DNA from: Moniliella sp. 'wahieum'
Taxonomy: Eukaryota
Reading direction: 5' to 3'
DNA: 64,000 nucleotides
NCBI GenBank assembly: GCA_003971905.1
Contig: RSEE01000097.1
Location: 62,001 to 126,000 of the forward strand
In this document: piece after piece, positions 1 to 64,000 of the stretch
Numbering within the stretch: the stretch's first letter is position 1
How the letters are laid out: the number at the start of each line of letters is the position of its first letter
Program-made: the position numbers and the translations under genes
Notes under the pieces: generated by a model
Database searches by the model: none
What the model saw: the letters and a program-made list of their open reading frames with translations, nothing else
What the model was told of the DNA's origin: nothing

Positions 1-834
1 CTTCGGGGCGCGGTTGATTATTTGGACCTAGGTGGGTGCGGGCTGAACGATGACCTGCTGGAGCTGTTGCCGGCCCAAGCGCACTTACTTGACCTTGGTC
101 TGAGCTACAACCGCACCTGTCTCTCACCTCGATTGCCAATTGGGTCCTGAGCCGAGCGAGGGGGGTGGAAGTTCTGACTTGGCCTACTCGTGTGACCAGG
201 CGGCGCAGGGGCTGGTGACTGCGAACAAACTGTACACCATGCTCCTCGGTCCGCTCGGGGAGGCCAAGCCGCTCAGTTTGGCAGACCAACTAGCCTACCT
301 GGACCGTCCGGACCTAGTGCCCCCGCAAGAAGCAGCAAGTAACCTCCTCGTCGTGGAGCTTTCGCCTGCTGTGCTCCACACGGTAGGTGCGGCATCAGTT
401 CTTGGCGTGCGGTCCGTGGGGCCGGCCGACGCGGATGGGTGGTGGACACACGGGCGAAACGCGTGGAACAAACTAGGAAGAACGGCGAGACGGACGAGAC
501 GGACGCATCCATGAGGGCCCGAGCTATTCCTGAGTCCAACTCACCGTGTGCAACGACGATCCTTCCCAGGACGAATGGGACTTGGTTCTCACCCGTCCCC
601 CCTCACCTATCCCTTCCGCTGTGCCCGTTCATCTGTGACCCCGGAGCAGGAACCGGGGGTGCGTGTACTTCGTTCGGAACCTAGTGCTACACACCACCTT
701 CAAGCGCTGGCGGACAATGACTTTAACCCTGCCTCGGTTGGATGGCACTCTCAAAGATGGCCATCGTTCAGGGCGCGGCGTTTCTTGGGAGAGAAGAGGG
801 CGCGTATGCCCATGTTGCCTTTGCCCGCTCCTAA
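1..834 (+). CDS. 3' part of a conserved fungal leucine-rich-repeat (F-box/LRR, YLR352W-like) protein; runs off the window start; frameshifted
   Basis: Frame 1 from base 1 reads LRGAVDYLDLGGCGLNDDLLELLPAQAHLLDLGLSYNR (LxxLxLxxC/N LRR pattern). It continues through the 140..514 ORF. The C-terminus stitches to LQALADNDFNPASVGWHSQKMAIVQGAAFLGREEGAYAHVAFARS* (TAA 832-834), resembling from memory the VGWH..KM...LGRE.G.Y tail of a basidiomycete LRR family. Confidence 0.6.
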
Positions 835-3800
835 CCGCCCTGGCCTCGTCCAACAAAAGGCGGTTGCAAAGTGCTCAAAGATATTATATTTGAGTGGGTG
901 GCAGGCAGTGTTGTGTACCACACATGTATTACGTTGATGGCACCCAAATCCCTGTATTCATTTCCTCTCGTGAACGCGTAAGCCGACATCAGTTCCATTC
1001 AAAGGGGAAACGCCAGGCTGCTTGATGGTCTCCCATCAAGGTCGATTTTGTCCGGCGTTGCTTCTGTTGCTTCGCTCGGGCAGGAAGAACTAAGAAGGAA
1101 TCAGGCAAAATGGGTCTGGTTGCGGATAGCGGTGGCACCCCACATCTTTACACCTCGCTCAAACGACCAACACTGCAGGTTAGCGATCCTTGCCAGATAG
1201 GAATGGCTATTCAGTCCTTTGTGTCATCGTTATCCACTGAGGAACGAATGGATACAGTAGTGAAGAGTTACTTTTGGCGTTAGTGTATTGTCCTTTTCGC
1301 CTCTCTCTCAGGCCGGCTGATGGTGACTCATACCGCGGTCAGTACGCAGTACGCTACTCGGTTATAGTATGTGTGGCGAACGAAGACGCGACGGGGGGTA
1401 CGCCTGGTTCCGGCGCGGCAAATAGGGACCCAAAAACGAAAACCGAATACACCCTCAGTACTCAGTAGGATTGATGCAATGGATGGCATAACTAGTAATG
1501 CCCGCGACAGTCATCAGTAACTAGTACTACACCGTTGTGACATGTGACCCGTGAAACCCGCGCTAACCTGCTAACCGGTTAGAACCCGACCCACTCGGAA
1601 CCAGTATCCACCGATGTGATTCCTGTGATTGATGCGGACGGTGGGCAGCGAACGTTCAGAACGCGAGCGACCCCTGAAAATCCAGAACAGAAGACGGGGT
1701 GCGCCAAAAATGGAGTGGCAAGCTGCTTCAGCTTCAAGCTTCAAAAGCTTCTCGTAGCTTCCACTTGACGCTGACGATGACGACGGTGACTGGTGTGACG
1801 GAAAGTGACATTGACAGGTGACAAAGAGGCAGGTGACCCGGTGACAAGTTTCAATGTGACCGATGACCGGTGACCGGTGACACTTGACGCGCTCGACGCG
1901 TGACGGTCGAACCATTTCAGGTGCGCGCATTACACGATGATCGATGAACTGCGCTACGGAAGAAGACTGTGGATATGCCCCCCGTCCCCCCGTCTTCCTT
2001 CCCTTGGTGATATACACTTCGTGTATACGTTCGTCGATTAGCGTTCACGATCACGTACATTCAACACCACGTTCAACGGTCAACATGGTCAACAGTCAAC
2101 GTCAACGTTCAACCGTATCCACCGGCCACCACCGACACATCAATTGCTGACGGATGTAATCGATATACTCTTAGATCTTCACCTGTTATGACGCATATAT
2201 GTGTGTACTGATCGACTCTCTGTCTCAAAAATGCATCGTGTAGTTTCCCATCGGTCACTAAGATCTTCAACGTTCACTCAGGCGAGATGATAGCAAAAAA
2301 ATTCGCGGTGGTGAAGAGGTTGCGATATGTCTTCTCTATATAGCTCACAGTAAAGAGAAGAAGAGGACGAAGAGTGCGTTGCATACGAGGATAGACGCCG
2401 TAAAGAAGGATATCAAAAAGACAATAAGGACCTCAAGAGAAAAACGACCGAACGAGAGAGAGAAATGACGGACACAAGTGATGCACACACAAAAACAGAG
2501 CAAAAGAACCAAACCAAGCTGGATACGCTTCGGCACTGCGAGAGAGTGCGAAGGATCGAATCCTGAGCTACCGTGATGAAAGCTGAGACCTGAGAGATAT
2601 TATGACGATGATGTGAGAGGGAAAGACGGTTTTTGACGGATGAGAGGATATATCGTTTGACAGTCCCTTCCATGGCTATCGACGCTCAACTCTTGAAGAA
2701 TAACGGGAGAGGTACAGCGCGTCTACCCACCTTAACGCTTAAAACGGTCTTATGCCTTACGCGTTTTACTCTTTAAACCTTATACCGTTATGGTACAGAC
2801 TGGCGTGCAAGATCCCAAACGTGCTACCGGAGGGATGTACCGCGCGCATTACCCTTCAACATATATCCATGGATATACGGACGCGCGAACGAAGCTGTGT
2901 CCAATGCGAGCCATTGGGGCAACTAGTTTTACTTTGGGTACTGATGCGCGGATCGTGGGTACCCGGGTAAAAAGGTTTTGATCGTCGACTCGATCGGCGC
3001 TAGGTCTTAGATCCCTTAGGAGACTTATACGCATGCCGAGAGACCCCGGTGTTTTCTTCGGGGCCTACCCTGTTGTTGGGGTTTGTTTGCCTTGCAGCTA
3101 GGCGATGGTGACAGTAGGTGACCAACACAGGAGAGCAAGTAATTGAAAGGTAATGCTTGTGAGGCCTGAGGCCAATGATTATTGAGACCTGTGAGGTGTG
3201 TGAGGAGGCCTGTGGCCTGAAGCCTGAGGGGCCTGAAGCCCTGACACGCGGAGTCGACGGGCACACAAAACAAATAGAGGGTTAGGATAGTTTTGTTTGT
3301 TAAAAGGTGCCAGTGCCATCGTCTTCATGCTTGTGTGTGTGTGCATTTTATGCCAGCGATGTCAGCAATGTGAGCGCCGTGAGCGAGGATGAGGCCTGAG
3401 GGTGCGGCCCTGACGCGCGTGACGGAGATGTGTCAGACCTGTGAGTACTCAATCGAGTACTGTGAGTGCCTCGGGCTGAGTACTGAGTAGGGGAGAGGGT
3501 GAGGGGAGGGATATTTAAGCGCAACGTCCAAGACCGACGTATTAAGGGATACAAACACTGTTTGGTGTTGCACGTATCGTAGGTGGATCAACTGCATCAG
3601 CATCAATGGGCATCAATCTTGTATCAACAACAGCTGTGTGGGACCTGAAAACGTGGAAGGATTGAAGACGGTATATAGATCCCAAAACGTTGAACGTTGA
3701 ACTGAGCCTCTGATGAGCCTCTTCCGCGCCGAGCGCTCAGCTGAGCTGTGACATGTGAGCTGTGAGCGCTGAGCCCGTGAAGGGGGAGAGTATATCTTTG

Positions 3801-5436
3801 GGTACCAAGTACAGAGAGGACCGAGTGTATGCCGAAGAGGAGTCTCCTGGAATAGAGGGAGTTCATAGTTGTTTGTGCGTTTGTTGAAGACGGCACACAT
3901 ACAGTGTTTTTGCCATGAGAGATATATAGTGCCTAACAGTGATATGCTGACAGTAGAGCGCTGAGCCATCCAGTGGCGAAGAAGTGTTTCGGGGTTTCTG
4001 GTTGAGGGTGTTGCGGGGAGGTTATTATGTAGAGAGTGCTAATAAGCGCTAGTAGTCGCTCGGGTCCATAGTACCGACCTGCGCGTTTTGGGGCTTTATA
4101 GTTGGGAGCCCGAACCCTGTTGCTGTGCTGCATCCTGCCCGCAGGTCACGCGCGTCACGGTGAAGCACCAGTCAGGCGTCGGTGACGCGTGACGGGTGAC
4201 GGCCGCGTGTGACGGACGTGACGCTGGTCCGTGGCCTACAACAGCACAAAAGAAACCCTGCTCTTTATTGTGTTTTCTTTTGTGTTTTTCTTTGGACAAA
4301 AAAAAACACACAAAAAGAACCATCTTCACCCCTTTGTCCTGTAGCTCCAGCTCGTGGCGTGTGAAATCATACTCATTCCTTGAAGCTTGAAGCTTGACGA
4401 CGTAACGACTCACAACAAAGCCTATAAGGCCTGAGGCTCTAAGGATGCTTTGTAGATGGGCGGCGTACCATCCGTGGACGCGAAACCACAAGACAGAGCA
4501 GCAGTACTATATAGGGAAGAGGAAGCGGGAGGGGAGCACGGTGAGTGAGGAGCCCGTCGCGGCTGTCTGTCGTCCGTGCTTAGCGTTTACCATTAATAGG
4601 GCAATGATGCATGGCTCGTACAATTGCACGTATACCTCGGTACAAGCATCTTGTCTACAGGTGTGTGTGGCAATACATGACGCATAGCCGACGGTTGGGA
4701 TGACTTATAAGATGTGCTAGGCTTGCCCGGGGGCGCTGCATTCTATGCGCGCAACGTTCTTTTTTTGCGATTGGCCGCCACCCAACGTCCCACCACAGGT
4801 TCTTCTACTGTCTACCGGTCACTTTTTCCCACCCTGGGTTGCTGTTGTATAGTCCTGTGCCTGCGGCCGATGGGTGGAACAGCGGCCGCTGTGGCCAATC
4901 ATAATCGACATAATCACCAGAAGCATTCGTCCGAGCAATAGTAATCAGGACCCCCATTACACAGTAATCATCAGGCACCGGTCGGCGGCGCACGCGTGAG
5001 AGAGCACCATCCTGAGCACTTTGAACATTGCATGGGGAGGGCAGACCCAGCAGAGAGAATGGGCGGCAGCTACGCATGGAATGCGGCCGGCTCGCATCGC
5101 ACCCGGCCGCTGTTGTGCTGCTGTTGAAGCGCTGACGCTTCTTCTAGTCACTAGTCGTCTATATCCGGACTCAGAAGCTCTGGCCGAAGAGTGCGGCCGG
5201 CCGGGGGCAGGCTGCTCCCGTCTGTTCCAGTGCTGTTCCAGCGCTGCGCCAAGGCTGCTCCAGTGCTGCCCCCCCCCGTCTCCCATCTCAGATCTTGCTC
5301 AGACTGCTCGTGCCAGATCTCAGAGGCTCCCGATCACATGTCACAGCAGACTCGCCCCCCCTCCCACATTCCAATCCTCCTGCGCCTGCCTGCCCACGCC
5401 CTGCCCCCACCCCCCCCCCCCCACCCCACCACCACC

Positions 5437-8400
5437 ATGTCCACCCCTCCCCCCTCCCCTGGCCCCTCCCCTGGCCCCTCCCCTGCCCCTCCCTGGCCCC
5501 TCCCCTGGCCCCTCTCCTGGCCCCGGGGACGGCATGCCCGACCTGGTCTATGCCCGTACGACTACCACCCCACCCCCGGCCAGACCAACTGCCTGCCCCT
5601 CGTCGCCGGCGCCCAAATCATCGTGTACAACCGCCACCCCAGCGGCTGGTGGGACGGCGACATGGACGGGCTCCGCGGTGGTTCCCTAGCAACCATGTAG
5701 CCTCCTTTGACCAGATGCTGCCCCGTCTCCCGCTCCCATCATCCGTGCCGGATCCCGACCCACCCCGCCCACCCATCCTCGCGTCCCGAGCCACATCATC
5801 ACCACTGCTGCCATGCGCCTCACAGCCCACGTCCGGGCACACAGGCGGTCTCTCTACCTTGCCGATGCTCGTGTGTTGCGTGTGAGCGTGCGTTCTGCTC
5901 TGGCCAGCATCCACTGTTTGCATAGCGACAATGTCGACCTACTCACTCCTACCGTGGTTAGCCGGCGTAAAACACTGTTAGCTAGCGTACATCGCCTGCT
6001 CGATCTCGCTAACCAACTCGCCGACACACCCGATCCATTATTCCAGTCGCCCAATTTGGAGACCGAGTTGATCAACTGTGCCTATCGATCGCTCATCTCG
6101 GCCATGGAGACGTGCTGGACGCAATGCCGGACGAGGCAGATCAGGAGATGCAGACTACCGCTGCCGCCATCGCTTCCACATCGGATCTGCAAACTCAGAT
6201 CCGGACCCAAACTCAGAATCAACCCCAAACGCTCACGTCCCTTCGACCAATGGTCCACACTGTCCTTGAGATCGCCCGAATGCGTTTCAAGCGAAGAAAA
6301 AGGATCGATAGACGTGCACGTACAAGGGATCAAGGAAGCGCAACTGAGCTTGGCGGTTGCCTGTCCTCTCTTCCACCAGCTGTCCTATCTCACGTACGCG
6401 CCAGCGCACGCGCCCGCTCCCAACCTGCCTTGGACGTGTCCGTATCGGAACCGCAGGGGGCATCGTCCTCGTCGGAACAGCTGGTGGATGCGACGCTGGT
6501 CGTGTACGATGGGATCCACCTACTTATCTATGGTTTGGACCGACTGTGTTGGGACCAGCAAACAGTCGGGTCACGGAAGCGCCCATGGGCGCGCCCTCGC
6601 GTCCCTCCGTCTATCTCGGTCCGAGTTTGTCCAGGCATCGTCCAAGTTATTGGGTGCGGTGCGCCAAATGACGGTAATGGATGCCGGAGGCGAGGCCGAG
6701 GACCCCACCAAAGTATCGCCTTGTTGGCTGCGCCAGCCATTTCGGCCGCTTCGACTTGGGCGGGTCGGGGAGGAAGTGGTGACCCAAGTGACGGATTGAT
6801 GGAGCTAATCCAAGAAGACAAGCCAAGCTTGTCTTGCTCCCCTCCCTCCCGACAGACCATCTGCACGAACCATCCGCCCCGACCTCGACCCAGGATCGCT
6901 CTCGGACGACGGGGGCTTCACACCGGCGTAAACGAGACCGTGGCCAGGCACGGTTATCGCTCGTGTCGACGACCCGGACGAAAAGTTTAACCTTACACCC
7001 TTGCATGAACAACTTTCCCACGAGCAACCGAGACCCACCTCCACACTCCCACGCCCTCACCACGTTCGACAGCACCCCCGTCAGTACAAGTGCACCACCA
7101 CCACTACCACTCCACTGCCACTACCGCCACTACTAGCCACTACCCCACTACGCCGCCACGTCTTCTTCTTCATCCCTTGAACCCATGATGTTGCTCCGCA
7201 ACAAACTCACCCTCCGTCCGGCCCGGTCGAGCTCAACGTCTTCGACGGTCCCCGCGGGCCGGGCGTGGAGAGTCTGCTACACACGTGTGCGACGACGATC
7301 TGGGTTCTCACCGGAACTGCCCAAGTCGCTCGCACGTGACCGGGCCGCTTCAAGTGAACTCGACCGTCCTCCCCCGAGCGCGCCCGAGCCGCATCAGGAA
7401 TTCGGCCGCCCTACCGATCGTCCCGGGCCGCGTCAAGGGAACTCGCCCGCCCCTCCTACGAGTGCCCCCTTCAGCACATGTCGATAGGGGGGTACTGTAT
7501 AATCCGGAAGGGTTCCTTCTTGGAGGTACCTTGGACGGCTGTTGGGATCCCTAGTTGCTCCCCATCGCCCTATGGACACTCAGTTGGCCCAACGATTTTG
7601 TTTGACCCTGCCCATCTTTTGTCATGCGACTGAGGTGGCGCAACGTCTTTTGGTACGTTGGACCCACGAGCCCCAAGAGCTAGCCCGGACCATATCCTCT
7701 CGTTTGTCCGGCTCTAGATGTCAGATGCGTTCTGGCGGCCGGACCTGGACGAACCAAAGTTGTTGCCCACCCTAACTCAGCTTGCTACGTTGGCGGGGCG
7801 GCGGATTTGTGGCGCTCATCACGCGTAGGGCAACGGGCAGCAAACGGCTCAGATGCGGATCGTGCTAGGGACTGACGCCCCGCCCCCGAGTTGGTCCGGT
7901 GCATTGACCCGCGCCCTCGAGTCAGTCGACTGAGGCACTCTATACGTCCGGCTGGTCGACCTCGGGAGCGCCCAATACCAATGTCAGTCGTTCGCTCTTG
8001 CTCGGTTGCGAGAAGGGACAGCGAATGTGATGGATGTGGATACGGGCGAGCTGGCACGGCAGTTGACCGTGCTGGTAAGCCGTGTGTATGCGTCAATCAC
8101 GCCCGAGCAGTTTTGGGCCAAGTATGCGCCGCTTAAGACCTCGATTTCGCGCTTCACCATGTGGGGGGCGAGGATGAACTGGCGCCCATCAAACACCTCT
8201 CGGACCTGAGCAACCAGATTGCCCAGTGGGTCCAAACCACCATCTTGGCCTACGACACGGCCAAGGAACGCAAAGACGCCCTGCTGTACTTTCTCAAACT
8301 TTCCCCGTACGTCTCTTTCCCCTCCTCTCCCCTTTGTCATTGTCTTCACTGTGTGTCTCAAACACAAGACATATCACCAACGAGACCCAAGAGAAAACGT

Positions 8401-9189
8401 GTAACCTCGAATGATACAGAAATGCCTGCTGCTACAAACCTGCACGTCTTCTTTTCCCTCCAAAGCGGTCTGGGCGCGGTGGCAGTACGTCGTCTGCACA
8501 AGACATGGAAATTGTTGCCGTCAAGTACAAGGAGCGGGCCAAGGCATACGAGGCAATGACTCTGCCGGGCCGCAACTTTACCGAGTACCGAAACCTCTTC
8601 CAAGATGCGCTCCGAACCCGGACGCCCTTTTTGCCCTTTGTCGCCATTGCAGCAGGAGACATTGTATTTACCTGCCAAGGCAATGGCCTACGCGGCGCGT
8701 GTCTGGATCGTCGTGGGGTCGGGCGAGATGATCAATTGGGTCCGGTACGATCGTCTGGCACGTGGTGGAGGATTTGGTACGGGTGCAAAGGCAGTTGTAT
8801 GCGTTGCAAGCTGTGCCAGATGCAAAGTTGGCTTACCACGTGCCTGGAAGCGAGCTCAGAAGGGATTGAAGACCTGTACCAACGTTCGGTCTTGTTGGAA
8901 CCTCGGGGGACCCCACACCGCTCGTCATGGCCTCCGACACCCCGTCGCCTACTTCGACGCTACCGAGTACTCCGGGTGTGCCCACCCCGCGCACCTCGAC
9001 TCGACCACCTCCACATTCACTACACTTCCACCTCCACAGAGGCTCGACCCGACCTCATCCCCTATCCCCCCGGGCGGACCCCACATGCCTTCTTCCCCGC
9101 CCCAGCATTTCCGCCTCGGTCGCATCTCGCTGAACCCCATTCAGCGCTGTCCTCATCATCTCCTCCAACTCTCTCATCTGCGCCTATAA
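5437..9189 (+). CDS. CDC25: SH3-domain Ras guanine-nucleotide exchange factor (Cdc25/Sdc25/Sql2-like); frameshifted, at least one intron (~8307-8419)
   Basis: Stitched N-terminal SH3: ARYDY..CLPLVAGAQIIVYNRHPSGWWDG..RGWFPSNHV. REM-like segment GGTLDG..LV..DTQLAQRFCLTLPIF. RasGEF motifs DVDTGELARQLT, SNQIAQWVQTTIL, VRRLHKTW, NFTEYR, PFLPFV, INW, LYQRSVLLEPR. End coordinate approximate. Confidence 0.85.
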
Positions 9190-9750
9190 TCCCCGTACCC
9201 CCCCCCTTCGTCGCTCTCTTATCTCTTACACCGCAGATCAACCTCATCTGCTTCGCTCACACCTGTGTCTGTTGCGCGCGTGCGCTGTGCGCTTACGACC
9301 TGTTTATACACTGTTCCTTGCTACCACGGATTCACGATCTCTACTCTCGCGTCATCTAGTTCCCCTAATTTCACCTTCTTTTGCCGCGCTTCCGCGTCCC
9401 ACGTTCTCCGTTCTCTTGTTTTACGTTCTACGGTCTACGGTTTACTGTCACGCTCTCCGACTCTCCCGTGCGTACGTTTTACGTGTTTTACGTGATGTTT
9501 TACGTGTTACGTGTTTTACGTCCATGACGCCCCCATTGAGCTTCCTCCCCCCACCCCGCGAGGCTCCTATCCTATACAAGATGTATCAACTCCCCTCCTT
9601 TCCCCGCCTGAGTCTGGCACTTGTGTGCACATCCCTGCCCTTCAACGTCCCTACGAACCCCATTCCATGTGCTCTCCCTCGTTTTCATTCGTCCGCTATT
9701 GGAAGGTAGTAGTAGTTAGATATGTGCCGCAGCTGTTGAATAACGCATGA

Positions 9751-10005
9751 ACGCATCTCACCAGCCTTGGCACGCACCCCCCAAACGAACGCTTGCAGCG
9801 CACCAGCATGCCTCCCCTCGCATTCCTGCCCCTCCATCTACCTTCCACCGCACTTCCAGCGCCCTCTACGCGCATTCGTCCATCTCCACGTTGTCTCCTC
9901 TTCCCTCCCATCCCCTCCCCCCCCATCCATCCATCCATCCTCCTCCATCCATCCATCCCATCCTCCATCCATCCATCCCCTCGCCAGATACGTCATAGTC
10001 CCGTC
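9751..10005 (+). repeat. Dispersed repeat copy A with (CCAT)n core
   Basis: CACCAGCCTTGGCAC..CCCCCCAAACGAACGC.TGCAGCGCACCAGCATGCCTC ... (CCAT)n CCC.CTCGCCAGAT.CGTCATAG.CCCGTC matches the reverse complement of 26946-27084. Confidence 0.8.
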
Positions 10006-10175
10006 ATCTCGCACATCTCTCCTCCTCCTGTCTGGCGTAGATCCATGATCCATCATCGGTTACGCGGTACCACCGCCACAAACATTGACACCAGTGCATT
10101 GCAGCCCCCAACACACGCGCACATCGAGTTCCCATATCTGCTTGTGCATGTTTCTTCCGCTGGGGCGCGGTGAGC

Positions 10176-11928
10176 TCATTCCATCGGACGCGCAAGCTCC
10201 AGGCGGAGAGAAGGGCCAAGGCACAGGCAGCATCCCAAGTCTCCTGCCACGTTGTAAACTGCGCCAGCGGCGCAATGCGAATAATGTCAGGCGCGCGCGT
10301 ATCCCCAACCAGGCCAAACGTATGTTCCGCAGTGTGCAGCGTGCGAGCTGCCAAGCTACGTGGGTCGATAGGCGGGGGGCGGAGCGTCAATGGCAGTGTG
10401 CGAGGGCGCACGTTGGGCTTGCGCCGCACAGTTGACGAGGACGGCTCGGGGATCCGGATGCACAGTTGCGATCCGCTCTTGGGGTTGCTCGGCGTCACAA
10501 GGTGAGCCCCCGCTCCGGGGGCAAGACGGCAGGCGAGGCAGGGTCGCTCAGCAACCATTCCAAGTACGCCGTCAGACGTAAACTACGAGCTTCGCAGCAC
10601 GGGCATGATCTTCCCTGCCCCAGGAGAGGAGAGACCGAACCCGAACCCGAACCCGAACCCGGAACGTCCTCCGCTCGGCCTTGATGAGCGCGGGGGCGGT
10701 AGCAACCGCCTCCAGTGCGCCCTCGAGCGCAGCACAGTCAATCACGACGGGTTGGAACCACCCACCCGGCTGCCCCTACCTCGGGCACATACCCGTCCGG
10801 CATGGCAAAGCGGGAAGAGAGGTTATGACCAAACCAGCCAGCAGGCGGGGCAACTGGGTTGGGTCAGCGGCCAAGGCATGCCACCGTTGGTGCACAAACA
10901 GACCTGCGATCGCGCCCGGCCCGCTGAGCCGTACTTGTAGGTACCAGCAGGCAAAGTCCACCCCCCACTCGTGCAAGCGCATCGGCACATTTAGGAACCC
11001 ATGCGCACAGTCCCACCCGACAACCATGCCGTGCTGTTTGGCGCGCTGGGTAATCGCGCCCATATCGAAAAATTGCCCGGTACTGTACTGCACCGCGGGC
11101 AGGACAACCAGTGCCGTCTCGCCCTCGGCGCCGCTGGTCCAGGCGGGCCAACACGTCTCCGTGCGCAGCGTGGCCTCCCCTCGCGGGGATGCAGAGCCAC
11201 CAACGACGTTTCGGGTCGCAAACCCGCAAGCACAACACTTTGCAGCGCATACTGGTCTGACGGGAACGCTCGTGCCTCGTACACGATCTTGTGCCGCCGC
11301 TTGCCCGCAGGCACTTGCTTGGCCACCGCGGGCGTGAGCAACGCCTCGACGCCGTGCGGGTGGGTGAGCGGACGGTAAAAGTGATGAGCAGGTTGAGCAG
11401 GTTCTGTCAAGCTGCCCATCACAGCCACCTCGTCCCGCTTGGCACCCACCAAGTCAGCCACCACAGTGCGCGGCGGATCGAACATGGTAGCCCAAGGCGC
11501 CTTGTCAGGGTGGTCAAAGTGGCCATTCACCCCACGCTCCGCCCACACGTCCAACTCGCGATCCACACGCGCTTGACCGCGAGCGGGAGTGGACCCAAAC
11601 TGTTCCCGCACAGGTACCGTGCCGTCTGGCTGGCCGAGGCGGGCAGCAGAGTTTGGGCGCGTGCGTGCTGCTCGGTGGACCAGGCTTGGGCCACCCACGG
11701 CTCAGCGCGGTCGGGCAGTGGGCCGGGTACGCGCCAATGGGGCCCATCTGCGGAAGCGCATACGCCTTGCGCAACTGGACCAGCGGGTCGGCCTGGTCCA
11801 GCTGCTCAGCAAAGTCACGCGAGGCCGGATGGGCGCTGGCGGGCGAGGGACTGGATGAAGGCGGCAGGGTCGAACTGGTCGTTGGCGTGGACAGAGCGAT
11901 ACCAGGAGGCAACCAGCGCGTCGGTCAT
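10176..11928 (-). CDS. BNA5: Kynureninase (PLP-dependent, de novo NAD pathway); frameshifted
   Basis: FAEQLDQADPL, ELDVWAERGVNGHFDH, LVGAKRDEVAVMGSLT, KIVYEARAFPSDQYA, VQYSTGQFFDM, GWDCAHG, LHEWGVDFACW, GPGAIAGLFVH, SNP, GSQL, DTRAPDIIRIAP. Stop position approximate. Confidence 0.92.
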
Positions 11929-14015
11929 CGTGCCAATGGACAGTGGGGTGGGCAACGCAAGGGACGATGGAAGCGGCGAGGGACGGGGGGTGTTACAATT
12001 GACGCAGAGGCCAAACCTCCCGTCTGATCTCATGTCAAATCCGTCCCGTCAGCCGATTCGCTGCGAAGGAACCCCGACCAGCTTTCTTTCTCGTGCCGCA
12101 TTCCGGCCGACTTGGGAGCGGCGCCAGTACGCGCCCGTGCCCCGTCTGCCCCGCCATTGTTCACCAACTATTCCCGCGTCCCCCCAGTTGCAATTGCAGA
12201 TCCGCAGCACATAGCGCACAGTGGAAATTTCACTGTTCAAACGGGGCTTGCTTTCGCACTGATCTTTATCCGCGCTCTTCTCTACTCTGCCGTAAAAGGC
12301 CCCGGTCATTGCAACAGGGAGACAAGCGGGAGAATGTGGGGACATTGACGGAAACCACCTTCGTGAAGCGTAGAACGAACAAGTGTAGCCATCATACTCG
12401 TTTTCCGACAGGTGTGTTGAGGCATGTATAGGTAAGGGAGAAAAAATAATGGTGATACAGGTTTGTAGGACTGTGAGGATTGGGTTGTAGTAGCTCTCCC
12501 CGATGTAAACGATAGGCATACTATGCTTCAAAGAACTTCTAATTTGAGGATCGTCACCTGGATGACCAAATTGCTTCCAGTCACCCCCCCTCTTGTCCGC
12601 GTCTCGGGATGTGAATTGCTCTTCGTTTCCTAGAGTATGTGGACCCACCACAACCCTTCCACCCCTTCACCCGCGGCTGCATGTGAATCCGCGATGGGAA
12701 TGTGGGAGTACCAAAGGATCTCCGTCGTGGGGCACTCTTTGGTGTTTCAGCAGATGCCCTCTTTTCTTTCTTTCTACCATTGCATCTTTCTCTTCCATGC
12801 ACGGTCCGGTGTTTTGGCTGGAAAAACTCCACGATGGACACGGTCATGGTATATGGTACCGGAACCGTATTATTATGTGCATACTCTCCTCGAACAACAT
12901 ACACTGGGATCCGCACCCTCCCTTTTGGGCTCTGTTTCTCCGTGCTCGATCACGGCAAATGAGGCTGCTATAATACCCGGAATCATTATTCCCAGCAAGA
13001 ACGATAACGGTTAGCAGTACCATTAAGCGTATATACAGTAGGGGCAGACAACGTATAATAACTGGATCATAGTCAAGGTCGGGGCGTTGAAGAAAGCCCT
13101 GGCCCACCCTCGGGCGCGTCGTCGAACTAGCCGACCGGCCTCGGTCTTGTCATGGCAGACAAAGCGACCCTCAAACCATGCATTACTCCCTTTTTTTCGG
13201 GCGTGGCGATCCTCAAGGATGTATACGTGTACTTACATTCGTCTCGTGTCGTCGTCAAGAGGGGCGGGGGAAACGCATCTACGGTCACATGTCACAGCCG
13301 CTAGCGCAGTAGAGCGTAACGCGCACAAGAATGTCTGTCCATCGAATCGGTGGCACACTTCGAATCTCCCTCCTGCATAAGAACCTGGGGCTATGCTTGC
13401 TCCATGGTTTACGTGGTGAAGATTCGCCGGACAGTAGGAATGGGCCGCGGCCCAAGGTTGAGCAACAGCTAGGTTCCCGGTTCCGCTCCTCGGGCCATCT
13501 GCCTTGGGTCCCCCAACCGCGTCGTCCGTCTGCAAGCATATACGGCACATGCAGACCAGAGCAAAGGGTATCTCGACGTGCGGGTGGTCGGGCACCAAAA
13601 GGAGGGGTAATGACACGTGGGCTTGGTGACCAAAGAAACAAGCCGATAAAGCAAGGTATATAGAGAGCGGCATCTTTCATCGCGAACCAGGCGAATGACG
13701 AATTGGATGGGGAGCGTGGATGGGGGGCGTGGAAGGGAGCGGGGGGGGGTACGCGATGGGTGCCATGAGGTGCTGGGCCTGACTGGTAGAAAAAGAAAAA
13801 GAGCCTCGTCCTGAAGATTGGAGGTAGACTTGGTCGTGCAGTTCCTCCAACGATAAGACAGGAGGGTAACTCGCACGGTTCTCCCTTGTGCTCGCTGCAC
13901 TCGTACCGAGCCCACGATTGGGACTGATTTTCTTCAAATCCAAGGGTAGGCATCCGACTCCCATTGGACCACCTTTTCCACGGCTCTCTTCTACCCTTTG
14001 AACCTTCCGATTGGA

Positions 14016-14381
14016 TCACTGGCCATACGCTCTTGACAACCCAGTCCCTTGGCCCGCACCTCGACGAGGCCGGCAGGACCGTTGCTGTTGCATGCTGGCC
14101 GCCCGTTCCTGTGCGGTCAACTGGTCCAGCTGGGCATAGGTCGTACCCAAGACCATGATCTTTTGGCCATCGACCACGCCCAGCGAGGTCAGAGTAGATT
14201 CCGGATCGGCCAGGGGGCTGAGCGCGCCCGCTGTCGTGGTGCCGCGGCCAGGCAAGAGCTTTTGCAGGCTCGGCGGGATACCGGTCGCAGTATGAATGGC
14301 CGCTTTGAGCTGGCCCAAGGTACAGTCGCCCCCCAGTTCAACGGGGTGGGGCCTACCTTGGAACGTGAGGTTGAGCAGCAT
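14016..14381 (-). CDS. Ubiquitin-like (UBL) domain protein; C-terminal part not resolved
   Basis: MLLNLTFQGRPHPVEL..CTLGQLKAAIHTATGIPPSLQKLL...TLTSLGVVDGQKIMVLGT is a typical UBL signature. A possible acceptor TTTTTCTTTTTCTACCAG (minus strand) lies near 13785-13800. Confidence 0.7.
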   Translation of the reverse strand: MLLNLTFQGRPHPVELGGDCTLGQLKAAIHTATGIPPSLQKLLPGRGTTTAGALSPLADPESTLTSLGVVDGQKIMVLGTTYAQLDQLTAQERAASMQQQRSCRPRRGAGQGTGLSRAYGQ

Positions 14382-15048
14382 CGCAGTACTGTGGGCTTAA
14401 TAGTAGGCGAGGCGCTCGGGCAGGCCTGATGCTTGAAGAGTGGCGGTGGTGGTTGGGAGAGAAGAAGAAGTCCAACCTGTGCTCACACGAGCTGCCCAAT
14501 TGAGTCCCTGGCGTGGCGGCTGCGGAGGGCGTGACCAACGGGGGTTACGGGGTACGGGGGATGGATGGGACGGGCAGGTCCTATAGCTGTACTAGTACGG
14601 CCAGGGGGTACTGGGTGGCACTTGGGGCAGCCCGGACGTAAGCGCACAAGCGCCGCCTGCGCCGGGTGTAGCAGATGCAAAACCCTAAGGCCTAACCTCA
14701 GCTCCGCCGCTCCGCCTGCCAGACCGTCCAACAACACACAGTGGCGCTGTGCCCGCAGCTGGGGCGCTCGGCTGAGCCTCAGCGTGCTGAGCTGCTTGCT
14801 GCCTGAGGCGCTGAGATCCTGTCGGGCAGCTTGCTGCTTAATTTTTGGTCTGAGGGTTACTCCATTTTGAAAGTTGATGATTCATCTTCCATCTTCCGAT
14901 CCAACACGCAATACAGCTTGCGGTCAGAGTGGCGTGACGTCATCGCTGCTGCGTGATGCAGATGCCTGCTTTCTTCTGCCCCGGTGTTGGTTCCATTAGC
15001 CTCGGTCCACCGCCTCACTCAGCACCCCCCCTCCCCATTGTCCGCGCC

Positions 15049-16180
15049 ATGGCTGCGACACCCGTCCAGCTTCTCTCCCTCGGCTGTGGATGGACAGGCA
15101 GTTTTCTTCTGCCGCTGCTCGACCGGCAGAAGACCACGTATGCCTTCACCACCACAGCCCCTGCTCCCGCCCCTTCAGCCGTTCCGCCCCCTCCCACCGC
15201 GGCAGACTCGGTTGTTTCGACGCCGCCTCCGTCCTTGGCCGGCCCTCCGCCCAAATTCAATCCCTGGCCCTACTTGCCCCCCTCGGCCCGGTCTCATCAT
15301 TTGACGTTCCGTCTCCCCAGTGATCCGGAGGATGCAGCGTGGGAAGAACTTGTCCGCACCTTGCCCGCCGCCCAGGTCGTGCTCCTCGTCTTCCCCATCA
15401 CTAGTAAAGAAGTGCTTCGCAAGCTCATCCACTTATGAGCAACAACACCCTCATCTGCATTCCTCGTGGATTCAACTGGGCAGCACAGGGCTCTGGAAAG
15501 GTGCGTGGTTGCTCCCGACGCTCTCTAGGCTGGTCGGATCACCGACTCAGACCCAAGTATAGCCAGCTCCAACTGACATGTGTTCCTTTTTTCTTGCCCA
15601 GACGGCTACCACACCCATACTTCTCCCATCGACCCAACCAACGTCCGTGGTCAAGTAGAAGAGGCGTTGCTTGATCTCCACACGGCAGAGCGACCCTGTA
15701 CGGTACTCAACCTGGCGGGGTTGTATGGTCATACCCGTCAGCCACTCAACTTTTTCCGTCGAGCCGTTCGGAGCGCCGAAGCACTCGAGACCAAATCCAG
15801 TCTGCACCTCATCCATGGCCAAGACCTAGCCCGTGCCATCGCCGTCGCCATCACAGCCGTCGCGGGCAGCGTGTCCTCCCCTGGCCTAGGGGGAAAACGG
15901 TGGATCGTGACGGATACCAAGTCGTACGATTGGTGGTACTTGGCCCGCACGTTGCCGCACCAAGCAAGCCGAGAGAACAAAGCGCTATGCAACTTGGTTG
16001 CAGGATGCACTTGATAAGCATGGTGTCACTTCTTCCGCCCGACCCCCTATTGCTCCAGACACCCGCCCTCCGCTAGTGGGGTCCCCAGACCGATTCCACA
16101 TCCTTCTCCGCGTGTTGGATAGCTCAGCGTTTTGGTCCACCTTAGGTATCGAGCCACTGGCTCCCCCTGTGGACGCATAA
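15049..16180 (+). CDS. Uncharacterised NAD(P)-binding Rossmann-fold protein (conserved fungal family); intron ~15501-15601
   Basis: LLSLGCGWTGSFL dinucleotide-binding motif; WIQLGSTGLW, VLNLAGLYG, SLHLIHGQDLARAI, GKRWIVTD..YDWW, RVLDSSAFWSTLGIEP. Intron GTGCGT...ACTGAC...CAG. Confidence 0.8.
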
Positions 16181-19100
16181 GTCCTACCCGCTGCATTTCC
16201 CCTCATTTTCCCACTCCAGTCCCTGTATAACGTTCAAGCGCGCTTCAACGTTCATGTACGTTCATGGTTCAAGCTCCAAGCTCCAAGCTTCCAGCGTACT
16301 TGGCAGGTTTCCAGGGCATATAGTAGGGATAGCTTTTTGGCCCAGCAAGAACCGCTATATACTAGCTATGCGGAAATCACACTCGTCAACAGCTATCATC
16401 AAGTATCATCGAATCATCCACAGACCATCTCATCTCTCTTCCCTTATAATGTGAGTGGGTCCGTTTCTCTCGCGAACGTTATCAATCACCGGCACGATAG
16501 ACCAGCCGTTTCGATCATTAAATTTCCCGGGGTCCTGGTAGTAGGCTTTTCGATGGTGATGAACAAACTTCTGCACGTTGGGCCGCTTGGGACGGGGCGC
16601 CCGAATGGTCGTGTGGTAGTGCATATACATGTACAGTTGTTGCGTACGTTGCGATGATCGAAGAGAGGTGACCTCTTACTGTGGTTACCGGTTACCGGTT
16701 GTGCGTCTTCCTGGGCGTCTTCTCTCAGCTCGTCAAAAATACGAGTCATGTTCAACGTTACCGGCGTTACGCGTTACGAGGCAACCCAGTAATCATGTAT
16801 CAGTGCATCAACAGCATCAACACCACGCATCGCGCATCACGCATCGCCTCAAGCTACTTCGACTTACAGTTGTGGTACGGAAGGGTACAGAAGGTACAGA
16901 TCTCAGAGCGTTCAAACTGAATACTCAAACTGAGTAACTGAGTTCAATACCAACAACACTCAACGTTGAATCGCTGGCAAAATTAAGCCACGTCGGAAAT
17001 TTTGTCCTTCTCGGTCGGACTCGCACAGGTAGTGGGTTGTGTTTGCACGCGCTGATGAGCGTTGTTCGTTAGCGGCCGGGCAGTGGGGGAAGAAAGGTCT
17101 GGAAGAATAGTTTTGGTCGCCACAACACGAATAAGTCAAAGGTGAGGTCACCCGTGAGAGACCGAGGGACGAGAGAGCCAAAAAGAATGCTTCGTGTTGA
17201 CTGTGATCCTCAGGCTCCCAGTCGGTAGACCAGGTTCGCCTCGGTTCCATCGGCTTCCACGCTGACGTCCCTGCGTGTCACTGTCCCTGTGCCCTGCACT
17301 CTCCTGTGTGACTCACTGTCCCTGTGCCTAGTCCGGCCTCCTATATAGATGCCTCTGTACCCAGACCCAACTCTGGCTCCAATCCATCACCTTCTCCTCA
17401 TCCTTCTGCCCGTCCGGCTCCCTAGGCCAACACTTCGTTCGTCTTTGCAAACTATTACTACTGGTAGTAAAATTGCTTGCGTTTTTCTCTTTATAGTTTC
17501 TTAGTTTTGAGATTTGAGATCTGAGATACGCCGCTGCCGTAGTCCTACGTACTCAGGCTGAGTTCAGCGCTTCGACCGACACCTACGTACCTACTCCACA
17601 CCCCTTTCACAGAAGTCCACAACCAAGCTCCGATTGGTCCACGCTGTCCTGGTCCTACGTACACGTGCGCCTCGGTGTCTCAGACAAGCGTATATAGCCC
17701 AACACGCTACACCACGTTATACCACACGCTACACCTGCTACACCCATCCGGCCCCCAACCTCTCTATATATTATACTACCACCATCATCCATCACCATCC
17801 TACTTCGTTTCCCGTCTCTCGGTGGGTGTCAGTGCATGCAGCAAAGTAGGCCGCAACAGGTCACAGCATTGGCGGTAGTGCCTGGTGGTGCACCTATCCG
17901 ATTTCTTGCCTTGTCTTATCGATTATCTCACCCTTATCGATTACCTACCAGAATCCTGCTTTGATCTTCAAGCTTCAACATAGACGACATAACAAGACCG
18001 TATAGTTCTCTCAGGCCTCAGGGCTTCAGCGCGCCTTCAGCCCAGACCTGTGGCATGTGTGACATGAGAGACCTATAAGCGCGGCCGGAGCGCGGCCGGA
18101 GTGCGGCCTGAACATCAGAACGCGGCCTAGGTGTGCTTGAGCGTCTGAACCCGAGGCCCAACAGAGGCCAGCGGCTTTTCATCTTGAAGATCAAAGCTTA
18201 TTGGCATCTGAGAAGTAGAATAGAGATACACCTGTGATGTTGATGAATGATTTTGTGGCGTGCGTGCGTGCGGGATTAACTTATCGATTGAGTATGGATG
18301 GTTCTCGGCCTTCGGGTTTTAACGAGGCCGGCTAGGCGCTAGGGGCTTAGGAAGCTGGGTGGCAGAAGGGGCAGATCTACATAACTCAGTTGCGCATGCG
18401 CCCCGGTCCCGAAGTACGAGTGGGATGCATGCGACAGTGTAACACTGAGTACTGCGTACTGGTACTGTGACTGCACTCAAGACGGGTTTAGGGCTTAGCA
18501 GGGCACTGGGAAGATGGAGTTTCGAGGCTTTCTTCGGCGCCGCCATCCGTTTGCACTCGGGGCCGCACTTGGCCGCACTTGGCCGCACATTGCTCCCTTT
18601 GAAACCGCGCACGCCGGCGATCAATGATCGAATGATCCGTGCTTGTCAAACTGCGTGACGCATGACGCATGATGCACGATGCATGACGAACAACTCAACT
18701 GGGGACCAGTGACCGGTGACCTGTGACCTGTGATTAATGATTGATTAATGATTCACCGATGATTAATGATTAATGATTAATGATTGCAGTTAGACCTACG
18801 TAGCATCCGCTTCAGCCACACACTTGATAGAGTGGGGCCGCGCTGTATATTCGCTTTTACCTGTTTTTATACGTTGCTAGGCACTATAATTACCGGCTAC
18901 TTTTAGGTCCTGGTAGTATAGGCTCAAAACTGGAAGATGTGCCGCTACGTAGGAACTGGACAGAGGCTCGTAGATGGAGCATTCTTGGCATATGGCAGCA
19001 GGTTCCTCTGCTACCGGCTACCGTTGCTCGTCGCGTCGCCGCCATATATGCAACGGTTTGCGCAGTTCCCGCTTTAGATGCTTGGCAGTGTCTCTGAATC

Positions 19101-20934
19101 TGAAGTTGCCACTCGTCACGCGTCACACGTCACGCGTCAGGCCTGAGGCTCAGAACGCGCATTGAACTTCTTGTTGCCATCCTTTTCGACCCGCGCGCGA
19201 ATGTTTGTGCTACGTTTGGTTGCTGCTGTGGACAGCTTAGAAGGGCTGCGCAGAGATAGAGGATCTTTCCATAAAATGCGGGAGGACGTGTGGCGCGTGA
19301 CGTGTGAGATCTGAGATACGACAACATTACGTGCAAGCCTCTCCGATATGGCGCATGATGCAGAATGTCGGGATGGTTTAGAAGGAGTTGGATTAAAGAT
19401 GTTTGCTGATGCACTGATGTGGAGAGGCGCCCAGAGGGGCTGTGTGGTGCCACTCGACACGGCACGGAACGGATGTATTGAGTACTGATATACTGATAGA
19501 AGAGGTGGATTTTGTTGGATTGATTTTGTGCGTGCATAGCGACCGTGTGGACCTCGGAGAGAAGAGGCGGAGACGGTGGGGGAAAGTGTGGAATCCGCAT
19601 GTGTACCCTGTACGCCTCCTCCATATGTCGCATGGCGCAGTGCCTTGAAAGCGTGCGTGAGCATGCAAAAGGACATGTGACAAGTACTATCCCGACGCAT
19701 TGCGTGACACATGACACATTGTGGCACTAATGACATGGACATGTGACATGTGACATGTGACATGATGACACGTGATGGGGAGGCAGTTATCACATGTCAA
19801 TCTTAGGCGGCACCTGTGGGGGCGTGTGGACATGAGGCCGAGGCATGATGCATGAAGGTGAAAAGCAGATGGGGTTAGAGAGGGTCTGGACGATCGATTG
19901 CGGTCGAGAGATAGGCGTTGGTGATAGGAAGCAAGACGAATTAAAGGCTACAGGAGAAGGCTACGTCGGTGGCTTACGCGTGTACGCGCGCAGCAGCAGT
20001 GTTCGGAGCCCGCAGTGCCTCGGGACCACTGACTAGTGAGGCCGGAAGTGCCCCGCGATGGGTGAAGCCAGTCACCAGCATCGTCGCAACAGAACGCGGA
20101 GCACGTACTGTAACAAAACGCGGGCCGGTGGAGCTCTCAGTCTGAGCGCTGAGGCTGAGCAGCGTAAGAGTGACTAGTGACTAGTGACTAGTGAGCCCGT
20201 GGCGTGCATCGGAAGGTCGTCGATGGTTTTGATGATCGGTATCGATGCTGGTGTGGTTAGAATGGCAGGCGATAGGGGGAGGCGAGCGTGTGACATGTGA
20301 TTGAAGAACAGGGTGTTCACTGGTACGTTCAGTACGTTCCGTACGCAGTCTCAGTGACCTGTGACCGGTGACCTGTGACCGGTGACCTGTGACATGCGGC
20401 ATGTGATGGATGATGCATGATGGTTGATGGTTGATGGTCGCAGATATGATGCATGACATGCATGATGCGCCACGAGCGGCAGCACATCCAGTGCGGGGGG
20501 AAGTGCGCGCTGGTGGGCGGGGGCAAGGGGGCGGTGTGCGCGCTGGGTGGCGCCCAAATCGTGATCGGAGGCGCAGGACCCTGGAGGCTTGACACGCGCG
20601 CCGTGCTGGGCCGAGCGGAGGATCGATGATCGATGATCGATGAGGGTGAGCAGGGCGCTGGGTCGCCTGAGGCCTTCGAGGCGGAGCGGCGCAACCGCAT
20701 CAGACCGTATCCGAGACAGACCGGGGGGTTAATGGAGTCTTTTCATGCTCTCCACGCGATGCCATCTGCGCCATGGGCGGCGCCGCTCTTGGGGCGGCCA
20801 GTCCGTCACCATTAATCCACGGCCCACAGCCCGCGCTTCTGCCCTTCTCCCCCTCCTCTTCTTCCCCCGCCACCCCACCACCACTACCACGTCGCCACCC
20901 CCCCCTTCTCCAATAGCTGCTGCTCTCCACGACG

Positions 20935-23900
20935 ATGCGCATGCGTCGCACCTCCAACAAGCCCGCCTCCGTCCCAGCACACAGCGTGTCCAGTCCCGCA
21001 TTCATCCCCACACTGCCGGCGCCCCGCCTCCCCCGTCCCCTGCCCTTGCCGCTCTTGAATCAGCCCGAGCCTATGCTGCAGAAGTGACTCCGTGGGAATT
21101 GGAACAGGGTGGTGCGTACAGTCTTCTCCCTCCCCCCTCCCGGAATGGCCCTAAGCTGACGACATAACCGTTGCTCCCCCAGGCATCTACCATCCATCCT
21201 CTTCGCCCTCTGGTATGCTCTCCTCTAGCACGCCTGCATCTGCACCCGCATCTGTACCCTCATCTGCCCCTGCGCACGCCTCACCCTTGAAACGCCTTGA
21301 CCAGCGCCGCTCTGACCGCCAAGGGTCTGCTCAGCTCTCCCCTGCAGGCTCTGCTCCGCCTGGCAAACGTTCCAGCCGCTTCGCTAGTCTACTCGGGCGG
21401 AGAGAGCGGATCAACTCGGCTACTAGCCTCACTACCCCAACTCCCCTCCAGCAGCCCATCTCCCCTTGCCTTACGCCCTCCCAGCGCCCTCGACGTACCA
21501 ATCGGGAAACTCTAATACCAGCTTCGACCTTGTCCCCAACCTCTCCACAGGCCGCCTAACACTTTCTCACAGTGTGGACAACTCGACGCTTGCGTCCTCC
21601 TCCGAGTGTGCGTCACTTAACAGCCATTCCCGCAGCCAAACCCATCTGGCCACATCTACTTCCGAACGTCAACCCAGCAAGGTACTGAGTGGGGTACCCA
21701 TCCAGTCTGTGCTGGATGTGCATGACGAACCCGAGTGCCCCATTTGTCTCGAGGCTCTGTCGCTTCGGCTCAAGGGAGAGAGGCAACATGTCGTGCCCAA
21801 CTGCGGTCATGCCATGCACCACGACTGTTTTACCGCTGTCTATGGGGATCCCAAAACAGTGCTGGCCGCGCAAGAGCGAAAGAGCGGGTTAGGTGTTGCG
21901 CAAGCAATCCACTGGCCCTATGGCCGGTGACGACGAACTGCTGTGCCACGTGTGTCGCAAACAAATTGTCCTCGGTGGAGAACGAACAACGATCTCCAAA
22001 TCGGCTGCGCTAATGGGGTCGGTTCTTCCTTCCTCCCGCACATCTCTCTCCTCTGAGGCATCCTCCAGTCGCGCCCCCACATCCAACCTCACTGGAGACG
22101 ACAAGGTCGAGCCGGTGCGGATGGGGAAAACCATTATTCAGCCTGAGCTGAGCGTGACAAGTGATTTTGCACCCATCTGTCGACGTGAACCTGGCCCGGA
22201 TGGACTGCAACGATTCAACCTCCTCTTGACTGTATCTGTACCGGGAAGGAGTCTGCGCACGAGTATGGCCCGGGACCTGGCCGCACCCCCAACGTCACGG
22301 GAGCAGTGGACTCTCCAGCCGCCCGCTTAGCATTGCCTCCACCACCACCATTGCCGCATTGACCCACCGTGCCCCCCGTACCCCTCCACTACCAGCTGCG
22401 TCTCCCCTGACTCCAAGTCCAGAATGGACGAGTGTGTCGGAAGAGCACACCAAAAAGCTTTACGCGCTCCTTGAAGAAGGCAGTGATTCTCCATTGCCGA
22501 GCCCTGCTGGACCGTCGCTAACGGGTGAAGCATTGCGCGACCAAGTCAAACTGGACATTAACGAGCGTATCGTTGATTGGAAAGGTCACCATCTCGAGCA
22601 CTTTGGCGAACTGCACTACTTTGACACGCTGGACGTGTTCCAAGATACAACCGTGCGACAATTTGGGGTCTACTTGTTTGAAGAAGCACTTTTGTGTACG
22701 CTCGAGGACAGGAGGAAGCGAGTGAGCCGATACTTGAGCGTTCCCCACTCGCTCATGGACGATGCACTGCCTACTACCCCACCTTCGGTCCGCGCTCCCT
22801 CTGTACTTAAGCTCAAGGGACGGATTTACCTCCGCCACATCCGCTCCGTCGTCAATACTTCTTCCCCTACTCAGCCCGCTCTGAGCATCAAAATGATTGA
22901 CGATACTCTGTCTGACTTTGTGATGGTTTTCCATTCGAACCAGCAAGCTCACCTGTGGAAAAACGATTGGAGGCGTTGATTTATCACCTGCAAAACCCTG
23001 GTGAAAAAGTACCCCTTCCCCGTGGACACGACCTCACGGGGCGCACAGAGGAGATGATCTCTACACCCGGGTCATCATCCCCTTGCTTCACCCCACGGAA
23101 TCGAGGACGATATCATGTCTCCTTCCCCTGACTCGCCAGGCAAGAAACAGTATCGCTTATCTCGTGCCTCGTCAGGGGGGAAATCGGCAACACTTTCCAC
23201 CTCACGATCCTTGCCGCCTCCATCGCCTCAAACTGCTCTGCCACCCATCCCGCGCCCGACGGATCCCATGGACCGTTACGCCTTTGCTCCTGAAGTCCCA
23301 CACGAGGCACCGATCTCTACCCCCACGCACCCATTGACTTGGTCTTTGTAGTGGCCATCCCCTCTGCACAAGGAGGGCTGAATCCCCAAGACGCACTCCA
23401 GCTCGGCATGCTCCGGTCTACGTTGCTCTTCCTTTTGGATACAGTAGGAGATAAGAGCAGGGTGAGCCTGGTTGTCTACCATCCCGCACTCTGCTCCGAG
23501 GGTGGATTCATCGCCATCGCCAACGCTCTGCTGCGCCCTGGCTTGCCCTCCAGTCGCGAGACGCTGATGGCCTTTTTGGATTTGCTGACCACAGCTACGC
23601 TGACACGATGGGTGCGTATGCAGAGGACCTGACCCAGCTGGGGGGAACCTGCGATCGGATCGATACAGCTGCGGCGCTGAATGTGGGTCTGGACGTGATG
23701 CTACAGCGGACGAGCCGGAACCCCGTGTCGGCAATTTTGATGGTGGACGATTGCCCTACGGGACCGCGCCGTACGGCCATGGACCTCGTCTTGTCCCGTG
23801 CCGAGATAGCCAGTTGTCCTGTCCACTGTTTCGGCCTGGGGCCGCGCACGATCCTAGCTCCCTCTGGCTGATTGCGTCCCACACCAAGGGCTCGTACACA

Positions 23901-24951
23901 TTTCTTCGACAGAGCTCGGAACTACGTGTCTGCCTCGCGGGTGTGTTGGCTCGCTCCTCTCGACTGCCATGACAGATGTGGTGCTGCGAATCCAATTGGC
24001 CTCCACGCCTATTTTTGCGCGCAAACCCAAGCACAGTTCTTCCCACCTCGTCGACGAAGCAGGCAAGGTGATCGAGGTACCGCTCGGGTTGATTGCCTAT
24101 GGCCAAAAACGAGATGTCCTACTAGAACTCGTGTTTGACTTTGATGAGGTGTACCAAAGTGTCCATACCAATTTGCCCTTGCACTTGCCCGACGTGGAGC
24201 TAACGCGGCCGACGACTACCTCACCCAATTTGGCTTTGACCCAGCGTTGCTCACCACGCCACAAGGCGGTGTGGACGTGGTGGAAGAAGTGGCAATCTTG
24301 ACAGCCGATGTGGCCTACCGAGATCCGCAAACCCACCTCTCCGTCCCACATAGTCCCCCCGTACACTTCCACACTGAAATGGACGCTGCGCGGCGCGATC
24401 CCACCTGGGCTTGTCAGCCGCTCAAACTGCTGCGCTCGCCCATCCTGCCACGCGACGAACGATGGAAACGCTCACTTCGAGCTTAGTTACCAACTGCCTC
24501 CTGGTCGCCCAGCGCGATTTAAACCAAGCGTTTACTTGTTGCAGAGCAACCGGCGTATGCTCGAGTCGGTCCTACATGCTCTCCCTGGCCATCGTACCTC
24601 TCCTTCACTTTGCACTGCGTCTCTGCGTTCTCCGCGGCTGAGTCCGACGGTTGCGCCTCCCCTCCCTCCTACGAGGACGATGGCGAGGACGACCTCCTTG
24701 GCCCCACAAACGAGGTGGCAGACGCTTTGGTAGCCATGTTGGAAACGTTGGACACGCTCTTGGCTGTTCTCGGGGCCGAAACTAAACGCCCCACAGGACG
24801 GTTCGAACGCGAAGGCCGTAAGTTGGCCGCTCAACAGGCAATGGTCTTGCGTTCACAACGCGCTTGGTCCAGTCGCTCCAATCTCGAACATCTCTTGTTT
24901 GGCAACGACAATGGACCCGCCTTGGCGGCGCTGGCGTTGCTCCAACGCTAA
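20935..24951 (+). CDS. FAR1: Far1/Ste5-like scaffold, RING-H2 + PH + vWA, copy A; intron ~21112-21182; frameshifted
   Basis: RING ECPICLEALS..PNCGHAMHHDCF...CHVCR. PH HFGELHYFDTLDVFQD..VYLFEEALLC..LKLKGRIYLRHI. vWA DLVFVVAIP..LLDTVGDKSRVSLVVY..ALNVGLDV..ILMVDD..VHCFGLG. C-terminus AAQQAMVLRSQRAW..NDNGPALAAL. Start approximate. Confidence 0.8.
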
Positions 24952-25793
24952 GGCATATTGTCATCCGTCAATATCCAATGCGCTCCATCACCCTCTCTTC
25001 ATCGTCTTCGCACTGCATGAAGCTTGGAGATTGAAGCTTGAAACACTTGAACAAGCTGGAACCCATACCTTAGATCGAACATACCGAATACCACTGACTT
25101 GGAAGACTCCTGTTATCGATGCCCTAACATCCCTTAGGCCTTCCCCGGTAGCAGAGTACCACCCGGCCCCTAGATATACCTAGATGAGACCGAAGGTAAT
25201 GATAGTACCACCCTATTACTTGGACCAGCGAGGGCCGCACACTTGCTTCTTCTTCTCTATTGTGATGGAATACGGTTTGCGAGCCGAAGATGCTAATGGC
25301 TGATGGTCTGCAATGAAGCTTGAAGGCCCCAGCGCTCCTACTAAGATATCCAGTGGCTTAGTTGTTTTGCACGGCGGACTCAGGCCGAGAGTTCTCAGAA
25401 CTGGAGGTGGCGACCTGCGTGGCCTCCTTTTCTCCGGTAGCAAGGAGGGCAGCTTGAAGTGGCCGGGCAAGCCCATGCCTTTCAGGACGCAGTGTTCAGC
25501 CGCCGACATCGCCTGTGTCGACGATAAATTGGATGTAAGTCGGTGGTAAGATGACTGGACTCAGCCCTTTTTGTCCCGCCAACAGCGCTGGAGGTTTGCC
25601 ACAATCTTTAATCCACGCCAACCACTACAAATCACCTATCACCCATCACCCATCCTTCAGGCCGCCATCAATTGCACCAATATTCCACTCAGTACTCAAC
25701 CCTGGCAAGACCGCCGCTGTCAGTCAGGCAGAGGGGGGACCATGCATCGATTTGATCACCCGCTGCCACCACCTATTTGGGCATAACTTTGCC

Positions 25794-26171
25794 ATGCGTC
25801 CCACGCCCGCCGTCGCCGTTATGCGCGACCTGCAGCCCATCAAGAAACTCGGCACCGCCGCTGGCTCTTGCGGGGTACAGGTACGTCCCCTACATCTTCT
25901 TCTTCCTTTTCTCTGTCCCATGTCCCATGTCACCCCCCCTCCCCAGCTACCAGTTGGGGGCGCCGAAGGCCCATCTGACCGTATGGCAATGGCGTGTGCG
26001 TGCCTGTGCATGTGCATGTGCATGTATCTGGTCCTTGCTTCTCTCCTCTCAGGCCCAAGCGTATGGCAATTGCATTCTGCGCTCGTACCAAAATGTCGAG
26101 CAGGGCATGTGCGCGCGCGAGTTTGCTGCGTTCAACAATGTGTTCAGCAGGCCATGGGACGCGCGTGGTAG
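25794..26171 (+). CDS. NDUFAF8: Twin-Cx9C complex I assembly factor, NDUFAF8-like; intron 25881-26052
   Basis: Spliced and stitched: MRPTPAVAVMRDLQPIKKLGTAAGSCGVQ|AQAYGNCILRSYQNVEQGMCAREFAAF(K)QCVQQAMGRAW*, with Cx9C...Cx9C spacing. Intron GTACGT...CTCAG. Confidence 0.75.
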   Translation: MRPTPAVAVMRDLQPIKKLGTAAGSCGVQVRPLHLLLPFLCPMSHVTPPPQLPVGGAEGPSDRMAMACACLCMCMCMYLVLASLLSGPSVWQLHSALVPKCRAGHVRARVCCVQQCVQQAMGRAW

Positions 26172-26709
26172 AGAACCAAGATTGGTCCTTTCTAACCAGA
26201 AGAACGTACCTCTTGGTACCTGTTGCCATGTGGCTTCCCACCCAACCTACCCAACCTACCCAATCTACCCACCCCACGCAGGCCACGCAGCTCAACCTCA
26301 CCCGACTGAGTCCACTTGGTTCGCTTTCGTTTGCCCTAGCTCGGTGCGCAGAGCACGTCCAACGCGGTGGGACCGCCAATGCGGCCTGTGGGCAGATGTG
26401 GGATCTCTCCGGGACCTTAGCATCATTGTACGGGTTAGTCCAGTTGCGTTTGCGTCCTGCCCCCTTGCCTACTCTACTCCAAGCTCCCAGGATTGTACTT
26501 TGTATGGCCGCTTCGTATGTATGGCTTGCACCTCCATCGTTCGCTGGCCTGCTGGGACGTGCAGTCTCACCCCCCACCCCTTAGCACCTGCGGCCACGAG
26601 GAGCTCAGTCAGCTACGAGGACGAAAAGGAGGAGAGGACGAGGCGTTTGTTCGGCTCGCAAGTAGACTACATTTGAGGCAGTGCACATTCCCTTGTCGAT
26701 CGTGGCTGG

Positions 26710-26833
26710 GGGCTAGTGGCGAGTGGCTAGTGGCTAGTGGCGAGTGGCGAGTGGCTAGTGGCTAGTGGCGAGTGGCTAGTGGCTAGTGGCGAGTGGCTAG
26801 TGGCTAGTGGCGAGTGGCTAGTGGCTAGTGGCT
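26710..26833. repeat. 7-bp tandem array (TGGCTAG/TGGCGAG)n, about 17 units
   Basis: Read directly: ggctagtggcgagtggctagtggctagtggcgagtggcgagtggctagtg... Confidence 0.95.
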
Positions 26834-26945
26834 GGAACTGGTGCTAAGTTGCGGGTGGCAAGGGCAACAACTGGGGATGGGCGAGCGGAAGGCGTGCAGA
26901 GAAAGTGCCCGTTTCAATTTCCATCTTTCGCTTCAAGCTTCAGGC

Positions 26946-27084
26946 GACGGGGCTATGACGCATCTGGCGAGTGGGATGGATGGATGGATGGATGGATGGA
27001 TGGATGGGAGCAGAGGGGAGGAGAGGCATGCTGGTGCGCTGCACGCGTTCGTTTGGGGGGAGTGCCAAGGCTGGTGGGATGCGT
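26946..27084 (-). repeat. Dispersed repeat copy B with (GGAT)n core, inverted relative to 9751-10005
   Basis: Reverse complement matches both flanks of copy A. It lacks about 100 bp of internal sequence present in copy A. Confidence 0.8.
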
Positions 27085-28045
27085 GCAGCAGAGGACGGGC
27101 GAGTGCTGTGGCGGAGCACCAAGTGGCGGGTCGATTGGGGGGTTGCAATGTTGAAGCTTGCACACGCGGCGGGTGTGCGTTGTGGGTTGTGCAGTGTGCG
27201 CTGGGGGGCCTTGCAATTTCACTTTGGACGCGTCGATCTGGCGGGATGCGTGACGGGTGATGCCCCGCATTTGGGCTGGGGTTGTTGAGCTGGCTGCGGT
27301 GAACGCGGTGGGGGTGCGCACTGGTCCGCATCCTTATGAGTAGCCCTGAGCCTCAGCACCTCAGCCCCCGCCCGCCCTTTGTTCACTTGTTGGCGCCCCC
27401 CAAACGACAGCGACAGCACTGACGTATGTCTGCATCCGAATCCGCGCACCTATGCTGCCACACTGCTCTGGTGCGCCTCTGGTGTCTGTCGTGAGGCTGC
27501 CCCCCGGGCGGCTGTGCGGGTGCTGCCGCTCAGTAGTACGCAGCCATTATACGCAGGCACTCATCCCTGCTAGTAGTCCCTCAGTCTGCCAACCACAGGT
27601 GGGACTGCACAGCGGCATGCAGCCCCAGATGGCATGCCCTGCTATAAAGGCCATCCCCATCCCAACCATGATCAGCAGCAGCATCCCTCTTCCCTCACGT
27701 TGATACACTGCCCCCGCTGGCGTGCCCCGCTGCTGGTCTGCACGCGCCTCCTCTTCGCTTCGCCTTCGCTTCCTCTTCGCTTCCCCAGCACTTCCTCCTC
27801 TCCGCCTAGGCACCCCACTGCCTCTCCGCCTAGCACCCACTGCGCGCCTCGGCCCTCAGCACGCCGCCGCCCCTCGTTACTATTGGCGCAGCACCTCTGT
27901 TTTCTTCATATTCATCATCTGCATCCACATCAGCGTCCATATCCGCATCGCTACCCGCATCTCTCCTGCGCCATCCTCAGTATCATCATCCCTGTACTCT
28001 TCACTCACCCACCTCCCCTCCCATATCATCATCAGTTCCCGCGCC

Positions 28046-31000
28046 ATGTCACCAATCGACCCCGACCACCATGCACCACGACCCAGCCCCCACCCAGACG
28101 GCACCTGGGGCCTCTACCACCCCGACCTGACCTTGTACCCCGTCCTCCCCATCCCGCCCATCCCTCCCGCCCACCACACGCCGTCGGCCGTTGTGCGGCG
28201 CATCACTGCCGCCCAGTACGCGTCGCTTCAGCGGCAATTTGACCAAGCCGAGGTGCCTGGCCCCATTGTCTTCCCCTGGCTCTATGGCGCTAACCAGCAC
28301 CACAGCCACGCATGCATGCACGCCCGACCTTACGGATCTGTTGCATACGCATCCACGGGGCGTAGAGCCGCCCAAGTTCCGGGAATGGTCACCCTTCGTG
28401 CTGACATGCCCGCACCGCACGACATGTTCCGGTACCCCGCCGCCGTCCACCTGTCTGTGCCTACCTCTTCCACTCCGCTCGGTACCTGCTCAGAAGGGGA
28501 GGGGAAGGAGGAGGAGGAGGAGGAGGAGGAGGAGGAGGGGGGGAAGAGGAGGAAGAGGAGGATGGATGTCTCCTTGCTATTCCCACCCAGTGGGAAGGCC
28601 CAGGATCCATCAGTACACTTACCTCGTCCATTGACAGTCTCAGTCGGTGTTCGGGCCGGTTGTCGTTCGGTGAGCGCGTCAGTGTGGAGTCGACGACCAG
28701 TATGGACACTGATAGCGAATGGTGTTCGCCCTTGTGCAAGACAACCGAGCTGGATGAAAGCAAAGAACACGATGGGTGTTTGTGCCAGATGGCCTCGGGC
28801 ACGACACCAAGTGTCTCACCCTACCCCCATCCTCGCTTTCCCATGCTCTTGCACACTCAAGGTTGGTGTGCCATTCGCGCGGCTTGGCCGGGGGAGAGCA
28901 GGATACATATATCCCCCAGCCCAGTCATTCCCTGTTGGTGGATACCTCCGATCGCGAATGATTCTTTATGCACCGACGGCCAACACTGGCAAACCAACGG
29001 GGAAGACCGGTTGCAATGCTGGCTTTCAGACTGTAGGCTCTCCCTCGGGCAATGGGGATGACATGCTCACGGACACACTGGGAATATCCGCCCGTTTCCT
29101 CCCATGGCTAATAGGCCGCTGACGCCAGACGCTGTCTACGACCTGCACAACTTTGCAGGACACTACTCTCTTTTCCCGCATTTCTGATATCTTCATCTAC
29201 TGTCCCGCGGGTCTTCACAGCGGTATGCTTCAACTTGCGCAATGGGTTGCGCAGGCGCAGCAGGCGCAGCGGCACGAAGTAGCTTCAGTGTGGGGCGAAG
29301 CGACTGCGTCGATGGAGTACAATGTGTTTGTCATTGAAGATGCATTTGATGCGTTCGAGCGCCATTTCCCTTCGCTCGTCGAGGTCGGTGCCAATGGGCA
29401 GGTACATCGTTCTCTTGATTTTACCGAGGACGAACGGGAACTGTTGTGCTTGCTCTCTCAAGCTACGGCAGTGTCGCCTAACGTATTCGTACGTCTTCCC
29501 CGCGACCATAAGGTAAAACTGATGAGGGTTGCGATGCTAACCTTCTTGGCTTGCGGTAGATTGGCGGCCCTGGCGACGCACCACAAGGGTACTACGAAGA
29601 AGGGCAGGCTCAGGTGGACAACCCAGCTGGGTATGCGATTGTCATCCGTGCGGAGTATGGTGCGTGTACGGCGGACCAGAAGGAGCTATACCATTCGACT
29701 CGATACTTGGAAGAAACAGAGGCACATGTGACCCAAGCGCTCCTGGAAGACCATTTGGAGATGAGCAGGGCAAATGCCAATGCAAATGCAAATGGCGACA
29801 CTGTTTTGGTCCCAGCGGAGGAAGTGACAGCATCCTGTCAACGCTACTGCCAAGGGGCCGGTGCTCTGAGTGAGCTATATTGTAACGCTTGTGCACCTAC
29901 CGACTCGGTATTGGAGGGGACAAGGTGATCGATATGGTCTTGTGGCTACACCATATGGCCGAGCCAGATTTCTTTGCCAGCGAGCAAGGTGCCAATCTAT
30001 GTGGGTCCACCTCCGCTTCCATTTCGCCTGCTCCGCTGCCCAGCCAATGGAGCAAAAAGATTCTAATTTACTCGGAGGATGGGTACATGGGAACATCGAT
30101 ATTGATGCTTACCTGGCTCATGTACCGCTACTCTTTCAACCTACCTCGCGCCATTATCTTTGCCCACACCGAAGCACTTCGCGAATTTCACCTGCAGCCG
30201 AGTCAAGTCCTGTTTCTGCGCACCATCGAAGCAAGGCTGCATGAACGTCTGTGTCTCGGCCTGACACCTACCCAGCAGACACCGTCAACCAGCCACGGCA
30301 CCAGTTCCCTTTCCCATCGCCGCGCTCGGGCGTGTTTGACCGACAGTCAAATCGCCGAAGAGTGTGTGCACCTTTGCAGTGCATCGTTCTTGGGTCCTAC
30401 TGTGGAGGAAGACATGGTCATTGAAGGGGAGTGGATCAACCACCCTCAATTTACCGGCTCGCTTGCCTCTCGTATCCTGCCCAACCTTTACCTGGGAGGG
30501 ACGGAGCACGCATGCAATGCTGCTCTGCTCTGTGCGCAGGGTATAACTCATGTTCTCTCAGTGGGCGAGTCGGCGCTGGTGCAATCCAAGCCGCACGATA
30601 CCACGCCCGACGGTCGACCTGATCAAACTACGCTCTGGGGTGCCCACGCACTAGGACTGGTAAACGTGTGCGAACTGCCCATCCTGCCCAGTCTGGCTGA
30701 GGACGAAGTCCACCCTCTGGCCACCACGTTGGCCCCAGCTGTAACCTACATCCACAACTGCATACAGCAAGGGGGTAAGGTCTGGTGCACAGCCATTCAG
30801 GCACCAATCGCAGCGTGACCATCTTGGCTTACCTCATGGCCTATCGCGGGGTCTCACTAGAAGATGCGTACTCGTACGTGCGCTCCCGTCGGCTCGGCAG
30901 GCAGATTAAGCCCAGCCTACTCGGCTTGTGGGAGCTGCGTACCTGGCACATGCTGTTGACTCGTCCCCACCCTCGGGACCCACTCAGACGGGATGACGGA

Positions 31001-31183
31001 AGACCCGGTCCAAGCCCAGGCTCAATCCGTCGACCCGGACGCGGACGACCGGCAATCAAATTTGGACTGGGACTCGGACCTTACGACGCAGACGACGCGC
31101 ACACGCCTGTGCGCCCCTCTTGGTTGTCCCTCGCGTGCTTGTTGGCTCGAGCCAGTAAGCTACGGTACGGTGTTGAAGGTTGA
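28046..31183 (+). CDS. PPS1: Pps1-like dual-specificity phosphatase, probably catalytically dead; intron ~29490-29559; frameshifted
   Basis: VRRITAAQY..VFPWLYG, SRISDIFIY, YNVFVIEDAF..FE..FPSLV, DFTEDERE, KILIYSEDGY, FTGSLASRILPNLYLG, GITHVLSVGE, P-loop KVLVHSHSGTNRS, AYLMAY..LEDAYSYVRSRRL. Confidence 0.85.
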
Positions 31184-31439
31184 AGGTTGAAGGTTGAAGT
31201 ACGGCGACCGTAACCGTAACCGTGGGTAACATGTACCAACAAAGCTGTTCTACTAAAAATAAAAAGGGTTCTGCTGGCAGAAACCCTTTACCTTCTTGTT
31301 TCCGAGAGAGAGTGGGTTTTGTTTGTTTGTTTTTTGTTGTTGTTTGGTCTTGTGCCGTTTGTGGTTTCGTTTGATTCCAATCCATACCTCACTCTTCTTT
31401 TTCGTTTTGCTCGATCGCCACGCATCCGTCGCGTACACC

Positions 31440-31532
31440 ACATCCGTCGTATCCGTCGTATCCGTCGTATCCGTCGTATCCGTCGTATCCGTCGTATCCG
31501 TCTTGGTCTTGGTCTTGGTCTTGGTCTTCTTG
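31440..31532. repeat. Compound microsatellite (ATCCGTCGT)n + (GTCTTG)n
   Basis: Directly visible tandem 9-mers followed by 6-mers. Confidence 0.95.
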
Positions 31533-32683
31533 GCCGATCTCCTCTTCCCCCTCACCTCAGGTGGTACCCACTGCCCCACTGTATACTTTTTTTTTCATAT
31601 CTTGTTGTACCGTTCCAGTTTCGTCTTCCGTCATATTCATACACCAGTGATATTCAGCTGGTACCTTCTTGCACCTTTTTGCATCTATCCCTCTTAGGCC
31701 TTATTCAATGGTTTGTTTTGTTTTGTTCTCTCTTCTCTTTTTATCTTGTTGTCTTTTTTCTTTTTTATATTTTGCTCGCCGCTCCATTCCACCCGTGGCC
31801 GTTGATCGTTGATCGCTTATCTCGTTTGTCGCGTACGTTTATCCCCGAAGGAAGACGTACCGCGCAGCCACGCAGCCACGCACCCACGCACCCAGGTCCA
31901 GAGTGCGATCCGGTACCCTACTGTGTCCACTGGTGAGTGTATCCATCAGTGTAGGACAGCAAAACTACTGTATAGGAGTATGGCTGGGAGGCGAGAGCGA
32001 TGGGCTGCAGTCGGCCTCCTGCAGTGCTTTTCCTCGCGGGTCTCAACCCAAAGTTTTCTATAACGTCTCTTCTCTTAACTAGCTTAACTTTCCTACTAGT
32101 GTAGCACCAATATTCAATTCGCCATCACGCCGGTATGACCTGCGCGACCATGGTCGTATTACATAGATGGCCTTGCTGCCACGGATCAACAATCCAGTAT
32201 AATATGAGGACAAATCGTCGACGCGACCTAAATGTCATCGCACTGTTCGGTCCGACTGACCACTGACCAACCGGGCGGGCCATGACGCACCGAGACATTC
32301 TACCGGGGGCGGGGGCGGCAAACGCTATAGCAATACACGGGAGAGGGCAAGCGGCATAGAGCGTTGAATTGTACAAGCTATGCTGAAACGCATCAGCTGG
32401 TAGCGGCATACGGGTCCTAGGGGGATGAGCTACCAGCAATCCACGCACGTGCTCCGTCCGTGGGGGCAGGGCAGCACAACACATCACCATCGAGCGCCGC
32501 AAGGTGTCCAGCAAGGGACGTGGGGCAGCGCCGATGGCGCGCGTATTTTGGGGAGGGGAGGGCGGTATGATGGAAAATGACTGAACGAGGGGGGGGGGGG
32601 GACGATGGTAGCAAGGGCTACCAAGACGGAGAGCAGAACAAGGAGGAAAATAGGGAGCCTGTCTACCGAGTAGGGCTTCCTAG

Positions 32684-33153
32684 TTACTCGTCGTCCTCCT
32701 CCTTTCCTCCTCGGACTCCTCCTCAGACTCTTCCTCGGCCTGCTTCTCGAGGCAAGCGACCGCAATACGATCCAGGTCACGCATGCCGTCTGCGAGATCC
32801 GACGACCACCTTAGGGTCTTCTCGAGCACGCCAATGCTCTCCAGGGCCTGGACGACCTTACGCTGGACCGAGCCCGAGGCGTCAGCGTGCTTCGAGGGAC
32901 GGTACCACGGTTCTGCGCACCCCCTGGTACTTCTGCAGCGCACCAATGCAACACTCTTACGCAGGTAAATGTGCCGGGCGACAGCGGCGGCACGAACGTA
33001 GAACCACGTCTCGTCGTACGGAGCAAGCTCCTTGTACGCACCCGTCTTGACAATGTCAACCCACGTCGGCAACTCAATCTTGCCCGAGCGACGGAGGTGC
33101 TCAGCGTACTCCTGAATGAACAGGTCGGCAGCAACGTCACGAACGTTAGGCAT
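32684..33153 (-). CDS. RPS19: 40S ribosomal protein S19 (eS19); probable 5'UTR intron 33159-33330
   Basis: MPNVRDVAADLFIQEYAEHLRRSGKIELPTWVDIVKTGAYKELAPYDETWFYVRAAAVARHIYLRK...RPSKHADASGSVQRKVVQALESIGVLEK..GMRDLDRIA, then an acidic tail. Several 1-nt indels. UTR intron on the minus strand: GTGCGT...ACTGAC...TACAG|CCACCATG. Confidence 0.97.
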
Positions 33154-34343
33154 GGTGGCTGTACAGCGGACCAAGAGGTAACAGGTAAACAAGGAAACAG
33201 GTAACAGGTCAGTCCGACGAGGTCCGGGCAGGGCACTGGTGCGCTACGCAGGCAGCGCATGCGCACAGCGGAGGACATAGCATGGCCCCGCACGGGCGCG
33301 CCGAGGGCCAGGAAAGGGTGGGAGACGCACTGGATACTGAGGTAGCTTGGCGGCAACGGGTAACGGGTAACCTCTTGTCGGCAGCGGCAAAGCAAGTGGA
33401 GCGGCCAAGGGACCCAGGCGGCGGTGGACGGGTCGGGTTGCGGGTGTTGAGCTTGCGCCGTGTGCCGCAGCATTTAGTAGGGTTGGGTCCTTTGTTTTTT
33501 CTTGTGTGATGTTCGATGATCGTCATCGATCGTCACTAGTCACTAGCCACTTGCGACATACACGTTGCACCGAGCGCCTTTCCGCCCACAACAGCGGAAG
33601 GAAGGTTGGGATTGTGTGGGGTATACAGCCAGGGTTGCTAGTGCATGATGCATGATGCATGAGCATGAGGATCTGAGATCTGGATCTGTGATCGATGATC
33701 GATGATCAACGAGATTGGAGGGGCCTCAGATCCACCAACCCCCCTCCCCTAGATTACCATGGCCCCTGCTCACTTTGGGCTTCAAAGCTTCCTTGCAGCC
33801 CACTGATGGCCGCCTGCCTTGCCCACCGACCCGGAAAATCGTTGTCCGATCCTATGTCCAACTGGATATGGGCAATGGAGTTTCTCTCACTGGGCACAGA
33901 CACACCAAACCCACTGATTCGCCCAATGAAGATTTGACATTGCCTCTACACAACAGGAGCAGTCGACGCGTTGTGTCTGTTGTCCACATCGCACAAAGGT
34001 GCTATACCACAAAGCAACAGGAGAGCTTGCAACTAACAGACAGATTATCGGGAGCGATTCCAAGGCAAGCAGGGGGGATAGAGTAGGAAATCAGGGTATA
34101 TAGAGGGGGAAGAAACGAGGGTGGTAACTAGTAGTAGGAGTAGGGAGGAGTATAGGCAGTTGAGATGGAAATGCGGTAGTGGAGGGGAGTGGGTAATGCC
34201 GGGGGGCAAAAACGTCACCCGATCGTCAGAATACGACTCACGTTGGCAATTTGGCAAGGGACTGAGGCGTGACAACGTTTTTGGTACTGTAGCAAAGGCA
34301 AAAAAAAGAGAGAAAGAAAGAAGTGGACGTTCTTCAATTTGGT

Positions 34344-37300
34344 TCAAGCAGGGATAGAGCTAGCCCATGCCAGAGCCGCTAGAGCAGGTCCATTATCATC
34401 ACGGAAACGCAATATTCCGTCGCTGTCCGCCTCGTCCAAGCCTTTTGCCCACGGAGAACCATAGACTGTTGCACCGCGAACGCCCGTCCTTCCCGATCGA
34501 AGCGCATGCCCGGAGGAAAAGCCGTGCCCAAGGATAACGTCGAGAGCCGCGCTGTGGCTCGCGACATGGAGGCTGGCGTTCCGTTTGCCGCAGCGGCAGC
34601 TGGAACGCTAGCCAAGTCTTGGGTCAACAAACCAATCAGCACATCAGGTCCTCTACGATGGCCGAGAGCGAGTCGATGGTGGCTTTGTGGCCGGTTTGGG
34701 CTGTAGGAGCAGGAACAAGTGGCAAGCCAGCTTGGCTTGACGTACTTGAACTCGAGGGGGGAGGCAGTAACGTGGAAAAAGTTGGAGTTCCAGACCCCAA
34801 GCTCGGTGGGTTGATTTGCGAAGGTTCGGTGGCGCTGAATGCCTGTCCCGTTCCCCCACTTGAACGTGCCCCCACTGACCCTGAGCTGCTGCGAGACTCC
34901 GACTCGGGCGCGGTTGTCGATGTCGACGGAATGGGCGGTAAGGGACTGTTGGTCAGTGTGTTGGGCCCGGCCGAGTATCCCGGGGTAGCCAACAGAATGG
35001 ACTCGATCATTCGTTTAGTTTTTTGGAGCAAAAGGCAGGCCTGGTCGAGGCTTTGGCGGGATGCCAAGAGAAGACTGCGAGTGATCATCTCGTTGGCTAG
35101 GATTTCAAACCGGCGACGGGTCACTTGGGCATTGGCCAGAGCGGCTACTGTGGCAGGTGGCAAGGAGGAAATGGTATCAGGTTTGGAACCATCAATCTCT
35201 ACTGCGAGTTTGACTGGTCCATCGGGGTGGAGACGGGTGGAAGCTTGGAGCGGTCGAGGGGTCCCGGAACGTCAAATCCGCCTCCAGAACCATCACCTCT
35301 TCCAAAAGTCCATCCCAAACGCAATGTTGGCCGCGGCCAACATGGGAGACACAGGGCCCGGACTGAGCATAGCCGGGTCAAACCCAAATTGGACCAGGTA
35401 GTCATCCGATGCGTCAAGGGCCGTATGAGCACGCCTCTCTTCCCTTGACCGACGGGGGACCGATCCATCCGTCGACGCTCGCGAGCCCTCCAACGGCGGT
35501 GCCAACGAGGAATAAAGCTGACCAAAGTTGTACTCCAACTCTAGGAGGATCTCCCTGGTATCACCAAAATGAACCATACCCAGGTCCACGTCCACTTTCT
35601 TTCCGTCGGCTGAGACGACGATCGCAGTAGCGCCCACTGCACGACGGACACGCATCTCGTTGTTCTCCGGTAGACTGATTCGAATCACCACATCCGTCAA
35701 GGCGACCGACAACAACGATCCCACGCACCCGGCTGCCGCTCGCGTAGGTCTGCAAAGCGGTGAACGAAAGTGTAAGTACCACCAGTGTGGTTGGAGATGA
35801 GCCACATGGACGAAGGGTCGTGCTTGGAGCCCAAACCAAAACAGTGGATTGGCACGCCTGCCAATTCGGAGCGGCTCAAGACGAGGTCCATCGATGCTCT
35901 CCTGGGCGCCGAAGCCGAATCGTCAATCAACATCATGCCCGCCACGGGGTTCTTGGAGACACGTTGCAACATCACATCCAAACCCACATTCAATGCACTG
36001 GTGGAATCGATCCGGTCTGGGTTGGCCCCGGCACCAGCATACTGCGACAGGTCCTCAACGTACGGCTCGGACGACTCCAGTACCCGCGCCGCCAAGAGAT
36101 CTAGAAACTCGACCAAGTCGCTCGGCTGCTCTCCACCCCCACCCGTAGCAATCTCGTCTTGGCCACAAACCCGCCGTGCGAGCGCAAGCCCGGACGAAAG
36201 GCGACCAAACTGATCCGATCCCGTTCTCCCAGCGAGTCAACCAAAAACTGAAGCGTCGACCGTACCAGGCCCAGCTTGAGCGAATCCGATGCGCCACCAA
36301 CAGGATCCGGCAGCGGCGGAACGGCAACCATGATGATCAAGTCAACCGCCGTGTGGGGGTACAGGCGTGGTGGGTCGACGCTAGGGTCGTATCCCAATAC
36401 GGAGCGCCAATCAGGCACATCGGATCGGAGAGGCAACCCTGGCAAAGGTAGGTTGGCCAACGAAAGGGGCTTGGCCGACGAAGAGCCGGCGACCAAGGCG
36501 CGGCGAGGAGAGGACGGTGCTGGCTGCTGACCGATGCGACGACTGGCGCGAAAGGGGAGGGCGGTAGGACGAGGTGCTTGAGCGAGAAGGATTGTCATCA
36601 TCAAGTGCTGGGTCGACATGGGGGCCATCAAAGCCAGGTGGCATAGGAAACGATTCTGTTGCATCCGATTTGCCAGCCAAATCGTGCGGAAGGACAAGAC
36701 GACTTGTGGCTAGGATGGTGGATTGCATCCATCAAGGCAGAAATTTGTTCCTTCCAGACGGTTGCTTGGCGCTCGCTGTCAAAGACGATGACAAACTCAT
36801 CCATGTTCGGATCAATCATGCGGATGCTCACAGATGGTTGCTCCGCGGACGACGTATTGGCCACGAACGGATATGGCGCAGATATATTCGACCCTTGAGT
36901 CGGAGGCACGATTTGGAGGACGAAGCAATGGGCGCTGGATCGTTCGGAGGCCCTTCTAGCGCACACAGAATGGCCTGTTCAAATAGATAAACCCAAAACT
37001 TGCGCACCACCTGATCTTGGAAGATGCTCAACGAATCCATCAAGTACAGTTCGCCAAAATGAGTCAAATTGTGACCTTTCCAATCAAGCATGTGCGTCTT
37101 CAGATCCTCCTTGACTTGCTTGCGAAGCCCGTCTTCGGAAGCGGGCAACATTCCCAGCCCGGCGGCAGGCGGCAACAGTCTCCCATGATGCCGAAGCGAC
37201 TTAGGCCCTACCAAGTTAACGAGGTGGTCACGCTGCACAGAGGAAGAAGAGGAAGAAGCAGCAGCAGCGTCCTCTTCAGGGAGGTCATAGAGCGTTTTGG

Positions 37301-38858
37301 TGATCCGAGGGTATTCCCTGCTCTCGCCCTCTGCACTTGGAAGGCTAAAACCCAGGCCGTCCGGAACAGGGGAAAGTGCTTGGTGCAGCCCTTTCCTGCG
37401 CCGCGGGGATGCCCCGAGCGGAGGGGATGTGACGAGCGAATGGACGCTCATTGGGTGGAGACTGCTCACCCCACTGCTAATGCTAGGTCTCCGATGCGGA
37501 TCGCTCATCTCGGATGCTGGGCGACGCCCTGGGACAGCCACAACGACAACAGTTGTCAGTGTTTGTTTTCCATCCGCCGTGGGTGGGTCACGGCGAGTAA
37601 GTGTACCAAATTCAGGCTCGATGGTCAATGTGGGCTTGAGGATGGGTCCGCTGGACCGGATCGGCTCAGCCCTGTCGTCTCCATTACTGTCCAGCAATGC
37701 GTATGGGTAATGGACGAAGCAGGAGACGATAACGATTCCTCACGACGCCAGACGATTCCATCATGCCAGTCAAGCGCCCCGACTTGGTCCCGCTGAGGGG
37801 ATCAGCGTTCAGCTCGACACGTCGGCGACATACGTGGCACACCAGTTGTTCATTTTCCTGGCCCGGAGCAAGACTACTGGGATCTTTTTTGCTCTTGAGT
37901 AGATTCCCAAATCTCTCTTGGTGCCGCTGATGGGCGAGGATGGTCTTGGATCGCCATACGTGATGGTAAAGCACTCATAGTGAACAGTGTGGCCACAGAC
38001 GGGTTGGACATGCGGCCGCTCACCTTGCAGCCGCAACGACAAGGGCTCCAGACAGAGGGGGCATTCGGGCTCGTTGGTGATATCAAGGACCGACTGGCTG
38101 CGGCTCAACGTGTCGTGGGAGACAGGCTCAACTAGGCGAGAAAGGGAACGGGCAGGTGGATCACCCCACTGCCAGGCGAACCATTGGCGGGCGGGGTGAT
38201 TGCTGTGCCCCGATTGAGCCTGTTAGCAACATCGGATTCAGGGTGGGTGCAAGGACAGGCGTGGCGGCAGGAGCGGGATGCCTGTGATCCCTGCGATTGA
38301 ACACAGAAGGGAAACCAAATAGACTGGTCCGTTTGGTCTTGGATTTGGCTTTGGGGGCAAGTTTGGAGTCGAATGTCTTTGGGGCGGCCTGGAGGGGGGA
38401 TGCCATTGTCGGGACAGACTCTCCGATGAGGCGCTCGAGTTTGGAGCGGGACGGGAAGGACCTGCTGGGCTCGGTGGAGCTGGCGGACATGGTCAAGGAT
38501 GGGCTGCTGTGGCTGCTGATGCTGCCTCCGGCGGGTAGAGACCAGATGTGGTGGTTCGGGCGGTGGCTGTGGGGAAGGAAGGGAATCACAAACATGGTCA
38601 GCGATACTGCGCCCTACCCCATTACGCATGATCATTGCACGATGGCCAAAACTGCGCGCCGTGTTGGGAGAAGAGAAGAACGGTGGGCGTTGCCTGGGGC
38701 GCGTGGCCCCCGGAGCCAGAGGAAGAGACACGTACCAGTGAGGGTTGCTGTTCCATGGGGAGGGGCCGTGAGGGATCGGGGGGAGGGAGGGCGAGGCGGG
38801 GCGATGGGGCAGGTGCTTGGAGGGCCAGGCGACGAGGGGGCTTCTGGTGGCGGAACAT
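34344..38858 (-). CDS. FAR1: Far1/Ste5-like scaffold, RING-H2 + PH + vWA, copy B; frameshifted
   Basis: QSVLDITNEPECPLCLEPLSLRLQGERPHVQPVCGHTVHYECF..CHVCR. DWKGHNLTHFGELYLMDSLSIFQD..LRLKGRIYLRHI. AVDLIIMVAVP..LVDSLGERDRISLVAF..ALNVGLDVMLQR..IHCFGLG. AVQQSMVLRGQKAW..DNGPALAAL. Confidence 0.82.
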
Positions 38859-41206
38859 GCGAGCGGGAGGAGGGGGAGCAGGTGGTGGTGGTGGTGGTGG
38901 TGGTGGTGGTAGGGTGGTGGGGTGGTAGGGGTGGTAGGGGAGGATGTGAGTGCGTGAGTGTGGCTGACGGGTGGTACGTACACCAGACTGTGTTATTATT
39001 ACCTGCTAGCCGACACAGCTCCTGCTTCCAGACAATCGAAGGCGCATCTATGCAGACACGAGCCACAGTGCTGGGTGCCGGCTGCCGCCAGTGCATCTGC
39101 ACATGCTGCGCTGGTGCCCTGGCGCACCAAGCGCTAATACTAAAGACCAGACGCCCTCCGCCTGCCGACAGAACGACATGCTCAACGTTACTTGCTGAAT
39201 CGCCCGTCCCCCTGGGCCTGGCTCTAGGCCACACTGGCCCCCCTGCACCCTGGTGCGCAGGAGAGCAGTGTGGGATGCGAGGTGGGGCAGCAGCGCATGC
39301 GGCAAGTGCTCTGCGTGCGTGTGCAGAAGAAGCGCCGTGGCTGCTGTGGCGCACCGCCTACCAGCCCTACCACGCCCTACCCTGCCCTCCCAGCCGCCTG
39401 ATGCTGATAGCAGAATGAAATGTTTGTCTCCGCAACTATCAACTCTCGACTCTTCCCCCTTCCACGCGCTCCACCCCCTGCAAAACCCTAAGAAAAATGA
39501 TCGATCATCGACTTCAATTCTATCGGGAGGCTTCCGTCTTCAAGCTTCAACGTTCAAGCTTCAAGCTTCAGATTCACCGGCACCCTTCCATCCACCACAC
39601 AGAATATATGTATGCGGACCAAGTGCGGAAACCATATGCGGCGCCAAAAGGGGTCTTGCGGCCCAAACAGCGTCTGACGATCGGGCCAAGCCAAGCCAAG
39701 CATATACTGATACGCAGTCAAGCCAATCGAGAGGTGGCCGTGGAAGCACCTTGTAGCACCTGGTTAGCTTACTGTGCGTGGTGCGACCGGTGACCGGTGA
39801 CCCGGTTACATATCAGATGCTGCTCATCCTTTTCCAACAACCCGCAGACATCAGTGCATCACACACACCCTTGTTAGCTGATACACTGATGCGCCGATGG
39901 GCCCTGCAAGGCCCTGCACCTTCGCGGGTGTGTCAAGCAGTTGTCAAGCAGTTGCCAAGCTTCAAGCTTCAAGCTTCGATCTCCACCTCATATACGTAGC
40001 CATCCACAGCCATATAGCGTAGTAGGAACGCTGGGGGACTGGTAATTACCGTTACCGGTTACTGGATAGGCCCTACCATTCTCACAATAGAGCCTCTCCA
40101 GAGTATACCTCCTCTCCGATTGCGAAACCGTACCCTGCATTCCCTTCCCGTCGGTGCGTCACGCCTATTTTAGTACACTAGCCCCTACCGGCCATCTCTA
40201 GCACTTTCCAATAGAGGTGCTGCACACCATCACACTGCTCAGTAGATCGTGCAAGCGGTATGATTATGATTGCAACCCAAAGCCCAAACCACAGGTTGGT
40301 GCATTTCGCCTTTTCCATGTTTTGCATTGCCCCCCCCTGAAGATGAGGTCGATGATCGATGAGGCCGATGAGGCCGATGGGGTACCATCTGTGCATCATG
40401 CATCATGTGCATCATGTTCCTTCCCAGAGGGAAAAAGAAACATTCTCCAGGCATCCTCCGTCGGTGCATCTGGACACCAATTCAATGCACTATTACCAAC
40501 TGCTTGTAGCGCGCATATTGCTCTCCATAAGCGTCTCGCAAACGGTGTTTCCAAATTCCATCTTTGCATTCTATCACACACGCAATGACGTTCCATGGAA
40601 GGAGGGATAGAGGGCGCATGGGCTGCTAAAAAGAGAAGGCAATGGGACAAGCCATTGCAGGACAAGCCACAGATGGCACGGCTGCTGCGCTCGCGGCCTT
40701 CCACAAAACGCACATCAGGTGTTGGACGTTGAACGTTCAAGTGAACGTTGATTGGTGTGGCAGGGAGGGCCTGTGCTGCCGATTGCGGCCTATGCGCTGT
40801 GCCTATAGGCCTAGCTACTAAGCGTCTAGGATGCCAGCTGTTAATGACGCGTTGCGTAACCGGGTAACCCGCACGTAACCACACCAGCCACAAGCCCATC
40901 TGTCGATCTGCGCATCAATCATCATTAATCGATAATCATCGATCATCGACTCACACTCACTGTCACTGTGATATGTGACGTGTGTGGACACACCACTGTG
41001 GCGTACCCAAGTGACATGCATGTCACACGTGTCAACGTGTGGCGGACGTGTGCCAGGCCCGTTCAAACGTGTTCAACGAACGTTCATCTTACCTGCGCTA
41101 AAATTTAAAATGTTGATGTCGAAATGTGCAACTTGTGTTGTGGCGACTGAGACGCAAGGCTAATATACGAGGAGACCACCGGGCCTACGGCCCGGTCAGC
41201 TGCTGC

Positions 41207-41317
41207 GTCGCCACCGTCGCCACCGTTCCCCTGTGCCACCTTAGCCACCGTTTGCCCCTTCGCACCGTAGCCACCGTTCCCCGGTCCCGTCGCCACCTTA
41301 GCCACCGTTCCACCGTT
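41207..41317. repeat. Degenerate GCCACCGT/GCCACCTT repeat cluster (about 8 units)
   Basis: gtcgccaccgtcgccaccgtt..gccaccttagccaccgtt..gccaccgtt..gccaccttagccaccgttccaccgtt. Confidence 0.75.
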
Positions 41318-41674
41318 GTAAGACCGGAGGAACCCAGGGAATTGGGTGAAAGAACCTCTGGAAATGTAGAGCAATGCAATCGCGATGGTGGTGGTTTAGG
41401 TCTAAGCCTTGTGCCACCTAGAGACAGGGGTTCAGACAAGCCTGAGTATACACGTGGAGGCTTCGGAGGACAAATCAGGTGAAGGGTGATGAGACGCCTT
41501 GCCTAAGTACGGGACCAGGGGTCCCAACAACCGTCGGTACCTTCACGCTGGAACCCTTCCACGTGGAGAGGGCAAATAATATCACCGATTCTCTGGCTGC
41601 GGGTGGCTGGGAACGTGGCACGGTCGGCACGTGCCTATGACGCAAAAGTGTGCAGGATTCCCAGCCGATCTTAT

Positions 41675-42905
41675 GAGACGACGTGCTGGCCGAGATTGAT
41701 GCCTTCATCTGCACGGAGTTCAGACGGATCCGGGGCGACGAGGATCCCCAAGGTGCCAAGGACGACCACTTCGACATGCTCATGAGCCTGCCTCTTCGGC
41801 TGGGAGGATGTGGCAGCCCGCTTTACTCGTATATCGCGCCCACGCCCGTGCCGCGGCCAACGAGGTCAACGACTATCTCATTACCACTTATGTTGACCGT
41901 TCGGGACCGCAAACGGCAAGGGCCAACGCATTACGAAGCAACGCCAGCGCTGCCGCGAGATGTGGGAGCAAAGTCGACAGGAGCTGCTCCAGAAGCTGGA
42001 CGCTGCCGATGGTCGCCATGTGGTTGAGCACAGCAACCCGCTGAGCCACAACTGGCTCTCCGCCATTCCATCCGTCCCGTACCTCAAGCTCTCTGACCAG
42101 CAGGTCCAGGTTGGTCTCCAGCTCCGCACGCTGTGCCGCACCACGCGCAGCATGTGCAAGTGCGGCATCATGTCCTCGCTGGAACATATCATGTCCTGCA
42201 CCCGCACCCAGGCCAAGTTTGGTGCGTTGCATGAGGCAGTGCGGGAGCCCATTCTCCAGCTCCTCCGCTCCATCCCCGACACCCACGTCCACAACGAACC
42301 TATGGTGGAGGAAGAGGATGGGACGAGGCGCGGACGGAAGGCACAGCGCACCGATTACCGCGTGATGGGGCCCGGAGCACTGGGAGGAACCGGAATGGAG
42401 TAGACCACACGCTGCGCGGACACGGGATCGCAGGAGGCGCAGAGCGCGTACCGGCGGGTGGTGCATGAGAGCACTGCGTCGCCTTTGGAACGCCGGGAGA
42501 AGGAACTGCTTCGGCTGCTTGAACAAGCAGAATGCGACAAGAACGCCAAGTACCAGGGACGCACTCAAGAACCGTTTTTCCCCCTGGTTTGACGACGCGA
42601 GGATACTACGGCACCAAGACGGCGGGCAAGTTGTTTGCGCATTGGAAGGAGTGGCTACTAAGTCTCAGTGGAAATGGTTCCTCGCTCGTATGTCAACCAC
42701 GTTCCTCCGTGTCCACACGCGCTTCCTAGGGTACGGGACCGGATGGCGTGAGCCGGAGGGTCCTGATATCCTGGCGATCCCCCTGGTTTTGACCTTAGTG
42801 GCGTTCCAAGTAACCCTCGCAAGATGAACGGTTCGGTTTAGACGTAGCGTTCCCCCTGTCCCAGCCTTAAGCTCTGTCAATGGAATGCACACAATATAGA
42901 GATAC
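41675..42905 (+). mobile_element. 5'-truncated or internally deleted non-LTR retrotransposon with restriction-like endonuclease (CRE clade, Cnl1/MoTeR-like)
   Basis: Post-RT thumb LMSLPLRLGGCG..APHARAAA. WLSAIPSVPYLKLSDQQVQVGLQLRTL. CCHC finger CKCG....LEHIMSC. HEAV, HNEP, RTD and (V)D, K.AKY, FSPLVLTTRGYYG, as in RLE elements. No YxDD RT core seen. 3' end approximate. Confidence 0.8.
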
Positions 42906-43883
42906 GGTGTGGTAACCTAGGGTATTCTCCCGCGTGGGAGCAGCAAGCAATATGCGGGCGCCTCTATCGATGGTTTGGCGGAACGTTTTCCTTCTCAGCG
43001 TCAGCATACGACGTCTTGAATCAGTCACGTTTTTACCAGTAATCTAGTAATCATTGCACGCACAGGAGACATACACGGAAGTTCTCCCTAATACGTTGCA
43101 TCGGACCACAAGTCTGGGAGGGGCAGGCGTTCTGAGCTGCCTCAGTCATATTCACACAGTGTAGGAATCATCGGAGTTGACCACGGAGGGATTGCATCCA
43201 GAGGTGGGAAAAGGACGAGCATTATGGCTTCCGTCTTGATGCTTGATGCTTGACGGCTATGTCTTGGACGCTGTCACTGCCCCACTCAGAGGCTGAATCT
43301 GTGCCCCGTCCAGGGCTCCGGCTTGGGCTTCATCTAGCTCTCTTTCATGAAGCTCTCGACGAAACGCGGAAGAGGTTCATCCCGCTTGGGTTGTCCGCCA
43401 ATATAGTCAAATGGGCGAATATGACTTCCGAATCTGTAGCGGGCACAAACGTCGCGCTAATGTCGCGAGCTACGAGCAAGGCAGCGCTTGGCATGTAAGT
43501 AGACTGTGTGCATGGTGGAGGAGAGAAGAGCTACGTATACTCATCAGCTTGGTGTGCTTGTTGGCAGCGCCCACAGTTGATAGGGCTGAACGGATTCGTC
43601 TCCATTTGCCGCCATCTCACCAGGATGCGTTTCGCGCCCTAGTGCCACCGTTCACTCTACTCTCCTTTTGTATCAAAGCACGTTCAACGTCGTTCGCCCT
43701 ACAGCCACTTCCACCCTCCTTACCGTACTCCGCATCTTTCTCCTTTATTTGCTCTTCTTGCTGGCATGATCATCATGCTGCGCAATTCAAACCGGAACAT
43801 ACTTATAACCCATTTTGTCCGCCCATAACCCCTCACCCCTCACCACCTACACACCACCTATACTGTTTGTCAACCTTCCATCA

Positions 43884-45162
43884 TGACGTCCCAGTCCAGC
43901 CTTCGACCGTCGCGGCGCATTCGCCCGCAAAGCTCAGCTTTTCCCAAGAAGCGCAAGGTTTCTCCTTTCGTCAAGAGAACTGTTATGTGTGACATGAGTT
44001 CTCTTCCCATCGTCCGACCGCTTCGGTACGTTACCCGCGTCTCCCATCAACCTTACGTATGACGCAGAAATAAGTTGTGACGGCGCTGTTGATATGCTGA
44101 TGTTGATGCGATGGGCCAGGCGAAATAACACTGGACAATACCACTGTCACAGTCGGGGCTATAAGGCGAGGGAGACCAGAATCGGGACTAGGCCAAGGTG
44201 TAGCAATCGTTCGTGGGGAAGAACCAAGAACAGAGGACATGTGGTGCGAAGTGAAGAAACAGGGGGAGCGAGACACTCGAGACGAAGAAATTGGAAATGG
44301 GAGCGAGATCAGCCAAACTATGACAACCACAAAGCGCCCTTTGGCGATCTGGATAGCACCAGGCTGGACCGCCTAACCATGCACCGAATAAATGGGAGAG
44401 CTGTGCGACCCCCGGGAATGATGATGTCTCGGCACTGAATACTACGTCAATCTCCACAGTGATGGCGACCCCACTACACTGTGGCAATAGTCCCAGCACC
44501 AGTGGCCACAATGCCCTGTGCCCCTCCCATGCCGTCCTGGCTGCAACATGAAAACGAAACCAACCCGTCGGAGACAAAACGCTTAAGCACGCAGATGTTG
44601 CGGGACCGGAGTTGCCAAAAAGGTTGTTATGCTTCCAGCGCCGGAGAAAGAGCTGTTTCGACTGCTGGAACAAGTGCCAAGCGACAACAATCTCAAATAC
44701 CAGGGTTGCACTCAAGTGCATTTCTTCTCGTTGAACATGACGCGGGCAACGCGTGATATTATGTCACCACTGCAAACGGCGAACACAATAAGATGTTAGA
44801 GCACTGGAAGGCATTAAGTGGCGAAGAGTTCATCATTGCTCAGATGGTTCAACATGTTCTCCGCTCACATGCCTATACCTTTGCACGCTCATTAAAGTCC
44901 ACGCGCGCTTCAAACGGGTTGAAAGCGAATGGCAGGCGCCGGACGGTCCTAACCGGCAGTGTTGGCGACTGTGCATTGCTTTCGCAATTGGGTTTGGCGC
45001 CAACCAATCGTCGAGCAGCTCACGCCGTATGAGCAGCCCCTCCCAATCGCAGTAGATGGGAGGACCACCCCTCTCGATGTTGAACGGATCCGGAGAAGGC
45101 ACATATATCTCCCTTTATATTGTGAGAGAGAGCAGGACGACTTTGATGACTGCGAAGCGTAG
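43884..45162 (+). CDS. Hypothetical orphan protein, spliced and frameshifted, with a basic NLS
   Basis: ATG at ~43884 reads MTSQSSLRPSRRIRPQSSAFPKKRKVSPF. Intron-like GTACGT...ATGAC.CAG at ~44026-44067. A run of + strand ORF fragments continues to TAG 45162. No recognisable domain. Confidence 0.3.
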
Positions 45163-46339
45163 TATGTATGTCGGAGAATATAGGGAACCATATAGTTTTG
45201 TCACATATAGGGATCATTCACATTGCCGAAACGGTGCCGTGGTCTGCGTCACTCGGTGTGCCGAAGAGAGTGGATAAACTCACAGTCAATCGACAATGGC
45301 AGCTCGGCTCCATATCTTCTTCTTCGTTGTCTGCCGTGCTCTATCGTCGGTAACGTATCCAAACCCAACAAGTATACTGAAGAGACAAGTGGTTTAGCGC
45401 TTACGCGGCCCCTCATGTATCCGTATCGAGTATCTTCGCTCAGCTTATACCAACCCATCGGAGCAATAGTGCATAACGGGGCCAGCCCAGGCCGGTGGTG
45501 GGTGGCGGTCTGTGTGTGATTGTGGGAGCGCACATACGTATTGCTGCTCTTCTATGGCGACAAGGGGAGGGATGTGCATGTTGCACCGGTGCATGCAGCA
45601 TGCTGCATGCGGCAGCCCTTCGGTGGCGCGGCTTGATCGGGCTCGGAGTCCGGAGTTCCAAGGGGGGCGGTGGGGGAAGGGTCAGTTGAAACTGGAAGCT
45701 TTCATTTGACGAGGTAGGTTTGACGCTTACACACGGACCAGGGAGGAGGTGAGCGGCAGAGGCGTCTTTTGCTTTGCACGTGACTGTGTGATCAGCCGTG
45801 CATGCGGCTGCTGAGTTGGGCCTGGCTGGCTGGGGCCGGAAGTCCGACGGCTGAGTTGAGAGTGCTGAGGCAGCTGAGTGGCTAGGCGCAACGCAGTGCT
45901 GACGCGTGGGTTATGACGATGTGCATGTGACGTGTGACTGCGACCGATGACCGGTGTCTGGGACATGTGACAGTCGTGACAACGTACGCGCGGCGGGGCA
46001 CACACTGCTGGGGTGCAGGGGTGGTTTAAGACGCGATCTGCGCAGCCAGCTGGGCCAGCTAGACTCTCTTGCCGAGTCCAGCACGGCGCCAGTGGGCAGC
46101 GGGCCTCCGTCCCTTCCCAGCGCCCGCTCACATCTGCCGTGCCTGGTGGCGCATCGCTGGTCCCCGCCCGCCCACCCGAGCACTCGAGCATTCTATCCAG
46201 CTTATGCAGCACTCAGCAGCGCAGCTCAGCACCCGCCCGCGCTTCTCCCTTCTTGGTCCGCCCCTCTTTCTCTTTCTCCTTCCCCCCCCTCCCCCTCCCC
46301 CCACCTGCACGCCCACGTCCAGTTGTTGCCTCCCCCATC

Positions 46340-47757
46340 ATGCACCTCACCGGAACCTCATTGGTCGCTGCCTTGGCCGCCGCCAGCAGCGTCTCTGCCC
46401 GCGCCATCCTGTACCGCCCCGAGGTCCGCGCCGCCCCCACCCCTGCGCTCGACAAGCGGGCCGCTGCCGTGACGGCGTCGGCGTCGGCGGTCACCACCGT
46501 GCCATTCACCCCGCCGGCGTCGACCAAGCCTGCTGGCGTCTGGTCCGTCGCGGATCCGACCCCGTTCTCGTACGGCACGCCCAGCAGCACCTATTTCGGC
46601 GTCAAGGCCCGTGGCAAGAACGGGCCCACCAACCCGGACCAACCGTCGCTCAACACCCCGGTCAACCAGACCTCCGACTCGCGCCTGGCCAGCATCAACT
46701 CCATTGACGACTGGTGCACCTTCGGCCCGTCCCCGCTCAACAACACCGACACCCTCGGCGACCTGGAGCAGACTACCGTGGCCTACTGCACCAAGCCTCG
46801 TAACAATGCTCGTGTGATTGTATGTTGATCCCTCCCCTCCCCTTTGCCCCCCTGTCGTCTGTAATGTTCCCCAAACACTGACTCTCTGTTTTTGTTTTTG
46901 TTTCGTTGTGTTTCTAGCCCGATGGCACGGTGACGGCGGTTCAGTTTATCAAGACGCCGCTGTACGTGCAGCTGTACGCCACCGGCAACTTTGCCAACAT
47001 CAATGTCGCTCCCGGCGACTCGGGCGGAGAGCTGGACCCCCACGGCGCCACCAACATGGGCAACCCCGTCGGTGGCAACGTTACCTCCAACGTGAACGAC
47101 GGCAAGACGGATGTGTTTTACGAAGAGTGGATGAACTACATCTCCTCCTCTGAGATCTGCTTCCGCGTGTGCATTGCCGGTGCGGACGAGGCCACGCCAT
47201 CGACCGAGTGCCAGCACACGCTGGACGAGATGGGCTGTGCGTTTGTTATGGCTCAGATGCCGCCGGCGAACGGGACGTTCGAGTCGTGCGAGGCCGAGGC
47301 GGCGTACCCTCCGGGCCTGTACCCCCAGCCCGACGGATCCACCTCCACGTTCCAACAGTTCTACGCGGGTGTCTACACCCACGATGGTACCGCCTACTCG
47401 TACCAGAATGCTCAGTCGGACCAGGTCACCCTTCTGCCGCATACTCCTACCCTACCCCTAGCTTGCGCTGCCGTTACCACCATCAGCAATGGCTTGGTTG
47501 GCATGGACTACCTTGCCCCCCCCGCCTCCACTACTTCCACCACCTCTTCCGTCGCTCCTACTGCCCCCGCGCCAGCCTCTGCCTCGGCCTCTGCCTCTCC
47601 CGCTGCCAGCGGCGGTAGCACCCTGATCCCCGCCTCGGCTTCTACCGCCGACGCGGAGAGCTCGCCCAAAAAGTCGTCCGCTGCACGCACCAACGTCCTG
47701 GGCGGCACGGTGGCAGTGCTGGCTGCTCTGGCGGTCAGTGGGATGGCGCTGCTCTAA
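46340..47757 (+). CDS. Secreted GPI-anchored mannoprotein, Cryptococcus MP88 / macrophage-activating glycoprotein family; intron 46820-46917
   Basis: Signal peptide MHLTGTSLVAALAAASSVSA and a KR site. RLASINSIDDWCTFGP, VAYCTKPRNNARVI|PDGTVTAVQFIKTPLYVQ, GDSGGELDPHGA..GNPVGGNV, EWMNYIS..CFRVC, CQHTLDEMGC. Ser/Thr/Ala-rich stalk and hydrophobic GPI tail. Confidence 0.88.
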
Positions 47758-48705
47758 AGCAAAACCCATCTAGTTTACTGCAACATGCAACTGTTCCGCT
47801 GTTTTATCCCAACCGTTGCGTGCGCTCATCGGCACACCGTGCACATCTAACTAAAGTCTACCTTTGCTGCACCCTCTTCATACACCATCCTCTCCTTGCT
47901 CTCTCCTTGTTCTTTCCTTGCCTCCTCTTTCAGTCCCCTTCCGGGCCACATTTTTCTCCCCCCCCTCCCCATAGAGTCCTGATCCTGCCTTGTTACCCTG
48001 CCCCCCCTAGGGCTTATCTTGTTCTCAAATCAGGTGTCTCTCTGTATGGCGGCATTTACCCTCTTTTCATCATCTTTTCGTTCTCTGTCTACTGGAAGTC
48101 GCAAGCCCTCCCACTTGTGGTGTACACTGTAGTTTGCTGATGTCGATACCCGTCTCTGTTCGATTGCGGATCTCACCGTCGGATTCCATTTGTTTTCTTT
48201 GTCGAGGTCTCAGCGCTCAGCCTGGTTGGTTCGGATGGCATGTGCCCAAACGACTTAATTGTCCTTTTCTTGGTTTGCACACGGACTGGTTTGTATCCTT
48301 CACTTCGAGGAAGAGAAACTCCAGCTTCCGACTTTGTTACACCTTATGGCCTTATACCCCTTCGCTGAATCTGTGCTGTGCTCTTCATTATAATGCGCCC
48401 TCCCTATACCTGTGCCCCGTAGTGTCCCACAGACGGGACAATCCCCAGGGCATAGTGACTAGAGAGACTAGTGCCTAGTGACTAGCTTGGCTAGCGACCC
48501 GTACTAGTGACTGTTTTCGTAGCGCTGCTGAGGCTCGGCCCGGCGGATCTTTTGCTGCATGAAATTTGCAACCTCCCACGACCTCCCACTGCGGTTGCAA
48601 CATTTCAGCCGGCCGGCAATCCTTGGTCCGAGGCGAATTGAACATTGAAGCTTGAAGCTTTGAAGGAAGCAATTGCCATCCGATCCGCCGGATGGATCCT
48701 GCCGC

Positions 48706-48736
<31 letters not shown>

Positions 48737-48763
48737 CTCGCCGCCTCCGCCAGCCAGCTCAGC

Positions 48764-49458
48764 ATGTCGCAGGCCCAGAAGACCACGCTCAGCCTCTACC
48801 GCGGCTTCATCCAGGCCTCGCGTCAGTGGCCCATTGACAAGATCCGCAAGGACCTGCAGTTTGGCGATGCGCTGCGTGCCGCACCCACCGAGCCTTTCTC
48901 CGTTCCCCGCCGCCCGAGTCGCGCCTCATGGACCGCACCAACGAGGCCGAGAAGGCGGCTGGTAAGATCCACATTGTTGGTGTCTACACCCTCGTACCGA
49001 GTCTCAAAATTCAGGCAAGCATCGTTGGACTTCACTCAAGCTCATTGACGATGAAAAGATCCTCGAGGGCGGCAAGAACTTGCGCACGATGAGTGAGGAA
49101 GAAATCAAGTACGCCAAGCGCTCTCTCCATAGCCTCCAACTCATCCTCAACAACAGGCCCTCCCAAAAAGTACGTTTTGTTCTTACCCATGTCTATTCCT
49201 TTTTTTTTGGCTCTGTTTGGTTTGGTTTGGCGTTGGTTTGGTTTCCTTCCCTCGCCTCCCTTGTTCTTCTTGCACTCACACCACGTATCCTGCCCAGTTC
49301 CCTACGCCGGAAGAAGTGCTGGAACCACCGAGCATGCCAACCTACTACGCCAGATTGCGTACCCAGGTGGCTATGCCGAGCAGGGCAAGGCTCCACCTGC
49401 TTTGACCTTCGCCCAACGAGTCAAGATCTTCATGGGTTACCGGCCTCACCAGGTCTAG
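48764..49458 (+). CDS. Small mitochondrial protein, Cbp6/UQCC2-like; probably two introns
   Basis: MSQAQKTTLSLYRGFIQASRQWPIDKIRKDLQFGDAL ... SLHSLQLILNNRPSQK|FPTPEEVLEPPSMPTYYARL. The WP.D..R and LxPxSxPxYYxxL pattern matches this family from memory. Intron GTACGT...CCCAG ~49170-49297. Confidence 0.55.
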
Positions 49459-50403
49459 ATTTGCCCTGTGCCCCCCTCTAATGGGACATGTGAGTCGGGT
49501 CTCCCATCCAGTCCCGTTCCTATCCAGTCGTCGCCTGGAAAGATAGCTGTTCGGGTCGAAATGCTCATGTTGACGATGCCGGGTGTGTCCCATCGCCGCG
49601 CGTAACGCCCTCGCGCATAAGGACTCAGTGCGGAGCCGGAGCCAGAGGCTGGAAGGATCGGACCGGAGGTAATGGACAGTAGTGAGGCTTCCACTCCTGA
49701 GCGAGGTAGCTTTCAGCGGCGATGAGTGCAGCCATCAGTGTGGCTCTGCTTCCCGGGCAAGTAGTTTGGGGGGGGGGGGGGGGGGGCAAAAGCCCACCTG
49801 AGCGCGAAGGTAGGGTGCCCCCCTCTGCGCAGGTGCTAAAAGTTAGGCAAGTGGTGGACCCATTCAGTTGTTTGCCGATCTGCCTCTGGTCCCTCCCAGC
49901 CCGCTGGTAGCCGCCTATATTCTTTGCGACAGTCGTGCTGGGTTGGTAGAGAGACTGTGGTAGCGCTGGGGTCTGCACTGCGTCGGTGAACTTGGGTGCG
50001 TAGGGCGAGCGCCTACATGTGAAAACTATTCGCTCCCGTTCCTCTTTTCCTTGTTCCTTCCCTGCCCCCATCCAATTTGCCCCTGATACCATCAACAACA
50101 CGTGTTGTGTGCCAATGGATGCAGGGAGGGCAACGTAGCGCCCCAGGACCGCCCCTAACATCCACTTGCACCTTCCCAATCCAAATACCTCGACAGAAGC
50201 CTTAGCCTGAGGCCCAGTTGTTGGTCAATTCATGAAAAAGGTGAAGCGGAAGTGAAGGTCATGCATCATGCATCATGAATGTTTAACTTGAACGTTCAAC
50301 TTGAACGTTCATGGAATGAACAGTTGAAAGGATGGCGGTTCTGTCTGTGCGCGTTCTTACCAGCCAAGCAGCTGTTTGGCCAAGACGACTCTGACTCGGC
50401 GGC

Positions 50404-52604
50404 ATGCGACCACCAGGGGGACTCACCTCGATTCCATTTCGCCACTACTCTTCCCGTTCGTCTTGCCTGTCCTCCACTCTGCCCGCGCCTCCGCTGCTCC
50501 CTTGCTTCCGTCTCCGCCTCCGCTCTGTGCGCACCCCACCCGCACCCCTGATTCTCACGTCGAGGGCCCGGCCACTCCAGTTTCTTTCTCGGTCCCCACT
50601 CGCCTCTGCCTTTGCCTCGACATCGACTTTGACCTCGGCTTCTGCGCCTCGAGCCCCTCTTTCCCTTCGTCTGCTCCCGCTACACCTCGTCACATGATAC
50701 GAAAACGCCCACCGACATCGATCTCGGCCTTGAACCCATCGAGGCGCAGATCTGCCAGCTGCTCGACGACACGTGCCAATGGATCCAAGCTACCACCCGA
50801 TCCTCTCCCCGGACCTGGAGCCAGAGCCCGACGCGGATGGGAACCGCCCTCCCACGGCGGGAAACGCTGCAAGCGAACGAGTGGAAGTGCGAGGCGCGCA
50901 TTGCTGGGGATGGGTGCGCGACAAACTGGCCGGGTTTGCTTCGGACGATATGGATGTATCGCTTTCGAGTTTGACGGGCTTTCATTTTGCCCACTATCTC
51001 AGGCTCTACCTTGAATCGGACGCGTTTCATCAGTCTCCGCTCTGTGCCCAGATTGCCGCTCTTCCCAACAAACACAGCAAGGGCGCAATGGGTACCATTA
51101 GCAAGATCGAAGCCAACCCGGAGCAGAGCAAAAACCTTGAGACTGCCACTGTAACCGTGCTGGGCCGGTCGCTCGATTTTGTCAATCTGCGCAAGGAGAC
51201 GTACCTGAAGAACAGTCGGATCCCAATTCAAGAATTTGGCACACCTGTCCAGGACGCCGAACGGCGGGATTGCACCATCAATGCGCTCTTCTACAATGTG
51301 CACACGCACCGGGTGGAGGACATGACGGGTAAAGGGTTGTCCGACCTGGCGCACGGCTGTATCCGTACCCCTCTCGAACCGTTCCAAACCTTTGAAGATG
51401 ACCCGCTGCGGATCCTGCTGTGTCCGCTTTGCTAGCCGGTTCGCATTCACCTTCCACCAGGACATTACCGCCGTCCTGCTCGGCCCGCGCGGTAAGGTCT
51501 TGCGACAAGAGTTGGCCTCCAAGATCAGTCGCGAGCGGATCGGGATTGAGACAGATAAGATGCTACGTGGGCCGCACCCTGCTCTTGCGTTAGATCGGTT
51601 GCATGCGCTCCAGCTCTTCCCCATCGTCTTTCGTCCTCCTCCAGAGCAGGATGGCTCGTCTTCCCCTCTGTATGTGGCCAACCCCACCGCCAACCCACCG
51701 CCACCGCCACCACCGAACCCGTTGCGCCGTTGCGCTCGAAGAGGCGGTGGCGTTGGCAGCCCGATTGGACCAGATTTGGCGGGATGCAGAGAAAGCCCAT
51801 GAGGCGGGGACCCCGCCTTCGGCTCGGAGCGCACCTCTGTTTGATCCCGAGCAACGGCGTCGGTTGTTTTATGCCGCGGCGTTGTGGCCGCTGGCGGGAC
51901 TAATGACGTGGACCCATGCTGCGGAGACCAAGGGGAAAGCGGGCTCAAAGGCTCCGAAGCGCAGTTTGGTTTCGGCGACCGAGGTGGTGTTGCTGGAAGG
52001 GCTTAAGCTTGGGGCGAAATCGAGCAAGGAACCGGTCGAAGCGCTGTTGAAGGCGGTTGCTGCGCTCGCTGAGTTCAAGACCTGGGAAACGGCAGCGAGG
52101 CAACGGGGCGACAAGTTGGAAACGATTCAGACGCAGCTGTACTTTGTACTGCGCAAACCCTGCTTTGTCAACGAGGCCTACCACCTCTCCCCCGCCTCAG
52201 CCTTCATCTTTGCTGCGCTGGCCCATACTCATTCGGGTCCGGGGGGTTGGACGCCCACCTCGCCTCCCCACCGACTTGGACCGCTGGTGGAGCTGGATCG
52301 AGGAGCTGGAGATGGTACGGCGGGCGACGGACCGTCCACTGTTGAATGGTATACAGATCCAAGACCTGGTCGGCTTTGCACCGGGCCCGCTCATTCCCGC
52401 CATCCAACACCACGTGCTGGAATGGCAACTGTGGAACGTCGCGCCCGACGCTACCGCCGGTCCTGCTGCCTCGGCAGTCGCGGCGGCCCAAGCGTGGTTC
52501 CGCCCGGCCTGGGACACAGGCGCCATCTTGCCCCCCGACGAGGTGCACGGGCCCAGGCGGCTGCAGCGGCCAAGGGCGCCAAGAAGGCCAAGAAGAACGC
52601 TTGA
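50404..52604 (+). CDS. CCA1: CCA tRNA nucleotidyltransferase (class II); frameshifted
   Basis: GWVRDKLAG..SDDMDV, IEANPEQSKNLETA, LDFVNLRKETY, FGTPVQDAERRDCTINALFYN, IRTPL..TFEDDPLRIL, RFASRF, KISRERIGIE, PLLNG. Confidence 0.92.
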
Positions 52605-54055
52605 AGCTTGAAGCTTGATGTATTGATGGGCCTACTGCTTCGGAGGTAGGAGCGTAGTGGCGCAGGATGGGCATGTCTATTAGCTTGTACATATCGAACT
52701 TCAATGCTGGATGATTGACGTTAGTGACGGGGGTAGGACAGGTGGGGTTTGCGCACAACGGGTGCAGCACCCAGCTGGACAGCGACAGACGGCGGAGCGG
52801 AGCCACCAAGTCGGCTGTTGCGGCTACGTTGCTACGAATTAGCGCCACATCCAAGGGTGGCGCGGGCGGGTGGCGTAGGTGATCGATGATGTGTGATCGA
52901 TGATCGATGATGGAGAATGTGTGACGGCCACGTGATACACATGATGCCCAGTCTGAGTACTGTGATATACTGAGACTCAGTTACCAGTACCCACAGCGTG
53001 TACTCGCTGCTTTGATGCAATTCATCTTCTATATGGCCGCCATGCACCGCCCAGGCGACGAGATCCAAGATCCAAGATGTGACATGTGCATGTAACATGT
53101 AATACCAGGACGAAGCCGCCCGCAGGGGTGGCAGCGTGGCGCGTCAGGCACGTTGGGAATGTCAGGAATGTCGGGAATGTCGGGAACGCAGGCGAGGAAA
53201 GGCAGGACGCGCCGAACAAGGCGATGATCGATGATCGATGATCGATGTCGATGGCCCTCGTCCAAGGACGCCCCAAATGTGGCGTCGCGGACACTAGCAC
53301 TACGCGCTACGAGAGGCAGGGGACGGCGCTTGTTCGGCTCGGTTCGGCTCGTCCGGCTGGCATGGTGCATGGCGGGCGAGGCAGTGGCGAGGCAGCACAT
53401 GGGCGGGGCTTGCTAAGATCTGAGATCTGAGATCTGAGAGCGCCACACAGGGCCTCAGAGGCCAGAGGACAGCAGCGCAGCGCAGGTGGGGGCAGCGGCA
53501 AACTGTGGTAACATGTGCCACATGCTTGGACAGCAAGGTGGGGTCTCCTCCTGCGCTCGTTACTGCGACAGCTGAGCGGTGAACGCGGTGAACAGCACCC
53601 GCATTGGATACATCGCCATGGGCCGGAGAACAGTCGCCGGGGTGGCCCCTGGTGGCCCAGGGTGGCTCCGGTCTTGGTTCGGCCTATCTGTAAACACATC
53701 TGTCCTGTCTCGTCTCGTCATCGAATCGATCCGTCACGCGTCACGCGTCATCGATCGCCACCGCGTCCTCGGCAGGATCATCGATCATCCATCCCCCTTG
53801 GCGCCAGACCGTCTCCAGCACGTAGCATGCCCTCTCGCGCGTCACCGCCACCACCACCGCCATCCTCAATTGCAACTTCCCCTCTCTTGCGGAACCGTCC
53901 CGCTGCCATCGCAGCCATCCTGGTCCAGTGCGCGCACCGCTTCGCTCCTGCTTCTGCTGCTGCACCCCCGTCATTCGCCCTCTTCCCGCCCCTCTTCCGT
54001 CCGCCTCCAGTGATTCTTCCATCAGCAGCAGCTGCTGCCCCTCCCATCCCGCGCC

Positions 54056-54407
54056 ATGCCGATGCCCCGCAAGCCCAATGTGAATGAGATGAAGCTCCGC
54101 CGCCTGACAGAGAACAATGCGCGGCTACAAGAAGACCTGGGTCGGCCGCGCATCCCGGTCTCTGAAGCTAGCCAATCGTACGTGGATCTGCTGCTCTGGT
54201 TGTTCTCTTCGAGTTCTCATCGATCTCCGATCTAACCCCCTTGGGCTTCTTCCTCTGCTGCACCCATGAACGTTGAACGCAGCTTAGTGGCCTATTGCCA
54301 AGCCACGCGCGACCCCCTCGTTCCTTCGGTTTGGGGCGCAGTGGACAAGAAGGACGATCCCTATGCCCCGAAACAAGTTGCTACCGGATGCGAGTGCACA
54401 TCAGTGA
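54056..54407 (+). CDS. STE18: Heterotrimeric G-protein gamma subunit (Ste18/Gpg-like); intron 54178-54282
   Basis: [80 protein letters not shown].. fits the fungal GGL pattern ([28 protein letters not shown]). The CAAX end needs indel correction. Confidence 0.9.
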
Positions 54408-55118
54408 GGTATACGGCGGAGCTACCTTGGTTTTGGCTGCCAGACGCCTAGTTCGTGGGTAGGGTGACGTTCGGCATGCGGTACCTCTCCTGCTCAATTT
54501 GCCCAATTTGCCCACCTGCTGCCTATCGCCTAAGGTCTACCGGAGGATCAGTCAAGCTTGCCTGCCGTTGGACTCTGTCGGTGGCCTGGCATGCGTCACC
54601 TACCCCACTACCTACCTTTCCATGCTCGGAAGTTATCTGTTGTCGGCATCTTCCATCACTAGTCACTGGTTACCAAGGCTCAACTTCCAGTTCGGGAACC
54701 CTTTTTACCTCTCGCATTTCCCTTTGATACCAATCTCCTCTCCCCACATCAGCCTTGATCCTCTCCCAGGACCATCTGTCTTCAAAATCGGTTGGCCGCG
54801 TTCCACTCCCTTCTTTCAACGTCAGACCTCACGTTCACTTACCACTTACCCACACCTTCCAGAGGATCGACCCCCTCCACTTCATTGTCTGACCATGGTT
54901 GTCATTCCAAGCAATGGGCAAAGAAATTGTCGCTCTCCATCCTATTGTTTTGTCCTACAGCAGCAGGTAGTTGTGGCGACAAGAAACCGTCATCCAACTC
55001 CAAGAAGGCAATTATAGACATGGGATTCAACTTAAACTGTGTGCGCCAGAGGGAAAGGAGATACCAAGCCTACGCAGAGGCACCGGTCCTGCTTCATCCC
55101 CCCCACTTTCAGCTAACT

Positions 55119-56140
55119 CTACTCCCAGTAGGGCTTCATGTAGACCTTGAGGACCCCGGTTTCGATGCCAGCGGCATCGATCTGGTGGATTTCCGCCTCG
55201 GACAGTTGGTCGCCCGACTGGAACAGCGTCAAGATTTCCGGCAAGCGTTTTTGCGGCTGGGTCGAGGTGGTAACAATGATCCCGTTGGTCTTTTGACGAG
55301 CCCAGAGGTGCAGGACGCCAGCCTCGGTGCGCCCCGGCTTGGCCTGGGCAATGGCCGTGACCGCCTTGCGGATCGGACTGTCGGCCGACACGCTCTTGTG
55401 CGTCAACGGTGCCAGCGAGGCGTACACGGCAATTGTGATTCCGTGCGCGCGCGCATAGTCCAACGTTGCACGCGTCTTGTCGTCGCCCCACAGCAGGGGG
55501 TGGAACTCAATCTCGTTGAGCTCGATCGGGTACTTGGGGTGCGCGTCAACCACTTGCTGCAAATCAGGTGCAAGCCAGTTGCTCACCCCAATGGTTCTGG
55601 CACAGCACAAAAGTCAAATCGTTAGCCAATCGTTAGCCAATCGTCCCCATCCGCTCCGCATCCCCGCGGGCGAAACGAATCCAGCACATCCTCCCCACAT
55701 TCGCCCAACACTCACTTGGTCACTCCTTCATCGCGCAGCGCCTCCAGCGCGTTCCAGGCCGCGAGGTTGGTGGGTTCGCCTCCCTTACCGCGCGGCGGGT
55801 GGTGGAGGAGGAACGCATCGAGAGCCGAGACTTGGAGGTCAGTGCGCTCCTTGCGGCCCGAGGCGAGGATGGCTTCGTGGCCGTCCTTGATGGGGTTGTT
55901 GACCTTGGACAAGACATAAATGTCGCTGGGCGGGATGCCGCTGTTGCGGATCCCTTCGCCGTTGGAAGCCGAGTTGCCATAGACCTCGGCGGCATCGACA
56001 CTGCGGAAACCGAGCTGGAGCGCTTCGGCCACAATGGCGCTCGAGGGCTTGTTGTAGAGCGCGGTACCGCTGCCAAACGACAGCACCGGGGCGGGCTTGG
56101 TAGGGTTGGAGGGGAACGTGATGGACGGGATGGAAGGCAT
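55119..56140 (-). CDS. Aldo-keto reductase; intron ~55599-55715
   Basis: FGSGTALY, GFRSVDAAEVYGN (Asp/Tyr), YVLSK (Lys), DAFLLHHP (His), LRDEGVTK|TIGVSN, NEIEFHP, IAVYASLAPL. Confidence 0.92.
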
Positions 56141-56629
56141 GGTCAGTGCGATGGGAGCAAGGGGTGGTGGAGGGGAGACACGAAGGAGGTTGCGGCGGAG
56201 GGACGGAAACCACCCAGCCGAGCACATGACGCCATGGCCACCAACCAATCGCACAAGCCCAATTGGATCTAACCCTGCCAGCAAGATCATGCCCAGGCTG
56301 CTGCCGCTTCTGCGCCAATGAGTCCGAGTTGCTGACTAGCCCACTAGCCAAGCGAAAGGCGCTGGCGCTGAGCGCTGACGAGCGTCTGTAACGTGCCGCA
56401 ACCTCGGCAACACCCAAGCTCTCAATCGGATCAACTGGACTGAACGTATTTCAAAGTGAAAGCTTGGGCCGGTTAAACGTTACTCAAGTCTGTCAATGTT
56501 GTAACCCCGGTAACCCCGGCAACCCCGTGCCCTCGTCTCGTTCGCTCTCGCTCCTCTCGTTGCCGGCCCCGACTCCTACCAACAGGCTCCTCTCAAGCAA
56601 TCCTAAACTTCGGGGAGGGGGGGGGTAAC

Positions 56630-58721
56630 CTAGCGCCTCTGGGTGCAGCACACCTTACAGACACCAGTCATGTTACTCGTTACTGGGGATGATTGATGAT
56701 CGATGATGCTGGGTGCAGTGAGATATCCTATGAATTGCTCTTCTGTGTCGAGAAGGCCGATTATGCATCTGGATCGCTCTGGCCAGGAGGAGGCGAATTT
56801 GGAGCGTGCCCGAATCGCCGGTCCCCACTTGTAAAACACAAACGGAATGGGCACAATGAGGGTGGTAAGTGCCGCAACAAAGCAACCGGCACCGACTGTG
56901 CCCATCCGCTCGTACATTTGTCGTCCAAACGTGCCAATCCCGCCCGCCGCCACACAGCGGACAAACGCATTGGCAGCCATGCCCGACGCGGCCATGCTGC
57001 GGTACGCATCGGCGGTATAGGCAAGTTGCTAACGTAGCTCAAGCTAAACCCGGCGCCAAACAGCACACAGGCCAAAAGTGGCACGATCCAGTGCACCCCT
57101 TTGAAGCAGACCAGAGCAAACCACCAGAGACCTACAGGTGAACGCCGTTCCCCACATGGACGGGACCAGTCGGACTTCAGGGGGGGAGGCGCATTGTACT
57201 TGCGGAACTGCTTCATATACTGCGGCTCAAAAAGATCGTACCGAACACAGGGCAAGGCACATGCCGATAAAGATGGCGCAAAATGCCTACCAAGAGTGCA
57301 CCGCGTACGAGAGAGAAGGTCAGGTTTAATTGCGGAGGATAAGATGCCCTAGCGGGACCGGGAAGAAGTACGTACCATGCCTTCTTGCCAAAGACTAAAT
57401 CCATGGTCTCGGATAAAGACCAAGGGGAAGGCCTCCAAGAACAGGTAAATGACACTCAGTGTGATCGCGGACCATACGCAGAGACAAAGCATCATGGGGT
57501 CCAGAATGAGGAGGAGAGGAATGCGCTTGATAAACGTCCAAACAGTGTGCGCCTTGCTCACGCCTCGCAGGGCAATTTCCTGTTTGCTCAGCCACGTGTC
57601 GTCCCAGTCTCTTTTCGTAACTTGGCCGATCGAGCACGCAAAATCTTGGGGTGGTAGGTTTCTGGTACAAAGAAAACGATCAGAATCCATAGGACGTAGC
57701 CCAGATGATCAGGGCATAGAAGCTCCAGCGGTAGCTGGTTTGGTACTGGTTGATAAACCCGAGTACATTGGGGCGATCACAGCACCAAAAAATGGAGCAG
57801 AGGAGAAGCAGGAGAGAGGGAGGTAGACTTCTTGGGGGACAAACAAATCCGTTACCGTACCGCCAGCAACCGAAACTGTGAGAAGCGGGAGGAGACGAAA
57901 ACAGAAAAGGAACAGAAAAAGGTAAGTGAACTGAAGCAGAGCAAAATCAGAAGCCAAATGACATACCAAAGCTGCTAACGACCAAACCTGTCAGAAAGCG
58001 AAAGATAAAAAAGACGGCGGGATTGTTGGCAAGGCTACAGGGAGGTTCAGGAGCGTGTAGGCGGCCAAGCTGATGATGTAGATCATTCGTCGCCCATAAA
58101 ACTCGCTAAAGGGCGCCCACCAGATGCCACAGCCCAATCCAACCAAAAAGTGGTCACTCCCAACGTTGTCACCTCGCGGGGAATGTTAAACTGATGCATC
58201 AAGTTTTCTTGGCCAGTATTGGTCAAACTGCTTGCCGTCGTCCCGCACGTGCACGCCGTCACAACGACGAGGACGATGAACCATCTTTGGCCTTGCTCCA
58301 GCTTGGGGGGAAACCAGGATCTTGGTAGGGGTCAGGAGAGACGGTTTTGATCGAGTCTTGGGAGGTGTGCACGTTCCAAGTCACCACGTTGAATGCTTGT
58401 GAGGGGTGCTGCGGAGAGAGGTGACGGTACGGCGGATGTCCAAGTTGGTTGCGGCGTGCATCTCTTGGAGGGACGCAATGTCAAGCTCTTGTTCCTCCGC
58501 ATGGCTCATCCGCATTGATAGGTCGGTGCCTTCTGGAGCATCGAGGCTCGTCCTTATTCGCTCGGTGGGGTAGATAAATTGGGGGGGTTTGAAAGGGGCC
58601 GAATCATCATCTGATTCGCCCCCAGCTGCTCGTGTAGACGATGGGCCATGCTGGCCTCGTTGGTGCCCGCTGCGGGGACAGAGGCGCGGCGAGGCTGGCT
58701 TCTTGGGCTTGTATCCGTCAT
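56630..58721 (-). CDS. MFS drug:H+ antiporter (DHA1 family); several introns; frameshifted
   Basis: WWAPFSEFYGRRMIYI, VAGGTVTDLF, PFFGAVIAP, YLFLEAFPLVF, HWIVPLLA, PIPFVFYKWGPAIRARSKFA. Ends approximate. Confidence 0.85.
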
Positions 58722-59952
58722 CGGGGGGGGGGGGGGGGGGGGAGGGTCTGATATCCAACCTGATAGTCAACCAACCGCACTGAGAGATCGCGAACAGTTC
58801 AAGCGAAAGAGGTGGGTAATGGGATAGTAAGCGGTGTTGGATGTACTTTTCGCAGTGCTTGCTGGGATGAAAACAATTAAGCGGACTTGACAACTAGGGT
58901 ATGGGGCCTGTGGCCTGAAGGGAGCGGAGGGCGAGGCGAGGCGAGGCGAGGTGGTGACAAGAAGCAGATAGCAAACAAAGCTGAGAAGGGCCTATGCGCT
59001 TATGAGCGAGATGGAGCGCATGTGCCCTGGTGCGAATTGTCCCCATGTGCGGAGATGGGCACACTGGTTGTGGAGCGGACGCAGCACGGGGTCTGTGTCG
59101 GCCGGGGTGCATTCGGCTGATCCTTTTTACCGGCATCGGTGCATCCATCAGCACCATCAGTGCATCCATCATGCATCCAGGCATCAGTCCATTTATGGCG
59201 GCAGTGTTTGAAACCGCAAATGACTGCCCTGGTTGCCGGTCGGTACACTCCGTCCTCAGTCGGCGTACAGGTCCTACTCACCGACCACCAAGCTATCTAC
59301 GCCCATAGTGCACCACGTGACTTGCGACCTGCTGAGATCTGGGAGCGGCTGAGGCCCCTGGCCATCGAACGCGACAGCCCACAAACCCACACCCTCCCAA
59401 CGACCACCACCACCGTCTTGCGCTTACATGCCACACATTCACTCTCCAACTCCACACTACGACTGCCACGATTTCGAAGCAATTGAGAAAACATCGTTGC
59501 CCCACTCAGTCCTCACTACACACCCAATAAGAAACGCCAACAGCATGTGCAGCTGCTCTCAAACACGCGATCCCCGCCGCACTGCTGTTTCCACAGCGAG
59601 TCTTGACTAGAATACGTTGGAGAGCTGAGAGGCTGAGCTGAGAGTTGAAAGCTGAAACGAACGGTAGAATGGTACAAGGAAATCAGGTTGGCCATATTTG
59701 CGCCCTCAGCACGACCCTCAAAACTCAACTCAAGCTCAACTCAGGATGATCAACAACTACGAGCAACTGTCCATGCTATCATCCGAAGCAACAAGCACAG
59801 AATGACGTATACAGAATGATTGTTAGATGTGAGAAGTGGAGCAGAGGCTTGACACAGTGACGTTGGAACGAGTCGTAGCGCAAGGATGCGCATCATCAGT
59901 TTTTTGAGCCGCTGAAGTGAGGAGGGAGTCCTTAGGCTTTAGGCCTTAAGGC

Positions 59953-62003
59953 TTAGGCGGCGTTGTTGGCAGCGGACAGGGCGGCCTGGCGCTTAAGAGC
60001 TGGGGGCGAGTCGCCACGGGGGAGGAAGACCTCAACGACGTGGGCCTTGTCGGCCTTGTTGAACGACGGGTCGGTCAACAGCTTCTCCAGCTCAGCCTTG
60101 GTGTGGATGGCGTGGTACTGCGTCTTGGACATGACCGGGTCCGTGGCGTGCGAGGGCACGTTGGGCTTGGTCCAGGTAGGCGGGGGCGTGAGGAAGTCAA
60201 TCAACTTGGAGTGGTTCCAGATCGCAATGTCGTTGTAGAACTCGTCAGGGCCAAAGATTTGGCGCTCAATTTCGTATCCGTCGTTGTTGAGGATAAAGAT
60301 AAGGGGCGTCAAACCGTGACGGAAGACTGTGCCGAGTTCCTGTGCAGTAAGCTGCAGCGACCCATCACCAATGAAGTGGACCGTGCGGCCAGGACGCTGG
60401 GGGTTGTGCTGCTGCAGCTGGCGCAGACCAAGGGCCGCACCCAGAACAGCGCCACCAGTGAAACCAATGGAGCCCCAGAGCATTTGGGCAATCAGCTTAG
60501 CGTTCTTGGGGAACGTCACGTCGTCGATCAGACCGAACGACGAGGTACCGGTCTCACCAAGCACAACGTCGCCCTCCTGGAAGAACTGGCCCATCCGGGG
60601 CCAGAAGTAGCCCTGGGTGATGACGTCATTGGCCTTGAAGCCTTTCGCGCCGCCGAGACGCGAGAGGGTAAGCTCATCCAGCTCCTGGATCTGCTCGTCC
60701 ACAGAGGGAAGAGCGTTGAGGGTGAGGGAACGGACGGGCGCCAGAAGGGACTTGGTGATGGCCAGGCGCTTGTCAGCCATGCCAGCGAAGGCAGCAGTCA
60801 GCTTGGGCAGGAGCCACTTCATCTTGATGTCCTCAAAGACGGCATAGCCAATCTTGGTGTGGTCCGAGTGGAGCTCGATGGTGGCCGTGCGCTTGGTACG
60901 GTAGGAGAAGGAACCCGTGTTGTAGTCCGAAAGGAGACCACCAATCGAGAGGATCAAGTCGGAAGCCTCGACGATTTCCTTGACGGCAGGCTTGCTCAAG
61001 CTGCCAAGGTAGACACCACCGAACGGGCGTTGTTGAGCTCAGTGACAACCGTCTTGCCCATGGGGGTGGTGAAGACGGGGAGGCCAGTGACCTCGGCAAA
61101 CTTGCGGGTCTCCTCAACCACGTTGTGGCGCGAAGCGCAAGCGTCGACCAGGATGATCGGCTGGGTAGCAGCCTTGACGCGCTTGATGATCTCGTCAAGC
61201 ACGTTGCGCTCAATCTCCTCGTTGTTGGGCGAGACGGTGGTCTGGAGCTTGTACTCTTGCAGGCGCTTGGCAGCCGTAACGGGCAGGGGGAGGTCGACCA
61301 TGTTGGAGGGGTAGCCAATGTAGACGGGGAGGGAGCGGGACACGCAGAACTCGAGGATCGAGTCAATGGCGCGGCAAGCGTCAAGGCCAGTGGTGATGTC
61401 CTCCGCCTTGGTGCCCTTGGGGATCAGGGGCAGACGGCCCTCACGGTGCATCTGGTACAGGTCAAGCTGAGCGCCCGTGATCTGGCGGGCCATGTTGAGG
61501 AAAGCGTCGAACTTGTGGTCACCTAGGAGGCACAAGAGGTCAGATGAGAATCCAGCAATGAAAAGGAAAAGGAAAAGGAAAAGGAAAAGGAAAAGGAAAA
61601 GGAAAGGAAAAGAGGGCAAAAACATACCCAGGGTGTGGTGAAGCAAAAGACCCTCATCCTGAGCCTTGGTCGAGGGAGTGCCGACAATGTGGATGACGGG
61701 CAAGCGCTCAGCCATGCTGCCACCAAGGGCGTTGCAGGCGCTCAGCTCGCCGACACCGAAGGTGGTGGTGAGGACAGCAGGGCGCGGGTGGCCCTCAGAG
61801 AGCACACGGGCGAGACCGTCGGCCGAGTAACCGGCGTTGAGCTCGTTGGAGTTGCCAATCCAGCCGAGGCCGCACTCGCGCCAGCGGGTGAGCATGGCGA
61901 GCGTGAAGTCGCCAGGAAGACCCTGGACAAACTCAACCTCGAGCTGCTTCAAGCGCTCGCAGAGGTAGTCGGTAAGGGTGATGGTGCCAGCAACCGGGGC
62001 CAT
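59953..62003 (-). CDS. PDC1: Pyruvate decarboxylase (ThDP-dependent); intron ~61523-61627 containing (CCTTTT)n
   Basis: DYLCERLKQL..GLPGDF, WIGNSNELNAGYSADG, TTFGVGELSA, LLHHTLG|D, TTPMGK, LSDYNTGSFSY, ETGTSSFG, QMLWGSIG, ThDP motif GDGSLQLTAQE...NNDGYEIER. Confidence 0.96.
61560..61612. repeat. (AAAAGG)n microsatellite inside the PDC intron
   Basis: gaaaaggaaaaggaaaagg... about 8 units, read directly. Confidence 0.9.
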
Positions 62004-64000
62004 TGTGGAAAATGTGGGTGGGAGTACGCAAGAGGTACTGGGGAACGATGGGGAGGGATAGGGCGTTTTCTGGGCGCGGGGAGGGGGCTTCTTATACTGC
62101 TACGGCGGGAATGCCAGTGTGGGTGCATCATCCTGGCCATCGGCAGCAGAGCAGGGAGCCGGCGTGGGTGCTCAGGCTGAGCGGGGAGGCCGGCGGAGGA
62201 TTGTGCAAGAGGCAAGTGCTGGACGCTGGCCAGAGCTGGCGATGGTGGGTCGACATTCGCCTTGGCCGCTGAGCCAGAAGGAGCAGTTTAATTGGGAGGT
62301 TTAACTTCAGCCTGGCATGGCGCCAGTGTCACCACCCCTCCTCTTCCGGGCACAGGGGCACTCTTCGGTCCGTGCACACACCCTAGGTTGTGAGCGCACC
62401 TGTGCGGCCGGCGCTACCAGGCACTGGCTGCCCATCATATGATCGGCCATCGATCCATCCTGCCTCCCCATCTTGCCAGATCGGCCAGATCCACACCGGG
62501 CACCCTCTGCCATCACTAGATCGCCTATCATCTTCCCTTCCATTTCTTCTGGCTCGAGCGCGTGAGCTAACCTCGCCCCTCCTCGTGAATATCAAACTGC
62601 ATAGCTCAGCACACGCACCACTCAGTCTCAGTGGGCAGCTGTGCCTACCGCAGCCAGCAGCTACACCACACCAAATTTCAACCCAAGTGGGCGCAGCTCC
62701 ATCGAAAACCCAAACTTCCGCATTCGAAGGGCACACCTCATGGTTGACATGTTGACATTCAATATTCAATGACCTTACTTCTCTCAGCGGGCCTCGCCTT
62801 CAGGTCAAAACGTTGCAGGGACCGTGGAACCGACGAGAGCTCGTTCTCAAAAGCATTGGCAGCAGGCTTAACTGTGCCTCTTGGAACTTAGTCTCAGATC
62901 TCAGTTGTCACGGGCCTAGCTAGCGAGGCGGGGATGGGGAATGGATATGGTATTCCAGAGCTATACTAAGGAGAGCCAGACCTATGGGCCGGTATATAGG
63001 CGCCGGGTTCGGAGGCAGTGGAAGCTCGTGGAAGGTCCGGGACGCACTGCCCCTCCGGTGCACTGTGCGTATCGGGCCACGTGTCACTGAAGGCCGATGG
63101 GCTCTGGGCCACTGGGCGGTCAACATCAGTTGGGAGTATGTGACAGTGGGGAGAGCATCGAAAATAGCCACATCCCTGGGTGTGTGCTGCGCGCGAGAGT
63201 ATATGTGAGCCCCTCAATTCTCTTCCTGAGGTCTTCCAATACCGTAGAAAAGCCTTCCCATATCGGCCTTCAACTGCTTTACAGACGAAGATCGATCCGA
63301 TTATCAGGGATTGTCGCTTGTCAACATAGCCTAGGTACACACACGCCAGATAGTTGATCGCGGTGCCACAGTTATCCGCTAGAGAATCTTGCTGTTGTCG
63401 AGGAAAGAATATTGGAAGGAATGAGACTGCACAGTGGCCGCGCAGCAAACCGGCTTGGGTCTACGGGTGCGACTAACTTCCAGTGCGACACCATCCCAGC
63501 CCTGTCTCTTGCGTGTAATTATTTGATTCCGGGCGGTGGATTCTTCTCCCTTTGGGGCTTCTGGGTGAAGCTCGAAGTGCGATTACTTTCGTGGAAGAGA
63601 TGGAACTTATGCGGAGATTGTGATCAGCTTGATGGTTATCGGTTATCGGTTACCGGTTATGAGATGTCTTGCAAACCCACCCACACAGAAGGATCAGATT
63701 GATCACAACATCAGATGTGCTATACCCCAGATTGAGGAAAATGGCGTCGTCTATAACTGGTATCGCCATACTCCTCACATAATCCCACGGTCCACTACTA
63801 GCCTCATAACCGACATGATAATCTCTCTCTGTAGTATCTCTGGGGGGTAGGCACCCTAAGCGGGACCCCCCCCCCCCCCCCCCCCACCGATGTAGACTTG
63901 AGGCTGAACGGATGGGTACTTGGCGTACTCAGGCCTGTTGTGGAGGCAAGATGGAGAACCCACCGCGTTTCAGACCCAAAGGTCCCTAGCACTAAGCTGG

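Follow-up and report, generated by a model that had tools for sequence, protein, structure and literature searches.

Results

The window analysed here is a stretch of 64,000 nt from Moniliella sp. 'wahieum' (contig RSEE01000097.1, assembly GCA_003971905.1, positions 62,001-126,000), in which genes, whose spans were drawn by eye, are separated by intergenic DNA carrying clusters of short palindromic repeat units (Table 1). The region is present twice in the assembly, and the second copy, C95, was assembled separately and could be compared over 72.8 kb of alignment. Sites are written as U = ab-TNA-xy (7 bp), with y'x' being the complements mirrored from x and y; P1-P3 stand for 1-3 blunt-hairpin (P-type) bases and trimmed for bases lost from the duplicated copy.

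Table 1. Palindromic units and sites that differ between the window and its second copy (C95); positions are those of the window.
Position	Strand	Feature	Basis
1455..2276		8 loci with perfect and decayed TNA-palindrome-TNA units; cores GTAC, CTAG, CATG, AGCT, CCGG, TCGA, ACGT	locus list
2701..2705	+	empty site TAACG; C95 has TAACG-CG-TAACG, the one-step 7-bp form	C95 alignment
3160..4397		TGA-type cluster far upstream of a RasGEF-like gene; polymorphic near 3240 and at 4003-4007 (filled in C95)	
3390..3401	+	filled site TGAGG-CC-TGAGG; C95 has a plain TGAGG	C95 alignment
4900..4915	+	CATAATC-GA-CATAATC, full 7-bp duplication plus 2 palindromic bases; one CATAATC in C95	
16245..16776		cluster with TCA and TTA units; cores ACGT, CCGG, CGCG	
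17515..20643		densest cluster, ~24 loci, upstream of a RING/PH (Far1/Ste5-like) gene; includes TGATTAA x3 (18760-18783), TGACTAG x3 (20171-20194) and mixed-core chains	
18063..18069	-	one 7-bp site; C95 has the 7-bp duplication plus 2 palindromic bases	C95 alignment
19850..19860	+	plain TGAAG; C95 has the complement variant TGA-AGCT-TCA-AG	C95 alignment
20289..20300	-	TCACA-TG-TCACA, filled in the window; plain in C95	C95 alignment
25687..25698	-	TGAGT-AC-TGAGT, filled in the window; plain in C95	C95 alignment
33533..33705		cluster between an RPS19-like gene and a second RING/PH gene; cores CTAG, TGCA, TCGA	
39540..41108		cluster with an AATT core (41099) and the in-register mixed chain TCA-AGCT-TCA-ACGT-TCA-AGCT (39540-39570)	
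44076..44082	+	single TGTGACG; C95 has TGTGACG-CG-TGTGACG	C95 alignment
48210..50275		scattered units; cores GCGC, AGCT, TGCA	
52602..53787		cluster between CCA-adding-enzyme-like and G-protein-gamma-like genes; cores AGCT, TCGA, CATG, GATC, CGCG	
62759..63659		units upstream of a pyruvate decarboxylase gene, including an ATAT core (62759)	

The 7-base palindromic repeats of the intergenic DNA are real. All 14 array sites listed in the sequence-only reading of this DNA are present at the coordinates given, four of them (3477, 3691, 3763 and 4183) as a single perfect unit followed by a degenerate one. Palindromic cores are found in 98 of the 180 T(G/C)A-N4-T(G/C)A matches on the + strand of the window, whereas a Markov background (40 simulations each for order-1, -2 and -4 chains) gave 3.4-5.2 on average and never more than 11. 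Genome-wide, the pattern TGATCGATGATCGATGA gave 666 matches versus 7 for its reversed control. The share of units consisting of a palindrome plus one base among the exact repeats in 464 kb was 167/300 at period 7, 145/725 at period 5 and 4/62 at period 9. When TGA-TGA spacers of 0-20 were compared, a clear palindromic excess was seen at 4 (717 vs 80 expected) and at 11 (126 vs 0.7), the latter corresponding to two units, and a small one at 5 (54 vs 33) and 6 (24 vs 11).

The triplet had been given as TGA or TCA, occasionally TTA; these do occur, but any base can stand in the middle of the triplet, which is properly T-N-A. Per 10,000 sites, the rates are 30.9 for TGA, 24.9 for TTA, 23.5 for TCA and 16.6 for TAA, with the next triplet at 5.1; taken over all TNA centres the rate is 19.1, and the runner-up among the 16 centre types reaches 1.8. 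Positions other than TNA show no base bias (193 events), and of 365 single events, 316 have the same N in the two TNA copies, which is what a duplication would give. Similarly, 13 of the 16 possible cores had been counted and AATT, ATAT and TATA not noticed, but AATT and ATAT are present in the window (Table 1) and all 16 cores were found in an 864-kb sample of the genome, where AATT occurs 10, ATAT 27 and TATA 6 times versus 1.4 per AT-only non-palindromic core.

In the same sample, with ANT as control centre and both strands counted, the most abundant product at TNA was P2 with 2 bases trimmed (248 vs 1 at ANT), alongside P2 with 1 base trimmed (59 vs 1), untrimmed P2 (21 vs 1), untrimmed P1 (47 vs 4) and P1 on both sides (14 vs 0). 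The products thus form a graded spectrum of a 7-bp TNA-centred duplication, P1-P3 and 0-2 trimmed bases. P2 on both sides, a form that symmetric hairpin opening would allow, was found 0 times in this matrix, and the complement variant made up 22 of 365 single events. Beyond the palindrome, the left flank is copied for 1 nt in 93/111, 2 nt in 38/83, 3 nt in 4/20 and 4 nt in 0/12 cases, and a right arm of 2 nt fits 944/1307 cases, compared with 66/252, 7/178 and 0/37 for arms of 1, 3 and 4 nt. Left-flank copying together with a right arm of 2 nt only fixes the length of the duplication at 7 bp (ab-TNA-xy). In the strict matrix, plain 7-bp duplications are no commoner at TNA than at ANT (62 vs 96), and the hairpin step therefore looks obligatory; under looser counting, TNA-centred plain 7-bp tandems are modestly in excess of those at other offsets (68 vs 28-38). 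Around TNA, isolated odd palindromes are at most slightly enriched, and odd palindromes of the Ac type showed no excess over the ANT control in the 864-kb sample.

As the sequence-only reading had stated, the units are rare in coding DNA: the intergenic DNA of the window (32.2 kb) holds 101 of 104, the gene spans (29.2 kb) hold 3 and the retro-elements (2.5 kb) none. They are also clustered, with 49% of gaps below 200 bp versus 14% for a uniform spread. In C95, 50 of the 104 units are identical, 15 carry substitutions, 38 lie over an alignment gap and 1 is unaligned, so that 53 of the 103 aligned units differ between the copies. The arrays are no better conserved than their flanks, with substitutions at 32/844 (3.8%) and 625/14106 (4.4%) positions, respectively (Fisher p 0.44).

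Of the 1027 indels between the two copies, 544 are of 1 bp. Indels of 7 bp are in excess (47 vs 16 of 6 bp and 14 of 8 bp). Nineteen indels in the 72.8 kb convert a plain site U, 14 of them into U+y'x'+TNAxy, 4 into U+y'x'+U and 1 into the complement variant; no prior repeat unit is present at these 19 sites, and 8 other indels are compatible with slippage. Among the 45 clean 7-bp indels, U+y'x'+TNAxy was seen at 14 non-palindromic and 6 already palindromic sites, the complement variant once and a plain tandem twice, and 21 match no exact rule, several being one mismatch off. Of the clean 9-bp indels, 4/10 are U+y'x'+U. The same rule applied to the control centres ANT, CNG and GNC fits 1, 3 and 1 of 45 (7 bp) and 0, 1 and 0 of 10 (9 bp), and among 76 clean 3-bp indels, 1 can be explained as a duplication of TNA. 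The palindromic cores cannot come from plain slippage, in line with the earlier argument, but slippage or repeat hits can extend existing arrays (6+2 of 45). We infer that the indels are gains; unless polarised with an outgroup, each could also be a deletion between direct repeats.

A profile search of the genome gave two EnSpm-like transposase loci, a PF02992 match at C17:557095-557541 (E 1e-12) and a weak one, below the cut-off, at C34:514908-515195 (E 7e-4). One PF02992 locus is found at the same place in both genome copies, the C17 allele lying on C62, and neither the frames of C17 and C34 nor a distant relative, used as protein queries, retrieved anything beyond C17, its C62 allele and C34. 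When the C34 region served as a DNA query, 39 of 680 candidates were scored, the query itself not among them, and the outcome is silent on an allele. Neither inverted ends, of the CA..TG kind that canonical EnSpm/CACTA elements carry, nor a duplication were found in 10-16 kb of sequence at C17, C62 and C34. Scans of ~0.96 Mb (1.4% of the assembly) for target duplications with terminal inverted repeats (TIRs) revealed no element flanked by an NN-TNA-NN duplication, and all candidates were weak (22 at TNA vs 18 at ANT). A 193-bp MITE candidate with an AGTCAGG duplication was rejected, being unique DNA present in both copies. PF05699, PF13359, PF18758 and PF18759 gave no match in the genome, blanks that do not show absence; for the hAT dimerisation domain PF05699 (0 matches), the control genomes were silent too.

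Literature searches found no description of the heptamer TNA-palindrome pattern. The multi-core signature is missing from eleven viral loci that carry an AGCT array, and a search of metagenomes for a two-core pattern gave no match. A second core lies within 30 bp in 3 of 121 loci with a TCGA array, so that the presence of TGATCGA arrays is not by itself diagnostic. Two metagenome loci, one of them adjacent to a Russulales-like F-box gene, may point to the same process in other basidiomycetes.

Discussion

We propose, with a probability of roughly 0.7, that the units are footprints left at donor sites by a cut-and-paste DNA transposon of the RAG/Transib/EnSpm type, which inserts at T-N-A and makes a 7-bp NN-TNA-NN duplication. 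Features of RAG/Transib-type footprints were found, namely a fixed duplication at the joint, P bases in an even (blunt) palindrome derived from the flank end, and graded joints. Since no element with NN-TNA-NN-flanked ends was found, the agent can only be deduced from its marks, and the transposon intermediate, its EnSpm/Transib-like clade and the hairpin-opening enzyme are to be understood in this way. The sequence-only reading had considered a symmetry-generating process; hairpin opening and fill-in are supported by our data, but the duplicated target is 7 bp centred on TNA and not a 4-nt stagger.

In this mechanism, the element would enter at ab-T-N-A-xy and double these 7 bp (U). On its exit, both flanks would be sealed as blunt hairpins in the fashion of RAG1 and Transib, which a host nuclease might nick mostly 2 nt beyond the tip, leaving 4-nt 3' overhangs (xy-y'x' on one side and the mirror form on the other) that end joining could keep, trim or remove. 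The commonest product, ab-TNA-xy-y'x'-TNA-xy, would result from the retention of one overhang and the loss of the other, perhaps aided by pairing across the self-complementary T-N-A, with a net gain of 7 bp and a palindromic core copied from the two bases adjoining TNA. Each scar would hold two TNA targets in a 7-bp register, and re-hits from either side together with slippage could build same-core and mixed-core arrays, whereas frameshifts would purge scars from coding DNA.

An origin without mobile DNA seems unlikely to us. A nuclease of the host, or a transposase acting at cryptic sites, might cut the strands 7 nt apart around T-N-A, with fold-back or cross-end priming on the self-complementary TNA adding two mirrored bases before the ends are joined; this covers the 7-bp duplication, the TNA centre and the one dominant product without an element, none was seen, and TIR-less EnSpm-like genes exist here. 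Yet fill-in of a staggered cut predicts a predominance of plain 7-bp duplications, for which the strict matrix gives no excess, and the untrimmed forms U+y'x'+U and U+y'+U need a hairpin at the end of U. No eukaryotic enzyme is known to cut 7 nt apart around T-N-A. Two observations led us to drop a 4-bp duplication with 3 P bases, as expected from a Top2-like stagger: T precedes N in 76% of 316 single events, and the left flank is copied. LTR integrase was rejected as the agent, the solo LTRs having varied 5-bp duplications that do not follow the TNA rule. Replication template switching, in which 2-5 bases of the opposite strand are copied before a return via the T-N-A pseudo-palindrome, would give a miniature inverted triplication and so produce the main form and the complement variant without a break. 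It should act equally well or better at ANT, CNG and GNC, where the rates are 0, 0.4 and 0.4 per 10,000 versus 19.1, and should give variable arm lengths, whereas only an arm of 2 works; with left-flank (ab) copying unexplained and isolated odd palindromes only slightly enriched around TNA, we regard it as highly improbable.

We attach just as little weight to the other option of the earlier reading, selected sites of one or more dimeric factors that read T-N-A half sites at a 7-bp period. The intergenic location and clustering of the units would fit such sites, but a 7-bp insertion is barred from coding DNA anyway, and the arrays are not conserved above their flanks, with about half of the aligned units differing between the copies. 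Moreover, the units arise in one step at plain TNA, use all 16 cores and include 8- and 9-bp forms that break the period, although some arrays may have been put to secondary use. The chance of a sequencing or assembly artefact appears negligible: the assembly does contain many 1-bp indels and broken reading frames, but C95, which was assembled separately, carries 50 of the 104 units unchanged at the orthologous positions, genes are avoided and old units carry substitutions.

Transposon excision footprints remain our preferred reading. Transib elements duplicate 5 bp of their target, and PIF/Harbinger elements target TNA/TWA. The latter resemble the agent proposed here in their T-N-A target, but have a 3-bp duplication (PMC12730594) instead of 7 bp, and PF13359 had no match in this genome. 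Flank hairpins and footprints have been documented for hAT, Transib, RAG and MULE (PMC5499845), with hairpins opened 1-4 nt 3' of the tip (PMC2175297). Common to RAG coding joints, Transib donor sites and the scheme proposed here are the flank hairpin, the even palindrome, the opening a few bases 3' of the tip and the trimmed end joining (PMC5499845, PMC2175297, PMC4914130); what differs here is the 7-bp T-N-A-centred duplication, the one dominant product and heritable scars in tens of thousands. EnSpm/CACTA and CMCT elements have fungal members, catalytic motifs in common with Transib and RAG1, and footprints on excision (PMC12730594; CNIRT6, CNEST, PMC12810828; PMC6379663), but the CMCT duplications described are of 2-5 bp (PMC12730594) and no TIR-bounded copy was found here; the available text of the sources holds no description of EnSpm/CMCT footprint symmetry. 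In a fungus, Candida albicans, Ac/Ds likewise leaves short P insertions with one or two dominant products, but Ac palindromes are odd and centred on the complement of the base beside the element (PMC5873905), a form not in excess here. The hAT7 elements of rust fungi make 7-bp duplications in basidiomycetes, as seen here (PMC12730594). The '10-bp repeats' of Ustilago maydis, suggested to be TE footprints, are likewise numerous small marks in the genome of a smut that retains few elements; the account of them, as far as available, mentions no palindromic core (PMC4081816).

Between the two copies, there are 19 footprint events per 2,505 substitutions. Scaled with a yeast-like mutation rate, this implies a hop about once in 20,000 generations, a pace that a few copies could sustain. 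By extrapolation, frequent hopping would have left tens of thousands of marks (~53,000 loci) in the genome of this smut-related fungus. We speculate, as a tentative extension, that an undescribed EnSpm/Transib-related lineage with a 7-bp T-N-A-centred duplication has long been hopping at low copy number, perhaps driven in trans by immobilised host transposase genes, and that its scars are a main source of new intergenic DNA and of more than half of the heptamer repeats.

If our proposal is correct, tandem repeats need not begin with slippage: because each scar regenerates two in-register targets, transposon traffic would write palindromic microsatellites. A blunt-hairpin element with a 7-bp duplication would also widen the known range of the RAG1-related clade (2-5 bp). 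From the scars, the way in which a basidiomycete opens hairpins and joins ends could be read across the whole genome, with thousands of dated events separating the two copies, and the target rule and chemistry of a nearly vanished element could be deduced; the signature is simple enough to be scanned for in any fungal genome.

Materials and methods

Statistics were compiled from 864 kb, 1.2% of the assembly (69.5 Mb in 223 contigs), comprising the window and 80 stretches of 10 kb. Stretches L001-L060 were picked with the genome-wide list of array-motif matches in view and L061-L080 were distributed across ten additional contigs, in which the unit density was equal (166 TGA/TCA units in 200 kb, compared with 717 in the whole sample). 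Gene spans in the window were drawn by eye, and gene names other than Pfam matches are our own reading. Contig C95 carries a second copy of the window region with 83-95% identity and was treated as the other haplotype; a second contig pair, C62/C17 (9.6 kb), was added to the indel comparison. An indel was considered clean if the six bases on either side were gapless and differed at no more than one position; the indels are unpolarised. The pyruvate decarboxylase encoded in the window has its nearest match in Tilletiaria anomala (54%), and the source was therefore regarded as a smut-related basidiomycete.

Results

All 14 array sites listed in the sequence-only reading were found, and the palindromic units, a 4-bp palindromic core between two TNA triplets, are real and genome-wide. 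In the window, 98 of 180 T(G/C)A-N4-T(G/C)A matches had a palindromic core, compared with 3.4-5.2 in Markov simulations; one array motif had 666 matches genome-wide versus 7 for its control, and 167/300 exact period-7 repeats were palindrome-plus-one units. The sample contained 858 units at 663 loci; extrapolated to the assembly, this gives roughly 69,000 units and 53,000 loci. TGA and TCA, with occasional TTA, had been named as the triplets and 13 of the 16 cores had been noticed; these triplets are indeed used and cores are many, but all four T-N-A triplets occur at similar per-site rates and all 16 cores are present in the sample. Usage of TNA is ten times that of any other among the 16 centre types, and no base bias was found at positions beyond it. 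The flanking triplets are direct repeats (TGA..TGA 346, TCA..TCA 371) rather than inverted pairs (TGA..TCA 48, TCA..TGA 30). A long compound array in the window has period 7 without a TNA centre (AGTGGCT/AGTGGCG); slippage may have enlarged a mutated unit here, or the array may represent a secondary target.

In the comparison of the window with C95, indels of 7 bp outnumber those of neighbouring lengths (47, versus 16 of 6 bp and 14 of 8 bp). If U denotes a plain 7-bp site ab-TNA-xy and a prime the complement, 14 of the 45 clean 7-bp indels from both contig pairs have U + y'x' + TNAxy in one copy and a plain U without prior palindrome in the other, and six show this change at an already palindromic site; one is a middle-base-complemented variant, one a weaker form, two are plain tandems and 21 match no exact rule. 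Control centres fitted in 1/45 (ANT), 3/45 (CNG) and 1/45 (GNC) cases. The form U + y'x' + U accounts for 4/10 clean 9-bp indels and the rule for 2/17 6-bp indels; no clean 5-, 8- or 10-bp indel fitted. Since deletion cannot make palindromic cores, one-step gain would be the natural origin of the units. All 15 one-step events in the window/C95 pair are intergenic, as are 101 of 104 window units, in line with the rarity in coding sequence noticed earlier; we attribute this confinement to frameshifts, to which open chromatin perhaps adds. Seven of the 15 lie within 100 bp of old units, not clearly closer than the intergenic TNA background (34%).

The sample holds a graded family of products, with one to three palindromic bases (P1 to P3) and variable trimming on the other side.

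Product counts in the 864-kb sample (both strands, half-palindromic sites excluded)
Product	TNA	ANT
P2, other side trimmed by 2	248	1
P2, other side trimmed by 1	59	1
P2, untrimmed	21	1
P1, untrimmed	47	4
P1 on both sides	14	0
P3 forms	11 and 6	0

A form with P2 on both sides was absent from the sample, and the plain 7-bp duplication showed no excess at TNA there (62 versus 96 at ANT), a looser count giving a small excess. Bases beyond the palindrome match the left flank in 93/111 (one base), 38/83 (two), 4/20 (three) and 0/12 (four) cases, and the mirrored right arm comprises two bases only; the duplicated target is therefore 7 bp long and TNA-centred, with the symmetry axis exactly at its edge.

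Single-base indels interrupt many reading frames in the window (5437-9000 and other genes) and make up 544 of the 1027 indels relative to C95; this probably reflects long-read errors, or possibly decay of one subgenome. The RING/PH, G-protein-gamma-like and RasGEF-like genes suggest a signalling or mating-related neighbourhood.

Coordinates of features
Feature	Location	Remarks
EnSpm-like transposase gene, contig C17	L102:5598-8734	without detectable ends
Counterpart on C62	L105	both haplotypes carry the gene at the same place; without detectable ends
EnSpm-like transposase gene, contig C34	L104:3262-6872	long open frames, without detectable ends
Adjacent TGATCGA and TGAACGT arrays	L189:300-360	metagenome locus
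Adjacent TGATCGA and TGAACGT arrays	L199:285-330	metagenome locus, exact register
AGTGGCT/AGTGGCG array	window 26709-26835	TGG-CTAG type
Solo LTR (TG..CA)	window 17195-17432	5-bp duplication CTTCG; missing from C95; at least 40 near-identical matches elsewhere
Solo LTR	window 44146-44325	5-bp duplication ACCAC
Solo LTR	window 62906-63125	5-bp duplication TCAGT
Repeated 1.9-kb piece	window 41166-43050	missing from C95; copies elsewhere often inverted pairs; no Pfam match; presumably a broken 3' fragment of a non-LTR retrotransposon (CCHC finger and restriction-like endonuclease motif by eye)
RING/PH (Far1/Ste5-like) gene	window 20936-24950 (+)	diverged from and facing the next
RING/PH (Far1/Ste5-like) gene	window about 34530-38590 (-)	
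Third RING/PH copy, contig C1	L084	71%
G-protein-gamma-like gene	window 54056-54410	near the RING/PH pair
RasGEF-like gene	window	near the RING/PH pair

Discussion

We propose, with a probability of roughly 0.7, that the units are iterated excision footprints of a putative blunt-hairpin transposon whose target duplication is 7 bp long and centred on T-N-A. A fixed duplication, an even number of palindromic bases and graded trimming are what end joining leaves after blunt flank hairpins. The transposase would seal both flanks as blunt hairpins, and end joining would then leave the scar. Opening of a hairpin at +2 would give the overhang xy-y'x', and its retention on one side with loss of its counterpart on the other would yield the main form. 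Every scar would provide a pair of TNA targets at a distance of 7 bp, and further hits, from the left or the right, would build mixed chains; among 32 mixed two-core chains, by our count, the left flank agrees with the prediction in 22, the right flank in 22, and both flanks do so in 15. The sequence-only reading had considered a symmetry-generating process such as hairpin opening and fill-in after a 4-nt staggered cut; a process of this kind is supported, but the duplicated target is 7 bp and TNA-centred. Its other suggestion, binding sites for a dimeric factor, finds no sign of selected sites: the copies differ at 3.8% of array bases and 4.4% of flanking bases (p 0.44), even though choosing units that are perfect in the window biases this comparison toward conservation.

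According to the available part of PMC5499845, hAT, Transib, RAG and MULE all form hairpins on the flanking DNA, and the opening of RAG hairpins by Artemis falls 1-4 nt to the 3' side of the tip (PMC2175297 and PMC4914130, in excerpt); in the proposed reading, the units described here would work like RAG/Transib joints. In Candida, Ac/Ds leaves short footprints that centre on the complement of the adjacent base, and two products dominate (PMC5873905, in part). Such odd palindromes show no excess in our sample, and in symmetry the units thus differ from hAT. The hAT7 elements of rust fungi make 7-bp duplications (PMC12730594, in part), a likeness in duplication length on which the hAT7 target sequences may bear. 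EnSpm has catalytic motifs in common with Transib and RAG1, but its known duplications, within the same partial text, are 2-5 bp, and the 7 bp found here depart from this canonical range; CNIRT6 and CNEST, active fungal relatives, make 3 and 2 bp (PMC12810828, in extract). CACTA footprints are mentioned, without details, in the accessible text of PMC6379663. Small repeats of U. maydis have been proposed as TE footprints (PMC4081816, in part), and our literature search found no description of this TNA-palindrome pattern.

Scans of about 0.96 Mb for duplications and inverted ends gave candidates at chance level only, and the genome yielded no hit to the profiles of hAT, Harbinger, KDZ or Plavaka. 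The EnSpm profile PF02992 matches C17 and, weakly, C34. Nearest relatives of the C17 transposase are about 30% identical. Both loci look like immobilised or old copies, and the genes on C17, C62 and C34 are candidates for domesticated transposases.

The 19 one-step events, set against 2,505 substitutions between the copies, some of which may be assembly errors, correspond to some 9,000 events in a haploid genome. With an assumed mutation rate of 2e-10, a hop would occur about once in 20,000 generations, and therefore very few element copies would suffice.

TGATCGA arrays of at least three units are frequent in unrelated, often GC-rich, apparently bacterial contigs without other cores (L106-L226). 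For three of the 121 TGATCGA-bearing metagenome loci, another core lies no more than 30 bp away. At L199 the array precedes an F-box-like frame, whose sole named relative is from Lactarius (58%). Together with L189, this locus beside a Russulales-like F-box frame hints at the same process in other basidiomycetes.
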